From: a virus
Taxonomy: Duplodnaviria > Heunggongvirae > Uroviricota > Caudoviricetes
IMG/VR virus record: IMGVR_UViG_649989948_000010
Coordinates: 1 to 31,670 of that record
Length of the DNA stretch: 31,670 bases
Reading direction: 5' to 3' (one strand)
Below the pieces are notes generated by a model. That model did not search any database, was not told the origin of the DNA, and saw nothing but the letters and a program-made list of their open reading frames with translations. This document shows, one piece after another, positions 1 to 31,670 of the stretch (positions within the stretch are counted from its first letter, which is position 1; each line of letters opens with the position of its first letter). The position numbers and the translations under genes were made by a program.

Positions 1-104
1 TTATGTCTGCCATGTGATAACAGCATTTCTCATAAATGATTAAATGTCGTAGCTGGAGTACACTACAAGGCGACAATTGCGCAAATTAAAATAAAGGAGA
101 CGGG

Positions 105-1205
105 ATGAGCGAGTCCAAATCGCCGGATGCCCTGAGAGCAATGGTAGCCGGTACGCTGGCTAATTTTCAGCACCCAACCCTGAAACACAACCTGACTACG
201 CTTAAAGCGTTACACCATGTTGCGTTGATGGATGACACACTGCATGTCGAACTAATCATGCCTTTCGTGTGGAATAAGCCTTTTGAAGACCTGAAAGAGC
301 AATGTAGTGGTGATCTGCTCCGTATCACTGGCGCAAAGGCTATTGACTGGAAGCTGTCGTACAACATTGCCACGCTTAAGCGCGTCAAAAACCAACCAGG
401 CATTAATGGCGTTAAGAACATTATCGCCGTCAGCTCAGGCAAGGGCGGCGTGGGTAAATCCTCCACGGCGGTAAATCTGGCACTGGCGTTGGCTGCTGAA
501 GGTGCGAAAGTTGGTATTTTGGATGCCGATATCTACGGGCCATCAATTCCAACCATGCTGGGCGCGGAAAACCAACGTCCAACCTCACCGGACGGTACTC
601 ACATGGCACCTATCATGTCTCATGGCCTGGCAACCAACTCTATTGGTTATCTGGTCACCGACGACAATGCAATGGTGTGGCGTGGACCGATGGCCAGCAA
701 GGCGCTGATGCAGATGTTGCAGGAAACACTGTGGCCTGATCTGGACTATCTTGTTCTCGATATGCCGCCGGGCACTGGTGATATTCAGTTGACGCTGGCG
801 CAGAACATTCCTGTAACTGGTGCTGTTGTGGTAACTACGCCGCAAGACATCGCGCTGATCGATGCGAAGAAAGGCATTGTGATGTTCGAAAAAGTCGAAG
901 TGCCGGTACTGGGTATCGTCGAAAACATGAGTGTGCATATTTGCAGTAACTGCGGTCATCACGAGCCAATTTTTGGCACCGGTGGCGCAGAGAAACTGGC
1001 CGAGAAATACAACACGCAGTTGTTAGGCCAAATGCCACTTCATATCTCTCTTCGTGAAGATCTGGATAACGGAACACCAACCGTTATTAGTCGTCCAGAT
1101 AGCGAATTTACGGCTATTTATCGTGACCTCGCAGATCGCGTTGCTGCCCAAATGTATTGGCAAGGCGAAGTAATACCTGGAGAGATCGCATTCCGCGCAG
1201 TGTGA
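105..1205 (+). CDS. apbC: Fe-S cluster carrier ATPase ApbC/Mrp
   Basis: 366 aa; P-loop GKGGVGKSS, Mrp/NBP35 CxxC motif (CSNCGH); near-identical by recall to E. coli ApbC; AAGGAG RBS 6 nt before ATG. Confidence 0.95.
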   Translation: MSESKSPDALRAMVAGTLANFQHPTLKHNLTTLKALHHVALMDDTLHVELIMPFVWNKPFEDLKEQCSGDLLRITGAKAIDWKLSYNIATLKRVKNQPGINGVKNIIAVSSGKGGVGKSSTAVNLALALAAEGAKVGILDADIYGPSIPTMLGAENQRPTSPDGTHMAPIMSHGLATNSIGYLVTDDNAMVWRGPMASKALMQMLQETLWPDLDYLVLDMPPGTGDIQLTLAQNIPVTGAVVVTTPQDIALIDAKKGIVMFEKVEVPVLGIVENMSVHICSNCGHHEPIFGTGGAEKLAEKYNTQLLGQMPLHISLREDLDNGTPTVISRPDSEFTAIYRDLADRVAAQMYWQGEVIPGEIAFRAV

Positions 1206-1210
1206 TAAAA

Positions 1211-1229
1211 AGGCGGTGCATTGCACCGC
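1211..1229. terminator. Bidirectional intrinsic terminator between convergent apbC and UmuD'-like gene
   Basis: Perfect 9-bp inverted repeat GGCGGTGCA/TGCACCGCC; A-run on one side, giving a U-run on the minus-strand transcript. Confidence 0.5.
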
Positions 1230-1242
1230 CTAATCAGTTCTC

Positions 1243-1632
1243 CTACATCACGGGACAATCATCAAACTCGCCACTTCTTGCGTCGTTGATAATGTGAGTG
1301 ATCACACCAAACACGGCATTGCTGCCCGTGCATCCATCGTCATCCTTTGGCAATGCTTCCTTCTTACCGGTTCTTAAATCCTCCAGATGCTGACGTGGAT
1401 ACTTCCGGTATCTTTTTACGCGATATTCCCCATCCAGAGCGCATACAAGCAGAGAACCATCAACCGGGGTAAGTGAGGAATCGACCACCAGCAATGCACC
1501 CTGTAATATTCCCTCACGATGATGACTATCAGCTGCCCTCATGAAGTAGGTCGCTGAAGGATGTCTAATTATCTGCTGATCAAGAGAAATACGGCTCTCA
1601 GCATAATCCGCCGCAGGAGAAGGGAAGCCCAT
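1243..1632 (-). CDS. UmuD'-like S24 peptidase-family protein, naturally lacking the UmuD N-terminal arm
   Basis: 129 aa starting MGFPSPAADY, i.e. at the position of the UmuD Cys24-Gly25 cleavage site; Ser (ADSH) and Lys (VKRY) of the catalytic dyad retained; in-frame TGA directly upstream rules out a longer form; GAGG RBS. Confidence 0.7.
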   Translation of the reverse strand: MGFPSPAADYAESRISLDQQIIRHPSATYFMRAADSHHREGILQGALLVVDSSLTPVDGSLLVCALDGEYRVKRYRKYPRQHLEDLRTGKKEALPKDDDGCTGSNAVFGVITHIINDARSGEFDDCPVM

Positions 1633-1650
1633 AGCGTTTTCACCTCAGAA

Positions 1651-1670
1651 TACTGTTTATCCATACAGTA
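1651..1670 (-). promoter_or_regulatory. LexA (SOS) box upstream of the UmuD'-like gene
   Basis: Minus-strand TACTGTATGGATAAACAGTA matches CTGT-N8-ACAG; centred about 28 nt upstream of the ATG and overlapping a candidate -10 TATACT. Confidence 0.6.
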
Positions 1671-2334
1671 TACATTAAAGATGCTTGAAGTGTGCAATAG
1701 CGCGATGCTTTGCGCTCGCCTGGTGGCGCGTTATTTTTTGGCTATATCTTCTTTCTGATATACCGGATCGTTTCCTTTTGGCAGCAGGAGGCTTAACTAC
1801 CGGTAGTGCCGTAGCCGTTCCATGAAATAGGTGCGCAGGTTCTCAGGTTGCTCACGGGCTACCTGTTCCGCTATGACGGGTATGTTCAATCGCTCTTTGT
1901 AGGCAACCCCCCCTGGCAGCCAGGTCAACGTTAACTTTATTCCTTTCTTCCTGGCTTTTAGCTGCTATGTTCCAGTTGCTCATGTTTAAGGCTCACATTT
2001 CCAGATGGTATTCTGAACACCCGAACCGGGCGTAAGATGAGGGTTAGCGTTCGCACTATGCTGATATACAGCTTTGGACTTTCCATATTGCTGACAGGCT
2101 TTATCTGCGGTTTTTTGCAGGCTATCCAGCCCATACCAGCCATCAGACTGGATGCTTACCTTTTCACCGTCATTGTATTGCACCATCGCGCCCCCAAACA
2201 TAGCTATCATCGCACCGACAATACCGCTTTTCCAAAAAGCTCTAATTAGGTCATTCGTAGCCTAATGTCCGAACTGCTAAAGCATCCAAGTTGCTGTAGA
2301 ATCACCGCCAATTACATAAGCCTGAAATAAGTGG

Positions 2335-3897
2335 ATGAAAATGACAAGTATTCAACAACGTGCAGAGCTTCATCGTCAAATCTGGCAAATTGCTAACGAT
2401 GTCAGGGGTTCGGTCGATGGATGGGATTTTAAGCAATACGTTCTGGGCGCACTTTTCTACCGTTTTATCAGCGAAAATTTTTCCAGCTATATTGAAGCCG
2501 GTGATGACAGTATCTGTTATGCGAAACTGGATGACAGCGTAATTACTGATGACATTAAAGACGATGCCATCAAAACCAAAGGTTACTTCATCTACCCAAG
2601 TCAGCTTTTCTGCAACGTAGCTGCGAAAGCAAATACCAATGACAGACTGAATGCAGATTTAAACAGCATCTTCGTTGCTATCGAAAGTTCTGCTTACGGT
2701 TACCCTTCAGAAGCTGACATCAAAGGTTTGTTTGCTGATTTCGATACCACCAGTAACCGCCTGGGTAACACCGTTAAGGATAAAAATGCCCGCCTGGCTG
2801 CGGTTCTGAAAGGGGTTGAAGGGTTAAAGCTTGGCGACTTTAACGAACATCAGATTGACCTGTTCGGCGATGCCTATGAGTTCCTGATTTCTAACTATGC
2901 CGCGAATGCTGGTAAGTCAGGCGGCGAGTTCTTTACACCGCAGCACGTCTCTAAGCTGATTGCACAACTGGCTATGCACGGGCAGACCCACGTTAACAAA
3001 ATCTACGACCCGGCCGCAGGTTCCGGTTCGCTGTTGTTGCAGGCGAAAAAGCAGTTTGATGACCATATCATCGAAGAAGGCTTTTTTGGTCAGGAGATCA
3101 ACCATACGACCTATAACCTGGCGCGTATGAACATGTTTTTGCACAACATCAACTACGACAAGTTTGATATCAAGTTGGGCAATACGCTGACTGAGCCGCA
3201 CTTCAGAGATGAAAAACCGTTTGATGCCATCGTTTCTAACCCGCCGTATTCGGTGAAATGGATTGGCAGCGATGACCCGACGCTGATTAACGATGAACGT
3301 TTTGCCCCGGCTGGCGTTCTGGCCCCCAAATCCAAAGCTGACTTTGCGTTTGTATTACATGCGCTGAACTATCTTTCGGCCAAAGGTCGCGCTGCGATTG
3401 TCTGCTTCCCAGGCATTTTTTACCGTGGCGGCGCGGAGCAGAAAATCCGTCAGTATCTGGTCGACAATAACTATGTCGAAACCGTGATTTCACTGGCACC
3501 GAATCTGTTCTTTGGCACCACTATTGCCGTCAATATTCTGGTGCTGTCTAAACATAAAACGGATACCAAAGTTCAGTTTATTGATGCCAGCGAACTGTTC
3601 AAAAAAGAGACTAACAACAACATTCTGACCGATGCTCATATCGAACAGATTATGCAGGTATTTGCCAGCAAGGAAGATGTTGCTCATCTGGCGAAATCTG
3701 TTGCGTTTGAGACTGTTGTCGCGAATGACTATAACCTGTCGGTGAGCAGCTATGTGGAAGCGAAAGATACTCGCGAAATTATCGATATCGCTGAGCTGAA
3801 TGCTGAGCTGAAAACCACGGTCAGCAAAATCGACCAGTTGCGTAAAGATATTGATGCGATTGTTGCTGAGATTGAAGGTAGCGAGGTACAGGCATGA
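2335..3897 (+). CDS. hsdM: Type I restriction-modification methyltransferase subunit HsdM (type IC-like)
   Basis: 520 aa; N6-adenine MTase motifs ([12 protein letters not shown]); N-terminus matches the EcoR124-family HsdM as I recall it; 4-bp ATGA overlap with hsdS. Confidence 0.93.
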
Positions 3898-5141
3898 GCG
3901 AGCTGAGTTATCTGGAAAAACTGCTGGATGGGGCTGAGGTTGAGTGGGTAGCATTAAATAAATTAGCAACTTTTTTAAAAGGGAAGTCTTTACCTAAAGA
4001 AAAAATAACTCCAGATGGCAATAGATATTGTATTCATTACGGTGAGCTTTTCACTCATTATGGTCCCATAATTGACAAAGTATGCTCAAAAACAAACCAA
4101 GCAATCAATGAGTCAATTCTATCTGAAAAAAATGATGTTCTAATGCCAACGTCAGACGTTACACCAAGAGGTTTGGCTACAGCTAGTTGCATTCAAGAAA
4201 GTGGCGTTATTTTAGGCGGCGATATTTTGATTATTAGATGCTCTGGTGTTGATGGTAGATATCTAAGTAATTTCATAATAAATAACAAAAAAAAGATATT
4301 GCAAATGGTTAAAGGTTCTACTGTTTATCATTTGTATGCTAAAGATATAGGTAAATTACTTATCCCCATCCCTTGCCCCAACAACCCGGAAAAGTCGCTG
4401 GCTATCCAGTCTGAAATCGTCAGGATTCTGGATAAATTTACTGCACTTACCGCTGAGCTTACCGCTGAGCTTAGCATGCGTAAAAAACAATACAACTACT
4501 ATCGCGACCAGTTGTTGAGTTTTAAAGAGGGTGAGGTTGAGTGGAAAGCTTTGGGGGAAATTGGTGAAGTTCGTATGTGTAAACGAATCCTAAAATCACA
4601 AACATCTTCTGAGGGAGAGATTCCATTTTATAAAATTGGGACATTTGGTAAGGAACCCGATTCCTATATATCTAGAAAACTATTTAATGAATTTAAAGAA
4701 AAATATAGTTATCCTAAAGTTGGCGAAGTATTGATTTCTGCCAGTGGGACCATCGGCAGGACTGTTATATTTGATGGTAGGGAATCATATTTCCAGGATA
4801 GCAATATTGTCTGGATTGAAAATAATGAAAAAATAGTTTTAAATAAATATTTATTCTATTTCTATAAAATAGCAAAATGGGGAATATCTGAAGGTGGAAC
4901 TATTAAAAGACTTTATAATGATAACTTAAGAAAACTTATGATACCAGTACCATTTCCTGATTCTCCTGAAAGATCGCTAGTTGAACAACAAAAAATAGTG
5001 AAATTACTGGATAAATTTGATGCTTTGACCAATTCCATCACCGAAGGTCTTCCGCGTGAAATCGAGTTGCGCCAGAAACAATACGAGTACTATCGTGATT
5101 TACTGTTCAGTTTTCCCAAACCTGAAACTATCAGTAACTAA
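3894..5141 (+). CDS. hsdS: Type I restriction-modification specificity subunit HsdS
   Basis: 415 aa; conserved central ([16 protein letters not shown]) and C-terminal ([37 protein letters not shown]) regions flanking two AT-rich variable domains. Confidence 0.9.
4448..4471 (+). repeat. Tandem 12-bp repeat (TACCGCTGAGCT x2) encoding TAEL-TAEL in the HsdS central spacer
   Basis: Direct tandem duplication read in the sequence; repeat number in this spacer sets recognition-site spacing in type IC systems. Confidence 0.85.
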
Positions 5142-5262
5142 TTGACCATTGCTACCGACCGGATCACCTTAACATCCGGTCTATATAGAGACTATTTTTT
5201 ACACGCCGGAAGTCGCCCTTAAAGCCCTTCCGGCCCTTGCCAGACGGCACAAAGGATGCGCT

Positions 5263-8200
5263 ATGACTCATCAGACACACACCATTGCTGAATCCAATAA
5301 CTTTATCGTTCTTGATAAGTACATCAAAGCCGAGCAAACAGGCGACAGCTACCAGAGCGAATCGGACCTGGAACGTGAACTGATTCAGGATCTGCGGAAT
5401 CAGGGCTATGAATTTATTTCCGTAAAATCTCAGTCGGCGATGCTGGCCAACGTTCGGGAACAGCTTCAGAACCTCAATGGTGTGGTGTTTAATGACAGCG
5501 AATGGCGGCGTTTCACGGAGCAGTATCTGGATAACCCGAGCGATGGCATCCTGGATAAGACCCGTAAAATCCATATCGACTATATTTGCGACTTTATTTT
5601 TGATGACGAGCGTCTTGAGAACATCTATTTGATAGATAAAAAGAATCTCATGCGCAACAAGGTGCAGATTATCCAGCAGTTTGAACAGACGGGTTCTCAT
5701 GCTAACCGTTATGACGTCACGATCCTGGTTAATGGCTTACCGCTGGTACAAATCGAACTGAAAAAGCGCGGCGTGGCGATTCGTGAGGCCTTTAACCAGA
5801 TACATCGTTACAGCAAAGAGAGTTTTAACAGCGAAAATTCTCTGTTTAAGTATCTGCAACTGTTTGTCATTTCCAACGGCACCGATACCCGTTACTTTGC
5901 CAACACGACAAAGCGCGATAAAAACAGTTTTGACTTCACCATGAATTGGGCGAAATCAGACAACACGCTGATTAAAGACCTCAAAGACTTTACCGCCACC
6001 TTTTTCCAGAAACATACCCTGCTTAATGTCTTAGTGAACTACAGCGTATTCGATGTTAGCCAAACGCTACTGGTGATGCGACCGTACCAGATTGCCGCCA
6101 CTGAGCGCATTCTGTGGAAAATTAAGAGTTCCTTTACAGCGAAGAACTGGTCAAAACCGGAAAGCGGTGGGTATATCTGGCACACTACCGGTTCAGGTAA
6201 AACCCTCACCAGCTTTAAAGCCGCGCGTCTGGCAACAGAGCTGGACTTTATTGATAAAGTCTTCTTCGTGGTCGACAGGAAAGACCTCGATTACCAGACC
6301 ATGAATGAATATAAGCGTTTTTCGCCAGACAGCGTCAACGGCTCGGAAAATACCGCAGGTCTTAAACGCAATCTGGATAAGGACGATAACAAAATTATCG
6401 TCACCACTATTCAGAAACTTAATAACCTGATGAAAGCAGAAAGCGACCTGCCTGTATACAATCAGCAAGTGGTGTTTATATTTGATGAATGTCACCGCAG
6501 CCAGTTTGGAGAAGCGCAGAAAAACCTGAAGAAGAAATTCAAACGCTATTATCAGTTTGGTTTTACCGGCACACCTATTTTCCCGGAAAACGCCTTAGGC
6601 TCAGAAACGACCGCCAGCGTATTTGGTCGTGAATTGCATTCGTATGTAATTACCGATGCGATTCGTGATGAAAAAGTGCTCAAATTCAAGGTGGACTACA
6701 ACGATGTGCGGCCACAGTTTAAATCTTTAGAGACAGAAACCGACGAGAAAAAACTGAGTGCGGCTGAAAATCAGCAGGCATTTCTTCATCCCATGCGTAT
6801 ACAGGAAATTACGCAATATATTCTGAATAACTTCCGCCAGAAGACCCACCGTACTTTCCCAGGTTCCAAAGGCTTTAATGCCATGCTGGCAGTGAGTAGC
6901 GTGGATGCCGCGAAAGCCTATTACGCGACGTTTAAACGGTTACAAGAGGAAGCAGCTAATAAATCGGCTACCTATAAACCGCTGCGTGTTGCAACAATCT
7001 TCTCCTTTGCCGCCAATGAAGAACAAAATGCCATTGGTGAAATTTCCGATGAAACTTTTGATACCAGCGCAATGGACAGCAGTGCTAAAGAGTTTCTTGA
7101 CGCTGCAATTCGTGAGTATAACAGCTATTTTAAAACTAACTTCAGCACCGACAGTAACGGTTTTCAGAACTACTATCGTGATTTAGCCCAACGGGTTAAA
7201 AATCAGGATATCGATCTGTTAATTGTCGTTGGGATGTTTTTAACCGGCTTCGACGCTCCAACATTGAACACGCTATTCGTCGATAAAAACTTGCGTTTTC
7301 ACGGCCTGATGCAGGCATTCTCCCGTACCAACCGCATTTATGACGCTACTAAAACCTTCGGTAACATCGTCACTTTTCGGGATCTGGAACGCTCAACCAT
7401 TGATGCCATAACGCTGTTTGGTGATAAAAATACTAAAAATGTGGTGTTAGAAAAGAGTTATGCTGAGTATATGGAAGGCTTTACAGATGCTGCCACTGGT
7501 GAAGCTAAACGCGGCTTTATGGCAGTAGTTTCAGAACTGGAACAACGGTTCCCTGACCCTGCCAGTATTGAAAGTGAAAAAGAGAAGAAAGACTTCGTAA
7601 AACTGTTTGGTGAATACCTGCGTGCCGAGAACATCCTGCAAAACTATGATGAATTTGCCACGCTGAAAGCCCTGCAACAAATCGATCTTAGCGATCCTGT
7701 TGCGGTAGAAAAATTCAAAGCAGAACATTATGTGGATGATGAAAAGTTCGCTGAATTGCAAACAATTCGTCTCCCTGCTGAACGCAAGATTCAGGATTAT
7801 CGTTCTGCCTATAACGATATTCGCGACTGGCAGCGCCGTGAGAAAGAAGCTGAGAAAAAAGAGAAATCAACCACTGACTGGGATGACGTAGTTTTTGAGG
7901 TCGATTTGCTGAAGTCTCAGGAAATAAACCTGGATTATATCCTTGGACTGATTTTCGAACACAACAGACAAAATAAAGGCAAGGGCGAAATGATCGAAGA
8001 GGTCAAACGCTTAATTCGTTCAAGCCTGGGGAACCGGGCGAAAGAGGGCCTGGTGGTCGATTTTATTCAGCAAACGAACCTGGATGATTTACCAGACAAA
8101 GCCAGTATCATTGAGGCATTCTTTACGTTTGCTCAACGCGAACAGCAACGTGAAGCAGAAGCATTGATAAAAGAAGAAAATCTCAATGAAGAGGCGGCGA

Positions 8201-8379
8201 AACGCTATATTCGCACGTCTTTAAAACGCGAATACGCCACCGAAAATGGCACAGAATTAAACGAGACATTACCAAAACTTAGTCCGTTAAACCCGCAATA
8301 TAAAACGAAAAAACAGACCGTTTTCCAGAAAATCGTCACGTTTATTGAAAAGTTCAAAGGAGTAGGTGGGCAGATATAG
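5263..8379 (+). CDS. hsdR: Type I restriction endonuclease subunit HsdR (type IC-like)
   Basis: 1038 aa; SF2 helicase motifs (TGSGKT, DECHRS), type I HsdR architecture; AGGA RBS. Confidence 0.93.
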
Positions 8380-8437
8380 TGTATTAATCTGAACCAGATC
8401 TGGCAGACATCTGTGCAAATTGCAGATAGCTGTCAGA

Positions 8438-8914
8438 TCAAACCATCGTAGGGATGTTTGTATCCACTTTGAACTCAGGTACACCAACGAACTCTTTAAC
8501 CTTCATCTGGTAGCCGGTTCTGTCAGTTTTGATGACTTCCTGTTTGCCCTCTATAAACTGCTCACGCCACTCGTCGCGACGGGAAGCTGGCATGATCAGC
8601 AAAACGTTAGTCATATCCGTGACCTTCCTCCAGTACTCGGCCCAAATATTCTGTTTCACCCATTCCAGATCGACTTTATCCAGCCAAGCTCGATTCAAAC
8701 GTGAGCGTTCTTCATCTGGTCGATGGTTCAGTTGCAGCAGGCGATTAATCATGTTGTGGCGTTCGTCGCCATAAACGAAGTCGTGAACCTGATACATGAA
8801 GGCGATCTCTTTCTCGCACTCGGCTACGATTTCGTGGATGACGTTCATTTCCTGACGATAATCGATAGCAGTGTTTGAGTTGGTATCGTCGATGATGGAA
8901 AGAGCTGTATTCAT
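8438..8914 (-). CDS. Hypothetical protein (158 aa), first gene after hsdR, convergent with it
   Basis: ORF with ATG start; contains an R-x5-H motif (RLLQLNH) that could be HEPN-like; no family recognised. Confidence 0.45.
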   Translation of the reverse strand: MNTALSIIDDTNSNTAIDYRQEMNVIHEIVAECEKEIAFMYQVHDFVYGDERHNMINRLLQLNHRPDEERSRLNRAWLDKVDLEWVKQNIWAEYWRKVTDMTNVLLIMPASRRDEWREQFIEGKQEVIKTDRTGYQMKVKEFVGVPEFKVDTNIPTMV

Positions 8915-9017
8915 AATTGCACCATTAAGAAAAGATTTGTTTAATAGTGCAATTATTTCAAAAATGAAAAGGTGCTAAATAGAAATTAACAGGCAATCCT
9001 TTAAATAAAGGTATTTG

Positions 9018-9632
9018 CTAATCATACTTTGAGGTATTTATAACCAGGATTTTGTTTGTATAAATCTTCTTAATATCCCATGTGACATTACCGGAATACC
9101 ATTGACCGTTATATACTTGGTTTCCAGTTGCACCGGTCATAGTTACATAGACAGGTCTGTCGTAATCGGTTCGTCTATAGTTATAAACCCCAACCATAGC
9201 AGGCATTACTGCGCACGGATACCCCATATCTATTGTAAATTGTGGGTCAGTAATAGTGATAAGTTTTGCATCAAGGGGCATCATCTCACCGTGATACACC
9301 ATTGCGCCTGCGCTGTTATACATGGCAATGCCATAGCCAGAATGTGGTAACACCATATCAGAAAAAGCATAAACTGTTATTGTTCCGGGGCTACCATTTA
9401 CCTGATGCAATCTGAGAGCATTGTATCCGTTACTATGTTCATGAATAAACATCATGTTCGCCTTATTGCTGCTTTTTATGAAGAAAAAGCATGATTTGTT
9501 TGATGGGATTGATGTTTGAAAAACAGAACCTTTAGATGTAGACATTGTCCCTTTATTAATCAGATTTTGCGGAGTAAATTCAGGACTCATCCACAAACTT
9601 CCATCTGATTGAGTAATTGACATCCCGAACAT
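9018..9632 (-). CDS. Hypothetical N/G/Y/T-rich protein (about 204 aa)
   Basis: AT-rich ORF; likely start MFGMSITQ with GGGGA RBS, 2 nt after the stop of the upstream 93-aa ORF. Confidence 0.4.
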   Translation of the reverse strand: MFGMSITQSDGSLWMSPEFTPQNLINKGTMSTSKGSVFQTSIPSNKSCFFFIKSSNKANMMFIHEHSNGYNALRLHQVNGSPGTITVYAFSDMVLPHSGYGIAMYNSAGAMVYHGEMMPLDAKLITITDPQFTIDMGYPCAVMPAMVGVYNYRRTDYDRPVYVTMTGATGNQVYNGQWYSGNVTWDIKKIYTNKILVINTSKYD

Positions 9633-9634
9633 AA

Positions 9635-9916
9635 TTATCCCCAGTATGTGTATATGTAAGAACCAAGCCCCGTATATAAATTTGACCAACTAACCGTATT
9701 TCCATTAATAGTAACATTTGGAACAGGTAAATTGATGTAGTTGTCGTTGTTAAGAGGCATTAATGACCACACGGCATGTAGTGATTTACCCGGTGGCGGA
9801 TTAGAGTACGTCTTAGAGCCTGATGACGCCGTAAATCGATCAAGAAAAAAAATAGGTGTAAGGAAGCCAGTAACGTTAATTCCTTTATTGTTGTAAATCC
9901 CTGTACCGTATGCCAT
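9635..9916 (-). CDS. Hypothetical N/G/Y-rich protein (93 aa)
   Basis: ATG start with AAGGGTGA RBS; abuts the downstream ORF. Confidence 0.4.
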   Translation of the reverse strand: MAYGTGIYNNKGINVTGFLTPIFFLDRFTASSGSKTYSNPPPGKSLHAVWSLMPLNNDNYINLPVPNVTINGNTVSWSNLYTGLGSYIYTYWG

Positions 9917-9970
9917 TTTTCACCCTTGTTTTTATCAACACAATATGGCCGATCATGCGGCCATATCAGA

Positions 9971-10540
9971 TCAATTAGAGCTTTGAAAGACTTTGTGTGG
10001 TTGTGTTGCGAGGTTATGTCGATGGCTTAACTCACGCATCATGTCTTCAAGGCGACTCTTTGTGTCGTCGAGTTGGTCGGCCATTGCTCCCAAAAGCTGA
10101 CGAACGGCCATCGGATCATCGCTGTTTAGTGATGGCATTTTATAACCCGCCTGAGAAGACATAAGATTGAACGCAGACATCAACATCGTTAGAGAGGATT
10201 TAAGCCCAGCAATTTCACGATCTTTGCTGGCAATAATCGCCTCACTCTTGTTAGTGTCATCAGTTCGTTGAGTCTCGCTCACCATATCCAAAGTCGCCTG
10301 CAACTTATCAGCGCGCTCTTTTTCAGCAAGATAATGAACACCGAAATGATGTGCTAAAGCTACAACCTGAGTTGGCTCTTCAAAGGTGGACTCAAAATTA
10401 AGTGCTGTAACCACTCTCTCAAATATGGAAACGTCTTCTATTCCTCGAAGAATGGCTAACATTTTGACCAGTTCATTAGCATCCATTTCTTCGAATAAGG
10501 CGTTTTGTTCATCAGCTATCGCTTTGCATTTCTTGCACAT
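9971..10540 (-). CDS. Hypothetical protein (189 aa), predicted helical
   Basis: ATG start preceded by the AGGAAAAACAC leader shared with the TerB-like and nrdB genes; palindrome AAACAAGTTGTTT 25 nt upstream. Confidence 0.5.
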   Translation of the reverse strand: MCKKCKAIADEQNALFEEMDANELVKMLAILRGIEDVSIFERVVTALNFESTFEEPTQVVALAHHFGVHYLAEKERADKLQATLDMVSETQRTDDTNKSEAIIASKDREIAGLKSSLTMLMSAFNLMSSQAGYKMPSLNSDDPMAVRQLLGAMADQLDDTKSRLEDMMRELSHRHNLATQPHKVFQSSN

Positions 10541-10558
10541 GTGTTTTTCCTAATGCTT

Positions 10559-10571
10559 AAACAAGTTGTTT
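10559..10571 (-). promoter_or_regulatory. Palindromic motif AAACAA-G-TTGTTT, 25 nt upstream of the 189-aa gene
   Basis: Perfect 6-bp inverted repeat with 1-nt spacer; same motif recurs at 11288-11300 and 22293-22305. Confidence 0.4.
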
Positions 10572-10655
10572 TCTTATTGGCTTTATTGTGATGTGGCATA
10601 AAAGGGGAGCAAGCTAAACGTAAAGGTGCAAACTCTCTATTTCGGTCAACGAAAC

Positions 10656-10677
10656 ACAAGGGCCATTTGGCCCTTGT
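10656..10677 (-). terminator. Stem-loop immediately after the 52-aa ORF
   Basis: 9-bp inverted repeat ACAAGGGCC/GGCCCTTGT with 4-nt loop, followed on the minus strand by GTTTCGTT. Confidence 0.4.
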
Positions 10678-10679
10678 CA

Positions 10680-10838
10680 TTAACACGTTGCTTTACGGAC
10701 TAGCGGATAAGCGAAGTAGATCGCCAGACCAATGAGGACGCCATCAGAAATGACAGACATCATCTTTCCCGTAAAATCCACCAACACCGCTATCACCAGA
10801 AGAGCAATGACGGTCACAAGCCGGAATCTCTCAAGCAT
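10680..10838 (-). CDS. Small hydrophobic protein (52 aa, two predicted TM segments), translationally coupled to the TerB-like gene
   Basis: Hand-translated: MLERFRLVTVIALLVIAVLVDFTGKMMSVISDGVLIGLAIYFAYPLVRKATC; its ATG overlaps the TerB-like TAA (TAATG); absent from the ORF track (under 60 aa). Confidence 0.35.
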   Translation of the reverse strand: MLERFRLVTVIALLVIAVLVDFTGKMMSVISDGVLIGLAIYFAYPLVRKATC

Positions 10839-11263
10839 TAGAGATAAGCATCCAGTGACAACTGAAGCGCCTGGGCGATCTTTTTCAGCGCCTGCTCTTC
10901 TGGTTCATCAATGCCGTCCTGGTCGGCAATATCAAGGCACAGACACAGTACATCTACTGCATCATCAGTCCCGGCCACATCCGCCAGCTCACGTAAAGCC
11001 TGGGCATTAGCACGGCGCGGTGAGGCTTCGTATTGAGCGCGGATATTGGCGCTCATCTGGGCAATCTCACCAGCAAAAGGAGAAAATGCAGGCAGAGCTG
11101 CAATTGTTTTCTCAAGAATGGAAATTTCTTTTGCATCGCATGTACCGTTGGCATAGGAGATCATGTACCCGCCCCACACGGTGGCTTCAACCGCATCACG
11201 GTTCTCCATTTTTTTGACTTCGATAACAGCTTTACGAGTTTTCTTTTTGAAGAAACCTAACAT
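10838..11263 (-). CDS. TerB-like domain protein (141 aa)
   Basis: Pattern resembles tellurite-resistance TerB (N-terminal MxxFF; acidic C-terminal LCLCLDIADQDGIDEPEEQALKKIAQALQLS). Confidence 0.55.
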   Translation of the reverse strand: MLGFFKKKTRKAVIEVKKMENRDAVEATVWGGYMISYANGTCDAKEISILEKTIAALPAFSPFAGEIAQMSANIRAQYEASPRRANAQALRELADVAGTDDAVDVLCLCLDIADQDGIDEPEEQALKKIAQALQLSLDAYL

Positions 11264-11287
11264 GTGTTTTCCTTTTGCTATTTGTCA

Positions 11288-11300
11288 AAACAAATTGTTT
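11288..11300 (-). promoter_or_regulatory. Palindromic motif AAACAA-A-TTGTTT, 31 nt upstream of the TerB-like gene
   Basis: Second copy of the shared palindrome, same position relative to the start codon and GTGTTTTCC leader. Confidence 0.4.
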
Positions 11301-11356
11301 TCTGGTTACATAAATTGCTTACGCAAAGACGGTCAATGCATATGCACTAACAACCG

Positions 11357-11545
11357 TCAGAAATAACCAAGTACCGAACCGACTGGAAAAATAAAAATCC
11401 CAACTACACGAGCCAAGGTCATGCCAGCCTGAAACTGGAGATCACCTGAGCAAACGAGTTTTATAATGTTGGATACCCAACCGGCGGCCATGAGAGCCAG
11501 AATTGCCAGCCAAATTTTCCCAAAGTGATTTGAAAGCCAGTTCAT
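11357..11545 (-). CDS. Small membrane protein (62 aa, two predicted TM helices)
   Basis: Hydrophobic segments IWLAILALMAAGWV and LARVVGIFIFPVGSVLGYF; ATG overlaps the TGA of the upstream 83-aa ORF (ATGA). Confidence 0.45.
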   Translation of the reverse strand: MNWLSNHFGKIWLAILALMAAGWVSNIIKLVCSGDLQFQAGMTLARVVGIFIFPVGSVLGYF

Positions 11546-11793
11546 ACAACCACCTTAGTCACAACATGATCCTGAGTAACTGGATGAACTTGAGGTATCG
11601 CATCCACCGTCATCCCATCCAGAGTGACAGGACGCTCTACTGGAGTGGTGGTAATTGTCGTCGACGGAGGTGTGGTGATGGATGAACCCGGCATCAAAAG
11701 GCTCTGGCCGGCTGGAACGGCTACCGTCGCCAGTGAAACTATAATGAGAACGTAGGCCATTGGTTTCAGCCTCTTTCTTTGAAAATTTTCCAT
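11542..11793 (-). CDS. Small bitopic membrane protein (83 aa) with Pro/Thr-rich C-terminal region
   Basis: AAGGA RBS 7 nt before ATG; basic N-terminus then a hydrophobic anchor (MAYVLIIVSLATVAVPAG); coupled to the 62-aa gene. Confidence 0.4.
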   Translation of the reverse strand: MENFQRKRLKPMAYVLIIVSLATVAVPAGQSLLMPGSSITTPPSTTITTTPVERPVTLDGMTVDAIPQVHPVTQDHVVTKVVV

Positions 11794-12049
11794 TCGAACT
11801 GTCCTTGTTGTTTTTCTCCTTCACTAAAGGCCGTGTACTTTTCGCTTCGCGTGAAGAACCAGAGGCAACAATCGCCCCCACGTTCGCAACAACTGACGCT
11901 TGATTATCTAAACGTTCATTCAGCAACCGAACGGTAGTCTCTAGTTCATCAAGACGTGACATAACACGACCGCTAAACAATTCGGCCAAAATTTGACGTA
12001 AAGAACGAGGACGTTTAGTTGCAGAAGTGAAATAGGTTTGACGTGCCAT
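11555..12049 (-). CDS. Hypothetical protein (164 aa ORF; only the first ~85 aa look protein-like)
   Basis: Good GGAG RBS and ATG at 12049; downstream half overlaps the 83-aa ORF in another frame and is low-complexity S/H/C-rich; true 3' end uncertain. Confidence 0.3.
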   Translation of the reverse strand: MARQTYFTSATKRPRSLRQILAELFSGRVMSRLDELETTVRLLNERLDNQASVVANVGAIVASGSSREAKSTRPLVKEKNNKDSSNGKFSKKEAETNGLRSHYSFTGDGSRSSRPEPFDAGFIHHHTSVDDNYHHSSRASCHSGWDDGGCDTSSSSSYSGSCCD

Positions 12050-12078
12050 GTGGACTCCATCCAGTGTCAGAAAGAGTT

Positions 12079-12100
12079 GCGGCTGGCGATCGCCAGCCGC
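12079..12100. terminator. Perfect 22-bp palindrome GCGGCTGGCGATCGCCAGCCGC between RNase H and the next gene
   Basis: Perfect inverted repeat; flanked by T/C-rich sequence on both strands. Confidence 0.4.
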
Positions 12101-12197
12101 CTTTCTCGTTCCATCCTGGAACTGTGTCTTACCGACACATTGTCATCCTGACGCTGATAAGATACATGATTTAAAATGATAGGTAAACACTTACTTA

Positions 12198-12788
12198 CTA
12201 CTTGTTATAAACAAAACCAATATCTTTCTTGTGAGGCATATCTGCTGCTGAAAAAGCTGCGATCTTCGCGAGTCGATCACATATTTCATTTTCACGATGC
12301 CCGGCGTGACCTTTAACCCACTTCCAGCGAACATTATGTCGACTTGCGGCCTCATCCAGACGCTTCCACAGATCAACATTCTTTACCGGTTTTTTGTCAG
12401 AAGTCATCCATCCATTGCGTTTCCACCATTTCATCCACTGTGTCATGCCGTTTTTCAGATACTGGCTATCAGAGTACAAAATAACGTTGCATGGATATTT
12501 CAAACGCTCCAGCCCGATAAGTGCCCCCATCATCTCCATGCGGTTATTGGTGGTGCTATGAAAACCATCTGAGAACTCGCGTTCCTCACCACCATACTGG
12601 AGAACTATACCGTAACCGCCCGGGCCACCCGGATTTTTAAGGCAAGAGCCATCACTGAAGATTTTCACGGTTTTAAGCTGGGGATTGAACTCTACGACAG
12701 GCGTTGTGGAATTGGTGCGGGGAGAATTTTTGTTTTTGTCATTTTTGCGAGTTTTTGCTTGCGATCGGGCTGGTGTCTTCGTCGTCAT
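12198..12788 (-). CDS. rnhA: Ribonuclease HI
   Basis: Strong match to E. coli RnhA motifs (FTDGSC, TNNRMEL-like, [21 protein letters not shown]); start placed at internal MTTKT with AGGAG RBS rather than the longer ORF-track start at 12875. Confidence 0.85.
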
Positions 12789-13373
12789 ATAAACTCCTGA
12801 ATCAAGCGCCGCGCCGATTTTTTTTCCTCGCGCGTGCGCACACGCGTGCGTGTTAATAATTATTAAAATAAACAAATTACTTCCCAGAACAGGTTTTTAT
12901 AAACCTGAACTGAACGAACGAAGTGAGTGAAGTTCACCTCGAACGAAGTGAGAGGTTGTCTTTTCAGGTAATACTCTCCCAGGGAGGTGAGTACAAAATT
13001 TCCTCACCAACCTGGTCGTTTCATAACCTGAAAAGTTATGACCTAAGTCTACTGCCAGCTTAGGCTTGGGAAGTTATGGATGACAGCACCCCAGAACCGA
13101 GATCTTCCCACACTTTATGAAGGGGAGTACTGGATTCAACCTCTCGAAACACCCCAGACTCGACAATCATAAAGTGACCCTTGTCTCTGCTCACTTTGGT
13201 TCCCCCTTCCCCAACCCCTAAACGGTGCCGGTTCTACGCTGGTAGTGAGCTTTTTTAAACCTGACGCCAGTGACGCTTACCCCCACCCATCAGGTCGAGC
13301 CTCCAATCTACGACTGGAAACTATCAGATCTTAGCACTTACAATTCACTTTATGAATAGTTTGTACTTATCTA

Positions 13374-13628
13374 TCATTTCGATTGATTATTTTTTCGACC
13401 ATGTAGTTGAACATTCAAGGCAAACACCTCGTTGATCAACTCACCTAAAAGCTGTTCAACAAGTTCGCGATGCTCCCCAAGATGCAAGCACTTAATTGCC
13501 CATTCGTACAAGTTGAAAGCCTGCTCACGATCTTTCATCATTTCACGAGCCTGGGCCAGAAAATCGCTCTCTACGAGCGCAACGACATTAGTCGGGTATG
13601 ACATGTTGGTTTCCTTAAAGTGGTTCAT
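13374..13628 (-). CDS. Hypothetical protein (84 aa)
   Basis: ORF in operon context; no family recognised. Confidence 0.4.
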   Translation of the reverse strand: MNHFKETNMSYPTNVVALVESDFLAQAREMMKDREQAFNLYEWAIKCLHLGEHRELVEQLLGELINEVFALNVQLHGRKNNQSK

Positions 13629-13710
13629 AAAATCGATTTTAAAGCGTCTGGGAAGGGGTTCTAGTGGATTCTGTAGTGGTGTTCAGGTCTGGGAGTCTCT
13701 GATATAAAAC

Positions 13711-13769
13711 AGCCTGCTTCCGTATATTAATAATTAATATGTAGTTATTTATATATACAGAAGCAGGCT
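13711..13769 (-). terminator. 10-bp perfect inverted repeat (AGCCTGCTTC/GAAGCAGGCT) enclosing a 39-nt AT-rich loop, downstream of the methylase gene
   Basis: Stem read directly; followed on the minus strand by GTTTTAT; loop contains TATAAATA on the minus strand. Confidence 0.4.
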
Positions 13770-13790
13770 AATTACAGACGCCAGAACAAA

Positions 13791-14384
13791 CTAAGCAGCC
13801 TTCTTTGATGGTCTTTTTTTCCTGATCACATTCGCAGGATCATACCCTCCCAGACTTTTCATGACGTCCAAAGGGATCTTGCTTATAGAGTGCCCAGCGT
13901 CCTGACAGAATCCTCGAAAAACAACGAGCATACTGCCACCTGGGTTGATGTTTACTTCTACCTGACCCAGATTTACGTCAGGCTCGACAAACGCTACGCG
14001 GCCACCAGACAGAATAATCGTCTCATTCGCACACTCTGTTGCACGCTCATACCACTTTGTATCTAGGGATTGAGGAATTAGCATCACTGTTGTAACTCCA
14101 CGAGCCTGCTCACGTATAGCCGCATCAATCCAGGGGGAGATTTTGGAGTAGGGTGGATTGAGGAAGGCAATTGTACCTGGCTGTCCCCATTCAGATTTCA
14201 AAGCATCACGCTCAACGCCTATGAAATTAGGCAGCTTTGCATTGTCCTTGTTGCAGGCAACGTCAACATCAAATGTCACTCCAAGATAACGTTGAATGGC
14301 AGAAAACAGCCAGTCAGGTGTTCTCCAGAGGTCACGAAGAGAGTTGTCGCGCTTTCGCTGTTTGATTTTTTCGGCTGCAATCAT
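13791..14384 (-). CDS. Phage-type DNA N6-adenine methyltransferase (Dam-like, orphan)
   Basis: 197 aa with NPPY motif (LNPPYS); size and layout typical of phage orphan Dam-family methylases. Confidence 0.7.
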   Translation of the reverse strand: MIAAEKIKQRKRDNSLRDLWRTPDWLFSAIQRYLGVTFDVDVACNKDNAKLPNFIGVERDALKSEWGQPGTIAFLNPPYSKISPWIDAAIREQARGVTTVMLIPQSLDTKWYERATECANETIILSGGRVAFVEPDVNLGQVEVNINPGGSMLVVFRGFCQDAGHSISKIPLDVMKSLGGYDPANVIRKKRPSKKAA

Positions 14385-14461
14385 CTTCTTTCTCGATAGG
14401 TAAGTATATACCTATTTTTGCATTTGATTTTATGTCTGGCAATCAAATAAAACGCGCCAGA

Positions 14462-14499
14462 AATGCAAACGAGAAGCTCTCTGGCGCGTTTTTGTGGTG
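14462..14499. terminator. Bidirectional intrinsic terminator
   Basis: 10-bp stem ACGCGCCAGA/TCTGGCGCGT, 18-nt loop, A-run upstream and T-run downstream. Confidence 0.5.
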
Positions 14500-14567
14500 C
14501 TGGGTATGTGATTGGCTTACCCAGTACTATAAAGCTCTCTGTGGGCTTTATTTTAAGTAGGGGAACG

Positions 14568-15377
14568 TCATCCAATAGTGTACTCCGCGACAAACTTCTT
14601 AACGATCGGTGATTCTTCGTTCAATGTTAGATTTCCACCGTCTCTAACGGCAATTCCTGTCGCTGGAAATACAGCCATCATTTGCCCAGCCTGAGTTGAC
14701 GCAGTGTTAAGCGGATACGGTTTTTCTGGATTGCTCATTAAAGCAATCTTAATACTATTACTTGTAGCCTTCTTTTCTGTGAGAAGGTGTCTCATGGAAA
14801 TTACCGTGTAAACACTAATATCTGGACCTCCGCTAAACCAATTAAGAAGGTTTAATATCTTATCCTTTGCTTTGACAGGCGCGTTATCGTAAGCGTCTAA
14901 GAAAATATCTTTTTCTAAGCCCGCTTTATTGAAAAACGAATCATCTTTATCACTTAAAGTAAAACGAGGACCTCTTGCAGTACGCGCTTTTTTATTTGTA
15001 TTGCTATCATTTGACTGTTGAACTTTTAATTCATCATTAACCTCAACACACTCTTCAACCTCAATAAATCCCAATTGTTCTGGCTCGTTTTCGGCAGCTT
15101 CAACACTTTCAGCGTTAATTACGTTTATAGGCTCATGCGCTAACTCCAACTCATTTAAAGCAGAGCTGAAATCACCTGCTTTTTCTTCATTGAACAGTTC
15201 TTCGGCAACATCATCAGAACTCATGGCTACGCCAGCATCTAGGCCGAGCAGCAGATCGTCAATATCATCAGTATTTTCAACCTGTGCAGCTTTTTTTACT
15301 GGTTCATCAAGTGATTGCAACATGGCTGTCAGCTCGTCCAGATCATCATTTGTCATTACATTTTCAACCGAACTCAT
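14568..15377 (-). CDS. Hypothetical protein (269 aa) with strongly acidic N-terminal half
   Basis: GGAGA RBS; N-terminal ~120 aa rich in D/E with repeated DDLDEL-like motifs; C-terminal domain unrecognised. Confidence 0.5.
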   Translation of the reverse strand: MSSVENVMTNDDLDELTAMLQSLDEPVKKAAQVENTDDIDDLLLGLDAGVAMSSDDVAEELFNEEKAGDFSSALNELELAHEPINVINAESVEAAENEPEQLGFIEVEECVEVNDELKVQQSNDSNTNKKARTARGPRFTLSDKDDSFFNKAGLEKDIFLDAYDNAPVKAKDKILNLLNWFSGGPDISVYTVISMRHLLTEKKATSNSIKIALMSNPEKPYPLNTASTQAGQMMAVFPATGIAVRDGGNLTLNEESPIVKKFVAEYTIG

Positions 15378-15500
15378 GTAAGTCTCCTTCTGTTTGGTTA
15401 CATTTGCGTTTCGATGGCTGCATTTTGACTAAACCTATCAGGCGGAAAAGTATTAAATACAGGCAGAAAATGATTGAAAGGCGACTGTTCTTTAAAAAAA

Positions 15501-15527
15501 GCCTACTTTAAACTTTTTAAAGTAGGC
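15501..15527. terminator. Bidirectional intrinsic terminator after the exonuclease gene
   Basis: 12-bp stem GCCTACTTTAAA/TTTAAAGTAGGC, 3-nt loop, flanked by A7 and T-rich runs. Confidence 0.55.
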
Positions 15528-15534
15528 TTTTGTT

Positions 15535-16083
15535 TTACACAATTTCAGAGGGTAATTTAAAAAATCCGTACTTATTACGTGCCTTAAAGAAGCATTGCAT
15601 CATTAAGTTTGTGTCATATAAGGCACTATGTGCTTTGGCATGATCGTATATAAAGCCAAGAGAGAAGGCCAACTCTTCAAGGCGGGGACGTTTACCGTCT
15701 TCTGTGGCCCACAGGGAAAATAGAGTGTCAATCAATGGGATGTCTGGAAGCGAAAAACCGTAACTTTTCAGCTCATGCCTAATAAACGGAATATCGAACG
15801 CTTCGCCGTTGTGGGCTATCCAAATATCGGAAGAAGAGAGATACGAAGCGACAGATGAAGCGTGATCGGCTAGTAACGGCTCGGCGGCTAAATCTTCAAG
15901 ACTGATGCCGTGTACCGCTTGCGCTTTCGGATCGATACTGCGACGCGGGTTGAACCGCATTACAAAACTATCAACCATTGTCTGTGTCTCAATTTCGTAC
16001 TTCACCATTGCGATTTCAATGATTTTATGGCCTGAGAGGAAATCAAGACCTGTTGATTCAATGTCCACCCCTGTAGCAATCAC
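15535..16083 (-). CDS. DnaQ-like 3'-5' exonuclease (DEDDh family)
   Basis: Exo I motif VDIESTG near N-terminus, Exo III motif HSALYD; GTG start overlapping the upstream stop (GTGA). Confidence 0.7.
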   Translation of the reverse strand: MIATGVDIESTGLDFLSGHKIIEIAMVKYEIETQTMVDSFVMRFNPRRSIDPKAQAVHGISLEDLAAEPLLADHASSVASYLSSSDIWIAHNGEAFDIPFIRHELKSYGFSLPDIPLIDTLFSLWATEDGKRPRLEELAFSLGFIYDHAKAHSALYDTNLMMQCFFKARNKYGFFKLPSEIV

Positions 16084-16874
16084 TTTTTATCTCCTTTTAC
16101 TGGTCGTTTGGACGGTGTGAAGATGGCAGCTTCAACATCCCACCCCCTCAAAATTCGCTGCGAGATAATGGTCGCAGTCAAGCCAACCTCTCTAGCCCAT
16201 TCGGTAATTCGCTGAGTTCTGCCGCGACACTCGATCAGACGCTTACTATCTCGGTTGGCATACGTGTCGACGCTGGCGTTAAGCGCGCGATCTAATGGCC
16301 ACCCTTTCTTGATTCGATAGTGAAGAGTTGATGTCTGAATCTCGGCTCTTTTAGCCCATTGTGAGAGAGTCAGCTTTTCCCCCTTATGCTCCAAAATTAA
16401 GTTTGAACGCGTGTTATTGGCCTGTTCTTCAAAAGTCGCCCATCTGCAATTTTCAGGTTCGTAGTCACCATTCACATCTTTGCGATCAAGAGACATCCCC
16501 TCTGGTCGCTCTCCCATGTCAGCATAAAAGTTTTCAAATATTTGCCACCGCTCGCAGACTTTGATACCTCGGCCGCCATACCACTTATAGGCGTGATGGG
16601 TTGGTTTTTCACATCGTTCCCGCATACCCAGCCATATACGATAAATTGGCGTTTTACTCATACCATGAGGATTTACGCTACGGCGATGTGCGTTGTAGAC
16701 ACAGCCACACGATATTGTCGCCCCGTGATTTAGCTTCCCGTAACTAACCAGGCAGGTGTTGCCGCAATCGCAGATGCAATCCCAAAGTCGCCCTTGTTTG
16801 TTTGAAATACCGGAATATTTAAGTGCAACCAACTTTCCAAAACGTTTACCTGTTATGTCTACCGGTTGTCCCAT
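16080..16874 (-). CDS. Putative homing-endonuclease-like DNA-binding protein
   Basis: 264 aa; Cys cluster (CICDCG...CGC), YRIWLGMRERC...YGGRGIKVCERW motif, then two HTH-like repeats; AAGGAG RBS. Confidence 0.4.
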   Translation of the reverse strand: MGQPVDITGKRFGKLVALKYSGISNKQGRLWDCICDCGNTCLVSYGKLNHGATISCGCVYNAHRRSVNPHGMSKTPIYRIWLGMRERCEKPTHHAYKWYGGRGIKVCERWQIFENFYADMGERPEGMSLDRKDVNGDYEPENCRWATFEEQANNTRSNLILEHKGEKLTLSQWAKRAEIQTSTLHYRIKKGWPLDRALNASVDTYANRDSKRLIECRGRTQRITEWAREVGLTATIISQRILRGWDVEAAIFTPSKRPVKGDKK

Positions 16875-16883
16875 TACTACTCC

Positions 16884-17303
16884 TTACAACTTCTTAGCGC
16901 CCTTAAGTAGTGCGCTACGTACAAATTGAGCCGCTTTTTTCAAAGTTTCTTCACTGGTTTCACAGACAACCGGATCTTTCCACTTACCTGACGCCGTGTT
17001 GAGAATGTTGATTTGGTTGCTATCCAGACAAACAGAGACGTAAAGCACCGTGCCACCAGCCAGCATCAAATGCATAGGAAACAGAGGCTTTTTACTGTCT
17101 TCACTGAACTGAGACATGGCGATGTTAATGGCTTCACCCACTTGTGTACCAACAAGCCCCTGCGCAGTTTCGAATATGGCACGAATAGCCAGACGAGCCT
17201 CTCGATCGCTCATAAGCGACCGGGAATGTTCGTCCGCTACACGAATCAAAGCCTCTGTTGTTTTCCGATCCAGTTCATCTTCAAGCAACATTTCACTAAA
17301 CAT
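16884..17303 (-). CDS. Hypothetical protein (139 aa)
   Basis: AAGGA RBS; stop abuts the next start. Confidence 0.45.
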   Translation of the reverse strand: MFSEMLLEDELDRKTTEALIRVADEHSRSLMSDREARLAIRAIFETAQGLVGTQVGEAINIAMSQFSEDSKKPLFPMHLMLAGGTVLYVSVCLDSNQINILNTASGKWKDPVVCETSEETLKKAAQFVRSALLKGAKKL

Positions 17304-17364
17304 TTTTTATCCTTAACCCATTTTGAGAGTTTTATTGTCGCAATGTCGAAGAGGCGAACAATTT

Positions 17365-18009
17365 CTAATGAACGGTCACTCGGCCACAGAACCGGTTTTC
17401 TATCTTTTCTACAGCGTTATCTAGCATTCTCATCACTGATCTGGCTCTTGCTTCAACTGTGCGATACCGGTTGGAAACGACGAAGGTTTGCAGATCTCCC
17501 CTTTGCGGATGCAGGTGAATTTTTGTCAGTTCCCCGCACATCAACGCATCAATACGAGCGACATACAGACGGTCTAATGATGCTCGTTGTGACCGCAAGT
17601 AATCTCGCTCTGAGAGAGCGACCCCCGGGCGTAGGCCAGCAATGGCGTTAAAGTTTGAAATAGCAGTTTTGTGGCAAAACTTTTCGATATCGAGGGCTAA
17701 CTCAATACACCGATCTTCATTTGTATGGCCGACCAAATCCAACGTGTAGGCCATAACATCAGCAGGTGTGCGATCGATAACAAAGCCTTCAGCACCACGC
17801 GTAAGTAGCTCTATATGCTTTGCTATTTCCATTTGAATCTGAAGCCGCTCATATAGAGGCATAGAATCACCTACTCGAACACCGAGGCGGCTCATCAAAC
17901 TTCCGACACCAGCATCCACGTAAGGGATTCCGTAATGTTTGTCGATATATTTAGCCAGGGTTGTTTTCCCACTGCCCTGAGCACCAGTGATCCCAATCCG
18001 GTAATCCAT
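17365..18009 (-). CDS. P-loop kinase, probable deoxynucleoside monophosphate kinase
   Basis: Walker A GAQGSGKTT; sits in the dNTP-synthesis operon with 1-nt overlap to the DHFR stop. Confidence 0.5.
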   Translation of the reverse strand: MDYRIGITGAQGSGKTTLAKYIDKHYGIPYVDAGVGSLMSRLGVRVGDSMPLYERLQIQMEIAKHIELLTRGAEGFVIDRTPADVMAYTLDLVGHTNEDRCIELALDIEKFCHKTAISNFNAIAGLRPGVALSERDYLRSQRASLDRLYVARIDALMCGELTKIHLHPQRGDLQTFVVSNRYRTVEARARSVMRMLDNAVEKIENRFCGRVTVH

Positions 18010-18485
18010 TACGACCTTCTGTATACGATCTGCGAAAAGCCAGGCTCTTCCTCGCTGGCTCGTTGGGTATAAGCTGTTTCAACAGGCACAAAGCCTAAAT
18101 TACGCATCATGCTTGCCGGGAAGAATGCATCGGCGTTTGGCACATCAACGCCGATGTGGGAGAGCCAAATCTCTTCAACATGCGGCATGAATAGCGAGTA
18201 AATTTGTTCCCCGCCAATCACCCACACAGGCTCTGGTAATCGCAACACATCATCCACACCAGCAGGGTAGAATCCATTTGGTACAAAGCCATGAGAGCGC
18301 GTCAAAACGAGGTTATGACGCTCTGGAAGAGGGCGTTTGAGACTTTCCATCGTTTTACGCCCCATAACGACAGTGGCGTTTTTGGTGAGTCTCTTAAATA
18401 GCTTCAGATCGGTAGAACAACGCCAGGGCAGTTCATTCGCTATGCCGATCTCATAGTTACGGCCAACAGCAGCTATCATCTTCAT
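18009..18485 (-). CDS. frd: Dihydrofolate reductase
   Basis: 158 aa; DHFR pattern (MIAAVGRNYEIG...LPW, VVMGRKT.ESL) and typical size. Confidence 0.85.
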   Translation of the reverse strand: MKMIAAVGRNYEIGIANELPWRCSTDLKLFKRLTKNATVVMGRKTMESLKRPLPERHNLVLTRSHGFVPNGFYPAGVDDVLRLPEPVWVIGGEQIYSLFMPHVEEIWLSHIGVDVPNADAFFPASMMRNLGFVPVETAYTQRASEEEPGFSQIVYRRS

Positions 18486-18895
18486 TTGCTCACCTCATAG
18501 ATGACCGGTCTATGATGAGAGTCAGCTAAAGCGGCACGGAGTCGAGGATCGTGCACCAGCGCAGCGATAAGCAGATCGCCTTTATGCTCCGCTAATGTGC
18601 GCTTAATATGCTTCTCATAACTAGTGCTATTCGGTACGAGGTGAAGCCAGTCGTAATCAACACCAAAATCTTTCAGCCATCGTTTAGTGGGCGCTTCAAG
18701 AGTTTCAGAGCGGCTACTGATAAGCACCACTTCAGCCCCTGAGCGAGCAAAACCACGCAACATACGGCTGGTGGGGAAAATGAGTTCATCACCGGCAATG
18801 AATTGGCCTGCATCCGAGTCAGATACAGATTTACGATGGCTGGTATTTGCCAGCACACCTTCAATTTCGCATAAGACATACATACCTCTTGCCAT
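18482..18895 (-). CDS. Hypothetical protein, possibly a HAD-like phosphatase or nucleotidase
   Basis: Start reset to ATG at 18895 (MARGMYVLCEIEGVLA), 2 nt after the thyA stop; motif resembles HAD motif I but with Glu in place of both Asp. Confidence 0.3.
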   Translation of the reverse strand: MARGMYVLCEIEGVLANTSHRKSVSDSDAGQFIAGDELIFPTSRMLRGFARSGAEVVLISSRSETLEAPTKRWLKDFGVDYDWLHLVPNSTSYEKHIKRTLAEHKGDLLIAALVHDPRLRAALADSHHRPVIYEVSK

Positions 18896-18896
18896 A

Positions 18897-20000
18897 TCAC
18901 ACCGCCACTGGAACCTTGATCCACGGTAGAGGGGCATAGCCAAGAATAAGAATCTCGTCCCATTTGAAATCATCCAGCTCAGACCATTCATTAGGGAATA
19001 TAACGACCGGATCTGAATGCTCTGGAGCCTGTCGTTGCATTAGCTCACACACACCTTCCATGTGGTTGTTGTACAAATGCACGTCAAAGCCAAAATGCAC
19101 AAATGCACCGGCCATGTGACCCGTAATCTTCGCGAGAAAATGAGTGAGAATGCCATAGCCAGCAATATTGAATGGCATACCAACAAAAGTGTCTACGCTA
19201 CGCTGTACGAGGCAGGAGTTGAGGATGCGTTTGGGGATTCCAAGTTCATCCAGTTCAGCTTCAGTAACACTGCCGTCTATCTCCAGATCGTATAGCATCT
19301 TGGTGTAGATAGACTCGTAACCGAGGCGACTGTGTTGAAGACCAATGTCAGTTGCCATCGTTAAACGGGTTTCAAAATCCAGCTCACGACTCCACAAAGA
19401 GAAGACAAAGTGGCAAGGTGGCAGTTTCATATCCTCAAGCTCGCCTACGTTCCATGCGTTAAGCATGATGCGACGATCGGTAGGGTTCATGCGCAGTGTA
19501 TCGACAATACGCTGTAGCTGATCGATTTCACGGGACAGCACTACGCGATCTTCACTGATACCCAGGTATCCCTCGACTTTGTACCCGCGTTCACGGAAAG
19601 TAGCGATCTTGCTCAGATATTCACTATGGCTCACGATGCGGGTATCTTCCCATCGACGCCACTGCTTACCGTAAACCGGCCCCAAATCGCCATTCTCATC
19701 GGCCCATGCATCCCAAATCTTAACGCCGTTATCCTTGAGAAATTGGATGTTGCCCGTGCCTTTCAGATACCACTCAAGTTCGACAAGCAGTGGCTTAAGA
19801 TTTACCGCCTTTCCAGAAATAAGCGGCACAGTCCCACCAGTAAGCATGTAGTAAGAGGGAACGTAACAGGTGCTTAAAGTACCAGTGCCTGTGCGATCAT
19901 CAGCCTGCACGCCGCTTTTAAGCACCGTCTCAATAACTTTTGCATACGATGCGTTTGTTACCTGACCGTTCGTATGCTCACGATTCAAAAGGAGTGACAC
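18897..20000 (-). CDS. thyA: Thymidylate synthase (ThyA family, long form with insertions)
   Basis: Motifs DRTGTGT, GDLGPVYGKQWR, active-site PCH, DxHxYxNH; start placed at in-frame GTG with GAGG RBS (ORF-track start at 20027 is also GTG). Confidence 0.85.
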   Translation of the reverse strand: MSLLLNREHTNGQVTNASYAKVIETVLKSGVQADDRTGTGTLSTCYVPSYYMLTGGTVPLISGKAVNLKPLLVELEWYLKGTGNIQFLKDNGVKIWDAWADENGDLGPVYGKQWRRWEDTRIVSHSEYLSKIATFRERGYKVEGYLGISEDRVVLSREIDQLQRIVDTLRMNPTDRRIMLNAWNVGELEDMKLPPCHFVFSLWSRELDFETRLTMATDIGLQHSRLGYESIYTKMLYDLEIDGSVTEAELDELGIPKRILNSCLVQRSVDTFVGMPFNIAGYGILTHFLAKITGHMAGAFVHFGFDVHLYNNHMEGVCELMQRQAPEHSDPVVIFPNEWSELDDFKWDEILILGYAPLPWIKVPVAV

Positions 20001-20171
20001 AAAAACCTCACAAAGATAAGTAACCACTTATTCATTGCGTGAGTTTACATTTATTGAGAGAACAAGACCAGACAGATAAAAAAATGGTGGCCATAGGCCA
20101 CCAAAAACGAATAGTTGTTTCAGAAATTTAACGCGCCAGCGCAATATACACAGATAGATAACTACCTACAA

Positions 20172-21041
20172 TTATTTTTTGATCATTCCGTACATTGCTG
20201 AGGCTTTAGCTTGCTCAACAAAGGAGGATAAATCGACATCACTATAGGTTGGAGACTTCAGAATCTTTCCATCGGAAATTCGAAAACCGATCATCTTATC
20301 GGTGCCATCAGCATGGCGAAATCCCAGGTCAGAAGAGTCGTATTTGCAGTTGGCCACAGCATGGCGACGCTCTTCGGCATCTGCAGGCCATAATTTTGTC
20401 ATGTTGGACCGATGAATTTCGCCAACCAGCTCGACGACATTGATACCGAGAAAATCAGCCAGTCGATAAGTCATCATGCACGCCACATAGATTTTGTTCA
20501 TTACACGGCGCAGTTCCTGAATCAGCTCAGAATCCTTAACAGTCTTCTTCTCAAGTTTATCTGCCAGCTCTTCGAGCATACATGACGCCTCACGAGCTTC
20601 CTGAAATGGCATTGCCATATCATCGAAAACAGTGTTACCAGGCACAAAAATTGTCTGCATAAAGCGATCAATGCTCTGTTCCTGCGTGTAATAAGTCATG
20701 CCGGTAGAAATACCACCTTTGATGGCGACCATCGTACCAACACCAACGTATAAAAAGTCGGCCATTGCATCCAGCAGTTGCTCAATATCCCCATTCATTG
20801 CGGCTGGAATACCTTCCACTACAGCTTCTTCATGAATCAGGCTTGCACGGAGACGAAGCAGCTCTGGTGTCGGCATAACGCGTCTCGGATGCTGGAAGAG
20901 TTCATGAAACTGATCGACCATCTTGTAAATACTTTCAGTGGCTACACCATGGCCTTCATGCAACTCATATGGTTCTGGCTTAAATCCAATGAGTCGATCG
21001 GTGGCAAGTTTCAGGTGGTCAGTCAGTTTGGTAAAGTTCAT
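20172..21041 (-). CDS. Hypothetical protein, possibly a MazG-like nucleotide pyrophosphohydrolase
   Basis: 289 aa; perfect AAGGAG RBS; C-terminal region (LGINVVELVGEIHRSNMTKL...DGK) resembles all-alpha NTP-PPase motifs. Confidence 0.4.
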   Translation of the reverse strand: MNFTKLTDHLKLATDRLIGFKPEPYELHEGHGVATESIYKMVDQFHELFQHPRRVMPTPELLRLRASLIHEEAVVEGIPAAMNGDIEQLLDAMADFLYVGVGTMVAIKGGISTGMTYYTQEQSIDRFMQTIFVPGNTVFDDMAMPFQEAREASCMLEELADKLEKKTVKDSELIQELRRVMNKIYVACMMTYRLADFLGINVVELVGEIHRSNMTKLWPADAEERRHAVANCKYDSSDLGFRHADGTDKMIGFRISDGKILKSPTYSDVDLSSFVEQAKASAMYGMIKK

Positions 21042-21118
21042 GCTAGTTTTGCTCCTTCTTAATTCTTGTGATCCATTGTGGCCCAGCGTTGCCAGGCCAC
21101 ATAATGCTTTGTATCGGT

Positions 21119-22261
21119 TTACAGGTCTGCAAACTGGCTTAGAGAAGCCTTATCCACGGTAGAATCGATCTGACCTACCAGATATGTGCTTTGCTCTGCC
21201 TCTTGTGGTGCAATTTGCAGTGTGTCGGTTAACAACCACTTGTTCATCCAGACCAGCGGATCAGTGGTAACTTCTGGAAATAAAGCCTTCAGGCCAAGAC
21301 GATTCATAGCCAGATTGGTGCGGTATTTTACATAGGTTTTGAGAATATCCGCGTTTAAACCAATCATCGAACCGTCTTTGAAGAGATAGTCTGCCCAGTT
21401 CATTTCTTGTTCGGCGACTGATTTCATGGTGTCGTAAATGACGTTTTCTTCATCAGCAGCAATCTCTTTCCACAATAAACCTTCGCGACCGGTACGCATG
21501 AAGCGGATCATGCGTTCAGTTCCTTCGCAATGCAGAGCTTCATCACGGGCAATAAAGCGCATAATTTTGGTGTTACCCTCAAGCAACTTCCGTTCACCAA
21601 AGGCAAACGTACATGCAAAACTTACGTAGAAACGGATCGCCTCAAGCGCATTAATGGACACCAACGTGCGGAAAAGCTGACGATGCAAAGGGTATGGCTC
21701 CCAGCCATATTCATTTACGTACAGACGCTCAAATTCCTTCTCACCTAACGACTGGCGCTCGCAGGTCATCCCATAAAGCCTGTCATATTCAGCAGAGATA
21801 CTGATCGCTCGGTTGATGATTTCTTCATCCGTAACAATACCGTCAAAAACAATGCTCGGATCGTCCACCATGCCACGAATAATGTGGGTGTAGCTGCGGC
21901 TATGGATAGTCTCAGAGAAAGACCATGTTTCAACCCACGTTTCCAGTTCAGGAATAGAGATAAGCGGCAGCAGCGTTGCATTTGGGCTACGTCCCTGAAC
22001 TGAATCGAGTAACGTTTGATAACGGAGATTGCTCAGAAAAATGTGACGTTCGTGGTCCCGCAGCTTCGTGTTGAAGTCGATACGATCGCTCGAAATATCA
22101 ACTTCTTCCGGCCGCCAGAAGAAAGACAATTGACGTTCAATCAACTTTTCAAAATCACGGTATTTTTGCTGATCGTAACGTGCCACGTTGACAGATTGTC
22201 CGAGGAACATAGGCTCTTTGGTTGCATCATTAGCACCCAAACGGAACGTTGAATATGACAT
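21119..22261 (-). CDS. nrdB: Ribonucleotide reductase class Ia small subunit
   Basis: 380 aa; collinear with E. coli NrdB ([60 protein letters not shown]); divergent, phage-type. Confidence 0.92.
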
Positions 22262-22292
22262 GTGTTTTTCCTTTTTCTTTTTTGGTGCGTTT

Positions 22293-22305
22293 AAACAAGT
22301 TGTTA
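22293..22305 (-). promoter_or_regulatory. Palindrome-like motif AAACAAGTTGTTA upstream of nrdB
   Basis: Third copy (one mismatch) about 38 nt upstream of the nrdB ATG, with extra half-site at 22313-22324 and the same GTGTTTTTCC leader. Confidence 0.35.
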
Positions 22306-22340
22306 TCTTATGTGTTTAAACAAGGCTTACAAATCAAAGA

Positions 22341-22359
22341 GAAGGTGGGGATATCCCCC
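22341..22359 (-). terminator. Stem-loop between nrdA and nrdB (possible attenuator)
   Basis: GGTGGGG/CCCCACC stem with ATATC loop, directly after the nrdA stop and followed on the minus strand by a T-rich tract. Confidence 0.35.
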
Positions 22360-22367
22360 ACCATATG

Positions 22368-24683
22368 TCAGATTTTGCAGGCTCCGTCGCACTCATCTTC
22401 TGGCTCGACGGCTACAGCTTGCGCCAGTGGATTCTGCGGTTCGTCGTCATCACGTTTTCCTGCACCATCTCTGGTGTTGTGGTAGTAAAGCGTTTTAACT
22501 CCCATCTTGTAGGCGAGAAGCAAATCTGACAGTAGCGTCATCATTGGGACTTTATCGCCTTCAAAGCGAGAAGGGTCATAGTTGGTATTGGCTGAAATAG
22601 CCTGGTCAAAGAACTTCTGGATGATCGCCACCTTTGTCAGATAGCCGCGGTTGTCCGGCATATCCCACAGGTATTCATACTGTTCCTTCAGTTTTTCAAA
22701 CTCAGGCACGACCATCTTAACGATGCCGTCCTTAGAAGATTTCACCGACACCGGGCCACGAGGCGGTTCGATGCCGTTGGTGGAATTAGTGATCTGGCTG
22801 GAAGTCTCGCATGGCATTTGTGCCGTCAGTGTGGAGTTGCGAAGGCCGTATTTTGCAATACGTTCACGCAGTTCTTCCCACGGCATCTTTAACTCAAAGT
22901 TGGTTTCGCCACTTTCGTCTAATGAAGAACGGTAATGGTCGATCGGCAACTGACCAATTGCGTACTTGGTCTGCTCAAACCAGTCACACTCACCTTTTGC
23001 TTCAGCAAGTCGGCAGCTGGCATCAAGAAGGTAATACTGGATAGCTTCGAATGTTTCATGCACCAGTTTATTGCCAGCGGTATCAGAATAACGAACGCCA
23101 TTCTTTGCCAGGTAATAAGCAAAGTTGGTTACACCAATTCCCAAGCTACGACGAGCTTTGGCAGGCACTTCGGCTGCCTCCATCGGATAGTCTTGATAAT
23201 CCAGTAACGAATCCAGTGCAGCAACGGCATAGAACGCCACCTCTTTAAGAGACTCCAGTGAACGGATGGCTCCGAGGTTAAAAGCGGATAAAGTGCATAG
23301 CGCGATCTCACCGTTCGGGTCGTCGGTAAATGCCAGTGGACGGGTGGGTAGGGTGATCTCCATACACAGGTTTGACTGGCGGACAGGTGCAAGAGCAGGA
23401 ATGAAAGCGCCATGCTCATTAATATGATCGACGTTCGCAATATAAATTCGGCCCGTGGACGCTCGTTCCTGCATCAGAGATGAGAACAGCTCAATGGCAG
23501 GTACTGACTTCTTGCGAATTGAATCATCGGCTTCGTATTTATGGTACAGCTTTTCAAACAGCTCCTGGTCTGTGAAGAAGGCTTCGTACATATCAGGCAC
23601 ATCATGCGGGCTGAACAGAGTGATGTTCTCGCTTCTGACGAGTCGACGGTACATTAGACGGTTACTCATGACGCCGTAATCAAGATGGCGAACGCGGTTT
23701 TCATCAATACCACGGTTATTTTTCACCACCAGCAGACTTTCAACTTCAAGATGCCAGATCGGGTAAAACGCTGTTGCTGCGCCACCACGAACACCACCTT
23801 GCGAACAAGATTTAACAGCCGTCTGGAAATGCTTCAGGAATGGAATAACTCCGGTATGGGTGGCTTCACCATTGCGGATCTCGCTGCCCAGCGCACGGAT
23901 ACGGCCAAAACCAATACCAATTCCAGCACGACGTGAAACGTAGTCGATAATTGCGGCTGAAGCTGCACTAATCCCTTTCAGGCTATCGCCAGACTCAATC
24001 AGCACACAACTGGAGAACTGACGGGTTGGAGTACGGACGCCGGCCATGATTGGTGTGGGCAGAGACAGTTTGAACGTACTTGTAACGTCATAGAAACCTT
24101 TGACCATCTCCATACGTGTTTTGCCAGCGCAGTCGTCTTCCCAATTCTGGAACAGACACATGCCTACCAGCATATAGATATGTTGCGGCCCCTCATGAAT
24201 CTCACCAGTAACACGGTTTTGAACGAGGTATTTGCTTTGCAACTGCACCGTAGCTGCATAGCCAAAAAGATCGTCACGTTTCGGCTTAATGTAATTGCCG
24301 AGTTCTTCGATCTCTTCAAACGAATAATGTGTCAGCAAATCCTTGTCATAAACGCCCTTGTTAACGTTCTTGACAATGTGTTGGTAGAAGTTCGGATAGT
24401 CGTAACGACCGAAGGCATCTTTGCGGATTTTAAAAATGTTCAGGCGGGCAGCCACCTGTGAGTAATTTGGTGCTTCTGGTGAGATCAAATCAGCGGCAGA
24501 TTTAACCAAAGCCTCATGCAACTGGCTGGTGGTCATCCCATCAAAAATGCTGGCCGCAGCTCCCATTGCTACAGCGGATGCGCTTACACCACGAATGCCT
24601 TCTACGCCATACATTACGACGCGGTTGTATTTTTCTTCGGATAACGGCTCTGTTTGGCCGTTACGTTTTACGATGCTTATCAT
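22368..24683 (-). CDS. nrdA: Ribonucleotide reductase class Ia large subunit
   Basis: 771 aa; ATP-cone-like N-terminus, C-terminal Tyr pair; collinear with E. coli NrdA. Confidence 0.92.
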   Translation of the reverse strand: MISIVKRNGQTEPLSEEKYNRVVMYGVEGIRGVSASAVAMGAAASIFDGMTTSQLHEALVKSAADLISPEAPNYSQVAARLNIFKIRKDAFGRYDYPNFYQHIVKNVNKGVYDKDLLTHYSFEEIEELGNYIKPKRDDLFGYAATVQLQSKYLVQNRVTGEIHEGPQHIYMLVGMCLFQNWEDDCAGKTRMEMVKGFYDVTSTFKLSLPTPIMAGVRTPTRQFSSCVLIESGDSLKGISAASAAIIDYVSRRAGIGIGFGRIRALGSEIRNGEATHTGVIPFLKHFQTAVKSCSQGGVRGGAATAFYPIWHLEVESLLVVKNNRGIDENRVRHLDYGVMSNRLMYRRLVRSENITLFSPHDVPDMYEAFFTDQELFEKLYHKYEADDSIRKKSVPAIELFSSLMQERASTGRIYIANVDHINEHGAFIPALAPVRQSNLCMEITLPTRPLAFTDDPNGEIALCTLSAFNLGAIRSLESLKEVAFYAVAALDSLLDYQDYPMEAAEVPAKARRSLGIGVTNFAYYLAKNGVRYSDTAGNKLVHETFEAIQYYLLDASCRLAEAKGECDWFEQTKYAIGQLPIDHYRSSLDESGETNFELKMPWEELRERIAKYGLRNSTLTAQMPCETSSQITNSTNGIEPPRGPVSVKSSKDGIVKMVVPEFEKLKEQYEYLWDMPDNRGYLTKVAIIQKFFDQAISANTNYDPSRFEGDKVPMMTLLSDLLLAYKMGVKTLYYHNTRDGAGKRDDDEPQNPLAQAVAVEPEDECDGACKI

Positions 24684-24700
24684 GTATCACCAAATAAAGA

Positions 24701-24722
24701 GGGCCACTAAATATAGTGGCCC
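24701..24722 (-). terminator. Stem-loop between the RuvC-like gene and nrdA
   Basis: 9-bp stem GGGCCACTA/TAGTGGCCC with 4-nt loop, followed on the minus strand by TCTTTATTT just before the nrdA RBS. Confidence 0.4.
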
Positions 24723-24756
24723 ATGTTAATAGATAAGCACTTACCTATCAATGAAA

Positions 24757-25326
24757 TCAAATGAGAGACTTAAGAACATCGCGCACCTGGCGGAACTGAT
24801 CTGTTTGCATACCGGTATGGATGGCAGCCACCGCATCAGCCAAATGTTCGTTTTTGTTCACGAGAACATCCTGTCCAGATTGCTTACGACGCAGCCACGG
24901 TGCTTTAGGGTGTTTTTTCGTAGCCCACTGGATAATCTCTTCTTTCGATGTAGTAAGTTTATTGCCGACAAAATGCTTGATTTCGTTTGGAGTAACCTGG
25001 ATCAATGGCTTATCCACACACGCAAGTACACCGATACAAATACCGTAAGACGTCTGCGAACGAGAGTTTTGGCTCCCAACCGGTAGCTCACAAAAAACCA
25101 TATTTGCCTTATCAATGATTGGCTTCGCAACACGCCATATTTCACTGGCTCGGCGCAGATCGTCACTGTTCACACGAACGGTCTTTTTGTTACTCCCCGC
25201 TTTAGTCTCAACAAGAGTAAGGCCGTGAATCTCAAGTTCGTCCGTCTCAAGGTCTAAAGTGCCCACAGCAAGCCCAAAGTTGCTCATTGAGGGATCAACA
25301 CCAACTACGCTGATTTTTTTACTCAT
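24757..25326 (-). CDS. RuvC-like Holliday junction resolvase
   Basis: 189 aa; N-terminal VVGVDPS (compare RuvC GIDPG), acidic residues at positions expected for the RuvC fold; strong AAGGAG RBS. Confidence 0.55.
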   Translation of the reverse strand: MSKKISVVGVDPSMSNFGLAVGTLDLETDELEIHGLTLVETKAGSNKKTVRVNSDDLRRASEIWRVAKPIIDKANMVFCELPVGSQNSRSQTSYGICIGVLACVDKPLIQVTPNEIKHFVGNKLTTSKEEIIQWATKKHPKAPWLRRKQSGQDVLVNKNEHLADAVAAIHTGMQTDQFRQVRDVLKSLI

Positions 25327-25335
25327 ATAGTCTCC

Positions 25336-26079
25336 TTACCATGTTCCCCATATAGGGTTTTCCAATAATCTCGCCTCCAACGAATTGGCTACTATTGCCG
25401 TTTGCAACGTTGGTTGGGGATAGTTTGCAAAGTCTGAATACTCATTTTCCTGCGTGACACGTTTATCTGCGGCATGTTTAACACCACTTGCTATGAAATG
25501 ACGCATGATGCCCAACAGCCTCCGACTGTCTGCACTATCGTTTGCTAAAACATGAGGGAGCTGAAGTTCGATTTCTACCATTTCTCCATACTTCCCAACA
25601 AACTGTAGTTTGTCCGCACTGTACTTTTTATCCCTCCTTTGGATAAGGAAACCAGTAAAAGCATCACCTGGCGATGCCAAACTATCTACCCGCTTATTGG
25701 CAAGTCGAATAAGGTTCGTGAAAGCCATACAGTGATGCGCACCCATTCCCCCAAAGAACCCTTCGCTATTAATGTTAAGATCTTCAGTTTCATGGGATGC
25801 AATAAACCCAGGCCCGACGTTGGGAAGATATCCCCCCTCAACAAAAGGATTAATCAGGATCGGCGCAATACATCCAGGTGGTAGTGATTTCAAACTTTGC
25901 ATCAATGGCGTCTCGGATATTAGACCAAGCAACGCGGCGAATTGTACTCCGTCAATATTGTTGCTGCCCCACAGAATACGTGGAGCCGCACCATTGGAAG
26001 TATGCCCATTGATCAGTTTTATCGACTGCATCACTGCAAATACCTGCAAAAACTGCGAGCGGCTTAATTTAAACGACAT
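25336..26079 (-). CDS. Hypothetical protein (247 aa)
   Basis: AGAGGGG RBS; lies between the truncated SbcC-like gene and the RuvC-like gene; no family recognised. Confidence 0.5.
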   Translation of the reverse strand: MSFKLSRSQFLQVFAVMQSIKLINGHTSNGAAPRILWGSNNIDGVQFAALLGLISETPLMQSLKSLPPGCIAPILINPFVEGGYLPNVGPGFIASHETEDLNINSEGFFGGMGAHHCMAFTNLIRLANKRVDSLASPGDAFTGFLIQRRDKKYSADKLQFVGKYGEMVEIELQLPHVLANDSADSRRLLGIMRHFIASGVKHAADKRVTQENEYSDFANYPQPTLQTAIVANSLEARLLENPIWGTW

Positions 26080-26396
26080 AGCTGCGCCCCTCTTTAACTT
26101 CCAGCGTAATAGTTTCCCGGAACCATGACTTCATCTCTTTATGGGAGATAATCAGCACAGTACCTCGCTCGCGAGCTTTGGACTCCAGAATACCCATGAG
26201 GCGTTCAAGACCGGCTGTATCGAGTGCATCGTCAATTTCGTCGCCGATAAACAAATCGATGTTTTTACTCGCCCGGTTACTAACCAGATCCTGCAATGCC
26301 AAAGAACACGCAATGCGAACCTTCCGCTTCTCACCACCAGAGAGGGTCTGGAACGACTTACTTGAACCTTTCTTCTGCACACTAATGTTGAATTTG
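26069..26396 (-). pseudogene. 3' fragment of an SbcC/Rad50-like (ABC-type) ATPase gene, truncated by IS66 insertion
   Basis: Encodes only the C-terminal signature LSGGEKRK, Walker B/D-loop LFIGDEIDDALD and H-loop ISHK; reading frame runs into the IS66 left end at 26397. Confidence 0.55.
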
Positions 26397-26482
26397 TGTA
26401 AGCGTAAACTGACCGCCGTATGTAGCCATCAGACGAGAATTGGTAACTTAGACGCCCATCTGATATAGACGGACATCTAAGT

Positions 26483-26908
26483 ATGGAATTACAGGACTGG
26501 CGAAAAGAACCTCGTAAAAACTATTCGAATGAATTCAAACTTCGTATGGTGGAACTGGCATCACAACCTGGAGCTTGTGTTGCACAGATTGCACGTGAAA
26601 ATGGCGTCAATGATAATGTTATTTTCAAATGGCTCAGGCTCTGGCAGAACGAAGGGCGTGTTTCACGGCGTCTTCCGGTAACGACCTCTTCTGACACTGG
26701 CGTTGAATTATTACCTGTAGAAATAACGCCGGATGAGCAGAAAGAACCTGTGGCGGCCATTGCGCCGTCTTTATCCACTTCCACTCAGACCAGAGTCAGT
26801 GCCAGTTCCTGCAAGGTGGAATTCCGTCACGGTAACATGACGCTGGAAAATCCATCGCCAGAGCTGCTCACAGTGTTGATCCGTGAACTGACCGGGAGGG
26901 GAAGATGA
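26483..26908 (+). CDS. IS66-family accessory protein (orfA)
   Basis: 141 aa HTH-like protein; 4-bp overlap with orfB. Confidence 0.85.
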   Translation: MELQDWRKEPRKNYSNEFKLRMVELASQPGACVAQIARENGVNDNVIFKWLRLWQNEGRVSRRLPVTTSSDTGVELLPVEITPDEQKEPVAAIAPSLSTSTQTRVSASSCKVEFRHGNMTLENPSPELLTVLIRELTGRGR

Positions 26909-27255
26909 TCTCACTCCCATCAGGTACCCGTATCTGGCTCGTTGCCGGCGTTACCGATATGCGTAAATCCTTCAACGGACTGGGAGAACAGGTACAACAT
27001 GTGCTGAATGATAATCCCTTCTCCGGTCACCTGTTTATCTTCCGTGGCCGACGGGGTGACACCGTCAAAATTCTTTGGGCTGATGCTGATGGTCTGTGCC
27101 TGTTCACCAAACGCCTGGAGGAAGGCCAGTTTATCTGGCCTGCGGTACGTGACGGCAAGGTATCCATTACCCGCTCGCAACTGGCAATGCTCCTCGATAA
27201 GCTGGACTGGCGTCAGCCAAAAACATCCAGCCGTAACTCACTGACAATGTTGTAA
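26905..27255 (+). CDS. IS66-family accessory protein (orfB)
   Basis: 116 aa; conserved IS66 orfB pattern (LWADADGLCLFTKRLEEGQF). Confidence 0.85.
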   Translation: MISLPSGTRIWLVAGVTDMRKSFNGLGEQVQHVLNDNPFSGHLFIFRGRRGDTVKILWADADGLCLFTKRLEEGQFIWPAVRDGKVSITRSQLAMLLDKLDWRQPKTSSRNSLTML

Positions 27256-27285
27256 AAAACTCCTGACCGCATTATAAAAACGGTC

Positions 27286-28899
27286 ATGAGTCAGAAATAC
27301 CTCATTCGCATCGCAGAGCTGGAAAGGTTGCTCTCTGAGCAGGCTGAAGCCCTCCGTCAGAAAGACCAGCAACTGAGTCTGGTTGAAGAGACGGAAGCCT
27401 TCCTGCGCTCTGCACTGACACGTGCCGAAGAAAAGATCGAAGAAGATGAACGGGAAATAGAACATCTGCGGGCTCAGATAGAAAAACTGCGCCGGATGCT
27501 GTTCGGTACCCGTTCTGAAAAACTGCGTCGTGAAGTTGAACTGGCTGAGGCTCTGCTGAAACAACGTGAACAGGACAGCGATCGTTACAGTGGGCGGGAA
27601 GACGATCCTCAGGTTCCCCGCCAGTTGCGACAGTCGCGCCATCGTCGTCCGTTACCGGCACACCTTCCCCGTGAAATACACCGCCTGGAGCCAGAAGAAA
27701 GCTGTTGCCCGGAGTGTGGCGGTAAGCTGGATTATCTGGGGGAAGTCAGCGCTGAACAGCTGGAACTGGTGAGCAGTGCCCTGAAAGTGATCCGCACAGA
27801 ACGGGTAAAAAAAGCCTGTACAAAATGTGACTGTATTGTTGAAGCACCGGCGCCGTCTCGCCCGATAGAGCGTGGTATCGCGGGCCCCGGATTACTTGCC
27901 CGCGTGTTAACGGGAAAATACTGCGAACATCTGCCACTGTATCGTCAGAGTGAAATCTTTGCCCGCCAGGGTGTCGAACTGAGCCGGGCCTTACTCTCCA
28001 ACTGGGTTGACGCGTGCTGCCAGTTAATGACACCGGTGAATGATGCCCTGTACCGTTATGTAATGAACACCCGCAAGATTCACACTGATGACACACCGGT
28101 AAAGGTACTGGCACCGGGTCAGAAAAAGGCGAAAACAGGGCGTATCTGGACGTATGTCCGGGATGATCGCAATGTGGGTTCGTCATCTCCTCCAGCGGTC
28201 TGGTTCGCGTACTCGCCGAACCGGCAGGGGAAACACCCGGAGCAACACCTCCGCCCCTTCCGGGGTATCCTGCAGGCGGATGCGTTCACAGGTTACGACA
28301 GGTTGTTCAGTGCAGAACGTGAAGGTGGTGCACTGACAGAAGTTGCGTGCTGGGCCCATGCCCGGCGAAAAATCCACGATGTATACATCAGCAGCAAAAG
28401 TGCGACGGCAGAAGAAGCACTGAAGCGAATCAGTGAACTGTACGCCATCGAGGATGAAATACGGGGATTACCGGAGTCAGAGCGTCTTGCCGTCAGGCAG
28501 CAGCGAAGCAAAGTGTTACTGACGTCGCTGCATGAATGGATGGTGGAGAAGAATGGTACGCTGTCGAAAAAATCCAGACTGGGCGAAGCGTTCAGCTATG
28601 TACTGAATCAGTGGGATGCCCTCTGTTATTACAGTGATGACGGTCTGGCGGAGGCGGATAATAATGCTGCGGAAAGAGCGCTTCGTGCAGTCTGTCTCGG
28701 AAAGAAAAACTTTATGTTCTTTGGCAGCGATCACGGCGGCGAGCGTGGAGCACTGTTGTACGGGCTGATCGGCACCTGCCGTCTGAACGGTATCGATCCG
28801 GAAGCGTATCTGCGCCATATCCTGAGCGTACTGCCGGAATGGCCTTCCAACCGAGTTGATGAACTCCTGCCATGGAACGTAGTACTCACCAATAAATAA
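27286..28899 (+). CDS. IS66-family transposase (orfC)
   Basis: 537 aa; coiled-coil N-terminus, CxxC zinc-finger-like region, conserved catalytic core. Confidence 0.85.
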   Translation: MSQKYLIRIAELERLLSEQAEALRQKDQQLSLVEETEAFLRSALTRAEEKIEEDEREIEHLRAQIEKLRRMLFGTRSEKLRREVELAEALLKQREQDSDRYSGREDDPQVPRQLRQSRHRRPLPAHLPREIHRLEPEESCCPECGGKLDYLGEVSAEQLELVSSALKVIRTERVKKACTKCDCIVEAPAPSRPIERGIAGPGLLARVLTGKYCEHLPLYRQSEIFARQGVELSRALLSNWVDACCQLMTPVNDALYRYVMNTRKIHTDDTPVKVLAPGQKKAKTGRIWTYVRDDRNVGSSSPPAVWFAYSPNRQGKHPEQHLRPFRGILQADAFTGYDRLFSAEREGGALTEVACWAHARRKIHDVYISSKSATAEEALKRISELYAIEDEIRGLPESERLAVRQQRSKVLLTSLHEWMVEKNGTLSKKSRLGEAFSYVLNQWDALCYYSDDGLAEADNNAAERALRAVCLGKKNFMFFGSDHGGERGALLYGLIGTCRLNGIDPEAYLRHILSVLPEWPSNRVDELLPWNVVLTNK

Positions 28900-28993
28900 G
28901 CGTCAATACGGTGCTCCGTTGACGCTTACTTCAGGTGCATCCGGTCCCCCTTGTTTTTGATACAAAACACGCCTCACAGACGGGTAATTTTGC

Positions 28994-29002
28994 TTATCCA
29001 CA
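28994..29002 (+). promoter_or_regulatory. DnaA box (TTATCCACA), possible remnant of an IncFII-type plasmid origin
   Basis: Exact DnaA-box consensus in a non-coding stretch upstream of the CPBP-pemI-pemK block; origin assignment is inference. Confidence 0.3.
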
Positions 29003-29756
29003 TTAAACTGCAAGGGACTTCCCCATAAGGTTACAATCGTTAATGTCATAAAGCGCCAGCCGTCAGCCCTACAGGGTGCAATGTATCTTTTAAACACCTG
29101 TTTATATCTCCTTTAAACTACTTAATTACATTCATTTAAAAAGAAAACCTATTCACTGCTTGTCCTATGGACAGACAGATATGCACCTCCCACCGTAAAC
29201 GGCGGGCCCCAACCGGAGCCACTTTAGTTACAACACACAAAACCAACCTCCAGAAAAACCCCGAACCAGCGCAGAACTGAAACCACAAAGCCCCTCCCTC
29301 ATAACTGAAAAGCGGCCCCGCCCCGGCCCTTCGGGCCGGAACAGAGTCGCTTTTAATTATGAATGTTGTAACTACATCTTCATCGCTGTCAGTCTTCTCG
29401 CTGGAAGTTCTCAGTACACGCTCGTAAGCGGCCCTCACGGCCCGCTAACGCGGAGATACGCCCCGACTTCGGGTAAACCCTCGTCGGGACCACTCCGACC
29501 GCGCACAGAAGCTCTCTCATGGCTGAAAGCGGGTATGGTCTGGCAGGGCTGGGGATGGGTAAGGTGAAATCTATCAATCAGTACCGGCTTACGCCGGGCT
29601 TCGGCGGTTTTACTCCTGTATCATATGAAACAACAGAGTGCCGCCTTCCATGCCGCTGATGCGGCATATCCTGGTAACGATATCTGAATTGTTATACATG
29701 TGTATATACGTGGTAATGACAAAAATAGGACAAGTTAAAAATTTACAGGCGATGCA

Positions 29757-30410
29757 ATGATTCAAACACGTAATCAATATCTGCAGTTTATGCTGGTTAT
29801 GCTGGCTGCATGGGGCATTAGTTGGGGAGCCAGATTTGTCATGGAGCAGGCCGTTCTGCTTTATGGATCAGGAAAAAACTATTTGTTCTTCAGTCATGGT
29901 ACTGTTCTGATGTACCTGCTGTGTGTTTTCCTGGTATACCGCCGTTGGATAGCTCCGCTACCGGTCGTTGGTCAGCTGCGCAACGTTGGCGTACCGTGGC
30001 TGGTCGGTGCGATGGCCGTGGTGTATGTCGGTGTATTTCTGCTCGGTAAGGCGCTGGCTCTGCCTGCTGAGCCATTTATGACGAAACTTTTTGCCGATAA
30101 GTCCATACCTGACGTGATCCTGACGTTGCTGACCATCTTTATCCTTGCCCCGTTGAATGAGGAAACGCTGTTCCGGGGGATTATGCTGAACGTCTTCCGT
30201 TCACGGTACTGCTGGACGATGTGGCTGGGGGCGCTGATAACGTCGTTGTTGTTCGTCGCCGCGCACAGCCAGTATCAGAACCTGCTGACACTGGCAGAAC
30301 TGTTCCTGGTGGGGTTGATTACATCAGTGGCCAGGATCAGAAGTGGTGGCCTGCTGCTGCCGGTATTGCTGCATATGGAAGCAACCACGCTGGGTTTACT
30401 GTTTGGTTGA
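29757..30410 (+). CDS. CPBP-family intramembrane protease-like protein (CAAX protease family)
   Basis: 217 aa polytopic membrane protein with EETLFRG, FVAAHSQY and LLH motifs. Confidence 0.7.
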   Translation: MIQTRNQYLQFMLVMLAAWGISWGARFVMEQAVLLYGSGKNYLFFSHGTVLMYLLCVFLVYRRWIAPLPVVGQLRNVGVPWLVGAMAVVYVGVFLLGKALALPAEPFMTKLFADKSIPDVILTLLTIFILAPLNEETLFRGIMLNVFRSRYCWTMWLGALITSLLFVAAHSQYQNLLTLAELFLVGLITSVARIRSGGLLLPVLLHMEATTLGLLFG

Positions 30411-30467
30411 AAGTTATATTTTTATTAAACATTGTGCGTTAAAGCCTGGTGTGTTTTTTTAGTGGAT

Positions 30468-30485
30468 GTTATATTTAAATATAAC
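30468..30485 (+). promoter_or_regulatory. 18-bp perfect palindrome GTTATATTTAAATATAAC in the pemIK promoter region
   Basis: Perfect inverted repeat 18 nt upstream of the pemI ATG; consistent with an autoregulatory operator. Confidence 0.5.
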
Positions 30486-30502
30486 TTTTATGGAGGTGAA
30501 GA

Positions 30503-30760
30503 ATGCATACCACCCGACTGAAGAGGGTTGGCGGCTCAGTTATGCTGACCGTCCCACCGGCACTGCTGAATGCGCTGTCTCTGGGCACAGATAATGAAGT
30601 TGGCATGGTCATTGATAATGGCCGGCTGATTGTTGAGCCGTACAGACGCCCGCAATATTCACTGGCTGAGCTACTGGCACAGTGTGATCCGAATGCTGAA
30701 ATATCAGCTGAAGAACGAGAATGGCTGGATGCACCGGCGACTGGTCAGGAGGAAATCTGA
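30503..30760 (+). CDS. pemI: Antitoxin PemI (Kis)
   Basis: 85 aa, matches plasmid PemI as recalled (MHTTRLKRVGGSVMLTVPPALL...); GGAGGTG RBS. Confidence 0.9.
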   Translation: MHTTRLKRVGGSVMLTVPPALLNALSLGTDNEVGMVIDNGRLIVEPYRRPQYSLAELLAQCDPNAEISAEEREWLDAPATGQEEI

Positions 30761-30761
30761 C

Positions 30762-31094
30762 ATGGAAAGAGGGGAAATCTGGCTTGTCTCGCTTGATCCT
30801 ACCGCAGGTCATGAGCAGCAGGGAACGCGGCCGGTGCTGATTGTCACACCGGCGGCCTTTAATCGCGTGACCCGCCTGCCTGTTGTTGTGCCCGTAACCA
30901 GCGGAGGCAATTTTGCCCGCACTGCCGGCTTTGCGGTGTCGTTGGATGGTGTTGGCATACGTACCACAGGTGTTGTACGTTGCGATCAACCCCGGACAAT
31001 TGATATGAAAGCACGGGGCGGAAAACGACTCGAACGGGTTCCGGAGACTATCATGAACGAAGTTCTTGGCCGCCTGTCCACTATTCTGACTTGA
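30762..31094 (+). CDS. pemK: Toxin PemK (Kid), MazF-family endoribonuclease
   Basis: 110 aa starting MERGEIWLVSLDPTAGHEQ; the ORF-track entry 30630-31094 is over-extended upstream. Confidence 0.9.
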   Translation: MERGEIWLVSLDPTAGHEQQGTRPVLIVTPAAFNRVTRLPVVVPVTSGGNFARTAGFAVSLDGVGIRTTGVVRCDQPRTIDMKARGGKRLERVPETIMNEVLGRLSTILT

Positions 31095-31471
31095 ACATGG
31101 GGTTTGAGGGGCAACTGGATGAAAACGTACGATTTAGGGCACTAAAACCGCTGTTGTCCCACCATTCTGGTGATTCCCAAACGTTATTTGGCTAAAAAGT
31201 AGTTTTGATGTGGTTTATTTTCCGAATTCCAAGCGCAGCCCTACTTTCTTGTGCGTATTTGCGTGTTTTGCGCAGTTTTGAAGTTCCTACATCAGATTGA
31301 CTTCGGATACAAATTCAATGAACATTGATGCAAATACTGACCTATCAGTTTCTTAACTAAATACTCGAGATACATCTAATGGCTAATGAAAACTTAGATA
31401 TTGACTCCAAGACAGCAGAAGAATTATACGAGTGGTATCTGGATGATAAATTAATTATAAATCGAAGATAC

Positions 31472-31670
31472 GGTGATGCTGCCAACTTACTGATTTAGTG
31501 TATGATGGTGTTTTTGAGGTGCTCCAGTGGCTTCTGTTTCTATCAGCTGTCCCTCCTGTTCAGCTACTGACGGGGTGGTGCGTAACGGCAAAAGCACCGC
31601 CGGACATCAGCGCTATCTCTGCTCTCACTGCCGTAAAACATGGCAACTGCAGTTCACTTACACCGCTTCT
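31472..31670 (+). mobile_element. IS1 left end (partial; runs off the window)
   Basis: GGTGATGCTGCCAACTTACTGATTTAGTGTATGATGGTG matches the IS1 terminal inverted repeat. Confidence 0.85.
31527..31670 (+). CDS. insA: IS1 InsA (5' partial)
   Basis: GTG start; translation [47 protein letters not shown] matches InsA. Confidence 0.8.

Follow-up and report, generated by a model that had tools for sequence, protein, structure and literature searches.

A phage-plasmid/IncF junction running through ISEc23 in a draft contig of Escherichia coli MS 145-7 is probably an assembly chimera

The SSU5-like phage-plasmids (P-Ps) comprise the SSU5/pHCM2 group, including Cyrano, PhiR41_1, CMS-2020a and plasmids of ~110 kb in PLSDB. 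Their shared gene order begins with metG, apbC and an S24 peptidase gene and includes, further along, genes for TciA/B-like proteins, RNase H, Dam, exonuclease, DHFR (dfrA51), ThyA, MazG-like protein, NrdBA, RuvC-like and SbcCD-like proteins and a Rep3 initiator. Co-integrates of P-Ps with plasmids are an acknowledged category (PMC12977533). The stretch of DNA analyzed here (the window, 31,670 bp) has the same order and is the entire contig ADWS01000048.1 of the draft assembly GCA_000179115.1 of E. coli MS 145-7, a strain for whose plasmids no description was found in the literature searched. It consists of an SSU5-like P-P segment (1–26397), a complete ISEc23 and IncFII DNA (28930–31670), in that order (Table 1). 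The bulk of the window is thus a piece of a well-known SSU5-like P-P with its own diverged apbC and a type I restriction system, and the mosaic of apbC, restriction-modification (R-M) and phage genes is ordinary, already known P-P architecture. The sequence-only reading had placed a core chromosomal gene (apbC), an R-M system, a phage module and an IncF backbone on one contiguous molecule. The four components are indeed present at roughly the places given, but apbC is not the core chromosomal gene, and the contiguity is a property of the draft contig alone: in the closed assembly of this strain, the two sides are on different plasmids.

Table 1 Features of the window
Feature	Coordinates	Strand	Basis or remarks
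metG-apbC divergent intergenic region	1..104	.	metG immediately upstream, divergent in CP146657
P-P-borne apbC (mrp) paralog, 366 aa	105..1205	+	nt identity survey; presence in phage Cyrano
S24 peptidase (HumD/UmuD'-like)	1243..1632	-	RefSeq annotation; Pfam Peptidase_S24
Variable cargo block (theta pseudogene + hsdMSR)	1681..8440	.	homology breakpoints vs Cyrano, chromosomal islands, L024
DNA polymerase III theta (P1 HOT-like) pseudogene	1731..1983	-	annotated frameshifted, internal stop
hsdM, type I methyltransferase subunit, 518 aa	2341..3897	+	HsdM_N, N6_Mtase
hsdS, type IC specificity subunit, 415 aa	3894..5141	+	Methylase_S, TAEL repeat
hsdR, type I restriction subunit, 1038 aa	5263..8379	+	HSDR_N, ResIII, EcoR124_C
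DUF4942/methyltransferase-like gene, N-terminal fragment	8441..8914	-	annotated incomplete, C-terminus missing; phrog_6263 positions 1-150 of 548
Conserved SSU5-like P-P module (nucleotide metabolism, DNA processing)	8441..26397	-	identity to SSU5, Cyrano, PhiR41_1, CMS-2020a
TciA/B-like, RNase H, Dam methyltransferase, exonuclease, AAA_28, PNK-like genes	within 8441..26397	-	P-P module
HNH endonuclease ORF	16080..16874	-	phrog_374, 6.8e-79
DfrA51 (dfrA51)	18009-18485	-	P-P module
ThyA	18897-20000	-	P-P module
MazG-like	20172-21041	-	P-P module
NrdB	21119-22261	-	P-P module
NrdA	22368-24683	-	P-P module
RuvC-like	24757-25326	-	P-P module
phrog_2117 ORF	25336-26079	-	P-P module
SbcC-like (SMC_N/AAA_23) P-P gene, C-terminal fragment	26069..26397	-	gene split by ISEc23
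ISEc23 (IS66 family), 2,532 bp	26398..28929	+	tnpA/tnpB/tnpC, GTAAGCG... terminal inverted repeats, Pfam matches
IncFII oriR/repA4 region	28930..29700	+	100% identity to IncFII plasmids
DnaA box TTATCCACA	28994-29002		in oriR
repA4 ORF	29277-29567	+	
tir / CPBP-family intramembrane protease	29757..30410	+	Rce1-like; IncF plasmid match
pemI	30503-30760	+	toxin-antitoxin pair with pemK
pemK	30762-31094	+	toxin-antitoxin pair with pemI
IS1A left end, first 199 bp	31472..31670	+	contig ends inside repeat

The middle of the window, which had been read as phage-derived, is P-P DNA: positions 8441–26397 are 95.9–98.8% identical to the virion-derived genome of Cyrano (OV696614), and all 10 of the unannotated ORFs tested in the phage part match PHROG families. 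Of positions 1–25000, 46% align to SSU5 at 77.5% identity and 68% align to Cyrano, PhiR41_1 and CMS-2020a at 96.8–98.6%. Outside the window, the circular plasmid record CP146657 carries genes for terminase, portal, capsid, tape measure and tail fibres together with those for a Rep3/RepB-family initiator and ParB-family proteins. Similarity and gene order place the element in the SSU5 group, and structural as well as replication and partition genes reside on one replicon. Close relatives have been deposited as phage genomes; the MS 145-7 copy has an SbcC-like gene split by an IS and sits in a 198-kb fusion. Positions 1–26397 are genuine contiguous P-P DNA, with a mosaic appearance that is normal for the SSU5-like family. 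Scans of the window for tRNAs, Rfam families and tandem repeats returned nothing relevant except a repeat in hsdS.

In the closed assembly of MS 145-7 (GCF_037094535.1; CP146657 and CP146658), the window is divided between two plasmids. Positions 1–28929 match CP146657, the 198-kb P-P::IncC cointegrate, without mismatches and depart from it at two 1-bp homopolymer indels, where the draft under-calls the run length, and positions 26398–31670 are 100% identical to CP146658, a separate 80.7-kb IncF plasmid. The overlap of the two matches is exactly the 2,532-bp IS, the only sequence common to both plasmids, and what comes after the IS in CP146657 is not IncF DNA but IncC tra genes. No record covering at least 80% of the P-P/IncF join was found among 72,556 PLSDB plasmids or among 5,426 complete E. 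coli genomes. Draft contig ADWS01000042.1, which carries the remainder of the split SbcC-like gene (EFO55988.1), stops 232 bp inside ISEc23, and a Logan contig from run SRR088910, which appears to come from this strain, ends 30 bp inside the same element; the IS-truncated protein on this Logan contig occurs otherwise in the MS 145-7 draft only.

ISEc23 has its three ORFs and terminal inverted repeats in the window, and its 8-bp duplication is seen at the IncF copy, not at the window copy. All four copies compared (one in the window, two in CP146657 and one in CP146658) are 100% identical. The flanking 8-mers in the window are hybrid, GAATTTGT–IS–TTCAGGTG, without a matching duplication: the SbcC-like fragment terminates in the 8-bp target GAATTTGT (26390–26397), and the IncF part starts with TTCAGGTG, half of the IncF target duplication, which is intact in CP146658 (TTCAGGTG–IS–TTCAGGTG). 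The copies in CP146657 are flanked as CTGTAGAA–IS–GAATTTGT and GAATTTGT–IS–CTGTAGAA, from which the 8-bp target duplications of both the P-P and the IncC sites can be reconstructed. In relatives, the empty P-P site has a single GAATTTGT, and the P-P insertion was found in MS 145-7 only. Contigs with the truncated SbcC-C protein were also considered as independent IS junctions and discarded: the three matches besides the source are uninterrupted P-Ps with a single GAATTTGT.

Because the join passes through a multi-copy IS and conflicts with the finished MS 145-7 genome, it is most likely an artefact, and the contiguity of P-P and IncF DNA is probably a repeat-collapse assembly chimera of two MS 145-7 plasmids. 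The identities and breakpoints, the target duplications and the placement on separate plasmids in the closed genome are observed; that the join arose in silico rather than in the cell is what we infer. In MS 145-7, ISEc23 inserted into the SbcC-like gene of the P-P at the target GAATTTGT, and identical copies are present in the IncC segment and in the IncF plasmid, where the element sits between repA and oriR within an intact TTCAGGTG duplication; the draft assembler, presumably unable to resolve a perfect 2.5-kb repeat, would have emitted a single full IS copy between the left P-P flank and the right IncF flank, and this collapsed copy would therefore create the appearance of a chromosomal gene, R-M, phage and IncF DNA on one molecule. 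A misassembled contig was the outcome that the sequence-only reading had named as fatal to its proposal, and for the P-P/IncF join this is largely what was encountered, given that the closed genome separates the two sides and the join passes exactly through the 2,532-bp IS present in three identical plasmid copies.

It is unlikely that the join is real, that is, that the draft culture contained a cointegrate of the IncF plasmid with the P-P, the latter alone or already joined to IncC, formed either by RecA-dependent recombination between the identical IS copies or as an unresolved product of ISEc23 transposition from IncF to the P-P, giving a conjugatively conducible P-P::IncF molecule. The flanks GAATTTGT–IS–TTCAGGTG are exactly those expected from one crossover between copy B of CP146657 and the IncF copy, as well as from transposition out of IncF into the P-P target with formation of a cointegrate; the complete identity of the ISEc23 copies and the restriction of the P-P insertion to MS 145-7 imply recent events; the closed genome already holds one such fusion, P-P::IncC with reciprocal flanks; and the category as such is acknowledged (PMC12977533). 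Against a real join, IncF is an independent 80.7-kb circle in the closed assembly, its target duplication intact, and the P-P flank is joined there to IncC; the draft assembler was demonstrably short of information to cross ISEc23 at the other P-P junction; two stocks of one strain would have to differ in their dominant plasmid structure; and the join was found in no other genome in PLSDB or among the complete E. coli genomes. In a P-P::IncF cointegrate, one molecule should bear an IS copy at either junction, the two in direct orientation and with reciprocal flanks, but only one junction is present, and the flanks are paired differently in the closed genome.

We similarly give little credence to the contig being correct for the draft culture as part of a three-replicon network, in which ISEc23 would join the P-P to one of two conjugative plasmids, IncF or IncC, in alternation. 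Were this true, the phage would gain conjugative spread (conduction) and the DNA of conjugative plasmids would be exposed to phage packaging, the window being one captured state, possibly an intermediate in the transfer of ISEc23 from IncF to the P-P.

A wrong assembler path and a real single crossover between identical IS copies yield the same sequence. The P-P::IncC fusion is bracketed by direct ISEc23 copies; if it was correctly assembled, plasmids of MS 145-7 do recombine or cointegrate across ISEc23, which raises the prior for a P-P::IncF fusion. The draft and closed assemblies are years apart and possibly come from different sub-cultures.

With the assembly chimera as the preferred explanation, the case mainly counsels caution, in that an apparent linkage of a chromosomal gene, a defence system, a phage and an IncF plasmid can arise from two ordinary causes, namely, the normal cargo of SSU5-like P-Ps, which includes a metG-apbC pair of their own, and an IS whose copies collapsed in a short-read draft. 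If real, the join would be one more IS-mediated fusion of a P-P with a conjugative plasmid, a process that is already recognised and is illustrated by the P-P::IncC molecule of MS 145-7. No new kind of system is implied under either reading.

The apbC gene belongs to the P-P itself. Each of the 5,421 chromosomal E. coli copies has only 82.5–85% nucleotide identity to it, and the copies at least 95% identical to it are plasmid-borne (220 plasmid places), contrary to the claim that apbC here is a core chromosomal gene; the encoded protein is 95.1% identical to K-12-type ApbC. The contig starts 53 bp from the start codon of metG, which itself lies off the contig, and high identity to chromosomal metG begins within the intergenic region. 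On the other side of apbC, CP146657 has metG and, beyond it, genes of the P-P for helicase, partition and structural proteins; yehE, the neighbour of apbC on the chromosome, does not occur in the window, where the S24 peptidase gene follows apbC instead. The window therefore has neither the species-level allele nor the metG-apbC-yehE synteny of the core locus. Although Enterobacteriaceae carry apbC and metG as core chromosomal genes, with the same divergent arrangement on the chromosome, there is next to no chance that a plasmid or P-P integrated in the chromosome by apbC, leaving the left end of the window chromosomal, given an allele ~83% identical to every chromosomal apbC of E. coli and 95–100% identical to plasmid and phage copies, chromosomal homology that stops at the two gene ends without yehE, P-P genes on both sides in a closed plasmid, and packaging of the same pair in the genome of phage Cyrano. 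The proposed integration next to apbC is thus refuted by allele identity, synteny and closed-genome context, and the window contains no chromosomal junction. The other proposal, that a plasmid captured chromosomal DNA, survives in an evolutionary sense: the SSU5-like P-P lineage of E. coli holds a captured, divergent metG-apbC pair, found in virion-derived genomes such as that of Cyrano, whose homology to the chromosome ends exactly at both gene ends. This pair has probably been long retained under purifying selection after its capture by the P-P lineage; no discussion of metG or apbC in SSU5-like P-Ps was found in the literature searched.

The genes hsdM, hsdS and hsdR are all intact ORFs with the domains of their families and make up a complete type I R-M operon. 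In a hallmark of type IC systems, the central conserved region of HsdS has a 12-bp TAEL repeat in two copies (TAELTAEL; 4446–4473), and the only PDB relative of this protein is EcoR124II HsdS (E = 4.4e-71); HsdR likewise has the EcoR124_C domain. The first target-recognition domain, however, finds no match in EcoR124II, the alignment being limited to residues 154–415, so that the specificity presumably differs. The cargo block replaces ~5.9 kb of Ea22-like and DUF4942 genes of phage Cyrano and cuts short the DUF4942/methyltransferase-like gene. One counterpart is the humD-hot region of a P1/P7-like phage-plasmid (locus L024), where the cassette is 98.7% identical and likewise preceded by S24 peptidase (87.5% nt identity) and theta (93.5%) genes, although theta is a pseudogene in the window. 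Chromosomal islands share positions 2329–8379 and L024 shares 1986–8379; against these and Cyrano, the breakpoints are plain homology ends. IS elements had been expected at the internal junctions: ISEc23 is indeed at 26398–28929, but none is found at the cassette borders (1681 and 8440), and IS1 lies at the contig end. This is probably a swappable cargo slot, with the HumD/theta/type IC hsdMSR block exchanged, free of IS, with P1-like P-Ps and chromosomal islands.

Beyond this slot, which holds the theta pseudogene and type IC hsdMSR rather than Ea22-like/DUF4942 genes, the window resembles other SSU5-like P-Ps along 1–1680 and 8441–26397 (96–99% identity to Cyrano) and SSU5 itself along 8444–25000 (~77%). 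It differs in the SbcC-like gene split by ISEc23, in the fusion of the element to an IncC plasmid in the closed genome, and in an extra HNH endonuclease ORF, which is an insertion relative to Cyrano (alignment gap 16082–16878) and most relatives and is missing in loci L007–L016. The right end was correctly recognized as IncF backbone from pemIK, the DnaA-box region and IS1: 28930–31670 is 100% identical to IncF plasmids. IncFII plasmids of the R100/R1 type with ISEc23, for example, pRSB225 (JX127248) and many IncF plasmids of E. coli and other Enterobacteriaceae, are 100% identical across ISEc23-oriR-repA4-tir-pemI-pemK-IS1 and have the DnaA box at the repA-proximal edge of oriR. The assignment of oriR is based on this identity, not on the DnaA-box consensus, which alone is not above chance in the window (2 found vs 1.5 expected). 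Of the replicon, the window holds oriR/repA4 and downstream genes; repA1, copA and repA2, which lie to the left of the IS in IncFII plasmids, are missing, with P-P DNA in their place. Like IS-mediated co-integrates of plasmids and P-Ps, the window has a full IS at the boundary of two backbones with non-matching 8-bp flanks, but with one junction, the reciprocal one not observed, and a pairing that the closed genome contradicts, whereas the P-P::IncC molecule of the closed genome shows the complete signature of two direct IS copies and reciprocal flanks.

The window comprises all of ADWS01000048.1 (31,670 bp), a contig of the draft assembly GCA_000179115.1 of E. coli MS 145-7, and we compared it with the closed assembly of the same strain, GCF_037094535.1. 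Positions 1-28929 match the 198,406-bp plasmid CP146657 without mismatches but with two 1-bp indels, and positions 26398-31670 are 100% identical to a separate, 80,697-bp IncFIA/IncFII plasmid, CP146658, the two matches overlapping only at 26398-28929, that is, in ISEc23. The sequence-only reading rightly recognized four genuine components, namely, apbC, a restriction-modification (R-M) system, phage DNA and an IncF backbone, but assigned them to one contiguous molecule, whereas the phage-plasmid and IncF parts are on separate plasmids in the closed genome. The only differences between the draft and closed sequences are homopolymer under-calls in the draft at 12818 and 15494 (T8 vs T9 and A7 vs an 8-nt run), the lengths in the closed genome being shared by relatives at both sites. 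Because the first under-call falls within the RNase H gene, the 225-aa open reading frame (ORF) at 12198-12875 of the window is probably an artefact of it.

The four copies of ISEc23 compared are mutually 100% identical, and the sole full copy emitted in the draft has flanks from different plasmids of the closed genome: its left side is the phage-plasmid flank of copy B of CP146657, and its right side is that of the IncF copy, a pairing that does not occur in the closed genome. The other part of the split SbcC-like gene (EFO55988.1, HMPREF9348_04863, 540 aa) is on draft contig ADWS01000042.1 (39,032 bp), which ends 232 bp into ISEc23, and a Logan contig from run SRR088910 with the same IS-truncated protein ends 30 bp into the element; the draft assembler thus had no information to traverse it. 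Both window ends are also typical of repeat-limited contig ends, the start being the point where identity to chromosomal metG climbs above 90% and the 3' end falling within IS1. A repeat-collapse chimera is the likely origin of the join. We consider it unlikely that a genuine phage-plasmid::IncF cointegrate was present in the culture first sequenced: the closed genome contradicts the contiguity, and the join is not covered to at least 80% in one place by any PLSDB plasmid or any of 5,426 complete E. coli genomes. Some probability is nevertheless retained for the cointegrate because one crossover between identical IS copies would yield exactly the same sequence, the fusion with an IncC plasmid in the closed genome suggests such events in MS 145-7, and phage-plasmid co-integrates are an acknowledged category (PMC12977533).

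Features of the window and flanks of the ISEc23 copies (8-mers in IS orientation; window positions unless stated otherwise)
Feature	Position	Strand	Details
apbC	105-1205		phage-plasmid-borne copy
Variable block	1681-8440		breakpoints vs Cyrano
12-bp tandem repeat	4446-4473		CTTACCGCTGAG x2.3; hsdS, central conserved region
HNH endonuclease ORF	16080-16874	-	264 aa; phrog_374, E = 6.8e-79
DHFR gene	18009-18485	-	RefSeq annotation: trimethoprim-resistant DfrA51
ISEc23 (IS66 family)	26398-28929		2,532 bp; tnpA/tnpB/tnpC; GTAAGCG-type ends; flanks GAATTTGT left, TTCAGGTG right
ISEc23, IncF copy			flanks TTCAGGTG left, TTCAGGTG right; target duplication intact
ISEc23, CP146657 copy A			flanks CTGTAGAA left, GAATTTGT right
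ISEc23, CP146657 copy B			flanks GAATTTGT left, CTGTAGAA right
ISEc23 copies A and B as a pair, NZ_CP146657.1 (L003, L005)	21972-24503 and 107129-109660 of NZ_CP146657.1		identical direct repeats; reciprocal 8-bp flanks
oriR DnaA box	28994-29002		TTATCCACA; AT-rich DNA next
repA4, tir/CPBP, pemI, pemK	right of ISEc23
IS1	right end		first 199 bp

The 198-kb plasmid itself consists of a 110.7-kb phage-plasmid and an 82.6-kb conjugative IncC plasmid that are fused between two directly repeated copies of ISEc23, given that copies A and B carry reciprocal flanks and that relatives without the insertion have one GAATTTGT, within a 638-aa SMC_N/AAA_23 (SbcC-like) gene. At ~198 kb, the fusion well exceeds the ~110-kb genome size of the SSU5-like phage family and presumably cannot be packaged, but conjugation could transfer it.

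The DNA to the right of ISEc23 is identical to IncF plasmids, for example, pRSB225, with the gene order repA2-repA6-repA1-[ISEc23]-repA4-tir-pemI-pemK-IS1; repA1 is missing from the window. In the IncF plasmid (window 28930-29002; compared locus L002, 5399-8114), ISEc23 is located between repA1 and oriR, 120 bp past the repA stop and 64 bp ahead of the oriR DnaA box, putting 2.5 kb between the initiator gene and its origin. This IS-oriR junction was found in the best 25 PLSDB matches listed, all IncF-type plasmids.

The apbC gene, previously taken as a core chromosomal gene, is cargo, and the window contains no chromosome junction: its identity to apbC of 5,421 E. coli chromosomes is 82.5-85%, copies with at least 95% identity are plasmid-borne (220 plasmid places), and in CP146657 it is flanked by a divergent metG just past the left end of the window. 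The E. coli chromosome has the same metG/apbC arrangement, with yehE after apbC, and the related phage Cyrano shares with the phage-plasmid the trio of MetRS, 'MinD' (that is, ApbC) and S24-peptidase genes. When aligned with a K-12-type chromosome, the homology of the pair ends at both gene ends, with identities of 92-98% (nucleotide) and 98.7% (amino acid) for metG, and 76-89% and 95.1%, respectively, for apbC. Among species-representative genomes, metG is nearest to Escherichia (~93.7% vs ~87% for Citrobacter), and apbC is about equidistant from all those compared (80-84%). These comparisons of identity, synteny and gene-end homology indicate that the pair was captured from a chromosome by the phage-plasmid lineage and retained under purifying selection. 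The stronger divergence of apbC than of metG from the E. coli chromosome (window 1-1205; locus L001, 9914-13205), with homology ending at the gene ends, is suggestive of a mosaic origin, or of host-templated gene conversion of the phage-plasmid metG. The left end of the window coincides with the start of the high-identity metG stretch.

The hsdM, hsdS and hsdR genes are all intact and comprise a type IC system, as indicated by the tandem repeat in hsdS encoding TAELTAEL, the sole solved HsdS relative, the EcoR124II specificity subunit (E = 4.4e-71), and the EcoR124_C domain of HsdR. In EcoR124I/II, the number of repeat copies determines how long the spacer in the recognition site is; unequal crossing-over at this repeat could therefore switch specificity. 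Where the window has the variable block, Cyrano carries Ea22-like genes and the C-terminal section of a DUF4942 gene, of which the N-terminal 158 codons remain in the window (8441-8914). Neither border of the block carries an IS, and the proposal of IS elements at internal junctions holds only for ISEc23 at the phage-plasmid/IncF junction. An identical HsdS was found in 3,104 collection blocks representing three contexts, namely, SSU5-like phage-plasmids, chromosomal islands and a P1/P7-like phage-plasmid. In the islands, homology is limited to 2329-8379, essentially hsdMSR only (from six bases before the first in-frame hsdM ATG to the hsdR stop); the P1/P7-like phage-plasmid is 98.7% identical over 1986-8379 and, as in the window, also has diverged S24-peptidase (humD-like) and theta (hot-like) genes.

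The left 26.4 kb of the window is an SSU5-like phage-plasmid. Its copy in CP146657 encodes terminase, portal, capsid, tape-measure and tail-fibre proteins, together with a Rep3/RepB-type initiator and ParB-family proteins. The window lacks the structural genes and contains a nucleotide-metabolism and DNA-processing block typical of the family, in the order TciA/B-like, RNase H, Dam, exonuclease, AAA_28, DHFR, PNK-like, ThyA, MazG-like, NrdB, NrdA, RuvC-like, SbcC-like; all 10 unannotated ORFs tested match PHROG families (E-values 1e-60 to 1e-150). The DfrA51 allele has been recently reported in SSU5-type phage-plasmids, and its expression in E. coli increased the trimethoprim MIC (PMC12217456). 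The HNH ORF, which separates the exonuclease gene from the following one, is absent from Cyrano and ten other relatives and therefore resembles a free-standing homing-endonuclease insertion. In a 5.57-Mb chromosome record (CP043541.1, 4064062-4084805; locus L013), SSU5-like genes follow straight after btuB-murI, beginning within a truncated SbcD-like gene; either a phage-plasmid has integrated into this chromosome, or this is a further assembly join. The genuine, phage-plasmid part of the window is a member of a known family, identical to a RefSeq record. Among the matches listed, ~110 kb plasmids show 95-99% identity to window 1-25000 across 93% or more of its length; coverage of this region in one place reaches at least 80% in 36 PLSDB records. 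The deposited genomes of phages Cyrano, PhiR41_1 and CMS-2020a are 97-99% identical to it over 68% of the length, and Salmonella phage SSU5 is ~77% identical over 8444-25000.

What the first reader, a model, noticed from the sequence alone, without database searches (positions are those of the whole stretch)
1243..1670. Orphan SOS-controlled UmuD'-like gene that is born pre-processed
The ORF starts exactly at the residue corresponding to UmuD Gly25, with an in-frame stop immediately upstream, so it encodes the activated UmuD' form without needing RecA-mediated cleavage. A near-consensus LexA box sits 28 nt upstream. No umuC-like gene follows, and the C-terminus has a tail not found in UmuD. 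This resembles what I recall of the phage P1 HumD arrangement; it could modulate host Pol V mutagenesis or act as a decoy.
Basis: partly seen in the sequence, partly recalled or inferred. Interest (0 to 1): 0.5.

Follow-up and report, generated by a model that had tools for sequence, protein, structure and literature searches.

The report
Phage HumD: ready-made UmuD' gene

Summary
On the minus strand, 1632..1243 encodes a 129-aa protein whose Met1-Gly2 align with UmuD Cys24-Gly25, the RecA-dependent cleavage site. An in-frame TGA lies 5 codons upstream. A LexA box (1670..1651, TACTGTATGGATAAACAGTA) ends 18 nt before the ATG and overlaps a -10-like hexamer. An intrinsic terminator follows the stop codon. 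The window contains no umuC. A 10-residue C-terminal tail is absent from UmuD.

The protein matches NCBI's curated "HumD family translesion DNA polymerase" model end to end (219.8 bits, cut-off 120). It is 91.5% identical to P1 HumD and 100% identical to the protein of phage Cyrano and of pLF82-type phage-plasmids. The P1 record annotates the same LexA site and notes that HumD complements UmuD'.

The window is an SSU5/Cyrano-like E. coli phage-plasmid. Homologues in P1, N15, phiKO2, HK639 and others keep the MGFPSP start, and all seven compared loci have a LexA box. Longer database forms are miscalled starts. dN/dS against P1 is 0.055.

Two family details deserve follow-up. The catalytic Ser is Thr in about 40% of cluster representatives, and the C-terminal tail is nearly invariant with no known role.

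Verdict: already known, low interest.

The parts
1243..1632 (-). humD coding sequence (129 aa plus stop). It is a UmuD'-like S24-fold protein without the N-terminal arm or cleavage site.
   Evidence: ORF list. NCBIfam NF051876 HumD equivalog, 219.8 bits, profile positions 1-129 of 129. Pfam Peptidase_S24. UmuD' 1umu_A at E 6.7e-23, with query G2 aligned to UmuD G25. 91.5% identity to P1 HumD. dN/dS 0.055 against P1.
1633..1650 (-). 5' leader with the ribosome-binding site GAGGTG (1647..1642 on the + scale) 9 nt before the ATG. It contains the in-frame TGA (1647..1645) that closes the reading frame upstream.
   Evidence: Read directly from the sequence. Stop position.
1651..1670 (-). LexA operator (SOS box), TACTGTATGGATAAACAGTA.
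   Evidence: Only match in the window at 3 or fewer mismatches, and 0 of 100 shuffles gave any match. Equivalent boxes lie 14-19 nt before the start in P1, Cyrano, N15, HK639 and Ecl_MII_003, 44 nt before it in phiKO2, and 262 nt before it in HK140. Annotated as a LexA protein_bind site in the P1 record.
1667..1696 (-). Candidate sigma-70 promoter: -35 TGCACA (1696..1691), 18-nt spacer, -10 TATACT (1672..1667). The -10 overlaps the LexA box.
   Evidence: Consensus scan. The match is weak (9 of 12) and no more frequent than in shuffles, so it rests on position only. The -35 lies outside the segment shared with P1 and Cyrano.
1211..1231 (-). Intrinsic terminator beginning 11 nt after the humD stop codon (9-bp stem, 7 G-C pairs, then TTTTAT). 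It lies between humD and convergent apbC.
   Evidence: Also read directly from the sequence.

Best explanation
The gene is humD, carried as a self-contained cassette (LexA box, RBS, CDS, terminator) on an SSU5/Cyrano-type E. coli phage-plasmid.

Shown or documented:
- In undamaged cells, host LexA would sit on the operator that overlaps the -10 and keep the gene off. DNA damage activates RecA, LexA is cleaved, and humD is transcribed.
- The product begins Met-Gly, where Gly corresponds to UmuD Gly25. It therefore lacks the 24-residue arm that keeps UmuD inactive.

Inferred:
- Removal of the initiator Met before Gly is expected from general knowledge of methionine aminopeptidase. The mature N-terminus would then be the same as that of RecA-cleaved UmuD'.
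- Like UmuD', HumD should dimerise and bind the host's UmuC to form a Pol V-like translesion polymerase (HumD2-UmuC). No RecA-mediated cleavage step would be needed. The regulation exerted through the UmuD arm (delay, Lon and ClpXP targeting) would be absent.
- The likely benefit is lesion bypass and mutagenesis on damaged phage-plasmid and host DNA during SOS.

Evidence status: the gene anatomy and family membership are shown here. UmuC binding, RecA-filament binding and complementation of UmuD' are published for the 91.5%-identical P1 protein and inferred for this copy. The selective benefit to the phage is inference.
For: - Family membership: NF051876 HumD equivalog at 219.8 bits against a cut-off of 120, covering 1-129 of 129.
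- Close relatives: 91.5% identity to P1 HumD and 100% to Cyrano and pLF82.
- Start position: G2 aligns with UmuD G25.
- No possible N-terminal extension: in-frame TGA 5 codons upstream.
- Operator: LexA box found in 0 of 100 shuffles and overlapping a -10-like hexamer.
- Conservation: the box and the MGFPSP start recur across P1, Cyrano, N15, phiKO2, HK639 and Ecl_MII_003.
[quoted passage not shown] The title of McLenigan et al. 1999 J Bacteriol 181:7005 appears.
- Selection: strong purifying selection, dN/dS 0.055 at dS 0.77 against P1.
- No umuC in the window.
Against: - Nothing here measures expression or activity of this copy.
- From my recollection of McLenigan et al. 1999 (the paper was not held), P1 HumD complemented well only from a high-copy plasmid and is poorly expressed natively. 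Its physiological role is therefore not proven.
- P1 humD is non-essential for lytic growth in a CRISPRi screen (PMC10695390).
- The nearly invariant C-terminal tail (NDARxGEFDDCPVM) has no counterpart in UmuD' and no assigned role, so the protein may do more than mimic UmuD'.
- The predicted promoter is weak.
Confidence: 0.83

Rival explanations
1. HumD acts mainly as a decoy or modulator rather than a polymerase subunit. It would bind RecA filaments or host UmuD/UmuC non-productively, damping or re-timing SOS functions in the way DinI or PsiB do. The conserved C-terminal tail would be the effector part.
For: - dinI sits divergently at the same LexA box in phiKO2 and HK140, which links the cassette to RecA-filament modulators.
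- The C-terminal tail is nearly invariant (E122, F123, D124, D125, C126 and P127 each in 113 or more of 123 sequences) and is absent from UmuD.
- The catalytic Ser is Thr in 48 of 123 sequences, so peptidase chemistry is not what is being conserved.
- The gene is non-essential for P1 lytic growth.
Against: - Published complementation of UmuD' function by P1 HumD (P1 record note; title of McLenigan 1999) shows it can act positively with UmuC.
- No experiment points to inhibition.
- The residues shared with UmuD' run through the whole fold.
Confidence: 0.12
2. HumD is a trans-acting S24 peptidase. It kept the Ser-Lys dyad in order to cleave another protein, such as host UmuD, LexA or a phage repressor, within a heterodimer.
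For: - In this copy and in P1 the UmuD Ser60 and Lys97 equivalents are present (S36 and K73).
- Lys is retained in 120 of 123 family sequences.
- UmuD cleavage is known to occur between the two subunits of a dimer (general knowledge, not tested here).
Against: - The nucleophile position is Thr in 48 and Ala in 2 of 123 sequences.
- The surrounding G-D-S-M motif is not conserved.
- Lys is Met in HK639 and in the IncX3 plasmid copies, which otherwise keep the same gene layout.
- The score against the NCBIfam UmuD autoproteolytic-subunit model is below its cut-off (87 against 110).
Confidence: 0.04
3. The ORF is a decaying remnant of a umuDC operon that lost its 5' end and its umuC, with no function of its own.
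For: It is shorter than umuD and has no umuC. Its upstream neighbour hot is a pseudogene in this window.
Against: - dN/dS is 0.055 against P1 at dS 0.77.
- The same start, RBS position, LexA box and length of 126-130 aa recur in unrelated phage backbones.
- There is a dedicated terminator.
- A curated family model exists.
Confidence: 0.01

Closest known systems
Bacteriophage P1 HumD (P1_gp103, YP_006569.1) and the NCBIfam NF051876 HumD family
   Same: Same length (129 aa) and 91.5% identity. Both have the MGFPSP start at the UmuD Gly25 equivalent, the C-terminal NDARSGEFDDCPV[MI] tail, and a LexA box 18-19 nt before the ATG within an 86%-identical DNA segment. Neither has an adjacent umuC.
   Different: The genomic setting differs. 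P1 has hot-lxr-humD-phd-doc. Here the backbone is SSU5/Cyrano-like, lxr is missing (64 bp in place of 718 bp), hot is a frameshifted pseudogene, and the downstream neighbour is convergent apbC/metG instead of phd-doc.
E. coli UmuD / UmuD' (Pol V accessory subunit; PDB 1UMU, 1I4V, 8GMT)
   Same: Same S24 fold region, E 6.7e-23, aligned from UmuD Gly25 to near the C-terminus. The Ser60 and Lys97 equivalents are present in this copy. Both are LexA-regulated.
   Different: - HumD has no N-terminal 24-residue arm and no Cys24-Gly25 cleavage site, so it needs no RecA-mediated activation.
- It is not in an operon with umuC.
- It has a 4-residue insertion and a 10-residue conserved C-terminal tail.
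- GDSM is replaced by ADSH.
- It scores below the cut-off of the NCBIfam UmuD model (87 against 110).
Plasmid UmuD homologues (ImpA and umuD-type genes of conjugative plasmids)
   Same: Mobile-element-borne UmuD relatives with 38-48% identity over query residues 2-120.
   Different: Those are annotated as autoproteolytic subunits and the alignments stop before the HumD tail. That they have a cleavable arm and are paired with a umuC/mucB-type polymerase gene is general knowledge, not checked here. MucA itself was not retrieved: the plasmid hit I took for it turned out to be an IncX3 orphan copy.
N15 gp26, phiKO2 gp23, and the UmuD-like genes of HK140 and HK639
   Same: 64-72% identical members of the same family. 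They share the MGFPSP (VGFPSP in phiKO2) start, the tail, a LexA box and the absence of umuC. They lie in accessory positions next to tail-fibre, partition or integrase genes.
   Different: The Ser60 equivalent is Thr in these. Lys is Met in HK639. HK140 (and IncX3 plasmids) place a 79-aa ORF between the LexA box and humD. dinI is divergent in phiKO2 and HK140.

Membership tests
HumD family (NCBIfam NF051876, equivalog) | Full-length match to the curated family model above its cut-off. | tested here: met
   219.8 bits against a cut-off of 120, E 8e-66, protein 1-129 on profile 1-129 of 129.
HumD family (NCBIfam NF051876, equivalog) | Translation starts at the residue equivalent to UmuD Gly25, with no N-terminal arm and no cleavage site. 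| tested here: met
   Query G2 aligns with UmuD G25. An in-frame TGA lies 5 codons upstream. At the aligned positions 120 of 123 family sequences have Met1 and 120 have Gly2.
HumD family (NCBIfam NF051876, equivalog) | Conserved C-terminal extension (NDARxGEFDDCPVM) beyond the UmuD end. | tested here: met
   Residues 116-129 match the near-invariant family motif, and UmuD ends opposite residue 119.
HumD family (NCBIfam NF051876, equivalog) | Orphan gene with no cognate umuC-type polymerase gene alongside. | tested here: met
   A terminator and convergent apbC lie downstream. No Y-family polymerase appears in the annotation or the Pfam scan of the window.
HumD family (NCBIfam NF051876, equivalog) | LexA operator in the promoter region. 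| tested here: met
   Box at 1651-1670, found in 0 of 100 shuffles. A homologous site is annotated in P1. Actual LexA binding was not tested.
HumD family (NCBIfam NF051876, equivalog) | Functional substitution for UmuD', with binding to UmuC and to RecA filaments. | not testable with these tools
   Known only for P1 HumD (P1 record note; McLenigan 1999 as cited). Inferred here from 91.5% identity.
UmuD, autoproteolytic subunit of Pol V (NCBIfam NF007621) | Score above the family cut-off. | tested here: not met
   87 bits against a cut-off of 110.
UmuD, autoproteolytic subunit of Pol V (NCBIfam NF007621) | N-terminal arm carrying a Cys/Ala-Gly self-cleavage site. | tested here: not met
   The protein begins at the Gly, and the frame is closed upstream.
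UmuD, autoproteolytic subunit of Pol V (NCBIfam NF007621) | Ser-Lys catalytic dyad conserved. | tested here: inconclusive
   S36 and K73 are present in this copy. Across the family, Ser is Thr in 48 and Ala in 2 of 123 sequences, and Lys is kept in 120 of 123.
LexA repressor (TIGR00498) | N-terminal DNA-binding domain plus a full-length model match. | tested here: not met
   27.2 bits against a cut-off of 110.95, matching only profile positions 91-166. No N-terminal domain is possible. Database names such as 'LexA family transcriptional regulator' for some homologues are misnomers.

The most novel reading that the evidence does not exclude
The near-invariant C-terminal tail (E-F-D-D-C-P-V-M), together with the relaxed catalytic Ser (Ser or Thr), could mark HumD as more than a UmuD' copy. 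The tail extends from the C-terminal strand, which in UmuD' contributes to dimer contacts (my recollection of the 1I4V and 1UMU structures, not tested here). It could make HumD dimers refuse host UmuD as a partner and so escape ClpXP destruction, or it could recruit a different partner. That would give phages a Pol V activator that the host cannot switch off. Nothing in my data excludes this, and nothing tests it.
Probability: 0.2. Interest if true: 0.4.

Novelty: already known. Interest (0 to 1): 0.1.

Why it matters
The finding matters little as a discovery. HumD has been described since the 1990s, has a curated NCBI family model, and is annotated as such in current RefSeq records of sister plasmids.

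It is a useful positive control for the scan.

Three modest points remain open:
- The cassette (LexA box to terminator) moves as a unit between unrelated temperate phage and phage-plasmid backbones: P1, SSU5/Cyrano, N15/phiKO2, lambdoid phages and IncX3 plasmids.
- The family tolerates loss of the peptidase nucleophile.
- The conserved tail has no known function.

Tried and rejected
1. Reading the primary papers (McLenigan 1999, PMC94175; Lobocka 2004, PMC523184). Neither is held. Statements about HumD biochemistry therefore rest on the P1 GenBank note, on citing papers, and on my recollection of the abstract.

2. AlphaFold2 model built from a 56-sequence family alignment, intended to show where the tail packs. 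The best model had mean pLDDT 61.7, the other four 42-45, and the tail and N-terminus were below 50. It was too poor to interpret and I ran no fold search. The alignment is too shallow: every sequence is at least 67% identical to the query.

3. Looking for MucA among the plasmid hits. The 47.9% hits I took for IncN mucA turned out to be IncX3 plasmids carrying another orphan HumD-like gene behind a 79-aa ORF. No explicit MucA alignment was made. ImpA and umuD-type plasmid genes align at 38-44% over residues 2-120.

4. Upstream alternative start. Rejected for the window because of the TGA 5 codons upstream. Rejected for homologues because their extensions are unrelated to the UmuD arm.

5. Pseudogene remnant. 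Rejected by dN/dS of 0.055.

6. A second LexA site in the window. The only other CTGT-N8-ACAG (30575-30590) has a G+C-rich spacer and does not match the 20-nt consensus at 3 or fewer mismatches.

7. The sigma-70 scan gives a plausible but statistically unremarkable promoter, so I do not treat it as established.

Full report
**What is in the sequence**

The finding's interval covers a minus-strand gene, 1632..1243 including the stop codon. It encodes 129 aa: MGFPSPAADYAESRISLDQQ...INDARSGEFDDCPVM.

Upstream on the gene strand the sequence reads, in order:
- TGCACA (-35-like, 1696..1691), then an 18-nt spacer.
- TATACT (-10-like, 1672..1667).
- The 20-nt palindromic box TACTGTATGGATAAACAGTA (1670..1651).
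- GAGGTG (Shine-Dalgarno), then the ATG.

The box differs from the LexA consensus TACTGTATATATATACAGTA at three central positions only. It is the single match in 31.7 kb at 3 or fewer mismatches, and none of 100 dinucleotide-preserving shuffles gave a match. The looser pattern CTGT-N8-ACAG occurs once more, at 30575, with a G+C-rich spacer that is not LexA-like.

The box ends 18 nt before the ATG.

The reading frame is closed by a TGA 5 codons upstream, with no alternative start codon in between.

Eleven nucleotides after the stop codon lies a 9-bp G+C-rich hairpin followed by TTTTAT on the gene strand (1231..1211). Beyond it is the 3' end of convergent apbC. The gene is therefore a monocistronic unit of operator, RBS, CDS and terminator.

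**What the protein is**

- Pfam places it in Peptidase_S24.
- Against solved structures the best matches are UmuD' (1umu_A, E 6.7e-23) and full-length UmuD (8gmt_B). Query Gly2 aligns with UmuD Gly25, so Met1 takes the place of Cys24 at the RecA-dependent cleavage site.
- LexA C-terminal domains match only weakly (E about 1e-3).
- NCBIfam gives a full-length match to NF051876, 'HumD family translesion DNA polymerase', an equivalog model: 219.8 bits against a cut-off of 120, positions 1-129 of 129.
- It falls below the cut-offs of the UmuD model (87 against 110) and the LexA model (27 against 111).
- tblastn against phage genomes finds 100% identity in phage Cyrano, 91.5-92.2% in P1 and P7 (annotated humD), and 64-72% in phiKO2, N15, HK140, HK639 and an Enterobacter phage.
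- Among plasmids there is a clean gap. One group lies at 60% identity or above. The umuD/impA-type genes of conjugative plasmids lie at 50% or below, and their alignments stop at query residue 115-120, before the tail.

**Genomic setting**

- The window is identical over 1000-2400 to an E. coli plasmid (NZ_CP146657). Its RefSeq annotation reads metG, apbC, 'S24 family peptidase', frameshifted theta-subunit pseudogene, hsdM/S/R, then rnhA, a methyltransferase, an exonuclease, dfrA51, thyA and nrdBA.
- Newer RefSeq records of sister plasmids name the gene 'HumD family translesion DNA polymerase'.
- 68% of the first 25 kb is 97-99% identical to the phage-plasmids Cyrano, CMS-2020a and PhiR41_1. 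From 8444 onward it is 77% identical to Salmonella phage SSU5.
- The backbone is therefore an SSU5-type phage-plasmid, with roughly 1681-8440 (hot pseudogene plus a type I R-M system) as extra cargo.
- No Y-family polymerase gene is present anywhere in the window.

**Comparison with P1 and other relatives**

- The P1 RefSeq record annotates a LexA protein-binding site 19 nt upstream of humD ('LexA binding site in the regulatory region of lxr and humD'). It describes humD as 'DNA repair; functionally complements E. coli UmuD''.
- Window 1681..1244 aligns with that P1 segment at 86% nucleotide identity, and 1974..1746 aligns with P1 hot at 89.5%. The 718 bp that hold lxr in P1 are replaced here by 64 bp.
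- Homology with Cyrano also breaks at about 1680. The unit shared among backgrounds therefore begins about 10 nt outside the LexA box and runs through the CDS. In Cyrano it continues through the terminator into apbC, whereas in P1 it ends at the stop codon.
- In seven independent loci the gene starts M/V-G-F-P-S-P. A LexA box lies 14-19 nt upstream in P1, Cyrano, N15, HK639 and Ecl_MII_003, 44 nt upstream in phiKO2, and 262 nt upstream in HK140 (ahead of an inserted 79-aa ORF).

- Of the 120 best cluster representatives from a 5.8-billion-protein search, 100 are 126-130 aa long.
- The handful of longer entries carry an internal MGFPSP preceded by sequence unrelated to the UmuD arm. Examples are 'MDIQYLYCVF...', which I infer starts at an ATG inside the LexA box, and read-through from the 79-aa upstream ORF.
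- No homologue restores an N-terminal arm.
- Between the window and P1 copies, dN is 0.042 and dS is 0.77, giving dN/dS of 0.055. The short form is under strong purifying selection and is not a remnant.

**Family features beyond the finding**

In a 123-sequence family alignment:
- Met1 is present in 120 sequences and Gly2 in 120.
- The UmuD Lys97 equivalent (K73) is kept in 120.
- The Ser60 equivalent (S36) is Ser in 73, Thr in 48 and Ala in 2, and the G-D-S-M context is not conserved.
- HK639 and the IncX3 plasmid copies have Met in place of the Lys.
- The peptidase chemistry therefore does not appear to be what selection maintains, as expected for a protein with nothing to cleave in itself.
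- By contrast the C-terminal N-D-A-R-x-G/A-E-F-D-D-C-P-V-M is nearly invariant and has no counterpart in UmuD. Its role is unknown.
- An AlphaFold2 model from the shallow family alignment was too poor (pLDDT 61.7) to place the tail.

**Mechanism**

Shown here:
- The gene anatomy, family membership, conservation of start and operator, absence of umuC, and purifying selection.

Taken from established knowledge:
- PMC9603915: humD is LexA-regulated.
- The P1 record note.
- My recollection of McLenigan et al. 1999, which could not be retrieved: HumD dimerises, binds UmuC and RecA filaments, and restores mutagenesis in strains that cannot make UmuD'.

Inferred for this copy:
- After SOS induction LexA leaves the operator and HumD is made.
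- The initiator Met is probably removed before Gly.
- A HumD dimer joins host UmuC to give a Pol V-like enzyme, without the RecA-dependent cleavage delay and without the arm through which UmuD is controlled.

The benefit to the phage-plasmid is not established. P1 humD is dispensable for lytic growth (PMC10695390).

**Rivals**

- A decoy or modulator role is not excluded. It would fit the conserved tail and the dinI neighbourhood in phiKO2 and HK140, but it runs against the published complementation.
- A trans-protease role is made unlikely by the Ser/Thr/Ala and Lys/Met variation.
- A pseudogene is excluded.

**Verdict**

The feature is a textbook member of an already curated family on a known type of phage-plasmid. 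It is already known and of low interest. The open questions are the function of the tail and the biological pay-off of HumD for temperate phages.

Noticed in passing
window 1731..1983 (minus strand): The hot gene (phage homologue of DNA polymerase III theta), just upstream of humD, is a pseudogene here. It has one extra G in a G-run (a C7 run on the + strand near 1907-1913) relative to pPEC178_2 and P1. It also has a CAG-to-TAG change at codon 62, which pPEC178_2 shares. RefSeq flags it as 'frameshifted; internal stop'. The homopolymer difference could also be a sequencing error.
   Followed up: yes
window 1682..1745 compared with L001 (P1) 2233..2950: The LexA-regulated gene lxr, which lies between hot and humD in P1 and shares the LexA site, is absent. 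64 bp replace 718 bp. Homology to both P1 and Cyrano ends at about 1680, roughly 10 nt outside the LexA box, so the humD cassette appears to recombine as a unit.
   Followed up: partly
window ~1681..8440 (hsdM 2335-3897, hsdS 3894-5141, hsdR 5263-8379): A complete type I restriction-modification system plus the hot pseudogene forms a cargo block absent from Cyrano and SSU5. It lies directly beside humD.
   Followed up: partly
L007 (HK140) 1262-1890; L010 and L011 (IncX3 plasmids) 1559-2181: There is a second HumD layout: LexA box, then a conserved 79-aa ORF of unknown function, then humD. The start of humD overlaps the stop of the small ORF in HK140 and lies 2 nt after it in the IncX3 plasmids. 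The IncX3 copy has lost both the Ser and the Lys equivalents. In pEC-393 an adjacent IS26 appears to have truncated its C-terminus. Some database proteins of 159-223 aa are read-through fusions of the two ORFs.
   Followed up: partly
L005 (phiKO2) 1181-1423; L007 (HK140) 910-1176: dinI (a RecA-filament binding protein) is transcribed divergently from the humD LexA-box region in phiKO2 and HK140. This suggests a small SOS-modulating accessory module in these phages.
   Followed up: no
window 1243..1632, family alignment positions 36, 73 and 116-129: Across 123 HumD-family sequences the catalytic Ser equivalent is Ser 73, Thr 48 and Ala 2. Lys is kept in 120. The C-terminal NDARxGEFDDCPVM tail, absent from UmuD, is nearly invariant and has no known role.
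   Followed up: partly
window 105..1205 (apbC); metG lies upstream of the window in the identical plasmid (L003 16915-18948): Host-like housekeeping genes (apbC/mrp and methionyl-tRNA synthetase) are carried on the phage-plasmid next to humD. The Cyrano record annotates the apbC homologue as 'MinD'.
   Followed up: no
window 26069..28899: An IS66-family element (tnpA 26483-26908, tnpB 26905-27255, transposase 27286-28899) sits next to a 103-aa ORF with only SMC_N/SbcC Walker-B fragments. The insertion probably truncated that gene.
   Followed up: no
window 12198..12875, 18009..18485, 18897..20027, 21119..24683, 29757..31094: The window also holds a nucleotide-metabolism block: rnhA (frameshifted in RefSeq), dfrA51 trimethoprim-resistant DHFR, thymidylate synthase and nrdB/nrdA. 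There is also an Rce1-like CAAX protease ORF and a PemK/MazF toxin ORF. The CTGT-N8-ACAG at 30575-30590 just upstream of the toxin ORF does not look like a LexA site.
   Followed up: no
window 1711..1730 (+ strand): A terminator-like hairpin followed by TTATTTTTTG lies on the + strand about 40 nt beyond the LexA box, reading away from humD. It occupies the position where P1 has divergent lxr. Its significance is unclear: the scan found 2 terminator-like sites against 1.0 expected by chance.
   Followed up: no

Follow-up and report, generated by a model that had tools for sequence, protein, structure and literature searches.

An EcoR124-family Type IC hsdS allele with reassorted target recognition domains and a two- or three-unit TAEL spacer on an Escherichia coli phage-plasmid

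The window (the whole stretch of DNA that was analysed, 31,670 nucleotides) carries on its plus strand a set of hsd genes in the order hsdM-hsdS-hsdR, which is the Type IC order, and all three open reading frames (ORFs) are of full length. The hsdM gene (2335..3897; WP_024198547.1, with the RefSeq start at 2341) encodes the Type IC N6-adenine methyltransferase subunit and contains the Pfam domains N6_Mtase and HsdM_N. It is followed by hsdS (3894..5141), an uninterrupted ORF for a specificity subunit of 415 amino acids (WP_001293038.1) with two Pfam Methylase_S domains, the ATG of which overlaps the stop codon of hsdM (ATGA, 3894-3897), and by hsdR (5263..8379), which encodes the Type IC translocase/endonuclease subunit of 1038 amino acids, with HSDR_N, SWI2_SNF2/ResIII, T1R_D3-like and EcoR124_C domains. 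An hsdS pseudogene was rejected, since all three ORFs are intact. The hsdS-hsdR intergenic region (5142..5262, plus strand) is 121 bp long and, unlike prr-type Type IC loci, lacks the anticodon-nuclease gene prrC, so a prr-type locus was rejected as well. One promoter-like hexamer pair, TTAACA-18-TATTTT, lies in this gap at 5169-5198. EcoR124I has a two-promoter organisation in which hsdR is transcribed separately; by analogy, the site at 5169-5198, which was no better than chance in a promoter/terminator scan that did not rise above the shuffled expectation, may be a separate promoter of hsdR.

The HsdS protein has the Type IC layout of a short conserved N-terminus, TRD1 (the N-terminal target recognition domain), a central helix with TAEL repeats, TRD2 (the C-terminal target recognition domain) and a conserved C-terminus. 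On the plus strand, the N-terminal conserved frame (3894..3947; GC 0.52, GC3 0.61) aligns to residues 1-28 of EcoR124 HsdS, while TRD1 (3948..4361; GC 0.32, GC3 0.20) gives no alignment to the EcoR124 TRD1. The central conserved coiled-coil frame D1 (4362..4523; GC 0.46, GC3 0.57) is near-identical to that of EcoR124 and is the site of crossover (see below); TRD2 (4524..5003; GC 0.32, GC3 0.22) belongs to a co-transferred module of about 4530-5032, and the C-terminal conserved frame D2 (5004..5138; GC 0.41, GC3 0.44) aligns to the C-terminus of EcoR124 HsdS, its early part being AT-rich and travelling together with TRD2. A preliminary description of this DNA had placed the variable domains at 3950-4380 and 4560-4980, which are good approximations, and had called them strongly AT-rich, which agrees with our values (both TRDs GC 0.32, GC3 approx. 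0.21) and with the comparison of TRDs and frames by chi-square (GC p=2e-5, GC3 p=4e-10). Its figure of about 50% GC for the conserved frames holds only roughly (N-terminal 0.52, central 0.46, C-terminal 0.41).

The central frame contains two tandem 12-bp units of TACCGCTGAGCT (4448..4471, plus strand), which encode TAEL-TAEL (HsdS residues 186-193), exactly the two spacer units that had been reported earlier. The perfect period-12 tract around them extends over 4446-4473 (2.3 copies). No other 12-mer is duplicated exactly in tandem within the 31.67-kb window, of which this tract is also the top-scoring tandem repeat. A phase-variable system of the phasevarion type was rejected, as there are only 2-3 in-frame 12-bp copies and hsdM and hsdS contain no long SSR; an invertible, shufflon-type hsdS was also rejected, with neither extra or invertible hsdS cassettes nor a recombinase adjoining the locus.

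Membership in the Type IC family is judged by the similarity of HsdM and HsdR to those of EcoR124I, alongside complementation. HsdM matched the EcoR124 M protein (7bst_D) over its full length (residues 1-519, 1153 bits), HsdR matched EcoR124 HsdR (2w00_A) over its full length (residues 1-1038, 2274 bits), and phmmer aligned residues 1-28 and 154-415 of HsdS to EcoR124 HsdS, with near-identical frames. These matches, together with the EcoR124_C domain on HsdR, uphold the earlier assignment of the gene as a Type IC hsdS. The likeness to EcoR124I/II, the Type IC prototype of plasmids R124 and R124/3, includes the gene order and extends to the 12-bp TAEL unit, which has the same DNA sequence. We therefore consider it very probable (approx. 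0.9) that the hsdS ORF encodes a functional specificity subunit of an EcoR124-family Type IC enzyme that is predicted to be active. By analogy with EcoR124I, one HsdS would associate with two HsdM subunits to form the methyltransferase M2S1, to which HsdR would be added to give an ATP-driven restriction enzyme; each of the AT-rich TRDs would recognise one half-site of a target that is bipartite and asymmetric, while the coiled coil of the conserved helices would fix the distance between them. The system is of a known kind, and the mechanism is nothing new.

The window matches CP146657.1 at 100% identity, and the hsdMSR genes lie in the phage-plasmid context metG/apbC/S24-peptidase/theta/hsdMSR/nrdAB/thyA/dfrA51; the carrier of hsdS is a segment of an SSU5/pHCM2-like phage-plasmid of E. 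coli MS 145-7. The HsdS allele is not new, because the identical protein (WP_001293038.1, 100% identity) is present in approx. 39 complete E. coli genomes (all allele and TRD counts in E. coli refer to a sample of 5,426 complete genomes), where it is carried by phage-plasmids of about 110 kb, plasmids of 64-73 kb and chromosomal islands. Backbones that differ by about 2% in hsdM still share a 100% identical hsdS. EcoR124, by contrast, resides on an IncFIV conjugative plasmid. In the phage collection there was no copy of the full-length hsdS; the conserved frames alone were matched, covering at most 26% of the query.

Unlike the frames, the two TRDs bear no relation to the GAA and RTCG domains of EcoR124I/II, as the preliminary description had stated for EcoR124I. 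Their identity to the EcoR124 TRDs is below 30%; in the phmmer comparison with EcoR124 HsdS, TRD1 was unaligned throughout and TRD2 was spanned weakly, and local alignments to the EcoR124I-type TRDs of two loci (L013 and L026) were short and insignificant. No other TRD type sampled exceeded 29% identity. Within E. coli, TRD1 was found in 45 records at 99.0-100% identity (43 at 100%), five of which have a different or broken TRD2, and TRD2 was found in 59 records, approx. 19 of them with other TRD1s; both occur together in 40. In sequenced examples an identical TRD1 is joined to at least three different TRD2s, and an identical or 98.8%-identical TRD2 to at least five different TRD1s, including the GAA-type TRD1 of EcoR124I, e.g., in p88COLEC-2, which combines an EcoR124I-type TRD1, three TAEL units and the TRD2 of the window. 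The window equals locus L007 over 3894-4523 and locus L010 over 4434-5141, which places the crossover breakpoints at 4434-4523, within the central conserved frame, and the shared TRD blocks are 98.8-100% identical, with more diverged flanks (hsdM 85-98%, hsdR 93-97%). Moreover, a single residue separates the position-2 TRD of pCP53-113k from a position-1 TRD of two IMG/VR loci, and a small sample already gave a TRD pool of at least 9 x 11 types. Outside E. coli, the closest relatives of TRD1 among the matches listed are 57-64% identical, while TRD2 has homologues of 75-84% identity in many taxa (at least 1,629 matches in all, up to 84% identity); in these large protein searches the matches listed were shorter than 250 amino acids and the counts are lower bounds. 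The labels of the matched proteins read 'restriction endonuclease subunit S', without a motif.

Repeat number proved variable among isolates, a check proposed in the preliminary description: the same TRD pair occurs with two and with three TAEL units. Among the 40 E. coli records with both TRDs, 35 have two units, four have three (one of these disrupted by IS1) and one is frameshifted. The three-unit allele (419 amino acids, WP_094310829.1) was found in three different backbones, in addition to the IS1-disrupted copy. Plasmid P2 of isolate 162 (two units) and pGD31-F25 (three units) differ over 12.4 kb by one SNP, the 12-bp unit and one 7-bp indel, while pYUSHP6-3 (two units) and pYUSHP31-2 (three units) differ by the 12-bp unit, three SNPs and a 1-bp indel, these SNPs and the indel all lying outside the hsd genes. 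Scans for two to four units gave one match in GTDB representatives (Mixta tenebrionis, two units) and, in IMG/VR, 17 matches with two units, five with three and none with four; neither these 23 matches nor the remaining loci that were fetched included a four-unit allele. Units of 12 bp would be gained and lost by slippage or unequal crossing-over.

That the TRDs were exchanged by recombination, as proposed earlier, is supported by their reassortment in the E. coli population, the central-frame breakpoints and the more diverged flanks; the AT-richness that had been offered as its sign does not serve as proof. All the Type IC TRDs that were examined are rich in AT (GC 0.31-0.41), so composition is weak evidence of exchange. 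We lean towards the view that AT-richness is a lasting trait of the entire pool of Type IC TRDs rather than a mark of recent import, having its source in old low-GC ancestry, a mutational bias of mobile DNA or DNA-binding surfaces rich in K, N and I, in which case composition is silent on when the hsdS allele was assembled. All eight other TRDs that were measured have this property (GC 0.35-0.41, GC3 0.30-0.44), and the GAA TRD1 of EcoR124I type has GC 0.35. Outside the enterobacteria, the nearest homologues on plasmids come from low-GC Firmicutes (Lactococcus 54%, Macrococcus 59%, Clostridium 41%). However, the TRDs of this hsdS are the most extreme of the measured set (GC3 0.20-0.22), and since GC3 is a signal of synonymous sites, amino-acid composition alone cannot explain the bias. 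A pool-wide AT-richness is also compatible with exchange, which the reassortment data show independently; hsdS is a mosaic in which homologous recombination within the conserved frames swaps TRD modules. A different objection concerns activity, namely that the phage-plasmid carries the locus as a passenger that is silent or in decay, with hsdS intact but unexpressed or inactive and the change between two and three units being neutral slippage. Disrupted copies of the allele do exist elsewhere (IS1 in strain 3385, a 4-bp deletion in HCP6S3_I1), the TRD1-bearing locus of ET729 is split into fragmented ORFs, and two neighbours in the same plasmid, theta and rnhA, are pseudogenes; because of the decayed copies and the fragmented TRD1 locus, the system is evidently not always maintained. 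Yet the three hsd ORFs of the window are of full length, hsdS is 100% conserved although the hsdM of the backbones differs by about 2%, and both repeat states are in frame and correspond to the unit numbers of the active enzymes EcoR124I and EcoR124II, with no four-unit allele in the 23 scan matches or other fetched loci, and we regard a passenger locus as improbable next to a functional specificity subunit.

The question of which DNA sequence the enzyme reads depends on the same two domains. In EcoR124I/II, two TAEL units correspond to an N6 gap and three to an N7 gap (PMC3874165; PMC10644984), and experimental proof of this effect is confined to these enzymes and the EcoDXXI hybrids. EcoR124I, with two units, reads GAA N6 RTCG and EcoR124II, with three, reads GAA N7 RTCG, and both repeat states occur for the TRD pair of the window. 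The half-sites of the latter are expected to differ from GAA and RTCG, because both TRDs are unrelated to the EcoR124I domains. The target is predicted to be bipartite with a gap of the N6 type. As the length of the gap varies with the position in which each TRD sets its adenine, 'N6' here stands for a predicted spacing of the methylated adenines as in EcoR124I (7 in that enzyme) rather than for a number of Ns. In the natural three-unit variant the same half-sites would lie 1 bp farther apart, with an N7-type gap. REBASE gathers motif summaries from long-read assemblies, and it seems rather probable that the recognition sequence is already known there, the TRD pair or its single TRDs matching an entry with a PacBio-read motif, as the allele is present in approx. 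39 complete E. coli genomes and the TRD2 family is very widespread (at least 1,629 matches, up to 84% identity). The searchable literature, on the other hand, mentions neither the protein accessions of the allele nor its motif (the Bibersteinia methylome and ETEC reference-genome papers hold nothing relevant to the allele or its target), TRD1 is rare outside E. coli (next-best identity of 64% among the matches listed), and none of the HsdS structures in the PDB has a related TRD (the best match of TRD2 was 1yf2, E=0.09; TRD1 had none). We only tentatively entertain the bolder idea that the TRD pair reads a never-assigned bipartite target, the gap of which is repeatedly toggled by one 12-bp unit in wild phage-plasmid and plasmid lineages. 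If such toggling is true, it would be the natural, ongoing counterpart of the laboratory switch from R124 to R124/3, and sibling plasmids, as well as phages grown on them, would become instantly mutually restrictable.

Among other Type IC enzymes, EcoDXXI and EcoprrI have three TAEL units, whereas the HsdS of the window has two. Engineered hybrids of EcoR124I and EcoDXXI (EcoDR2, EcoRD2 and others) showed that TRD recombination in the central frame gives predictable specificities and that the number of TAEL units sets the gap, the hybrids behaving as predicted (PMC3874165); p88COLEC-2 is one of their natural equivalents. In Helicobacter pylori, Type I 'domain movement' carries TRDs between alleles and between positions 1 and 2 (Furuta et al. 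2014, PMC3983042), to which the TRD of pCP53-113k is similar as a case of movement between positions, although the H. pylori systems belong to another Type I family and host, and the exchange described here is between phage-plasmids, plasmids and islands within E. coli. TRD exchange is also on record from other methylome studies. The alleles described here form a natural, testable set of examples for the textbook Type IC rules, with the same TRD pair carrying two or three units in near-isogenic plasmids and with TRD2 naturally joined to the well-characterised GAA domain too. EcoR124-type systems, whose M and R subunits hardly vary, are in circulation in clinical and livestock E. coli, where SSU5-like and P1-sized phage-plasmids, smaller plasmids and chromosomal islands carry them, and their combinatorial TRD pool (at least 9 x 11 types) bears on the barriers to plasmid and phage spread.

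The IS1 element of strain 3385 lies in the central frame at a point corresponding to window position 4431, upstream of the TAEL units, and leaves an N-terminal half-HsdS of 187 amino acids, similar in this respect to the EcoDXXI deltaC (Tn5) and EcoR124I(delta50) truncations. Because of the position of IS1, this product is without most of the dimerisation helix and, unlike the laboratory truncations, is probably inactive.

The hsdS gene (3894-5141, + strand; 415 aa, two Pfam Methylase_S domains) is real, intact and of a well-described kind. It follows hsdM (2335-3897, +; Pfam N6_Mtase and HsdM_N), whose stop codon shares an ATGA with the hsdS ATG, and precedes hsdR (5263-8379, +; Pfam HSDR_N, SWI2_SNF2/ResIII, T1R_D3-like and EcoR124_C, the last being the diagnostic domain). 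In a PDB search, HsdM residues 1-519 aligned with the EcoR124 M protein (7bst_D, 1153 bits) and HsdR residues 1-1038 with EcoR124 HsdR (2w00, 2274 bits). Both subunits score very highly against the prototype, whereas the S subunit bears other recognition domains: solely HsdS residues 1-28 and 154-415 aligned with the EcoR124 specificity protein, the conserved frames almost residue for residue, the C-terminal target recognition domain (TRD2) poorly and the N-terminal one (TRD1) without any alignment. For neither TRD was a relative found among solved HsdS structures in the PDB. Judged by these comparisons, hsdMSR is a Type IC (EcoR124-family) system and hsdS a new member, as yet uncharacterised, of a known family; the preliminary description, which had named a Type IC HsdS with recognition domains unlike those of EcoR124I, is correct in substance. 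Only two additions are noteworthy, direct evidence of natural TRD reassortment and recurrent switching of this same allele between two and three spacer repeats (x2 and x3).

Both TRDs are AT-rich, with GC 0.32 and GC3 0.20 in TRD1 (3948-4361, +) and GC 0.32 and GC3 0.22 in TRD2 (4524-5003, +), against 0.52 and 0.61 in the N-terminal frame (3894-3947, +), 0.46 and 0.57 in the central frame (4362-4523, +) and 0.41 and 0.44 in the C-terminal frame (5004-5138, +); TRDs and frames differ significantly (GC, p = 2e-5; GC3, p = 4e-10), and GC equals 0.46 in hsdM, 0.44 in hsdR and 0.46 in the entire window. The frames are therefore not uniformly near 50% GC, as had been described, and the C-terminal frame begins AT-rich because TRD2 moves as a module spanning about 4530-5032. 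An exchange of both domains had been suggested from their composition; since every other extracted Type IC TRD is also AT-rich (GC 0.35-0.41; 0.35 in the EcoR124I-type GAA domain), AT-richness alone is no proof of it.

The exchange is demonstrated by population data. Among E. coli records, TRD1 DNA (3960-4370) was present in 45, TRD2 DNA (4560-4980) in 59 and both in 40. TRD1 is paired with a second TRD2 in pCP53-113k and with a third in strain Z1323CEC0001, while four other TRD1s accompany the window's TRD2 (pC21-4/pEcQE11-421-2, which share one HsdS protein, ZH142, TUM11353 and p88COLEC-2). As pCP53-113k is identical to the window over 3894-4523, and pEcQE11-421-2 over 4434-5141, the crossovers fall within a central-frame segment of about 90 bp that includes the repeats. 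The common TRD blocks are 98.8-100% identical, amid hsdM of 85-98% and hsdR of 93-97% identity, a pattern characteristic of cassettes that have moved into differing backgrounds. At least 9 TRD1 types and at least 11 TRD2 types occur among 43 loci sharing the central frame. In four loci (pCP53-113k, 1435-2754; Z1323CEC0001, 1435-2691; L022 and L032 from IMG/VR) HsdS has, as its C-terminal half, a module of N-terminal type (a TRD followed by IPIPCP...); the position-2 TRD of pCP53-113k equals the position-1 TRD of L022 and L032 except for one residue, so this TRD has shifted between positions.

The spacer was described as carrying two repeats, and exactly two tandem copies of the 12-bp unit TACCGCTGAGCT, encoding TAEL-TAEL, lie at 4448-4471 in a perfect period-12 tract (4446-4473); they are the sole exact 12-mer tandem duplication and the top-scoring tandem repeat of the 31.67-kb window. 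The 3' end of hsdM (3790-3812) holds another 12-bp repeat, near-tandem, GCTGAGCTGAAT (1.9 copies), which encodes AELNAEL and resembles the TAEL unit. Variation in repeat number among isolates, raised as a possibility beforehand, was found in a census of the 40 E. coli records bearing both TRDs: 35 have x2 spacing, 3, on different backbones (97.8, 110.7 and 64.5 kb), carry 12 additional bp and encode an x3 protein of 419 aa (WP_094310829.1), one combines x3 with an IS1 insertion just upstream of the repeat, and one has a 4-bp deletion. Over 12.4 kb, the 12-bp unit, a single SNP and a 7-bp indel separate isolate 162 plasmid P2 (x2) from pGD31-F25 (x3); pYUSHP6-3 (x2) and pYUSHP31-2 (x3) differ by that unit, with three SNPs and a 1-bp indel outside the hsd genes. 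From these two near-isogenic pairs it follows that the change is recent and repeated in the wild. IMG/VR loci with this central frame comprised 17 x2 and 5 x3, and no x4 alleles were seen there.

By direct analogy with EcoR124I, M2S1 would methylate and R2M2S1 would restrict, each TRD reading one half-site at a separation fixed by the coiled coil of the central and terminal frames. EcoR124I, with two TAEL units, recognises GAA N6 RTCG, EcoR124II, with three, has an N7 gap instead, and engineered EcoR124I/EcoDXXI hybrids follow the same rule (PMC3874165; PMC10644984). We thus predict by analogy an asymmetric, bipartite target with EcoR124I adenine spacing, one base pair longer in the x3 variant. 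The half-sites should be other than GAA or RTCG, because neither TRD exceeds 29% identity to any other TRD sampled, both of EcoR124I included. A natural hybrid, p88COLEC-2 (865-2082), joins an EcoR124I GAA-type TRD1 and TAEL x3 to the window's TRD2, whose half-site would be directly readable from the methylome of that hybrid. No papers naming this allele or its motif were found in the searchable literature; REBASE probably lists a motif already, given the many complete genomes that carry it.

Of 5,426 complete E. coli genomes, about 39 carry the identical hsdS (WP_001293038.1), so the allele is already in databases and is no novelty as such; its carriers are phage-plasmids, 64-73-kb plasmids (beside phd/doc) and chromosomal islands. 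The AR_0137 chromosome (13448-19486) has it with an identical HsdM protein in an island adjoining tRNA-Ile, bounded by ISKpn26 and neighboured by CbtA/CbeA, Ag43 and an antirestriction gene, and the whole hsdMSR is therefore mobile between replicon types. Outside E. coli, among the matches listed, TRD1 is rare (next-best 57-64% identity; about 53% in H. pylori half-size HsdS), and the TRD2 family is widespread, at 75-84% in Acidithiobacillus, Psychrobacter, Salmonella, Gallibacterium and Mannheimia; K. pneumoniae plasmids reach 66% and a Lactococcus plasmid 54%.

Decayed copies also exist. In the E. coli 3385 plasmid (2435-4471), IS1A interrupts the central frame of the x3 form at the equivalent of window 4431, duplicating the 9-bp target AGGATTCTG and leaving a 187-aa N-terminal half-HsdS; it is a natural parallel to the EcoDXXI Tn5 truncation, though probably inactive. 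The ET729 chromosome has TRD1 with a different TRD2 in fragmented ORFs, and HCP6S3_I1 (JBWDPT010000001.1) has the window's TRD pair with a 4-bp deletion inside TRD1.

Plasmid unnamed1 of E. coli MS 145-7 (CP146657.1, 198 kb) matches the window with 100% identity. The hsd genes lie in the variable part of an SSU5/pHCM2-like phage-plasmid, where the local genes are metG, apbC, S24 peptidase, theta subunit, hsdMSR, then nrdAB, thyA and dfrA51, an arrangement also found on plasmids of about 110 kb such as D9 plasmid A. At 26485-28901 and 29517-31670, an ISEc23 (IS66-family) element is flanked by truncated genes, with traA/traV/traB beyond, so the phage-plasmid segment appears fused to a conjugative plasmid as a 198-kb cointegrate. 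Upstream of hsdM, the DNA polymerase III theta homologue (1731-1983) carries a frameshift and an internal stop according to its annotation; D9 plasmid A, similar in other respects, has an intact copy. An orphan phage-type N6-adenine methyltransferase (13792-14385, -) and a frameshifted rnhA (12198-12858, -) follow downstream of hsdMSR, and the nrdA/nrdB/thyA nucleotide-metabolism block includes dfrA51 (18011-18487, -), which encodes a trimethoprim-resistant DHFR recently described for SSU5-like phage-plasmids (PMC12217456).

What the first reader, a model, noticed from the sequence alone, without database searches (positions are those of the whole stretch)
9018..9916. Two adjacent AT-rich genes encoding N/G/Y/T-rich proteins of unknown function
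A 93-aa ORF and a ~204-aa ORF are separated by 2 nt, each with its own RBS. I first suspected one frameshifted gene, but the second has a clean ATG and RBS right after the first stop. The composition suggests beta-rich proteins, and the low GC implies separate acquisition. I recognise no family; sitting between hsdR and the phage module, they are candidates for a phage-host interaction or defence function.
Basis: seen in the sequence. Interest (0 to 1): 0.45.

Follow-up and report, generated by a model that had tools for sequence, protein, structure and literature searches.

The report
Displaced two-gene phage receptor-binding module
The two small genes are most likely the two halves of the protein that caps the tail tip of this E. 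coli phage-plasmid and recognises its outer-membrane receptor; this is a known but mislabelled phage module that here sits far from the tail genes, not a defence system.

Summary
On the minus strand there is a 93-aa ORF (orfA, 9916-9635) and a 204-aa ORF (orfB, 9632-9018). They are 2 nt apart, each has an SD-like sequence, and their GC is 39% against 46% for the window.

The window is an SSU5/Cyrano-like E. coli phage-plasmid. The pair belongs to PHROG 557 plus PHROG 425. These are the pair annotated 'outer membrane protein' / 'membrane associated protein' directly after the central tail fibre gene J in T1 (gp32/gp31), SSU5, JenP2 and Stx phages. Neither protein has a signal peptide or a TM segment.

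- **Split protein.** Single-chain ~316-aa homologues are colinear with A followed by B.
- **One pair per element.** This element has one pair, and a sister plasmid examined over the relevant regions also shows one. The sister carries its pair plus cor behind the tail fibre and has an identical J tip. This lineage lacks that pair and instead carries a 1,040-bp insert holding A/B about 50 kb from the tail genes.
- **Selection and expression.** dN/dS is about 0.03-0.06, and the genes are not among those reported as expressed in the lysogen.

Caveats: the receptor is unknown, and deleting the Sp5 homologues did not abolish infection. Verdict: a new member of a known kind.

The parts
9635..9916 (-). 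orfA, 93 aa. The small subunit, corresponding to the N-terminal domain of single-chain homologues. Carries one copy of the motif [YFW]G-x7-G-x8-9-P at residue 3.
   Evidence: ORF. PHROG 557, E 6e-29. Aligns to residues 2-80 of the 316-aa fused homologues by hhalign, probability 93.5%, E 2e-7. 28% identical to T1 gp32. E 3e-6 to SSU5_023. pN 0.15 against saturated pS 0.79 versus JenP2. Motif.
9018..9632 (-). orfB, 204 aa. The large all-beta subunit and the candidate receptor-binding body. Carries the same motif at residues 2 and 100, and the conserved C-terminus ..VINTSKYD.
9638..9642 (-). SD-like GGGGA for orfB, inside the last codons of orfA. The layout suggests translational coupling (stop TAA, then TT, then ATG).
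   Evidence: Read directly from the sequence.
9921..9927 (-). SD-like AAGGGTG for orfA. It also marks the upstream end of the homology shared with JenP2 and Sp5.
   Evidence: Sequence. The blastn match to JenP2 ends at 9923 and the match to Sp5 ends at 9924.
8973..10012 (.). 1,040-bp inserted or replaced segment that carries the pair. In sister phage-plasmids that lack the pair at this locus it corresponds to about 121 bp. It also rewrites the last ~14 codons of the upstream 189-aa gene.
   Evidence: Homology to E. coli plasmid p4_0.2 ends at window 8972 and resumes at 10013 (L012 40506 -> 40628). Klebsiella phage pJN2-26 likewise has the DUF4942 gene directly followed by the 193-aa gene.
9943..9966 (-). 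Perfect 9-bp inverted repeat (ATATGGCCG / CGGCCATAT, 6-nt loop) between the upstream 189-aa gene and orfA, inside the insert. Its role is unknown; it could be a weak terminator, an RNA structure or an operator.
   Evidence: Read from the sequence. The terminator scan did not call it, because no T-run follows.

Best explanation
orfA and orfB encode the two chains of a split tail-tip receptor-binding protein (RBP) of this SSU5/Cyrano-like siphovirus phage-plasmid.

**Proposed mechanism (inferred).** They are made during lytic growth and probably translated as a coupled pair. They form a heterodimer that caps the C-terminal tip of the trimeric central tail fibre J, which ends in ...NVLRVRIGRL and carries no receptor-binding domain of its own. 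The all-beta body of orfB then binds an outer-membrane protein of Escherichia/Shigella, giving irreversible adsorption and triggering DNA ejection. This would be analogous to T5 pb5 on FhuA or the Oekolampad RBP on LptD.

**A further inference.** The three copies of the hairpin motif [YFW]G-x7-G-x8-9-P (one in A, two in B) are the low-confidence parts of the monomer models. I propose they are the elements that dock onto the three J chains.

**What is unusual.** The cassette is not behind the tail genes. It sits in a 1-kb insert about 50 kb away, between the remnant of a DUF4942 methylase gene and a 189-aa ORF next to the TciA/TciB-like genes.

**Shown here:** family membership, the split/fused relationship, the fold match, one pair per element, an identical J tip in elements carrying different pairs, purifying selection, and the absence of a membrane-protein signature.

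**Inferred:** virion incorporation in this element, docking on J, receptor binding, and late expression. The receptor itself is unknown.
For: 1. **Family.** PHROG 557 and PHROG 425. The same small-then-large pair lies directly after the J gene in T1 (gp32/gp31, then cor), SSU5 (023/024, then cor), JenP2 (antisense between J and the next tail gene) and Sp5 (after the needle gene).

2. **Published link to receptor specificity.** This is the 'bona fide RBP locus' whose alleles track receptor specificity in small siphoviruses (PMC8594841; bioRxiv 10.64898/2026.04.02.716166). Matusiak et al. argued on modelling grounds that exactly these two misannotated proteins cap the spike tip (PMC12309495).

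3. **Split protein.** 114 clusters of orfB relatives were found; about 10 are 310-325 aa long. orfA maps to their residues 2-80 and orfB to residues 101-310.

5. **One pair per element.** A six-frame HMM scan of the whole 113-kb plasmid that is 100% identical over window 8380-11300 finds only this pair, no cor, and nothing next to J, the tail fibre or the holin. Cyrano likewise has J, tail fibre, then holin, with no pair behind them. The sister E. coli plasmid p4_0.2 has A'/B'/cor behind the tail fibre and nothing at this locus, and the last 140 aa of its J are 100% identical to Cyrano's.

6. **Host-restricted distribution.** The window-type orfA occurs in 126 plasmids: 117 Escherichia, 6 Shigella, 2 Klebsiella. 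SSU5-type B' occurs in Enterobacter, Salmonella and Citrobacter, and in 73 Escherichia plasmids at about 74% identity.

7. **Purifying selection**, including within the phage-plasmid lineage.

8. **Not reported as lysogen-expressed.** CYRAN_88 and CYRAN_89 are not among the 13 Cyrano genes listed at 5-fold or more above background in LF82 lysogens (PMC9928086).

9. **Virion evidence for a homologue.** The 61%-identical phi24B homologue gp54 was detected in the virion proteome, and extra density was seen at the needle tip (bioRxiv 10.64898/2026.04.10.717836).
Against: - **Sp5 deletions.** Single in-frame deletions of the Sp5 homologues ORF72 (92 aa) and ORF73 (205 aa) were made; the primers are in the supplement. 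Neither is among the nine genes required for plaque formation or lysogenisation on K-12, nor among the two with reduced infectivity (PMC5155283). In that podovirus the pair is therefore dispensable under laboratory conditions.
- **No direct evidence for this clade.** No member of this sequence clade has a demonstrated receptor or a solved structure. The similarity to the Oekolampad RBP is at fold level only: hhalign probability 0.1% and no PDB sequence hit.
- **phi24B gp55.** The orfA homologue was not detected in virions.
- **Unusual position.** Here the pair is not in the tail operon, has no recognisable promoter of its own and has no adjacent superinfection-exclusion gene.
- **Models.** They rest on shallow alignments of 10-14 sequences.
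Confidence: 0.66

Rival explanations
1. The proteins are virion-associated but accessory. The pair decorates the J tip and improves or broadens adsorption, for example through a second receptor or on particular hosts. The primary determinant of infection would be the large lateral tail fibre or J itself.
For: The Sp5 ORF72 and ORF73 deletions still gave plaques and lysogens, whereas the tail fibre ORF67 and the needle ORF71 were essential. phi24B gp54 was found in virions only at low abundance. Cyrano has a 1,341-aa P1 S-like tail fibre.
Against: In small siphoviruses the alleles at this locus match the terminal receptor 'without exception'. The J tip of this element has no receptor-binding domain of its own and is identical to that of a sister element that keeps a pair in the tail operon. 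Strong purifying selection and strict retention of one pair per element.
Confidence: 0.17
2. The proteins are assembly factors. orfA, or both proteins, would act as chaperones for the tail tip or tail fibre and would not remain in the virion.
For: Matusiak et al. raise a structural or chaperone-like role. The orfA homologue gp55 was not detected in phi24B virions. Small genes downstream of fibre genes are often chaperones (general knowledge).
Against: Single-chain homologues carry the A-like domain covalently. In the fold comparison, adding this domain raises the match to a mature, receptor-bound RBP from 141 to 211 aligned residues. gp54 is in the virion. Here the pair lies about 50 kb from any fibre gene.
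Confidence: 0.08
3. Lysogenic-conversion, defence or superinfection-exclusion function. The pair would be expressed from the plasmid prophage to block or sense incoming phages, or to alter the cell surface, as the database names 'outer membrane protein' and 'membrane associated protein' suggest.
For: The location is in an accessory region, next to a type I R-M system and the TciA/TciB-like genes. GC is low and there is clear evidence of horizontal acquisition. PHROG files family 425 under 'moron'.
Against: There is no signal peptide, lipobox or TM segment; the maximum Kyte-Doolittle 19-residue window is 0.94 for orfA and 1.10 for orfB. No PADLOC, Pfam or NCBIfam hit. The Cyrano orthologues are not among the genes reported as expressed in LF82 lysogens. 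Homologues occur in strictly lytic phages inside tail modules. The membrane annotation has been argued to be wrong.
Confidence: 0.05
4. Functionless hitch-hiking cargo: a recombination scar from an encounter with a JenP-like or Stx-like phage.
For: The insert has sharp boundaries and foreign GC.
Against: Both ORFs appear intact across the listed hits among 126 plasmids (125 with at least 80% coverage). dN/dS is about 0.03 within the lineage. The canonical pair is missing from the tail operon precisely in the elements that carry this one.
Confidence: 0.03

Closest known systems
T1 gp32/gp31 pair (PHROG 557 + PHROG 425), which the T1 record annotates as similar to N15 gp22/gp23. This is the FhuA-associated allele of the 'bona fide RBP locus' downstream of gpJ.
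   Same: The layout is the same: two genes, small then large, same strand, abutting. The family is the same: A~gp32 at 28% identity (E 3e-4) and B~gp31 at 24% (E 2e-5), and both window proteins hit the same two PHROG families. The N-terminal M-x-YG...G...P motif and the C-terminal ..AYD/..KYD are shared.
   Different: Sequence identity is low, so the receptor is probably different. In T1 the pair directly follows J and is followed by the FhuA-blocking lipoprotein gene cor. Here it lies about 50 kb from J and has no cor.
Stx-phage pair: Sp5 ORF72/ORF73, equivalent to phi24B gp55/gp54 (Traversvirus, short-tailed).
   Same: This is the closest studied relative (orfB 61% identical), with the same lengths (92/205 aa). 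gp54 was found in virions and is proposed, alone or with gp55, to cap the needle and bind BamA.
   Different: Those phages are podoviruses with a needle, not siphoviruses with a J fibre. There the pair follows the needle gene and precedes a lom-like gene. The single deletions were not lethal for Sp5. BamA binding by gp54 has not been demonstrated.
Nonagvirus JenP1/JenP2/BRET pair (gp22/gp21 of JenP2).
   Same: This is the nearest sequence relative outside phage-plasmids: 76% nt identity over exactly the two ORFs, orfB 82% aa, and a 2-nt gap between the genes.
   Different: These are lytic 60-kb phages, and the pair sits antisense immediately after J, which is the canonical RBP locus. The receptor of these phages was not found in the literature I could search.
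Oekolampad RBP (bas18_0025, PDB 9rpt chain C) and Rtp44: the LptD-binding tail-tip proteins of small siphoviruses.
   Different: There is no detectable sequence similarity. It is a single 321-aa chain. Its small partner gene encodes a periplasmic superinfection-exclusion lipoprotein, not an orfA-like domain. There is therefore no basis for assigning LptD as the receptor here.
SSU5_023/SSU5_024/cor: the pair native to the SSU5 phage-plasmid group.
   Same: It belongs to the same phage group and the same protein families (A E 3e-6, B E 3e-9), and is associated with the same J tip (87-100% identical).
   Different: It is only about 29% identical, sits at the end of the tail operon and is followed by cor. 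Among the elements examined it was never found together with the window-type pair.

Membership tests
Two-gene tail-tip module, PHROG 557 + PHROG 425 (T1 gp32/gp31 type) | Significant sequence match of the small protein to PHROG 557 and of the large protein to PHROG 425. | tested here: met
   E 6.1e-29 with full-length coverage for orfA, and E 2.2e-72 with full-length coverage for orfB. Pairwise matches to T1 gp32/gp31 and to SSU5_023/024.
Two-gene tail-tip module, PHROG 557 + PHROG 425 (T1 gp32/gp31 type) | Small gene immediately upstream of the large gene, on the same strand, abutting or overlapping. | tested here: met
   2-nt gap, with the SD of orfB inside orfA. Small-then-large, abutting order is also seen in JenP2 (2-nt gap), T1 (the genes share one base, position 28912), Sp5 and SSU5.
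Two-gene tail-tip module, PHROG 557 + PHROG 425 (T1 gp32/gp31 type) | [quoted passage not shown] | tested here: not met
   In Cyrano and in the plasmid that is 100% identical over window 8380-11300, J is followed by the tail fibre and then the holin. The pair lies about 50 kb away in a 1,040-bp insert. This is a positional feature. It lowers confidence in function but does not affect homology.
Two-gene tail-tip module, PHROG 557 + PHROG 425 (T1 gp32/gp31 type) | The cognate central fibre ends in the conserved tip (...LRVxIGRL) without its own receptor-binding domain. | tested here: met
   The Cyrano J C-terminus is 87% identical to SSU5 J, 37.5% to JenP2 J and 35% to T1 gp33. All end in the same motif, and the Sp5 needle ends ...LAVRIGRLR. 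J is outside the window, so this was tested on Cyrano (97% nt identity over 8467-11300). The plasmid that is 100% identical over 8380-11300 carries a J gene of the same length, whose sequence I did not compare.
Two-gene tail-tip module, PHROG 557 + PHROG 425 (T1 gp32/gp31 type) | The proteins are present at the tail tip of the virion and bind the terminal receptor. | not testable with these tools
   There is only indirect literature evidence: phi24B gp54 in the virion proteome and extra tip density, and allele-receptor correlation. The Sp5 deletions argue against essentiality.
Oekolampad/Rtp44 LptD-binding RBP family | Sequence similarity. The family is defined in the literature at more than 30% identity over the full length. 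| tested here: not met
   hhalign of the fused-homologue profile against bas18_0025 gives probability 0.1%. No PDB sequence hit with the single proteins or the profiles.
Oekolampad/Rtp44 LptD-binding RBP family | Same three-dimensional fold. | tested here: met
Oekolampad/Rtp44 LptD-binding RBP family | Single chain of about 310-320 aa, paired with an Rtp45-like superinfection-exclusion lipoprotein. | tested here: not met
   Here the protein is split into 93 + 204 aa. orfA has no lipobox or signal peptide. The small Oekolampad gene encodes MKTLIMICAVLLSGC..., a lipoprotein.
Outer-membrane / membrane-associated protein (the database annotation) | Signal peptide, lipobox, TM helix or beta-barrel signature. 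| tested here: not met
   There is no N-terminal hydrophobic segment, and the maximum Kyte-Doolittle 19-residue window is 0.94 for orfA and 1.10 for orfB. Low membrane affinity was computed for homologues in PMC12309495.
Known anti-phage defence systems (PADLOC) / curated families (Pfam, NCBIfam) | Match to any model. | tested here: not met
   No hit for either protein at E <= 1.

The most novel reading that the evidence does not exclude
The tail-tip receptor binder is a free-standing, trans-acting cassette of exactly two ORFs that moves between unrelated virion types: lytic Nonagvirus siphoviruses, short-tailed Stx phages and SSU5-like phage-plasmids. It can be parked anywhere in a genome, because one conserved fibre tip (...LRVRIGRL) accepts different binders. 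Three repeats of a hairpin motif, split over the two chains, would adapt a monomeric binder to the three-fold fibre. On this reading the FhuA-, BtuB-, LptD- and (putatively) BamA-associated 'unrelated' RBP families would all be diverged or split versions of one fold.
Probability: 0.4. Interest if true: 0.55.

Novelty: new member of a known kind. Interest (0 to 1): 0.36.

Why it matters
**Annotation and host-range prediction.** SSU5-like phage-plasmids are common in clinical E. coli, and the group is reported to carry resistance genes. Their host range depends on the receptor binder. In this lineage the binder is not where annotation pipelines and receptor-prediction tools look. orfA is often not annotated at all, and orfB is labelled 'hypothetical' or 'membrane associated'.

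**Engineering and surveillance.** Recognising the pair as the likely receptor-binding module gives a concrete target for predicting or changing the host range of these elements.

**Modular exchange.** It also documents that the same fibre tip is paired with two very different binders in sister plasmids. That is direct comparative support for modular exchange of RBPs.

**Limits.** It does not reveal a new kind of system.

Tried and rejected
- **Curated libraries.** Pfam, NCBIfam and PADLOC gave nothing for either protein. Sequence searches of the PDB with the single proteins and with profiles also gave nothing.
- **Internal duplication.** BLASTP of orfA against orfB found only a weak shared N-terminal motif. 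I followed this up as a pattern.
- **Model of the A+B complex.** I folded a natural fused homologue instead.
- **Discarded alignment.** A combined MAFFT alignment of the fused, A and B families smeared the short rows across the reference, so I dropped it.
- **BFVD fold search.** It returned only uncharacterised phage proteins.
- **Promoter and terminator scan.** It found nothing convincing immediately upstream of orfA.
- **Receptor assignment.** This failed. The relatives are linked to different receptors: T1 to FhuA; a Warwickvirus (Arnold) to BtuB, while the orfB homologues at about 40% are in other Warwickvirus genomes, so the link is at genus level only; and phi24B/Sp5 to BamA at 61%. For the nearest relatives, JenP1/JenP2/BRET, I found no published receptor.
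- **Sequence homology to the Oekolampad RBP.** hhalign rejected it.
- **Programmed frameshift joining A and B.** I considered and rejected this. There is no slippery sequence at ...TGGGGATAATTATG..., orfB has its own start and SD, and the split is conserved.
- **Finding the Oekolampad record.** Three accession guesses (MZ501092, MZ501093 and MZ501094) returned other phages before MZ501095 proved to be Oekolampad.
Full report
**1. What is in the sequence**

The finding is accurate, but the genes are on the minus strand. orfA runs 9916->9635 (ATG, 93 aa, stop TAA). Two nucleotides later orfB runs 9632->9018 (ATG, 204 aa); the mechanical ORF list extends it to an upstream TTG. The two genes are in different frames.

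An AAGGGTG lies 5 nt before the orfA start. A GGGGA lies 5 nt before the orfB start, inside the last codons of orfA, a layout typical of translational coupling.

GC is 0.39 for both genes, against 0.46 for the window and 0.44-0.49 for the neighbours. orfA is rich in N, G, T, S and Y; orfB is less so.

Neither protein has a signal peptide, a lipobox or a hydrophobic segment (maximum 19-residue Kyte-Doolittle mean 0.94 and 1.10).

**2. Where the window comes from**

The region is 97% identical to Escherichia phage Cyrano, which is pLF82, an SSU5-like siphovirus phage-plasmid. It is 100% identical to many ~110-kb E. coli plasmids.

In this window a type I R-M system (hsdM 2335-3897, hsdS 3894-5141, hsdR 5263-8379) has replaced part of the region. 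It leaves a 158-aa N-terminal remnant (8438-8914) of a DUF4942 methylase gene that is full length (561 aa) in Cyrano.

**3. Family**

Pfam, NCBIfam, PADLOC and PDB sequence searches find nothing.

PHROGs does. orfA matches phrog_557 ('outer membrane protein', 6e-29) and orfB matches phrog_425 ('membrane associated protein', 2e-72).

tblastn finds orfB relatives in 329 phage records:
- Cyrano-like elements, 99%;
- Nonagvirus JenP1/JenP2/BRET, 82%;
- short-tailed Stx phages (Sp5/VT2-Sakai and relatives), 61%;
- Warwickvirus-type Drexlerviridae, about 40%;
- SSU5 itself, 29%.

In every annotated relative I opened, the pair (small gene first) lies directly after the central tail fibre or needle gene:
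- JenP2 gp22/gp21, antisense between J and the next tail gene;
- SSU5_023/024, followed by cor;
- Sp5 orf63/orf64, after the 422-aa needle gene;
- T1 gp32/gp31, after gp33 and followed by cor. The T1 record annotates them as similar to N15 gp22/gp23 and to HK022 proteins.

Pairwise, orfA~gp32 is 28% identical (E 3e-4) and orfB~gp31 is 24% (E 2e-5).

[quoted passage not shown] Its alleles match terminal receptor specificity in small siphoviruses (PMC8594841). [quoted passage not shown]

Matusiak et al. (PMC12309495) examined exactly these two misannotated proteins in Dhillonvirus JLBYU60 (FhuA), phi24B (BamA) and a Pseudomonas phage. They computed low membrane affinity and modelled the larger 'hand-like' protein capping the spike tip and contacting the receptor.

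**4. A split protein**

A profile search over 1.8 billion representative proteins gave 114 clusters of orfB relatives. Most are 200-230 aa, but about ten are 310-325 aa, with the orfB match starting near residue 105.

Profile-profile alignment places the orfA family on residues 2-80 of these long proteins (probability 93.5%, E 2e-7). It places the orfB family on residues 101-310 (99.5%, E 3e-22).

So A followed by B is colinear with a single-chain homologue. This is a fission or fusion relationship that ties the two ORFs to one function.

**5. Fold**

The AlphaFold2 model of orfB (14 sequences; pLDDT 79.7, pTM 0.74) is all-beta.

At sequence level there is no relationship (hhalign probability 0.1%). 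This is fold-level kinship only, and it gives no reason to assign LptD as the receptor.

Oekolampad's RBP is also encoded antisense just after J, 2 nt behind a small gene. That small gene is a lipoprotein superinfection-exclusion factor, not an orfA-like domain.

**6. The comparative argument inside the phage-plasmid group**

SSU5 has its own pair plus cor at the end of the tail operon. Cyrano does not: J (CYRAN_20) is followed by the tail fibre (CYRAN_21) and then the holin.

I downloaded the whole 113-kb plasmid pEcoFMU073332c, which is 100% identical to window 8380-11300, and scanned all six frames. I used HMMs of the A, B and fused families and the T1 and SSU5 proteins. The only pair is the one in the finding, and there is no cor.

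Conversely, the sister E. coli plasmid p4_0.2 has A', B' and cor after its tail fibre. At the syntenic accessory locus its DUF4942 gene is followed directly by the 188-aa gene. I scanned only positions 30216-42776 and 50001-100000 of p4_0.2, not the whole plasmid. Klebsiella phage pJN2-26 also lacks the pair at that locus.

The last 140 residues of J are 100% identical between p4_0.2 and Cyrano. All these fibres, and the Sp5 needle, end in ...LRVxIGRL.

So the same fibre tip, which has no receptor-binding domain of its own, is accompanied by one pair in every element examined. That pair is either the SSU5 type in the tail operon or the window type in the accessory region.

Boundaries: homology to p4_0.2 stops at window 8972 and resumes at 10013, so a 1,040-bp segment replaces 121 bp. 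Homology to JenP2 (76% nt) and to Sp5 (66% nt) covers 9018-9923/4, which is exactly the two ORFs and the SD.

Distribution fits a host-range determinant:
- the window-type orfA is in 126 plasmids: 117 Escherichia, 6 Shigella, 2 Klebsiella;
- SSU5-type B' is in Enterobacter, Salmonella and Citrobacter, and at about 74% identity in 73 Escherichia plasmids.

**7. Selection and expression**

Nei-Gojobori estimates:
- orfB against JenP2: pS 0.67, pN 0.096;
- orfA against JenP2: pS 0.79, pN 0.15;
- orfB against Cyrano: pS 0.135, pN 0.004.

Both genes are therefore maintained as proteins, including within the plasmid lineage.

In LF82 transcriptomes, 13 Cyrano genes are expressed at 5-fold or more above the prophage background. 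CYRAN_88 and CYRAN_89 are not among them (PMC9928086). That argues against a moron or defence role, which would need expression in the lysogen.

Cyrano does make virions on ciprofloxacin induction.

**8. Experimental evidence on homologues, for and against**

For: a cryo-EM and proteomics preprint on phi24B detected gp54 (204 aa, the orfB homologue) in virions at low abundance. It saw extra asymmetric density at the needle tip, consistent in size with a gp54-gp55 heterodimer. It proposes these proteins bind BamA. gp55 itself was not detected (10.64898/2026.04.10.717836).

Against: in the systematic deletion study of Sp5, ORF72 (92 aa) and ORF73 (205 aa) were deleted individually (primers in the supplement). 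They are not among the nine essential genes, nor among the two with reduced infectivity (PMC5155283). I mapped the paper's ORF numbers as AP000363 orfN + 9, using gene lengths.

In that podovirus on K-12 the pair is therefore dispensable. This is the main reason my confidence is not higher.

**9. Mechanism proposed**

orfA and orfB are translated together during lytic growth and form a heterodimer equivalent to the single-chain RBP. This heterodimer caps the trimeric J tip and binds an outer-membrane protein of Escherichia/Shigella.

A motif [YFW]G-x7-G-x8-9-P occurs once in orfA (residue 3) and twice in orfB (residues 2 and 100). It recurs in JenP2, T1, p4_0.2 and some fused homologues.

These stretches are the low-confidence parts of both models: orfB 1-4, 16-23, 93-102 and 113-119; fused 1-21, 97-102 and 112-115. 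In the Oekolampad cryo-EM structure the phage-proximal part is also disordered.

I infer, without a test, that three hairpins adapt one binder to the three chains of the fibre.

The receptor cannot be named. Relatives are linked to FhuA (T1), to BtuB (the Warwickvirus Arnold; a genus-level link to the ~40% orfB homologues in other Warwickvirus genomes) and to BamA (phi24B).

**10. Verdict**

The ORFs are real and functional. They are a new member of a known, poorly annotated kind: the two-gene tail-tip receptor-binding module of T1-like, Nonagvirus, Stx and SSU5-like phages.

The features that go beyond the literature I read are:
- the displacement of the module out of the tail operon in this lineage;
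- the one-pair-per-element pattern with an identical fibre tip;
- the split/fused relationship;
- the fold link to the solved LptD binder.

The defence interpretation is not supported.

Noticed in passing
window 2335-8379 (+) and 8438-8914 (-): A complete type I R-M system is inserted here: hsdM 2335-3897, hsdS 3894-5141, and hsdR 5263-8379 with an EcoR124-type C-terminus. Cyrano has Ea22/Eaa-like genes in this position. The neighbouring DUF4942 'DNA methylase' gene is cut down to a 158-aa N-terminal remnant; it is 561 aa in Cyrano, p4_0.2 and pJN2-26.
   Followed up: partly
window 26483-28899 (+): An IS66-family element lies among minus-strand replication and nucleotide-metabolism genes, at higher GC (0.50-0.56). 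It comprises an HTH_Tnp_1 ORF, TnpB_IS66 and a 537-aa DDE_Tnp_IS66 transposase. In plasmid pEcoFMU073332c the corresponding position lies inside an intact AAA-ATPase gene, so the IS probably interrupts that gene here.
   Followed up: partly
window 9635-9916 (orfA); plasmid records: orfA is often absent from the PLSDB gene tables of plasmids that carry it ('none' under the match), while orfB is listed as a hypothetical protein. Those tables are incomplete, so orfA may still be annotated in the original records. In AP000363 (VT2-Sakai) the homologue is annotated 17 codons too short (75 aa against 92 aa).
   Followed up: partly
L003 9043-9609 (SSU5_024) and L011 5932-6567 (p4_0.2): The annotated start of the SSU5-type large subunit (MSPSLTP...) is probably about 17 codons too far downstream. 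The open frame upstream reads MYGSKIYRSDGKVWMSP..., which restores the conserved N-terminal motif and makes the gene abut or overlap the small gene.
   Followed up: partly
window 9018-9916 compared with L001 (Cyrano) 9552-10450: orfA is identical at the nucleotide level between the window and Cyrano. orfB differs at 13.5% of synonymous sites but only 0.4% of non-synonymous sites. This suggests a recombination breakpoint at or near the A/B junction within the lineage.
   Followed up: no
window 9943-9966: A perfect 9-bp inverted repeat (ATATGGCCG-N6-CGGCCATAT) lies between the 189-aa gene and orfA, inside the inserted segment. No T-run follows it, and its function is unknown.
   Followed up: no
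window 10680-11263 (-) and 9971-10540 (-): P1 TciA-like (TerB domain, 141 aa) and TciB-like (DUF3927, 52 aa) genes lie here, together with a conserved 189-aa coiled-coil-looking ORF (phrog_5508, function unknown). These flank the insert in all SSU5-like elements I examined. The insert replaces the last ~14 codons of the 189-aa gene.
   Followed up: no
L016 10655-11844 (Oekolampad) compared with the A/B family: hhalign finds no similarity, yet the solved LptD binder begins MGAGILIDYNDG (G4...G12, the same spacing as the family motif) and ends ...LLVIPNMY (compare ...ILVINTSKYD). This hints that the RBP families called 'unrelated' in the literature may share docking elements or ancestry.
   Followed up: partly

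What the first reader, a model, noticed from the sequence alone, without database searches (positions are those of the whole stretch)
10559..11300. Shared palindromic motif AAACAA-N-TTGTTT plus conserved leader upstream of three genes
The same 13-bp palindrome sits 25-38 nt upstream of the start codons of the 189-aa gene (10559-10571), the TerB-like gene (11288-11300) and nrdB (22293-22305, one mismatch). Each is followed by a near-identical leader (GTGTTTTTCC on the plus strand, giving an AGGAAAAACAC-like RBS region). A 1-nt spacer cannot form an RNA hairpin, so this is more likely a DNA operator for a dimeric regulator or a promoter element. It suggests these genes are co-regulated.
Basis: seen in the sequence. 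Interest (0 to 1): 0.55.

Follow-up and report, generated by a model that had tools for sequence, protein, structure and literature searches.

The report
Genome-wide palindromic operator of a phage-plasmid
The 13-base palindrome AAACAANTTGTTT is a real, strongly conserved control site that sits at fixed positions beside dozens of promoters in SSU5/pHCM2-like phage-plasmids of enterobacteria, most likely the docking site of a still unidentified repressor that keeps many of the element's genes silent.

Summary
AAACAANTTGTTT occurs three times in the window (0.23 expected), each time 19-44 nt upstream of a minus-strand start codon and followed by the same ribosome-binding leader.

The window is an SSU5/pHCM2-like phage-plasmid of E. 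coli, 97% identical to phages PhiR41_1 and Cyrano. The three sites belong to a much larger set:
- Cyrano has 18 sites (about 0.8 expected), nearly all intergenic.
- SSU5-like contigs carry about 0.37 sites per kb.

The motif stays unchanged upstream of orthologues that are only 59-62% identical, while the flanking DNA diverges.

It takes two rigid positions around an extended -10 sigma-70 promoter (TGnGATAAT): about +14, and about -38. Paired sites are 51 bp apart. The AGA flank always faces the -10 element, a mirror arrangement that makes sense on DNA but not on RNA. The RNA does not fold stably. In published LF82 lysogen transcriptomes, most genes behind the motif are silent.

Best reading: a multi-site operator of a dimeric DNA-binding repressor, functionally like P1 C1 operators, RK2 KorB sites or mycobacteriophage stoperators. 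The binding protein is not identified. No paper in the searchable library contains the motif. I rate it a new member of a known kind.

The parts
10559..10571 (-). Operator copy 1, perfect. On the gene strand it reads AGA-AAACAACTTGTTT, 19-31 nt upstream of the 189-aa gene. It has the canonical 'class A' position, centred about +14 of the predicted promoter.
   Evidence: The motif is unchanged in 27 distinct orthologous upstream regions, down to 59% protein identity.
10585..10612 (-). Predicted sigma-70 promoter of the 189-aa gene: -35 TTGCTC (10612-10607), a 16-nt spacer, and -10 CACAAT (10590-10585). The -10 ends 13 nt before the operator.
   Evidence: TTGnnn-16-CACAAT is kept in divergent orthologues, and the spacing equals the family-wide mode. 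The strict consensus scan did not call it. No transcription-start data exist.
11288..11300 (-). Operator copy 2, perfect (AGA-AAACAATTTGTTT-TGA), 25-37 nt upstream of tciA/TerB. A possible promoter, TTGACC (11336-11331) -17/18- TTATGT/TATGTA, would put the site over the transcription start.
   Evidence: It is conserved upstream of the tciA orthologue in Klebsiella pJN2-26 and in many IMG/VR relatives, while the flanks differ.
22293..22305 (-). Operator copy 3, one mismatch (AGA-TAACAACTTGTTT), 32-44 nt upstream of nrdB. A half-copy, CTTGTTTAAAC, lies 24 nt further upstream.
   Evidence: The same site is present in Cyrano. Klebsiella has AATCAAATTGTTT at the same place.
8930..8942 (-). Decayed operator (AAACAAATCTTTT, 2 mismatches), 9 nt after TGaAATAAT and upstream of the truncated DUF4942/methyltransferase gene 8438-8914.
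   Evidence: The intact orthologue in Klebsiella has a perfect class A site (position 19162).
12870..12882 (-). Weak copy (AAGTAATTTGTTT on the gene strand, 2 mismatches), about 80 nt upstream of the RNase H gene.
   Evidence: The same copy is present in Cyrano at L003 28969. Its function is doubtful.
10538..10551 (-). Shared leader AGGAAAAACAC-ATG: the Shine-Dalgarno sequence, an A-rich spacer and the start codon of the 189-aa gene.
   Evidence: It is conserved in orthologues.
11261..11273 (-). Shared leader AGGAAAACAC-ATG of tciA.
22259..22271 (-). Shared leader GGAAAAACAC-ATG of nrdB.
10656..10677 (-). Terminator-like hairpin after tciB, which separates the tciAB unit from the promoter and operator of the 189-aa gene.
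22344..22362 (-). Hairpin after nrdA, just upstream of the nrdB control region. Its T-tract is weak.
9971..10540 (-). Regulated gene: a 189-aa acidic protein of unknown function (PHROG 5508).
10680..11263 (-). Regulated unit tciA (TerB family, 10838-11263) and tciB (10680-10838).
21119..22261 (-). Regulated gene nrdB (ribonucleotide reductase beta subunit).

Best explanation
AAACAANTTGTTT (extended form AGA-AAACAANTTGTTT) is the operator of a genome-wide regulon in SSU5/pHCM2-like phage-plasmids.

Mechanism proposed: a symmetric, probably dimeric, DNA-binding protein recognises the two 6-bp arms. The sites lie in three kinds of place: just downstream of the start of host-type extended -10 promoters (centre about +14), over the start, or over the -35 region (centre about -38). 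Where both positions are occupied they are 51 bp apart, which is about five helical turns and puts them on the same face of the DNA, so two bound dimers could cooperate or loop the DNA. Binding blocks RNA polymerase and keeps these otherwise competent promoters off in the plasmid-prophage state.

In the window it controls the 189-aa gene, tciAB and nrdB.

What is shown: the enrichment, the conservation, the rigid geometry, the mirror symmetry, and the silence of the downstream genes in lysogens.

What is inferred: that a protein binds, that the effect is repression, and where transcription starts. The regulator is not identified.
For: **Enrichment**
- 3 sites in the window against 0.23 expected.
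- 18 sites in Cyrano against about 0.8 expected.
- 870 sites in 2.3 Mb of related loci, or 0.37 per kb.

**Phylogenetic footprint**
- The motif is unchanged upstream of orthologues of the 189-aa gene at 59-62% protein identity, while the flanks diverge.
- It is kept at all three window genes in Klebsiella pJN2-26.

**Geometry**
- 62 non-redundant 'class A' sites: the -10 hexamer ends exactly 14 nt before the motif start in 49 of them.
- 48 'class B' sites: the hexamer starts 19 nt after the motif in 38 of them.
- Starting instead from TGn plus a -10-like hexamer, without using the motif, a motif begins 13 or 14 nt downstream in 121 and 32 contexts. Other offsets give 0-6, apart from 33 at offset 20.
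- Paired sites are 51 bp apart (42 distinct pairs) or 25 bp apart (16 pairs).

**DNA rather than RNA**
- The central base is free (0.06 bits).
- The AGA/TCT flank faces the -10 element in both classes.
- Class B sites follow strong hairpins (21 of 48, against 7 of 62 for class A) and lie upstream of the promoter.
- There is no stable RNA fold.
- The mismatches seen in the site lists look one-sided rather than compensated. This was judged by eye, not counted.

**Direction of the effect**
- The promoters match TGnGATAAT.
- Yet in the LF82(Cyrano) transcriptomes, genes behind the motif read 5.7-25 against a background of 9.8. parA is the exception at 50 (PMC9928086, supplementary table).

**Specificity**
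- The double-motif pattern hits almost only SSU5-like contigs of about 50-110 kb in IMG/VR.
Against: - No binding protein is identified.
- The Xre repressor CYRAN_45 has a different palindrome, GGTAAGTGCTTACC, in its own control region.
- The ParB_N proteins are silent in lysogens.
- The ribbon-helix-helix-like CYRAN_117 is expressed, but its predicted DNA-reading strand differs in relatives that keep the same motif.
- Nearly all phage genes are silent in lysogens, so the silence is also compatible with a missing activator.
- parA carries a perfect site yet is expressed at 5 times background.
- The promoters at the three window sites are weak by the consensus scan, and transcription starts are not mapped.
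- In class A the promoter-side arm is better conserved than the other arm, which is not what a fully symmetric site predicts.
- The rigid spacing could partly reflect common descent of duplicated promoter modules.
Confidence: 0.6

Rival explanations
1. RNA-level operator. The motif acts in the 5' untranslated leader, as AAGAAAACAA-N-UUGUUU just before the Shine-Dalgarno sequence. It would be bound by the element's FljA-family protein, which blocks translation or destabilises the mRNA, as Salmonella FljA does on the fliC leader.
For: - Class A sites lie between the predicted start and the Shine-Dalgarno sequence, a median of 17 nt before the ATG.
- The element encodes a strong FljA homologue (PF03614, E = 1e-80). 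The homologue is kept at 74-99% identity in relatives and is also present in phage-plasmids of Klebsiella. Klebsiella is non-motile (own knowledge).
- FljA is cited as preventing fliC mRNA translation (PMC2652032).
- fliC leaders of Salmonella and Citrobacter hold CAAGTTGT, the core of the motif. FljA-insensitive fljB leaders lack it.
- The gene is moderately expressed in lysogens.
Against: - Class B sites lie upstream of the promoter and after hairpins.
- The flank is mirrored (TCT after the motif in class B, AGA before it in class A), which is DNA logic and not RNA logic.
- An exact reverse complement with a free centre is not needed for a single-stranded RNA site.
- The fliC match covers only 7 specified bases and was noticed after the fact.
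- No motif lies at the fljA-like gene itself.
Confidence: 0.15
2. Activator site. The palindrome recruits a phage-encoded activator of middle or late transcription, like the 9-bp inverted repeat bound by Lpa at the 11 late promoters of P1. The genes are silent in lysogens because the activator is absent.
For: - A site centred at -38 could serve a class II-type activator.
- terS, the first late gene, carries two sites.
- All downstream genes are off in lysogens.
- P1 uses such an arrangement (PMC10695390).
Against: - The most frequent position, about +14, lies downstream of the -10 element, where activators do not act.
- At helicase, cobT and tciA only 19-24 nt separate the motif from the ATG, leaving no room for a downstream promoter.
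- The promoters already have a near-consensus extended -10.
- parA, which is needed in the plasmid state, also carries the motif.
Confidence: 0.12
3. Host factor or intrinsic DNA property. A conserved enterobacterial DNA-binding protein reads the site, or curvature of the A4-N5-T4 tract (an UP-element-like effect) does the work.
For: - The motif is identical in elements of Escherichia, Klebsiella, Salmonella and Enterobacter, whose own proteins have diverged to 55-60%.
- The class B position overlaps the region where the proximal UP subsite lies (own knowledge).
Against: - No E. coli regulator known to me has this consensus. The KdgR, IHF, PhoP, CusR and LacI-family boxes differ in spacing or in key bases; this is from memory and was not tested.
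- The C and G at arm position 4 are as conserved as the A and T runs, which argues for base-specific reading.
- Enrichment in the host chromosome could not be tested.
Confidence: 0.08
4. No function of its own: the motif is only a passenger in an intergenic promoter module that has been duplicated many times.
For: Many sites share about 70 nt of similar module sequence.
Against: - At tciA, nrdB, helicase, cobT and parA the surrounding sequence is unrelated, yet the 13-mer is kept.
- It survives in orthologous regions whose flanks have been randomised.
- The centre base varies freely while the arms do not.
Confidence: 0.04

Closest known systems
Phage P1 C1 repressor and its dispersed operators (also a phage-plasmid)
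   Same: One regulator has many operators scattered over a roughly 100-kb plasmid-prophage, each at the promoter of a separate transcription unit. P1 likewise has very many small transcription units.
   Different: P1 operators are 17-bp asymmetric sites (own knowledge); here the site is a 13-bp palindrome. No C1 homologue is annotated. Here the first late gene and parA also carry the site.
RK2/RP4 global regulators KorB (13-bp palindrome TTTAGCSGCTAAA) and KorA
   Same: The operator has the same 6-1-6 palindrome format and occurs at a dozen or more promoters across the replicon, covering replication, partition and accessory genes. The class I KorB position just upstream of the -35 matches class B here (about -38). 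These comparisons are from own knowledge.
   Different: The sequence is unrelated. The two ParB_N proteins of the element are not expressed in lysogens. There is no evidence of action at a distance.
Mycobacteriophage L5 gp71 'stoperators'
   Same: About 30 repressor sites of 13 bp lie in short intergenic regions throughout the genome, many of them inside transcribed DNA, and silence the prophage (own knowledge).
   Different: Stoperators are asymmetric and depend on orientation. Here the site is palindromic and tied to fixed promoter positions.
P1 Lpa late-promoter inverted repeat
   Same: A conserved short inverted repeat is attached to many promoters of a phage-plasmid.
   Different: The Lpa site replaces the -35 and is centred near -22 (own knowledge). 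Here the centres are at about +14 and -38, and the effect is probably negative.
Salmonella FljA and the fliC leader operator
   Same: A homologue of FljA is encoded by the element. The target lies between the transcription start and the Shine-Dalgarno sequence. The fliC leader shares CAAGTTGT with the motif.
   Different: FljA is reported to act on mRNA and its homologue models as tandem Sm-like barrels. The motif here also occurs in untranscribed promoter DNA, with mirror symmetry.
Start-associated sequences (SAS/ESAS) of cluster K mycobacteriophages
   Same: A 13-bp motif is repeated just upstream of many start codons, with an associated inverted repeat, and its function is still unknown (own knowledge).
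   Different: SAS includes the ribosome-binding site itself. Here the palindrome is separate from the Shine-Dalgarno sequence and is positioned relative to the promoter.

Membership tests
Multi-operator phage or plasmid repressor regulon (generic kind) | The same short site recurs at many promoters of one replicon, far above chance | tested here: met
   3 against 0.23 expected in the window. 18 against about 0.8 expected in Cyrano. 0.37 per kb in relatives.
Multi-operator phage or plasmid repressor regulon (generic kind) | The sites overlap or abut core promoter elements at fixed positions | tested here: met
   The motif starts 13-14 nt after the -10 hexamer or ends 19 nt before it. The promoters are predicted, not mapped.
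Multi-operator phage or plasmid repressor regulon (generic kind) | A cognate DNA-binding protein is encoded and binds the site | not testable with these tools
   The candidates were examined and none is convincing.
Multi-operator phage or plasmid repressor regulon (generic kind) | The target genes are repressed in the lysogen | tested here: inconclusive
   Motif-bearing genes are at background in the LF82 transcriptomes, but so are most phage genes.
P1 C1 operator | 17-bp asymmetric consensus ATTGCTCTAATAAATTT (own knowledge) | tested here: not met
   The site here is a 13-bp palindrome of unrelated sequence.
RK2 KorB operator OB | 13-bp palindrome TTTAGCSGCTAAA bound by a ParB-family protein | tested here: not met
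   The format is the same but the sequence differs. ParB_N proteins are present but are at background in lysogens.
P1 Lpa-type late promoter | An inverted repeat centred near -22 in place of a -35, combined with a -10 hexamer | tested here: not met
   The centres are at about +14 and -38 relative to the -10 element.
RNA hairpin or intrinsic terminator | A stable stem-loop, with compensatory changes between the arms | tested here: not met
   The minimum free energy is 0 to -1.8 kcal/mol and the leader z-scores are about 0. The variants seen are one-sided by eye; compensatory changes were not counted.
LexA (SOS) box | CTGT-N8-ACAG | tested here: not met
   The motif lacks it. A true LexA box lies elsewhere in the window, at 1651-1670.
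NrdR box (for the nrdB site) | A 16-bp palindrome of the acaCwAtATaTwGtgt type, usually in tandem, upstream of nrd genes (own knowledge) | tested here: not met
   The sequence at 22293-22305 is TAACAACTTGTTT, and the same site serves unrelated genes.
FljA-fliC operator | An FljA-family protein is encoded | tested here: met
   CYRAN_114 matches PF03614 with E = 1e-80. It lies outside the window.
FljA-fliC operator | The target sequence resembles the fliC leader operator and lies between the transcription start and the Shine-Dalgarno sequence | tested here: inconclusive
   Only CAAGTTGT is shared. Class B sites do not fit this location.

The most novel reading that the evidence does not exclude
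The reader of the motif is the element's FljA-family protein, a tandem Sm/Hfq-like protein. FljA would then be in origin a global regulator of SSU5-like phage-plasmids, acting at dozens of leaders or promoters. The Salmonella flagellar phase-variation repressor would be a domesticated offshoot whose fliC operator (CAAGTTGT) is a relic of this motif.
Probability: 0.15. Interest if true: 0.8.

Novelty: new member of a known kind. Interest (0 to 1): 0.58.

Why it matters
SSU5/pHCM2/pLF82-like phage-plasmids are common in clinical Escherichia, Salmonella, Klebsiella and Enterobacter, and they carry resistance and defence cargo. This window itself holds a type I restriction-modification cassette. 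Almost nothing is published on how they control their genes.

A single 13-bp site that marks most of their transcription units, with a defined promoter-operator module, gives three things:
- a direct handle for finding the master regulator, by pull-down, DAP-seq or reporter assays;
- a way to predict regulon membership from sequence alone in any new element;
- a diagnostic signature of the family.

It also provides compact, probably repressible promoter parts.

Tried and rejected
**Regulator candidates examined**
- **CYRAN_45 (Xre repressor).** Its own control region holds a different palindrome and no copy of the motif.
- **CYRAN_119/120 (ParB_N proteins), CYRAN_123 and CYRAN_37.** All are at background in lysogens.
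- **CYRAN_43.** It is by far the most expressed lysogenic gene, but it is acidic and has no family or PDB match.
- **CYRAN_117.** It looks ribbon-helix-helix-like by eye and is expressed. A motif-like stretch inside its first codons turned out to be coding-driven and is absent in relatives, and its putative DNA-reading strand is not conserved.
- **The 189-aa protein.** It is acidic and helical, with a single CxxC.

**Other readings rejected**
- RNA hairpin.
- A promoter downstream of the motif: there is no room.
- Independent function of the left arm AGAAAACAA alone: 17 of 25 copies carry the right arm with at most 2 mismatches.

**Literature**
- Eight keyword searches and one search for the four sequence variants found no description of the motif.
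- Two relevant papers could not be opened: the Yamamoto and Kutsukake FljA paper, and a 2026 preprint on a phage-plasmid promoter.

**Technical limit**
- Loci fetched by accession (L002-L004) were not visible to scripts, so the whole-genome counts for Cyrano come from the pattern tool only.
Full report
**1. What the window is**

Megablast of 9900-12100 gives 96-97% identity over the full length to Escherichia phages PhiR41_1, CMS-2020a and Cyrano, and about 77% over the tciA part to Klebsiella phage-plasmids. Cyrano is pLF82, the SSU5-like phage-plasmid of E. coli LF82 (PMC9928086). The genes around the finding are on the minus strand:
- a 189-aa protein of unknown function (9971-10540);
- tciA/TerB and tciB (10680-11263);
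- nrdB (21119-22261).

**2. The observation**

AAACAANTTGTTT with at most one mismatch occurs exactly three times, at the stated coordinates. Shuffles give 0.23 expected, and none of 100 reached 3.

On the gene strand the sites read:
- ataAGA-AAACAACTTGTTT-aag
- ccAGA-AAACAATTTGTTT-tga
- taAGA-TAACAACTTGTTT-aaa

Their centres lie 25, 31 and 38 nt before the ATG. All three are followed by (A)GGAAAA(A)CAC-ATG. At three mismatches the enrichment disappears, so only near-perfect copies are meaningful.

**3. It is a genome-wide signal, not a three-gene one**

Cyrano (108 kb) has 18 copies with at most one mismatch, against about 0.8 expected. They lie upstream of:
- terS (two copies);
- parA, the replicative helicase, cobT and CYRAN_58;
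- nrdB, tciA and the 189-aa gene;
- an eae-like gene;
- a run of small genes, CYRAN_101-111.

In 2.3 Mb of related loci the density is 0.37 per kb, roughly 50 times the window's chance level. A search of 2.9 million viral contigs for two copies 8-38 nt apart returned 44 stretches. Almost all were on contigs of 50-110 kb of this family.

**4. Conservation**

The 189-aa protein has relatives down to 59% identity in 54 IMG/VR loci. In their 27 distinct upstream regions most positions are scrambled, but four blocks survive:
- a TTGnnn hexamer;
- CACAAT (or GATAAT), 16 nt later;
- AAAACAAnTTGTTTAA, 13 nt after that;
- the AAGGAAAAACAC-ATG leader.

Klebsiella pJN2-26 keeps the motif at the orthologues of all three window genes, although the flanks differ.

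**5. Anatomy**

From 142 non-redundant sites, two classes emerge.

*Class A (62 sites).* The consensus is ..CCTTTT..ttG.GATAAT-aAcaCCaa.aAGA-AAACAAnTTGTTT-Aa. The last T of the -10 hexamer lies exactly 14 nt before the first base of the motif in 49 cases.

*Class B (48 sites).* The consensus is hairpin..CCTT-AAACAAnTTGTTT-TCTgCCTTtTcT..TTG.GATAAT. The hexamer starts 19 nt after the motif in 38 cases.

Taking a start about 7 nt after the -10 element, the centres fall near +14 and -38.

A test that does not use the motif to pick sites gives the same answer. Among 2325 TGn-plus-hexamer contexts, a motif with at most 2 mismatches starts 13 nt downstream in 121 and 14 nt downstream in 32. Most other offsets give 0-6. 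One further offset, 20, also gives 33, and I did not examine that group.

Adjacent copies are 51 bp apart in 42 distinct sequences and 25 bp apart in 16, with hardly anything else.

About a third of class B sites have a class A partner. Class B sites are preceded by strong hairpins (21 of 48, against 7 of 62).

The position weights show near-invariant arms, a free centre (0.06 bits) and a somewhat weaker promoter-distal arm.

In the window:
- the 189-aa site is canonical class A (TTGCTC-16-CACAAT-13-motif);
- the tciA and nrdB sites lie closer to, or over, weaker candidate promoters;
- all three control regions follow a hairpin or a gene end.

**6. DNA or RNA?**

Four points favour DNA.
- The 13-mer does not fold, and the leaders fold no better than shuffles.
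- Variants such as AAATAA, TTATTT, TTGTTA and CATGTT appear one-sided rather than compensated. This is from reading the site lists, not from a count.
- Class B copies lie outside the predicted transcript.
- Most tellingly, the conserved flank is mirrored. It is AGA before the motif when the -10 is upstream, and TCT after it when the -10 is downstream. The two sites therefore form a large dyad around the promoter, and an RNA-binding factor would not see that symmetry.

**7. Direction of the effect**

The promoters are good extended -10 promoters. Even so, in the LF82 lysogen transcriptomes the genes behind the motif sit at background:
- terS 7, cobT 8, CYRAN_58 6, nrdB 13, tciA 7;
- the 189-aa gene 7, CYRAN_101 7;
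- the median of the element is 9.8.

parA is the exception at 50. A site at +14 cannot activate. At helicase and cobT only 19 nt separate the motif from the ATG, so no promoter can lie downstream. I therefore read the site as a repressor operator, possibly working in cooperating pairs.

**8. Who binds?**

This is unresolved.
- **CYRAN_45**, the annotated lysogeny repressor (Xre-type, expressed), has GGTAAGTGCTTACC in its own divergent control region. Related GGTA-N6-TACC palindromes stand before the adenine methylase gene. That looks like a separate regulon.
- **The ParB_N proteins**, which would fit a KorB analogy, are not expressed in lysogens.
- **CYRAN_117** looks like a ribbon-helix-helix protein by eye and is expressed, but its N-terminal strand differs in relatives that keep the identical motif.
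- **The FljA homologue CYRAN_114** is the best-conserved regulator (74-99% identity). It is present even in Klebsiella elements and is moderately expressed. It models as two Sm/Hfq-like barrels, which points to RNA or single-stranded nucleic acid rather than duplex DNA. Salmonella and Citrobacter fliC leaders contain CAAGTTGT, the motif core, and fljB leaders do not. That is a lead, not a test.
- **A conserved host protein** would explain why the motif is identical across genera. I know of no matching consensus and could not scan host chromosomes.

**9. Comparison with known systems**

Functionally this is the arrangement known from P1 C1 operators, L5 stoperators and the RK2 KorA/KorB regulon: one short site at many promoters of a large extrachromosomal replicon. 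It is not a member of any of those families by sequence or by identified protein (see the membership table).

It is not a LexA box, an NrdR box, a P1 Lpa late-promoter repeat or a terminator. None of the four sequence variants occurs in any paper of the searchable library, and the keyword searches on SSU5 and pHCM2 regulation found nothing on it.

**10. Verdict**

The element is a real, conserved, promoter-coupled palindromic operator. It defines a regulon of about 20 transcription units in a widespread family of phage-plasmids. The kind is known; the motif, the module and the family-wide regulon appear to be undescribed.

My estimates:
- about 0.95 that the motif is a functional cis-element;
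- about 0.75 that it works on DNA;
- about 0.6 for the full repressor-operator model.

Noticed in passing
window 2335-8379 (+): A complete type I restriction-modification cassette (hsdM 520 aa, hsdS 415 aa, hsdR 1038 aa) is carried as cargo. It is absent at this position in phage Cyrano, which has ea22/eae-like genes there instead.
   Followed up: partly
window 8438-8914 (-) and 8930-8942: Only the first 158 aa of the DUF4942/methyltransferase gene remain next to the R-M cassette. Its operator has decayed: it has 2 mismatches and lies 9 nt instead of 13 nt after TGaAATAAT.
   Followed up: partly
window 26483-28899 (+), with 26069-26380 (-): An IS66-family element (tnpA, tnpB and tnpC by Pfam) appears to be inserted into the sbcC-like nuclease gene, leaving a 103-aa remnant ORF.
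   Followed up: partly
window 1651-1670: A consensus LexA box, TACTGTATGGATAAACAGTA, lies upstream of the S24 peptidase (UmuD/HumD-like) gene 1243-1632 (-). Its Cyrano orthologue is well expressed in lysogens.
   Followed up: no
window 14398-14413; Cyrano L002 42606-42619; Klebsiella L005 23761-23774: There is a second palindrome family, GGTA-N6-TACC. AGGTATATACTTACCT lies before the adenine methylase gene, and GGTAAGTGCTTACC lies in the Xre repressor/cro-like control region. It is probably the operator of the annotated lysogeny repressor and forms a separate regulon.
   Followed up: partly
[not shown]
   Followed up: partly
Cyrano L002 57-134, outside the window: Upstream of terS there are two operators 25 bp apart, followed by the terminator-like hairpin AGAGCGC-N6-GCGCTCT plus GTGTGTTTT, just before the start codon. 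This suggests that late-operon entry is controlled by both repression and termination.
   Followed up: no
Repeated promoter module, e.g. window 10599-10604 (CCTTTT on the gene strand): A conserved CCTTTT box lies at about -28..-23, in the spacer of the repeated promoters. Its role is unknown, and it loosely recalls the position of the T4 MotA box.
   Followed up: no
Cyrano L002 40268-40822 (-), outside the window: CYRAN_43, an acidic 184-aa protein with no known family, is expressed about 700 times above the element's background in lysogens. Its function is unknown.
   Followed up: partly

What the first reader, a model, noticed from the sequence alone, without database searches (positions are those of the whole stretch)
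11357..12049. Coupled pair of small membrane proteins overlapped by a longer ORF
An 83-aa signal-anchor protein with a Pro/Thr-rich tail and a 62-aa two-TM protein are coupled through an ATGA overlap and have a good RBS. The 164-aa ORF from 12049 has a convincing RBS and N-terminus, but its second half overlaps the 83-aa gene in another frame and is S/H/C-rich low-complexity. Either the 164-aa gene ends early (frameshift or sequencing error) or this is a genuine overlapping-gene arrangement. Small coupled membrane proteins in phage early regions often mediate exclusion or lysis control.
Basis: seen in the sequence. Interest (0 to 1): 0.5.

Follow-up and report, generated by a model that had tools for sequence, protein, structure and literature searches.

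The report
Two genes sharing one DNA stretch
In a common family of phage-plasmids of gut bacteria, about 240 bases are read in two different frames to make two proteins, one of which standard annotation misses, and a small membrane protein follows; what the three proteins do is not known.

Summary
On the minus strand lie A (164 aa, 12049-11555), B (83 aa, 11793-11542, +1 frame inside A) and C (62 aa, 11545-11357). B's stop overlaps C's start (ATGA).

The window is an SSU5/pHCM2-like phage-plasmid. Annotators call only A and C.

In seven lineages (38-100% protein identity) both frames stay intact, and B always ends 13 nt after A.

Evidence that B is translated:
- Codon-position variability flips to B's frame inside the overlap.
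- dNN/dNS = 0.50 (CI 0.36-0.68).
- A's silent third bases are frozen in 7/10 invariant columns, against 1/33 in flanking genes.
- B's ATG and a Shine-Dalgarno-like element upstream are kept in every lineage.

Evidence that A's tail is also maintained, more weakly:
- The frame stays open (chance 0.02-0.15 per lineage).
- The stop position is fixed (TAA or TGA).
- B-silent sites evolve at 0.55x the flanking rate.
- The C.SGW[DN]...CD motif survives in distant relatives.

So this is a genuine overlapping-gene arrangement, not a frameshift or a sequencing error.

A is a long helix plus a disordered Cys/His/Ser tail. B has a signal-like N-terminus and a Pro/Thr tail. C has two membrane helices. Function is unknown and probably concerns the envelope.

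A conserved, structured leader with three GGA-loop hairpins (CsrA-type) precedes A.

The parts
11555..12049 (-). Gene A (164 aa). Residues 1-85 are not overlapped and contain a basic motif (KRPRSLR) followed by a long helix (residues 17-69). Residues 86-164 are a Ser/His/Cys/Gly/Asp-rich tail predicted to be disordered, read from the same DNA as B.
   Evidence: ORF. Annotated as a hypothetical protein in RefSeq, Cyrano, PhiR41_1 and SSU5. Matches phrog_10411 at E=5e-78. AlphaFold2: helices 17-25 and 28-69 with pLDDT up to 92, rest below 50. The non-overlapped part shows an ordinary coding pattern (dN/dS 0.29).
11542..11793 (-). Gene B (83 aa), in the +1 frame of A and not annotated in RefSeq. 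It has a positively charged N-terminus (MENFQRKRLKP), a 15-residue hydrophobic segment followed by VPAGQ (signal peptide or signal anchor), then a Pro/Thr-rich tail with the conserved motif LDGMxxDxIP.
   Evidence: ORF. Matches phrog_15659 at E=7e-48. Intact in 7 lineages. Purifying selection: dNN/dNS 0.50, CI 0.36-0.68. A-frame silent sites frozen in 7/10 columns against 1/33 in flanks, P=3e-5. Hydropathy. AlphaFold2: helix 3-24 then disorder, low confidence.
11357..11545 (-). Gene C (62 aa), a protein with two hydrophobic helices. Its start codon overlaps B's stop (ATGA).
   Evidence: ORF. Matches phrog_6006 at E=2e-25. Two hydrophobic segments. Ordinary coding pattern (pairwise differences 0.31/0.21/0.52 by codon position; dN/dS 0.20). 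Present with the ATGA or GTGA overlap in 6 of 7 lineages, absent in L079.
11555..11793 (-). The dual-coding stretch (239 nt): 79 codons of A plus its stop codon and 79 codons of B. A codon position 1 is B position 3, A position 2 is B position 1, and A position 3 is B position 2.
   Evidence: The codon-position variability pattern flips here. Both classes of 'silent' site are slowed relative to flanking dS. Codon-usage log-odds per codon: B +0.14, A +0.03, third frame -0.88. It is the only part of the locus still found by blastn in SSU5 (query 242-513).
11802..11806 (-). Shine-Dalgarno-like AAGGA, 8 nt upstream of B's ATG and inside A's coding sequence.
   Evidence: Sequence. An SD-like element is kept upstream of B's ATG in every lineage although its sequence differs: AAGGA in the E. 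coli, SSU5 and L007 types, GGAG in Klebsiella, AGGGA in the Cronobacter type.
11550..11556 (-). Shine-Dalgarno AAGGTGG for C. It overlaps A's stop codon and B's last codons.
   Evidence: Sequence. The other lineages have GAGG or GAAGG at the same place.
12159..12187 (-). Promoter-like element TTTACC-17 nt-TATCTT, starting 11 nt after the rnhA stop.
   Evidence: Conserved in all lineages. It falls below the threshold of the consensus scan, so this is an inference. RNA-seq in LF82 shows CYRAN_83-86 changing together, independently of rnhA.
12051..12153 (-). Structured 5' leader of gene A with five hairpins: hp1 CGUCA-GGA-UGACA (12153-12141); hp2, which covaries (12138-12124); hp3 GUUCCA-GGA-UGGAAC (12122-12108); hp4, a GC-rich 9-bp terminator-like stem (12100-12079); hp5 UGGAU-GGA-GUCCA (12063-12051), whose loop is A's Shine-Dalgarno sequence.
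   Evidence: MFE -46.9 kcal/mol, z = -5.5. RNAalifold finds 9 pairs with compensatory changes. In the explicit count, hp2 is 100% paired with 4 of 5 pairs covarying, hp5 has 2 covarying pairs, and hp1 and hp3 are near-invariant. Terminator-like call for hp4. Weak Rfam CsrB hit, E=0.067. CAGGAUG matches the CsrB repeat CAGGA(U/A/C)G (PMC7652899).
10656..10677 (-). Terminator-like hairpin directly after tciB. It is the probable end of the transcription unit leader-A/B-C-tciA-tciB.
   Evidence: 9-bp stem, 6 G-C pairs, T-rich tail. The ORFs tciA 11263-10838 and tciB 10838-10680 lie between C and this hairpin.

Best explanation
This is a genuine, conserved dual-coding locus in the early or accessory region of SSU5/pHCM2-like phage-plasmids.

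How it is expressed. One mRNA probably starts at a conserved promoter-like element just after rnhA, carries a structured leader, and runs through A, B, C, tciA and tciB. It yields three products from window 12049-11357:
(1) Ribosomes starting at 12049 make A. A is a cytoplasmic protein with a long helix (probably a coiled coil) and a disordered Cys/His/Ser-rich tail.
(2) Other ribosomes start independently at an internal Shine-Dalgarno sequence and ATG (11793) in the +1 frame and make B. B is a small protein with a signal-peptide-like or signal-anchor N-terminus and a Pro/Thr-rich tail, so it is directed to the inner membrane or periplasm.
(3) Ribosomes finishing B at TGA restart on the overlapping ATG (ATGA) to make C, a two-helix membrane mini-protein. 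B and C are therefore made in a fixed ratio.

Evolution. B is the more strongly constrained reading of the shared DNA. A's tail is kept open and weakly constrained. The most likely history is that A was extended across an existing B gene.

What is shown: the conservation of both frames, the selection signatures, the start and stop geometry, and the predicted topology and disorder.

What is inferred: actual translation, export of B, B-C coupling, the single transcription unit, and the function. My best guess for function (about 35%) is an envelope-directed activity such as exclusion or protection of the cell surface, made together with the neighbouring TerB/TciA-TciB proteins. The three GGA-loop hairpins of the leader, one of which is A's Shine-Dalgarno sequence, suggest translational repression by host CsrA (about 50%).

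The confidence given (0.72) is for the dual-coding claim itself, that is, that both frames are translated and maintained. It does not cover the functional guess.
For: Distribution. The same arrangement occurs in about 75 loci of 7 lineages from E. coli, Salmonella (SSU5, pHCM2), Citrobacter, Kluyvera, Buttiauxella, Cronobacter-type, Klebsiella and two more distant lineages. B's stop is always 13 nt after A's stop.

B is coding.
- Pairwise differences by A codon position are 0.28/0.20/0.43 upstream of the overlap but 0.29/0.24/0.19 inside it. That is B position 3 > position 1 > position 2.
- dNN/dNS = 0.55 across all sequences and 0.50 across 7 lineages. No bootstrap replicate reached 1 with all sequences, and the 95% CI for the 7 lineages is 0.36-0.68.
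- At residues of A that are invariant, the silent third base is frozen in 7/10 columns, against 1/33 in flanking genes (P=3e-5).
- B's ATG is fixed while the overlapping A codon varies only as NAT (Asn, His, Asp or Tyr).
- An SD-like element is kept in every lineage.
- The ATGA or GTGA junction with C is kept.
- Met12 is absent in L079, so Met1 is the conserved start.

A's tail is maintained.
- Given B's protein, synonymous recoding leaves frame A open in only 2-15% of trials per lineage. The product over 7 lineages is 3e-9.
- T is B's commonest third base (28-37%) but never occurs where it would create a stop in A. The one exception is the fixed site that forms A's own stop, ACT|AAG or ACT|GAG, giving TAA or TGA.
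- B-silent sites evolve at 0.55x the flanking synonymous rate (CI 0.36-0.79).
- The motif C.SGW[DN]..G...CD persists in the distant relatives P0047 and P0054.

Both frames score as coding-like by codon usage, and the third frame does not.

Structure and topology. Leader. Co-variation of CYRAN_83-86 transcripts, independent of rnhA.
Against: - There is no direct evidence of translation for either frame. No Ribo-seq or proteomics was available.
- The conditional test for frame A is not significant (dNN/dSN 0.92-1.05).
- The frozen-third-base test for A's tail is only a trend (3/14 against 1/33, P=0.07).
- A's tail is predicted to be disordered with low confidence, so it could be a tolerated read-on and not a functional domain.
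- Given A's protein, frame B stays open by chance in 22-70% of recodings in five of the seven lineages. B's openness alone therefore proves little.
- The seven lineages share ancestry, so products of probabilities overstate significance.
- Alignment in the low-complexity middle of the overlap is uncertain.
- No family, fold or defence-system match gives a function.
- Two of about 75 loci carry frameshifts that fuse the N-terminus of A to the C-terminus of B.
- The promoter assignment is below the scan threshold.
Confidence: 0.72

Rival explanations
1. Only B and C (and a short A) matter. A's real functional unit is its N-terminal helix of about 85 aa. The 79-codon tail is a tolerated read-through across gene B that has no function of its own.
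For: Conditional dN/dS for frame A in the overlap is about 1. The tail is low-complexity and predicted to be disordered. Codon-usage score is lower for A's tail (+0.03) than for B (+0.14). The frozen-third-base test gives P=0.07 only.
Against: Frame A stays open to exactly the same stop position in all seven lineages, although recoding predicts stops in 85-98% of cases per lineage. T-ending codons are avoided at every at-risk site. B-silent sites are slowed to 0.55x the flanking rate. The Cys/Trp motif and the C-terminal CD survive in relatives whose N-terminal profile match is only E=5e-12.
Confidence: 0.17
2. Only A and C are genes, as in RefSeq and the phage records. The 83-aa ORF is an accidental open frame produced by A's amino-acid composition.
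For: All annotators omit B. Given A's protein sequence, the +1 frame stays open by chance in 37-70% of recodings in four of the first five lineages tested.
Against: Variability inside the overlap follows B's codon phase, not A's. dNN/dNS is 0.50, significantly below 1. A's silent sites are frozen in 7/10 columns against 1/33 in flanks. B's ATG, an SD-like element, the hydrophobic N-terminus and the stop/start overlap with C are conserved in all lineages. In L079 and Klebsiella the chance of B being open is only 0.005 and 0.066. B has its own PHROG family.
Confidence: 0.04
3. The two frames are joined by programmed ribosomal frameshifting. The functional product is then a fusion of A's N-terminal part with B's C-terminal part, as seen in several database proteins.
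For: Fusion proteins of this kind exist in databases in several lineages: P0028-P0030, P0033 and P0049, and loci L056 and L077.
Against: The fusions arise from different DNA lesions at different places: loss of a T in a TTTT run in the E. coli type, a 1-nt deletion in L056 and a 2-nt insertion in L077. They are therefore mutations or assembly errors, not a recoding site. No slippery motif is conserved: CCTTTTG is present in the E. coli and L007 types but not in SSU5. B has its own conserved SD, ATG and N-terminal export signal, which would be pointless inside a fusion. Opposite-direction frameshift products also occur (P0026, P0045, P0051).
Confidence: 0.02
4. The A/B pair is a divergent two-component spanin (Rz/Rz1-like) and C is a holin-like protein, so the module is a lysis cassette.
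For: The genetic architecture is the same as overlapped spanin genes: a small Pro-rich exported protein encoded in the +1 frame inside, and extending beyond, a coiled-coil protein gene. C has two transmembrane helices and is of pinholin size.
Against: A has no transmembrane segment (maximum hydropathy 1.45). B has no lipobox cysteine; there is none at all in the E. coli, SSU5 and L007 types. C lacks a charged C-terminal tail. There are no PHROG or Pfam hits to spanins or holins even at E<1. The neighbours are rnhA, tciA/tciB or an antirepressor, not an endolysin.
Confidence: 0.03

Closest known systems
Rz/Rz1 and P2 LysB/LysC two-component spanin genes of tailed phages (embedded or overlapped architecture; from established knowledge)
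   Same: Both are same-strand, out-of-frame (+1) overlaps in a dsDNA phage. In both, a small proline-rich exported protein is encoded inside the 3' half of a gene for a protein with a long helix or coiled coil. As in the 'overlapped' spanin class, the inner gene runs slightly past the outer one (13 nt here).
   Different: A has no N-terminal membrane anchor and B has no lipoprotein signal. There is no sequence similarity to spanin families. The locus lies in the DNA-metabolism or accessory region, not in a lysis cassette. A third, translationally coupled membrane protein follows.
phiX174 gene E inside gene D, and other overprinted viral genes (review PMC8227390)
   Same: A short membrane-targeted protein with an N-terminal hydrophobic helix and an unstructured remainder is read in the +1 frame of another gene. 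One reading of the shared DNA is much less constrained and disordered, which is typical of overprinted pairs.
   Different: The genome is a ~110 kb dsDNA phage-plasmid, where compression is not an obvious driver. Here the more constrained frame is the short membrane protein, and the less constrained one is the tail of the longer protein. That suggests extension of A over B, not birth of B inside A. Nothing indicates a lysis function.
CsrA-repressed mRNA leaders such as glgC, and the ColE7 cel lysis gene (PMC7652899; PMC2896534)
   Same: Several GGA motifs are presented in hairpin loops. Two are exact CsrB-type repeats (CAGGAUG) and one coincides with the Shine-Dalgarno sequence. The GGA of hp3 and the GGA at the SD are about 58 nt apart, inside the 10-63 nt range a CsrA dimer can bridge. 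ColE7 cel is a precedent for CsrA control of an extrachromosomal element.
   Different: Binding was not tested. The stems are 5-6 bp, longer than most SELEX hairpins (four or fewer). A GC-rich terminator-like stem lies between the sites, which glgC lacks. The Rfam CsrB match is far below threshold (16.8 against 71 bits).
P1 tciA/tciB (TerB-family and DUF3927) accessory genes
   Same: These are the immediate downstream neighbours on the same strand in the E. coli and Klebsiella lineages; L079 has at least the TerB-family gene. In LF82 RNA-seq they rise and fall together with A and C.
   Different: They are not homologous to A, B or C. In SSU5, pHCM2 and some E. coli elements they are replaced by an Ant/Rha antirepressor gene, so they are not an obligatory part of the module.

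Membership tests
Two-component spanin (Rz/Rz1 type) | The o-spanin gene lies in the +1 frame, embedded in or overlapping the i-spanin gene. | tested here: met
   B is in the +1 frame of A, starts at A codon 86 and ends 13 nt after A's stop.
Two-component spanin (Rz/Rz1 type) | The i-spanin has an N-terminal transmembrane domain. | tested here: not met
   A has no hydrophobic segment. The maximum Kyte-Doolittle 15-residue mean is 1.45, at residue 51. AlphaFold2 shows a soluble helix.
Two-component spanin (Rz/Rz1 type) | The o-spanin is a lipoprotein with a lipobox cysteine. | tested here: not met
   B has no cysteine in the E. coli, SSU5 or L007 types. The Klebsiella cysteine (LITIC) has Ile at position -1, which does not fit a lipobox.
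Two-component spanin (Rz/Rz1 type) | Located in a lysis cassette with holin and endolysin genes. | tested here: not met
   Neighbours are rnhA upstream and tciA/tciB, Ant/Rha or a hypothetical gene downstream, in all lineages inspected.
Holin (class II / pinholin-like), for protein C | A small protein with two transmembrane domains and a charged hydrophilic C-terminal tail, with similarity to a holin family. | tested here: not met
   Two hydrophobic segments are present. However, the protein ends ...VLGYF with no charged tail, and there is no holin hit in Pfam or PHROGs even at E<1.
Overlapping (overprinted) protein-coding gene pair | Both reading frames are kept open across diverged homologues beyond chance expectation. 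| tested here: met
   Seven lineages are intact. P(A open | B protein) is 0.02-0.15 per lineage. P(B open | A protein) is 0.005 and 0.066 in the two most informative lineages. The third frame is closed.
Overlapping (overprinted) protein-coding gene pair | Purifying selection is detectable in each frame. | tested here: inconclusive
   Clearly met for B: dNN/dNS 0.50, CI 0.36-0.68, and 7/10 against 1/33 frozen sites. Mixed for A's tail: dNN/dSN 0.92 is not significant, B-silent sites are slowed to 0.55x the flank rate (CI 0.36-0.79), and frozen sites are 3/14 (P=0.07).
Overlapping (overprinted) protein-coding gene pair | Both products are actually translated. | not testable with these tools
   No ribosome-profiling or proteomic data were available. 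RNA-seq shows only low-level transcription of the region in LF82.
CsrA/RsmA-regulated leader | Two or more GGA motifs, preferably in hairpin loops, one overlapping the Shine-Dalgarno sequence, spaced 10-63 nt apart. | tested here: met
   The loops of hp1, hp3 and hp5 are GGA. hp1 and hp3 read CAGGAUG. The hp5 loop is the SD. The GGAs of hp1 and hp3 are about 31 nt apart, and those of hp3 and hp5 about 58 nt apart. Consensus from PMC7652899.
CsrA/RsmA-regulated leader | CsrA binds the leader and changes translation or stability. | not testable with these tools
   This requires gel shift, toeprinting, or reporter assays in a csrA mutant.
Known anti-phage defence systems (PADLOC) | Match to a defence-system protein model. 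| tested here: not met
   No hit for A, B or C at E<1.

The most novel reading that the evidence does not exclude
A and B are two halves of one previously unrecognised phage-plasmid system. A cytoplasmic coiled-coil protein with a Cys/His metal- or redox-binding tail and an exported Pro/Thr-rich peptide (with its membrane partner C) are locked together in the same 239 nt, so that recombination cannot separate them. The whole unit is gated by host CsrA through a dedicated three-hairpin leader. That would tie expression of a phage envelope function to the host's growth state.
Probability: 0.15. Interest if true: 0.65.

Novelty: new member of a known kind. Interest (0 to 1): 0.45.

Why it matters
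SSU5/pHCM2-like phage-plasmids are common. This locus is found in 211 of 5,426 complete E. coli genomes and in hundreds of Klebsiella, Salmonella (including S. Typhi pHCM2), Enterobacter and Citrobacter plasmids.

Current annotation misses a conserved, probably exported protein. Gene callers forbid long same-strand overlaps, so B is absent from RefSeq records.

Outside the spanins, this is a clean and statistically supported example of a long out-of-frame overlap in a large dsDNA phage, where genome compression is not an obvious explanation. It is therefore a useful case for studying how overlaps arise (probably by extension of A over B) and why they persist.

The leader in front of it is a candidate new cis-regulatory RNA, and possibly a link between host CsrA and phage-plasmid gene expression.

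The precise, mutually silent knock-out mutations given in the next steps make the hypothesis directly testable.

Tried and rejected
- Family searches (Pfam, NCBIfam, PADLOC, PDB sequence search) gave nothing meaningful for A, B or C. PHROGs gave three families of unknown function.
- Large protein searches showed that all three families are confined to SSU5-like elements.
- A profile of A's N-terminal domain, run against 1.8 billion representatives, found no relative with a short A or a separate B. The ancestral state could not be observed.
- AlphaFold2 of A and B gave one helix each plus low-confidence disorder. I did not run fold searches, because single helices give meaningless matches.
- Rfam found no family above threshold.
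- The leader hairpins do not recur elsewhere in the window.
- The metagenome scan with the 15-16-nt leader hairpin was a poor use of that scan. About 116 of 120 hits were chance matches, and the four genuine ones added no new lineage.
- Literature searches for the accession numbers and locus tags found nothing.
- Rejected ideas: sequencing error or frameshift in A; programmed frameshifting; a spanin or holin cassette; B starting at Met12 as in the PHROG profile (Met12 is absent in L079, while Met1 and an upstream SD-like element are conserved).
Full report
**What is there.** The window matches ~110 kb SSU5/pHCM2-like phage-plasmids. It is 100% identical over the locus to several complete E. 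coli plasmids, for example NZ_CP010153 plasmid A. It is 96.5-97% identical to Escherichia phages Cyrano, PhiR41_1 and CMS-2020a. The locus occurs in 211 of 5,426 complete E. coli genomes. In distant mode it is also found in Klebsiella, Enterobacter, Salmonella, Citrobacter and Cronobacter plasmids.

- A: 12049-11555, 164 aa.
- B: 11793-11542, 83 aa, in the +1 frame of A.
- C: 11545-11357, 62 aa.

B's TGA overlaps C's ATG (ATGA). A's TAA lies 10 nt upstream of C's ATG. Each start has a Shine-Dalgarno-like element. RefSeq, Cyrano, PhiR41_1 and SSU5 annotate A and C but never B. PHROGs nevertheless holds a family for each of the three (phrog_10411, phrog_15659, phrog_6006), all of unknown function.

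**Conservation of the arrangement.** I collected about 80 homologous loci from plasmid, phage, genome, viral-contig and assembly collections. They fall into seven lineages whose A proteins are 38-100% identical to the window's:
- the E. coli type;
- SSU5/pHCM2, also found in Citrobacter, Kluyvera and Buttiauxella;
- a second E. coli type (L007);
- a Cronobacter-type lineage (L058);
- Klebsiella (L008);
- two further lineages (L081 and L079).

In every lineage both frames are intact. A is 146-179 aa and B is 81-92 aa. B begins with ATG preceded by an SD-like element. B's stop lies exactly 13 nt after A's stop. C follows, with its start overlapping B's stop (ATGA, or GTGA in Klebsiella), in six of the seven lineages. 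It is absent in L079 and disrupted in L114. A and B are therefore the conserved core.

Only 2 of about 75 loci have frameshifts: a 1-nt deletion in L056 and a 2-nt insertion in L077. These, like several odd database proteins, fuse the N-terminus of A to the C-terminus of B. The lesions are different and lie at different places, so they are mutations or assembly errors and not a recoding signal.

**Is frame B translated? Comparative evidence.**
- Upstream of the overlap, A shows the usual coding pattern. Mean pairwise differences at codon positions 1, 2 and 3 are 0.28, 0.20 and 0.43.
- Inside the overlap the values are 0.29, 0.24 and 0.19. A's third position becomes the least variable, and the ranking is that of frame B (B position 3 > 1 > 2).
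- I applied an OLGenie-style classification of sites by their effect in both frames. It gives dNN/dNS = 0.55 for B over 48 distinct sequences, and 0.50 (bootstrap CI 0.36-0.68) over one sequence per lineage with a B-guided alignment.
- At residues of A that are invariant across the seven lineages, the 'silent' third base is frozen in 7 of 10 columns. The same statistic is 1 of 33 in non-overlapped A plus C (Fisher P = 3e-5).
- The A codon that covers B's ATG varies only as NAT (Asn, His, Asp or Tyr), so the constraint there belongs to B's start codon.
- Met12, where the PHROG profile begins, is missing in L079, so Met1 is the conserved start.

Openness of frame B is weak evidence in most lineages. 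Synonymous recoding of A leaves B open in 22-70% of trials there. The chance is only 0.066 in Klebsiella and 0.005 in L079.

**Is A's tail real?** The conditional test is silent (dNN/dSN 0.92-1.05). Other evidence says the frame is maintained:
- Given B's protein, recoding leaves frame A open in only 2-15% of trials per lineage. Flanking synonymous sites are near saturation between lineages (dS about 1.2-2), so these trials are close to independent.
- T is B's most frequent third base (28-37%). It never occurs at the ~11 positions per lineage where it would create a stop in A.
- The sole exception is the fixed ACT|AAG or ACT|GAG, which is A's own stop. There B's Lys-to-Glu change turns TAA into TGA.
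- B-silent sites evolve at 0.55x the flanking synonymous rate (CI 0.36-0.79). A-silent sites evolve at 0.30x. Every pair of lineages shows this slowing, so it is not a local recombination artefact.
- The distant relatives P0047 and P0054 still carry C.SGW[DN]..G and the C-terminal CD.
- The frozen-third-base test for B's silent sites is only a trend (3/14, P = 0.07).

Codon usage agrees with two coding frames. Log-odds per codon are +0.14 for B, +0.03 for A's tail and -0.88 for the third frame. Genuine off-frames of this genome average -0.55 and -0.81.

My reading is that B is certainly under protein-level selection. A's tail is translated and kept open, but only a few of its positions are constrained. 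B looks like the older reading, because it has better codon usage and stronger constraint, and A was probably extended over it. That history is an inference. No relative with a short A was found among 1.8 billion representative proteins.

**The proteins.**
- A: AlphaFold2 predicts a confident helix at residues 17-69 after a basic motif (KRPRSLR). Everything from residue 70 on is low-confidence and looks disordered. A has no hydrophobic segment. The tail has 3-4 Cys, several His, and an invariant Trp.
- B: a basic N-terminus, a 15-residue hydrophobic stretch, then Pro-Ala-Gly. It is either a Sec signal peptide (a plausible cleavage site is VPA|GQ, by my reading of the -3/-1 rule, which I did not run through a predictor) or a signal anchor. 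A Pro/Thr-rich tail follows, with the conserved block LDGMxxDxIP.
- C: two hydrophobic helices joined by a conserved GDL...G.T.AR loop, with no charged tail.

None of the three matches Pfam, NCBIfam, PADLOC or PDB sequences. All three families are confined to these phage-plasmids.

**Comparison with known systems.** The genetic architecture is that of overlapped two-component spanin genes. Membership fails on three defining features: A has no membrane anchor, B has no lipobox, and there is no lysis-cassette context. C fails the holin tests. The locus is best filed as a new member of the class of out-of-frame overlapping (overprinted) phage genes, to which phiX174 D/E also belongs.

**Expression context.** The ~140 nt between rnhA's stop and A's ATG are among the most conserved DNA of the region. 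They contain:
- a promoter-like TTTACC-17-TATCTT (12187-12159);
- hp1, CGUCA-GGA-UGACA;
- hp2, paired in 100% of cells with compensatory changes at 4 of 5 pairs;
- hp3, GUUCCA-GGA-UGGAAC, invariant;
- hp4, a GC-rich 9-bp terminator-like stem, with a compensatory change in L079;
- hp5, UGGAU-GGA-GUCCA, whose loop is A's SD and which has two covarying pairs.

The RNA folds at -46.9 kcal/mol, z = -5.5. CAGGAUG in a hairpin loop is the repeat unit of CsrB. A GGA at the SD, plus upstream GGA hairpins within the 10-63 nt bridging range, is the classic layout of CsrA-repressed leaders (PMC7652899). CsrA control of a plasmid-borne lysis gene is known for ColE7 (PMC2896534). The Rfam CsrB match is weak and binding is untested.

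In published LF82 RNA-seq, CYRAN_83 (A), 84 (C), 85 (tciA) and 86 (tciB) are near background in overnight LB. They rise together about 5-6-fold 1 h after transfer to fresh medium, while rnhA changes less than 2-fold. A terminator-like hairpin follows tciB (10677-10656). This fits a single unit, leader-A/B-C-tciA-tciB. In the SSU5, pHCM2, L007 and L081 types tciA/tciB are not there: an antirepressor gene takes their place in SSU5, pHCM2 and L007, and a hypothetical gene in L081.

**Function.** Nothing identifies it. The design is one cytoplasmic protein, one exported protein and one membrane protein made from one message. Membrane-associated TerB/TciB neighbours are co-transcribed in some lineages, and expression is low in the lysogen. 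This points to an envelope-directed activity during growth resumption or lytic development. I rank the options as follows:
- exclusion or envelope protection, about 35%;
- other host take-over, such as effects on division or membrane potential, about 25%;
- lysis timing, about 10%;
- something else for the remainder.

**Verdict.** The 'error' reading is rejected and the 'genuine overlap' reading is supported, with B as the more firmly established hidden gene. The finding is a new member of a known kind, of moderate interest. A well-defined set of mutually silent mutations is available to test it.

Noticed in passing
window 12051-12187 (minus strand): A highly conserved, structured leader lies between rnhA and gene A. 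It has a promoter-like TTTACC-17-TATCTT, three hairpins with GGA triloops (two reading CAGGAUG, like CsrB repeats, and one being A's Shine-Dalgarno sequence), a strongly covarying hairpin and a GC-rich terminator-like stem. It is a candidate CsrA-regulated or otherwise new cis-regulatory RNA.
   Followed up: yes
window 10656-10677 (minus strand): A terminator-like hairpin (9-bp stem, T-rich tail) lies immediately after tciB. It probably ends the transcription unit that begins at the leader.
   Followed up: partly
window 10680-11263 (minus strand): The TerB-family gene (tciA-like, 141 aa) and the DUF3927 gene (tciB-like, 52 aa) overlap by one base. In LF82 RNA-seq they change together with A and C. 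In SSU5, pHCM2 and some E. coli elements an Ant/Rha antirepressor gene takes their place.
   Followed up: partly
window 12198-12875 (minus strand): The rnhA (RNase HI) gene is flagged as a frameshifted pseudogene in the identical RefSeq plasmid NZ_CP010153, but is called intact (198-203 aa) in Cyrano, PhiR41_1 and pHCM2. In the window, the longest ORF starts at a TTG and is 225 aa.
   Followed up: no
L066 (IMG/VR contig, locus coordinates 2501-3008): This is a mosaic allele. The N-terminal two-thirds of A, and B's first ~35 residues, are of the L007 type. The rest is of the E. coli type. A recombination junction therefore lies inside the dual-coding stretch and preserves both frames. P0024, P0027 and P0031 are similar mosaics.
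   Followed up: partly
L056 and L077; proteins P0028-P0030, P0033, P0046, P0049, P0050: Independent frameshift alleles in several lineages fuse the N-terminus of A to B's reading frame. Some occur in complete ~110 kb elements. They may mark decaying, plasmid-locked copies, or they may be assembly errors at homopolymers.
   Followed up: partly
window 2335-8379 (plus strand) and 8438-8914 (minus strand): A type I restriction-modification cluster is inserted next to a truncated DUF4942-family gene. HsdR is the 1038-aa ORF at 5263-8379, with ORFs of 520 and 415 aa upstream. In relatives without the insertion, the DUF4942 gene is full-length.
   Followed up: no
Cyrano CYRAN_81 (locus L002 2109-2243); equivalent position in the window about 13.0-13.3 kb (estimated, not checked), upstream of rnhA: A 44-aa ORF upstream of rnhA is one of the most highly transcribed genes of the Cyrano prophage in lysogeny. 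Its normalised count is 117, against about 8 for its neighbours.
   Followed up: no
L079 (Logan ERR3437177 contig) 808-1315, and L114: Gene C is absent in the most divergent lineage (L079) and disrupted after five codons in L114, while A and B remain intact. C is therefore dispensable for the A/B pair.
   Followed up: partly

Follow-up and report, generated by a model that had tools for sequence, protein, structure and literature searches.

A large, highly conserved and very probably structured RNA gene in the DNA-metabolism cluster of SSU5-type phage-plasmids

Introduction

Large bacterial RNAs that have complex folds supported by covariation and no known function are rare. Examples include OLE, GOLLD, ROOL, HEARO, and raiA, several of which led to new biochemistry, and the host organisms of most such RNAs are not easily manipulated. 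Among other RNAs of phages and plasmids, c4 is excised from an operon transcript and is about 77 nt long, the put element has a length of about 70 nt, and the 6S RNA of lambda has 194 nt. RNA II of plasmid ColE1 is also a conserved and folded transcript, with a length of about 550 nt.

The DNA analyzed here is a stretch of 31,670 nucleotides from a tailed phage (IMG/VR virus record IMGVR_UViG_649989948_000010, positions 1 to 31,670), which is called the window in the following text. A sequence-only reading of the window had described positions 12876–13373 as a non-coding island rich in repeats and C-runs, and had listed a replication origin, a packaging site, a promoter cluster, and a structured non-coding RNA as its candidate functions. 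The island is real. The functional unit appears to be slightly narrower, and comprises an RNA, named RNA-1 here, from about position 13321 to about position 12866, and a promoter at 13328–13356. A search of the literature returned no description of RNA-1.

Results

Genomic context and distribution

The region matches Escherichia phage Cyrano with 98% identity, Salmonella phage SSU5 with 88–90% identity, and 687 PLSDB plasmids from E. coli, Klebsiella, Enterobacter, Salmonella (including Typhi pHCM2), Citrobacter, Cronobacter, and others. The matching plasmids are, with few exceptions, non-mobilisable and about 110 kb in size. Based on these phage and plasmid matches, the window belongs to an SSU5/pHCM2-type phage-plasmid. 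In addition to the 687 PLSDB plasmids, the RNA-1 element is present in 12 phage records and in 232 of 5,426 complete E. coli genomes. It occurs as a single copy and is nearly always plasmid-borne, with a chromosomal position in 2 of 234 places, which rules out a host-derived or repeated element. In the RefSeq records that were checked, no RNA gene is annotated at the locus, and some of the records call a short hypothetical open reading frame.

All genes around RNA-1 are encoded on the minus strand and form a long DNA-metabolism cluster with RNA-1 in its middle. The local gene order is the same in every genus examined: an exonuclease, a Dam methylase, a 76-aa protein, a gap of about 590 nt that contains RNA-1, and RNase HI. 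This position in the middle of a metabolic gene cluster speaks against the packaging site that had been considered. In about 90% of the loci, RNA-1 is part of a co-directional operon beside the RNase H gene, an arrangement that a role in cis would fit equally well. The features of the locus, in the order in which the minus strand is read, are as follows.

13374–13604, minus strand: upstream gene for the 76-aa protein (phrog_5343), which adjoins RNA-1 in 114 of 114 loci
13328–13356, minus strand: predicted extended −10 promoter of the sigma-70 type, conserved in register in all lineages
12866–13321, minus strand: RNA-1 gene, about 455 nt, read from right to left, with putative ends; identified by conservation, covariation in alignments A1 and A2, strand asymmetry, and RNA-seq over 13060–13194
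12880–13298, minus strand: ultra-conserved core with 93–100% identity among six genera
13299–13321, minus strand: helix 1, the 5′ terminal hairpin, with at least six versions and compensatory changes in 5 of 8 pairs
13258–13296, minus strand: helix 2, a long hairpin with GGGUGGGGG, the second of the two C-runs noted earlier; 5 of 15 pairs are doubly compensated
13189–13250, minus strand: helix 3, which closes a junction; compensatory pairs 3 of 7
12951–13181, minus strand: central domain, closed by a long-range helix of 13181–13177 with 12956–12951; compensatory changes in A2
12979–13015, minus strand: GGTGAG...CTCACC hairpin, the inner and outer stems of one RNA hairpin, supported by covariation
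12915–12952, minus strand: direct repeat, two copies of CUCACUUCGUUCG on the RNA strand that flank the hairpin GAGG[UGAA]CUUC (12940–12929), seen in the alignment
12864–12914, minus strand: 3′ terminal structure, a UUCAG/CUGGG helix around a variable hairpin, followed by a U-rich tract at 12875–12864; supported by covariation
12198–12788, minus strand: rnhA, the downstream gene for RNase HI with a basic N-terminal extension (Pfam RNase_H, E = 2e-45)

The 76-aa protein has no match in Pfam or PADLOC. Its AlphaFold2 model contains three helices, with a pLDDT of 79. The possibility that it is a Rop-like RNA binder was dismissed, because the protein has no fold match in the PDB at E ≤ 0.001 and no Pfam match. 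The phage RNase HI is 59% identical to a chromosomal rnhA-type match in an E. coli record. None of the proteins encoded next to RNA-1 has a match to a PADLOC defence system. Accessory and anti-defence genes occur in the neighbourhood, for example a Tad2-like gene near RNA-1 in L201, and genes of the antirepressor type (Ant, Rha) are located downstream of RNA-1 in some relatives.

Conservation and diverged homologues

In a multiple alignment of the copies from E. coli, Salmonella, Enterobacter, Citrobacter, Cronobacter, and Klebsiella, positions 12900–13299 share 93–100% identity across the six genera, compared to about 75–80% in the flanking coding sequences. The core of RNA-1 is the most conserved stretch of the neighbourhood, above any flanking protein gene, and the boundaries of the conservation are sharp, near 12880 and 13300. 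Conservation of this extent implies constraint on nearly every nucleotide.

Alignment A1 contains 55 close copies with 52 distinct sequences. The core is too invariant in A1 to enable testing of the central helices, and therefore diverged copies were sought. A search of IMG/VR with an invariant 18-mer identified one further lineage (L082, L084, L087); the 18-mer search of GTDB identified copies from Kluyvera and a truncated relic from Buttiauxella, and metagenomes yielded close copies only. Diverged homologues were reached via the contigs that encode divergent members of the 76-aa protein family. The nhmmer scores are 368 bits for L208 and about 165 bits for L201, L202, and L203, with about 560 bits for the core family. 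Sequence L207, which was considered as another divergent homologue, comes from a bisulfite-converted assembly and was left out. Alignment A2 includes 11 representatives, among them the divergent homologues, and its curated structure comprises 21 helices with a total of 134 pairs. Beyond SSU5-like elements of Enterobacteriaceae, no lineage was detected when GTDB genomes and metagenomes were scanned for patterns, and 23 of the 26 pattern-scan matches in GTDB were by chance.

Secondary structure of RNA-1

Covariation supports a predicted RNA that is about 455 nt long and contains 21 helices. The RNAalifold structure of A1 contains 134 pairs, and 99.8% of the cells form pairs, compared to 35–48% when the pairing partners are slid; nine pairs contain double compensatory changes, compared to zero to two in the slid controls. 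In A2, 95.6% of the cells pair (36–54% when slid), and compensatory double changes are present in 38 of the 134 pairs, compared to 15.6 ± 2.8 in shuffled alignments, of which 0 of 500 reach 38, and to 4–11 in the slid controls. The covariation score of A2 is 0.254, whereas it does not exceed 0.089 after sliding. The minimum free energy of RNA-1 has a z-score of −4.3.

The fold is not symmetrical with respect to the two DNA strands. With the sequence of A2 read as the minus strand, 95.6% of the cells are canonical, compared to 83.6% for the plus strand. The ratio of G·U to A·C pairs is 191:18 in A2 and 1401:27 in a set of 90 sequences. The excess of G·U over A·C indicates that RNA-1 corresponds to the minus strand.

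The 5′ terminal helix 1 has a hypervariable sequence that is always paired. The junction closed by helix 3 contains a G-rich hairpin CCGGCACC/GGGGUUGG, in which three of the six pairs are compensatory, and the invariant segment GGGGAAGGGGGAACCAAAG, which corresponds to the first of the C-runs. The central domain is composed of four hairpins or sub-domains (13176–13111, 13110–13067, 13065–13041, and 13035–12960). Compensation within it is observed in blocks 177–243, 244–287, 263–276, 289–313, and 339–376 of A2, given the sequences L201, L203, and L208, and for several of the central helices these two or three divergent sequences provide the only support. Covariance model R1, built on positions 13110–12960, recovers L201, which is one of its own seed sequences, with 135 bits. 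Helix 16 of A2 (319–332 with 383–396) exhibits shifts in register, not clean compensation. The helices CGAGGUGA/UCACUUCG and ACUUC/GAAGU proposed by RNAalifold gained no support from the divergent homologues and were dropped. In the 3′ terminal structure, changes to G·U and A-U leave the UUCAG/CUGGG helix intact, and the inner hairpin shows covariation.

The repeats that had drawn attention to the region are mostly RNA helix arms or stretches duplicated within one folded transcript. The direct repeat CGAACGAAGTGAG is present in two exact copies, at 12915–12927 and 12940–12952, and it is estimated that about 0.003 13-mer pairs of this kind are expected by chance in 640 nt. In L201 and L203, the second copy is gone via a 7-nt deletion and the hairpin between the copies has the sequence GAGG[GAAA]CCUC; CGUUCG is kept on both sides of the short hairpin. 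The second copy is a lineage-specific duplication of 7 nt. The hairpin in which GGTGAG (12986–12991) pairs with CTCACC (13003–13008) was confirmed within inverted repeat I4, and GGUGAG/CUCACC of the window is replaced by AGUGAG/CUCGCU in L208 and by AGCG(U)GGG/CCCUGCU in L201 and L203. The motif WAACCTGAA (AACCTGAA) was located at 12901–12909 and 13024–13032, with a near copy at 13251–13264; the whole window contains four matches to it, compared to the expected 0.56.

The two C-runs were correctly described, with CCCCCTTCCCCAACCCC at 13203–13219 and CCCCCACCC at 13281–13289, and the local GC skew is −0.24. The idea of a G-quadruplex was rejected on comparison of the lineages. The G-runs are partly arms of covarying helices, and GGGGUUGG is changed to GGUGUCGG or GCCGCUCG in other lineages. 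An intramolecular G-quadruplex would require four conserved G-runs, and only two are conserved (GGGGAR, RGGGRGAA); the others are changed to GGUGUC or GCCGCUC and are paired in helices.

Promoter, transcript, and coding potential

The predicted promoter of RNA-1 consists of a −35 hexamer TTCATA (13356–13351), a 17-nt spacer, the extended TG element (13336–13335), and the −10 hexamer TAAGAT (13333–13328). The key positions of GTGnTAnnAT are invariant in all lineages, in which the −10 hexamer reads TAAGAT, TAAAAT, TACAAT, TAGAAT, or TAACAT. The promoter is located at a fixed distance from helix 1, and a −35-like hexamer is positioned 16–18 nt further upstream across the lineages. Transcription is expected to start near position 13321. 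A generic promoter scan did not flag this promoter because it matches the consensus at only 8 of the 12 hexamer positions. The promoter and the 3′ end of RNA-1 were assigned by conservation across lineages instead of by generic consensus scans. It is the one promoter of the region, in disagreement with the promoter cluster that had been suggested. The U-rich tract follows the 3′ helix in every lineage, for example as AAAUUUUUU in L203. The 3′ hairpin with its U-rich tract looks like a terminator that would end the transcript near position 12866, and it was not flagged by a generic terminator scan.

In E. coli LF82 with phage Cyrano, the gene CYRAN_81 is among the prophage genes expressed in lysogens, 12-fold above the local background (PMC9928086). 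CYRAN_81 is annotated as a 44-aa “hypothetical protein” and falls inside the RNA-1 core, at positions 13060–13194 of the window on the minus strand. It has 117 normalised counts, about 12-fold more than either neighbour, and the upstream gene and rnhA have 9.5 and 8.4 counts, respectively (PMC9928086, Table 1 and S1 Table). The log2 expression values of CYRAN_81 are 6.8–6.9 in LB and 9.0–9.3 in medium at 1 h, and rise to 10.3 at 6 h within macrophages, and those of its neighbours stay at 2.6–5.8 (PMC9928086). The counts on the annotated feature at 13060–13194 suggest that a discrete transcript over the RNA-1 core is present in lysogens.

The earlier assessment that the region lacks coding character holds. 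The longest open reading frame has at most 46 codons, and that of CYRAN_81 is frameshifted or truncated in 25 of 82 scorable unique copies, with substitutions that follow no codon pattern. CYRAN_81 was rejected as a protein gene. Since its frame is broken in other lineages, the RNA-seq signal belongs to an RNA and not to a protein gene.

Of the functions considered for the island, a structured non-coding RNA is the one that agrees with the covariation, the G·U/A·C strand asymmetry, the conserved promoter, and the published discrete transcript, and RNA-1 is very probably the product of a structured non-coding RNA gene. The many repeats and inverted repeats, and the 44-aa open reading frame called by the annotators of Cyrano, could also be read as signs of an element that acts as DNA, such as a packaging site, an array of protein-binding sites, or a structure for initiation on single-stranded DNA, or as signs of a small or degraded protein gene. 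Hairpins of single-stranded DNA tolerate and are stabilised by G·T wobbles, and the strand asymmetry taken alone is compatible with a single-stranded DNA structure. However, 38 pairs are preserved by compensation on one strand only, the counts from lysogens point to a discrete transcript over the element, and the open reading frame is frameshifted in other lineages and has no codon pattern in its substitutions. Together with the location in the middle of the DNA-metabolism cluster, these observations make a DNA element or a small protein gene extremely improbable.

Relationship to rnhA

The gene rnhA is located downstream of RNA-1 in 96 of 107 loci and is absent from the remaining 11, and is therefore a usual but not obligatory neighbour. 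In locus L073, which lacks rnhA, the next gene after RNA-1 is a convergent lipoprotein-like open reading frame. The retention of RNA-1 where rnhA is absent indicates that RNA-1 is an independent gene, most likely one that acts in trans.

Alternatively, RNA-1 could be a leader that acts in cis. A constitutive promoter together with the terminator would yield, in lysogens, a short “idle” transcript comparable to the 6S RNA from lambda pR′-tR′ or StxS, and the fold would control read-through into rnhA and the accessory genes downstream, either as an attenuator or by processive antitermination similar to that of HK022 put. The position of RNA-1 within a long co-directional gene cluster, with a promoter before it and a terminator-like end before rnhA, is consistent with such a leader, as is the abundance of RNA-1 in lysogens, in which rnhA is silent. 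The sequence also contains mutually exclusive pairings: two copies of CACUUCGUUCG compete for one CGAGGUG, and two copies of UGGGAAG for one CUUCCCA. However, the repeat copy needed for one of these “switches” is missing from L201 and L203. The 11 of 107 loci with intact RNA-1 and without rnhA, together with the convergent gene in L073, argue against a role purely as an rnhA leader, and in L196 and L198 the analogous RNA of a sister lineage described below is also retained with a convergent gene after it. Furthermore, a length of 450 nt, about 20 helices, and near-invariant loops are far beyond those of the known leaders. A leader function is unlikely on this evidence. Complementarity between the rnhA ribosome-binding site and the 3′ hairpin of RNA-1 was found in one lineage only and was dismissed.

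Searches for known families and replication signals

A scan of the whole window with the covariance models of Rfam 15, which had been named as a check of the non-coding island, produced no match at gathering thresholds, including to GOLLD, ROOL, RNase P, tmRNA, 6S, C4, RNAI, Sok, riboswitches, and ribozymes. In a permissive scan, the best score was 21 bits, compared to a threshold of 56, for an unrelated viral element outside the core. No Rfam family of plasmid replication-control RNAs, RNAI included, had a match in either scan. ARAGORN detected no tRNA or tmRNA in the window. RNA-1 is rated as a new RNA family, which is similar in kind to orphan large phage-borne RNAs such as GOLLD and ROOL and matches none of the described families.

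The replication origin considered earlier finds no support in the composition of the region, which has no iterons, tandem repeats (none in 12000–14500), or DnaA boxes, the nearest of which are at 6113 and 15533, or in the cumulative GC skew, which lacks an inflection here. These results also bear on the possibility that RNA-1 acts as a primer or R-loop RNA at a second, lytic origin, similar to RNA II of ColE1, in which the adjacent RNase HI would cut a G-rich hybrid into a primer. Such a primer would explain the presence of rnhA directly downstream in 96 of 107 loci, the G-rich sequence of RNA-1 with its skew of −0.24, and the AT-rich tract at 12853–12880 that is accompanied by an alternating purine-pyrimidine tract beyond the 3′ end of RNA-1. 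However, there are no origin-like signals and no Rfam match to a plasmid replication-control family, and the G-runs are partly covarying helix arms. RNA-1 is abundant in the plasmid state, in which the RepA replicon is located about 17 kb away and the copy number is about 5.5. The 11 of 107 loci without rnhA and the arrangement in L073 weaken, short of eliminating, an RNase H-coupled primer function. A primer role is very unlikely.

The order of promoter, RNA, terminator, and nuclease gene resembles that of toxI-toxN, and RNA-1 is expressed in lysogeny alongside other toxin-antitoxin genes of the phage-plasmid, with accessory and anti-defence genes, such as the Tad2-like gene of L201, nearby. 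RNA-1 could therefore be the RNA of a toxin-antitoxin-like or defence module, either of type III, like ToxIN, with a leaky terminator before the nuclease gene, or a structured mRNA of type I, like hok. However, the hallmark of the type III systems, a tandem RNA-repeat array upstream of a nuclease, was not found, and the downstream protein is an ordinary RNase HI, as indicated by its Pfam and E. coli matches. The neighbouring proteins lack a PADLOC match, the region has no conserved small hydrophobic open reading frame, and RNA-1 persists without rnhA. A toxin-antitoxin-like or defence function is even less probable than that of a primer.

A second RNA in a sister lineage

A sister lineage of 30 Klebsiella plasmids has the same gene order, with rnhA that is 53% identical, and a gap of about 440 nt, named RNA-2 here, in the slot of RNA-1. 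No similarity between RNA-1 and RNA-2 was detected with blastn, with reciprocal nhmmer profile searches, or with the covariance model of the RNA-1 central domain, with the best score at 7.7 bits (E = 1.4). RNA-2 has a fold z-score of −6.55 relative to shuffled sequences and is more conserved than its flanks. Compensatory pairs constitute 25 of 151, compared to 5–11 in the slid controls, and the ratio of G·U to A·C pairs is 146:16. RNA-2 is also kept where rnhA is missing. In the Moellerella lineage, the small protein gene is present and neither RNA profile gives a match.

It is possible that RNA-1 founds a class, not described before, of large RNAs with intricate folds in enterobacterial phage-plasmids, with RNA-2 as a member that occupies the same slot. 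Both RNAs would be expressed in the plasmid state, and their near-invariant cores would point to a ribozyme-like, RNP-scaffold, or self-assembling function. This proposal is about as likely as not. If it is true, candidate roles are maintenance of the plasmid state, the lysis-lysogeny decision, and defence or counter-defence, and the class would provide an orphan large RNA in the genetically tractable E. coli, Salmonella, and Klebsiella.

Discussion

The explanation proposed here is that RNA-1 is an independent gene on the minus strand, co-directional with its neighbours, which would be transcribed from the sigma-70 promoter with its conserved extended −10 element, starting near 13321. The transcript would begin with the fast-evolving 5′ hairpin, continue with about 20 further helices arranged around a core of about 380 nt that is nearly invariant, and terminate at the 3′ hairpin and U-rich tract at about 12866, before rnhA. 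It would be made while the phage-plasmid resides in its host as a plasmid, in lysogeny. RNA-1 may act in trans as a stable folded scaffold, a decoy, or a catalytic partner of a highly conserved component of the host or of the phage-plasmid. As a whole statement, with all of its parts together, this explanation is just on the probable side. The specific role of a scaffold or decoy acting in trans, which is reached by elimination, is more tentative and falls slightly short of an even chance. RNA-1 probably functions neither as a DNA site nor as an mRNA or an rnhA leader.

RNA-1 is tractable, since plasmids with the element occur in about 4% of complete E. coli genomes, in Typhi pHCM2, and among hundreds of clinical Klebsiella and Enterobacter plasmids. 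Its role would fill a gap in the biology of SSU5-type phage-plasmids, which carry antibiotic-resistance genes, and could explain the presence of two unrelated large RNAs in one genomic slot. An entry for RNA-1 in RNA family databases would stop the spurious calls of the 44-aa open reading frame.

The comparison with ToxI and other type III antitoxin RNAs is based on the gene order, with an abundant RNA between a promoter and a terminator and a nuclease gene after them. In contrast to these systems, RNA-1 lacks tandem repeats, its neighbour is a canonical RNase HI, and there is no PADLOC match. The immunity RNAs c4 of P1 and P7 and CI of P4 are, like RNA-1, phage-plasmid RNAs expressed in lysogeny, and the Ant and Rha genes downstream of RNA-1 in some relatives add to the resemblance. 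However, RNA-1 does not match the C4 family of Rfam, and conserved complementarity of RNA-1 to a downstream target was not found.

The lambda 6S RNA, StxS, and HK022 put share with RNA-1 the character of a terminated, promoter-proximal transcript with high abundance in lysogens and a position upstream of silent lytic genes. RNA-1 is two to six times longer than these RNAs, is more structured and more conserved, and is also present without a co-directional gene after it. RNA II of ColE1 resembles RNA-1 in being a long folded transcript with its own promoter and G-rich segments. The surroundings are also reminiscent of the ColE1 system of RNA II with RNA I, Rop, and the host RNase H, with an RNase H gene on one side of RNA-1 and a gene for a small helical protein on the other. 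However, RNA-1 has no Rfam match, the 76-aa protein does not have a Rop-like fold, the RepA replicon is located elsewhere, and RNA-1 persists without rnhA.

The closest resemblance in kind is to GOLLD and ROOL, which are often carried by phages and prophages of Firmicutes and other groups, and more loosely to OLE and raiA. These RNAs and RNA-1 are hundreds of nucleotides long, contain many helices supported by covariation and conserved loops, are borne by phages, and have neighbours that do not reveal their function. RNA-1 differs from GOLLD and ROOL in that it has no Rfam match and no tRNA gene in the window, in its Enterobacteriaceae hosts, and in its published expression in the lysogenic, plasmid state.

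A second structured RNA in a sister lineage

The slot that RNA-1, the proposed structured non-coding RNA gene, takes up in the window is filled in a sister lineage of Klebsiella phage-plasmids by a second structured RNA, RNA-2, identified in the following sequences of relatives:

L079 3425-3865, also L194-L199: RNA-2, about 440 nt
L205/L206 2780-3192: divergent copies of RNA-2

Both RNAs lie 3' of the phrog_5343 gene and usually 5' of the RNase HI gene, rnhA; RNA-2 is also retained in loci without rnhA. The intrinsic terminator of the small phrog_5343 gene sits 5' of RNA-2. The fold of RNA-2 has a z-score of -6.55, compensatory pairs account for 25 of 151, and the ratio of G·U to A·C among its pairs is 146:16. 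No homology between RNA-2 and RNA-1 was detectable in searches.

Duplicated segments and a relic of RNA-1, and an artefact

RNA-1 contains short segments in more than one copy:

Window 12880-12886, 13104-13110 and 13067-13073; 12915-12952: duplicated segments of RNA-1

A single CUUCCCA faces two UGGGAAG copies as rival partners, a single CGAGGUG faces two CACUUCGUUCG copies, and UCUGGG is present three times. Such copies could give rise to pairings that exclude one another. Covariation is uninformative on these alternatives, because the positions involved are invariant within the core family of close RNA-1 copies.

One relative carries a remnant of the gene:

L095 4830-5163: truncated RNA-1 relic, Buttiauxella gaviniae ATCC 51604

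Only the 3' 335 nt of RNA-1 remain, with 97.6% identity, joined to an SbcD-like ORF at the latter's end; rnhA is absent. The breakpoint corresponds to window position about 13198. The sequence L207 (Logan SRR8137545) was rejected as a divergent homologue, since it was assembled from bisulfite-converted reads and shows T in place of every C. As this case illustrates, bisulfite-type artefacts in the public collection can pass for divergence.

Other sequence elements and genes in the window and its relatives

Repeats and DnaA boxes were located at the following positions:

Window 12819-12853: T8 run, then 25 nt of perfectly alternating purines and pyrimidines, CGCGCGTGCGCACACGCGTGCGTGT
Window about 13712-13772: inverted repeat CAGCCTGCTTC ... 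GAAGCAGGCT, in the gap that separates the genes for Dam methylase and the 76-aa protein
Window 25010-25018 and 28994-29002: a pair of perfect DnaA boxes (TTATCCACA), towards the repA end

The alternating tract, positioned between the 3' end of RNA-1 and the start of rnhA, is liable to form Z-DNA or a hairpin; it is kept across genera, whereas the spacer around it is not conserved. The inverted repeat encloses an AT-rich loop of 38 nt, gives inverted self-matches in all relatives and could serve in termination or protein binding. The DnaA boxes probably belong to the plasmid-state origin.

In the diverged RNA-1 homologues L201 and L202, of a divergent Enterobacter-type lineage, one gene lies directly 3' of the likely RNase H gene:

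L201/L202 4105-4416: gene with a weak Tad2-like Pfam match (PF11195)

In other lineages this zone is filled by Ant, Rha, TerB or Tci genes; the arrangement suggests that a variable accessory or counter-defence neighbourhood adjoins RNA-1.

The RNase HI itself begins with an extension:

Window 12671-12788: basic, low-complexity extension of about 40 aa, N-terminus of rnhA

Only residues 38-192 of the phage-plasmid enzyme align with one chromosomal match of rnhA type from an E. coli record.
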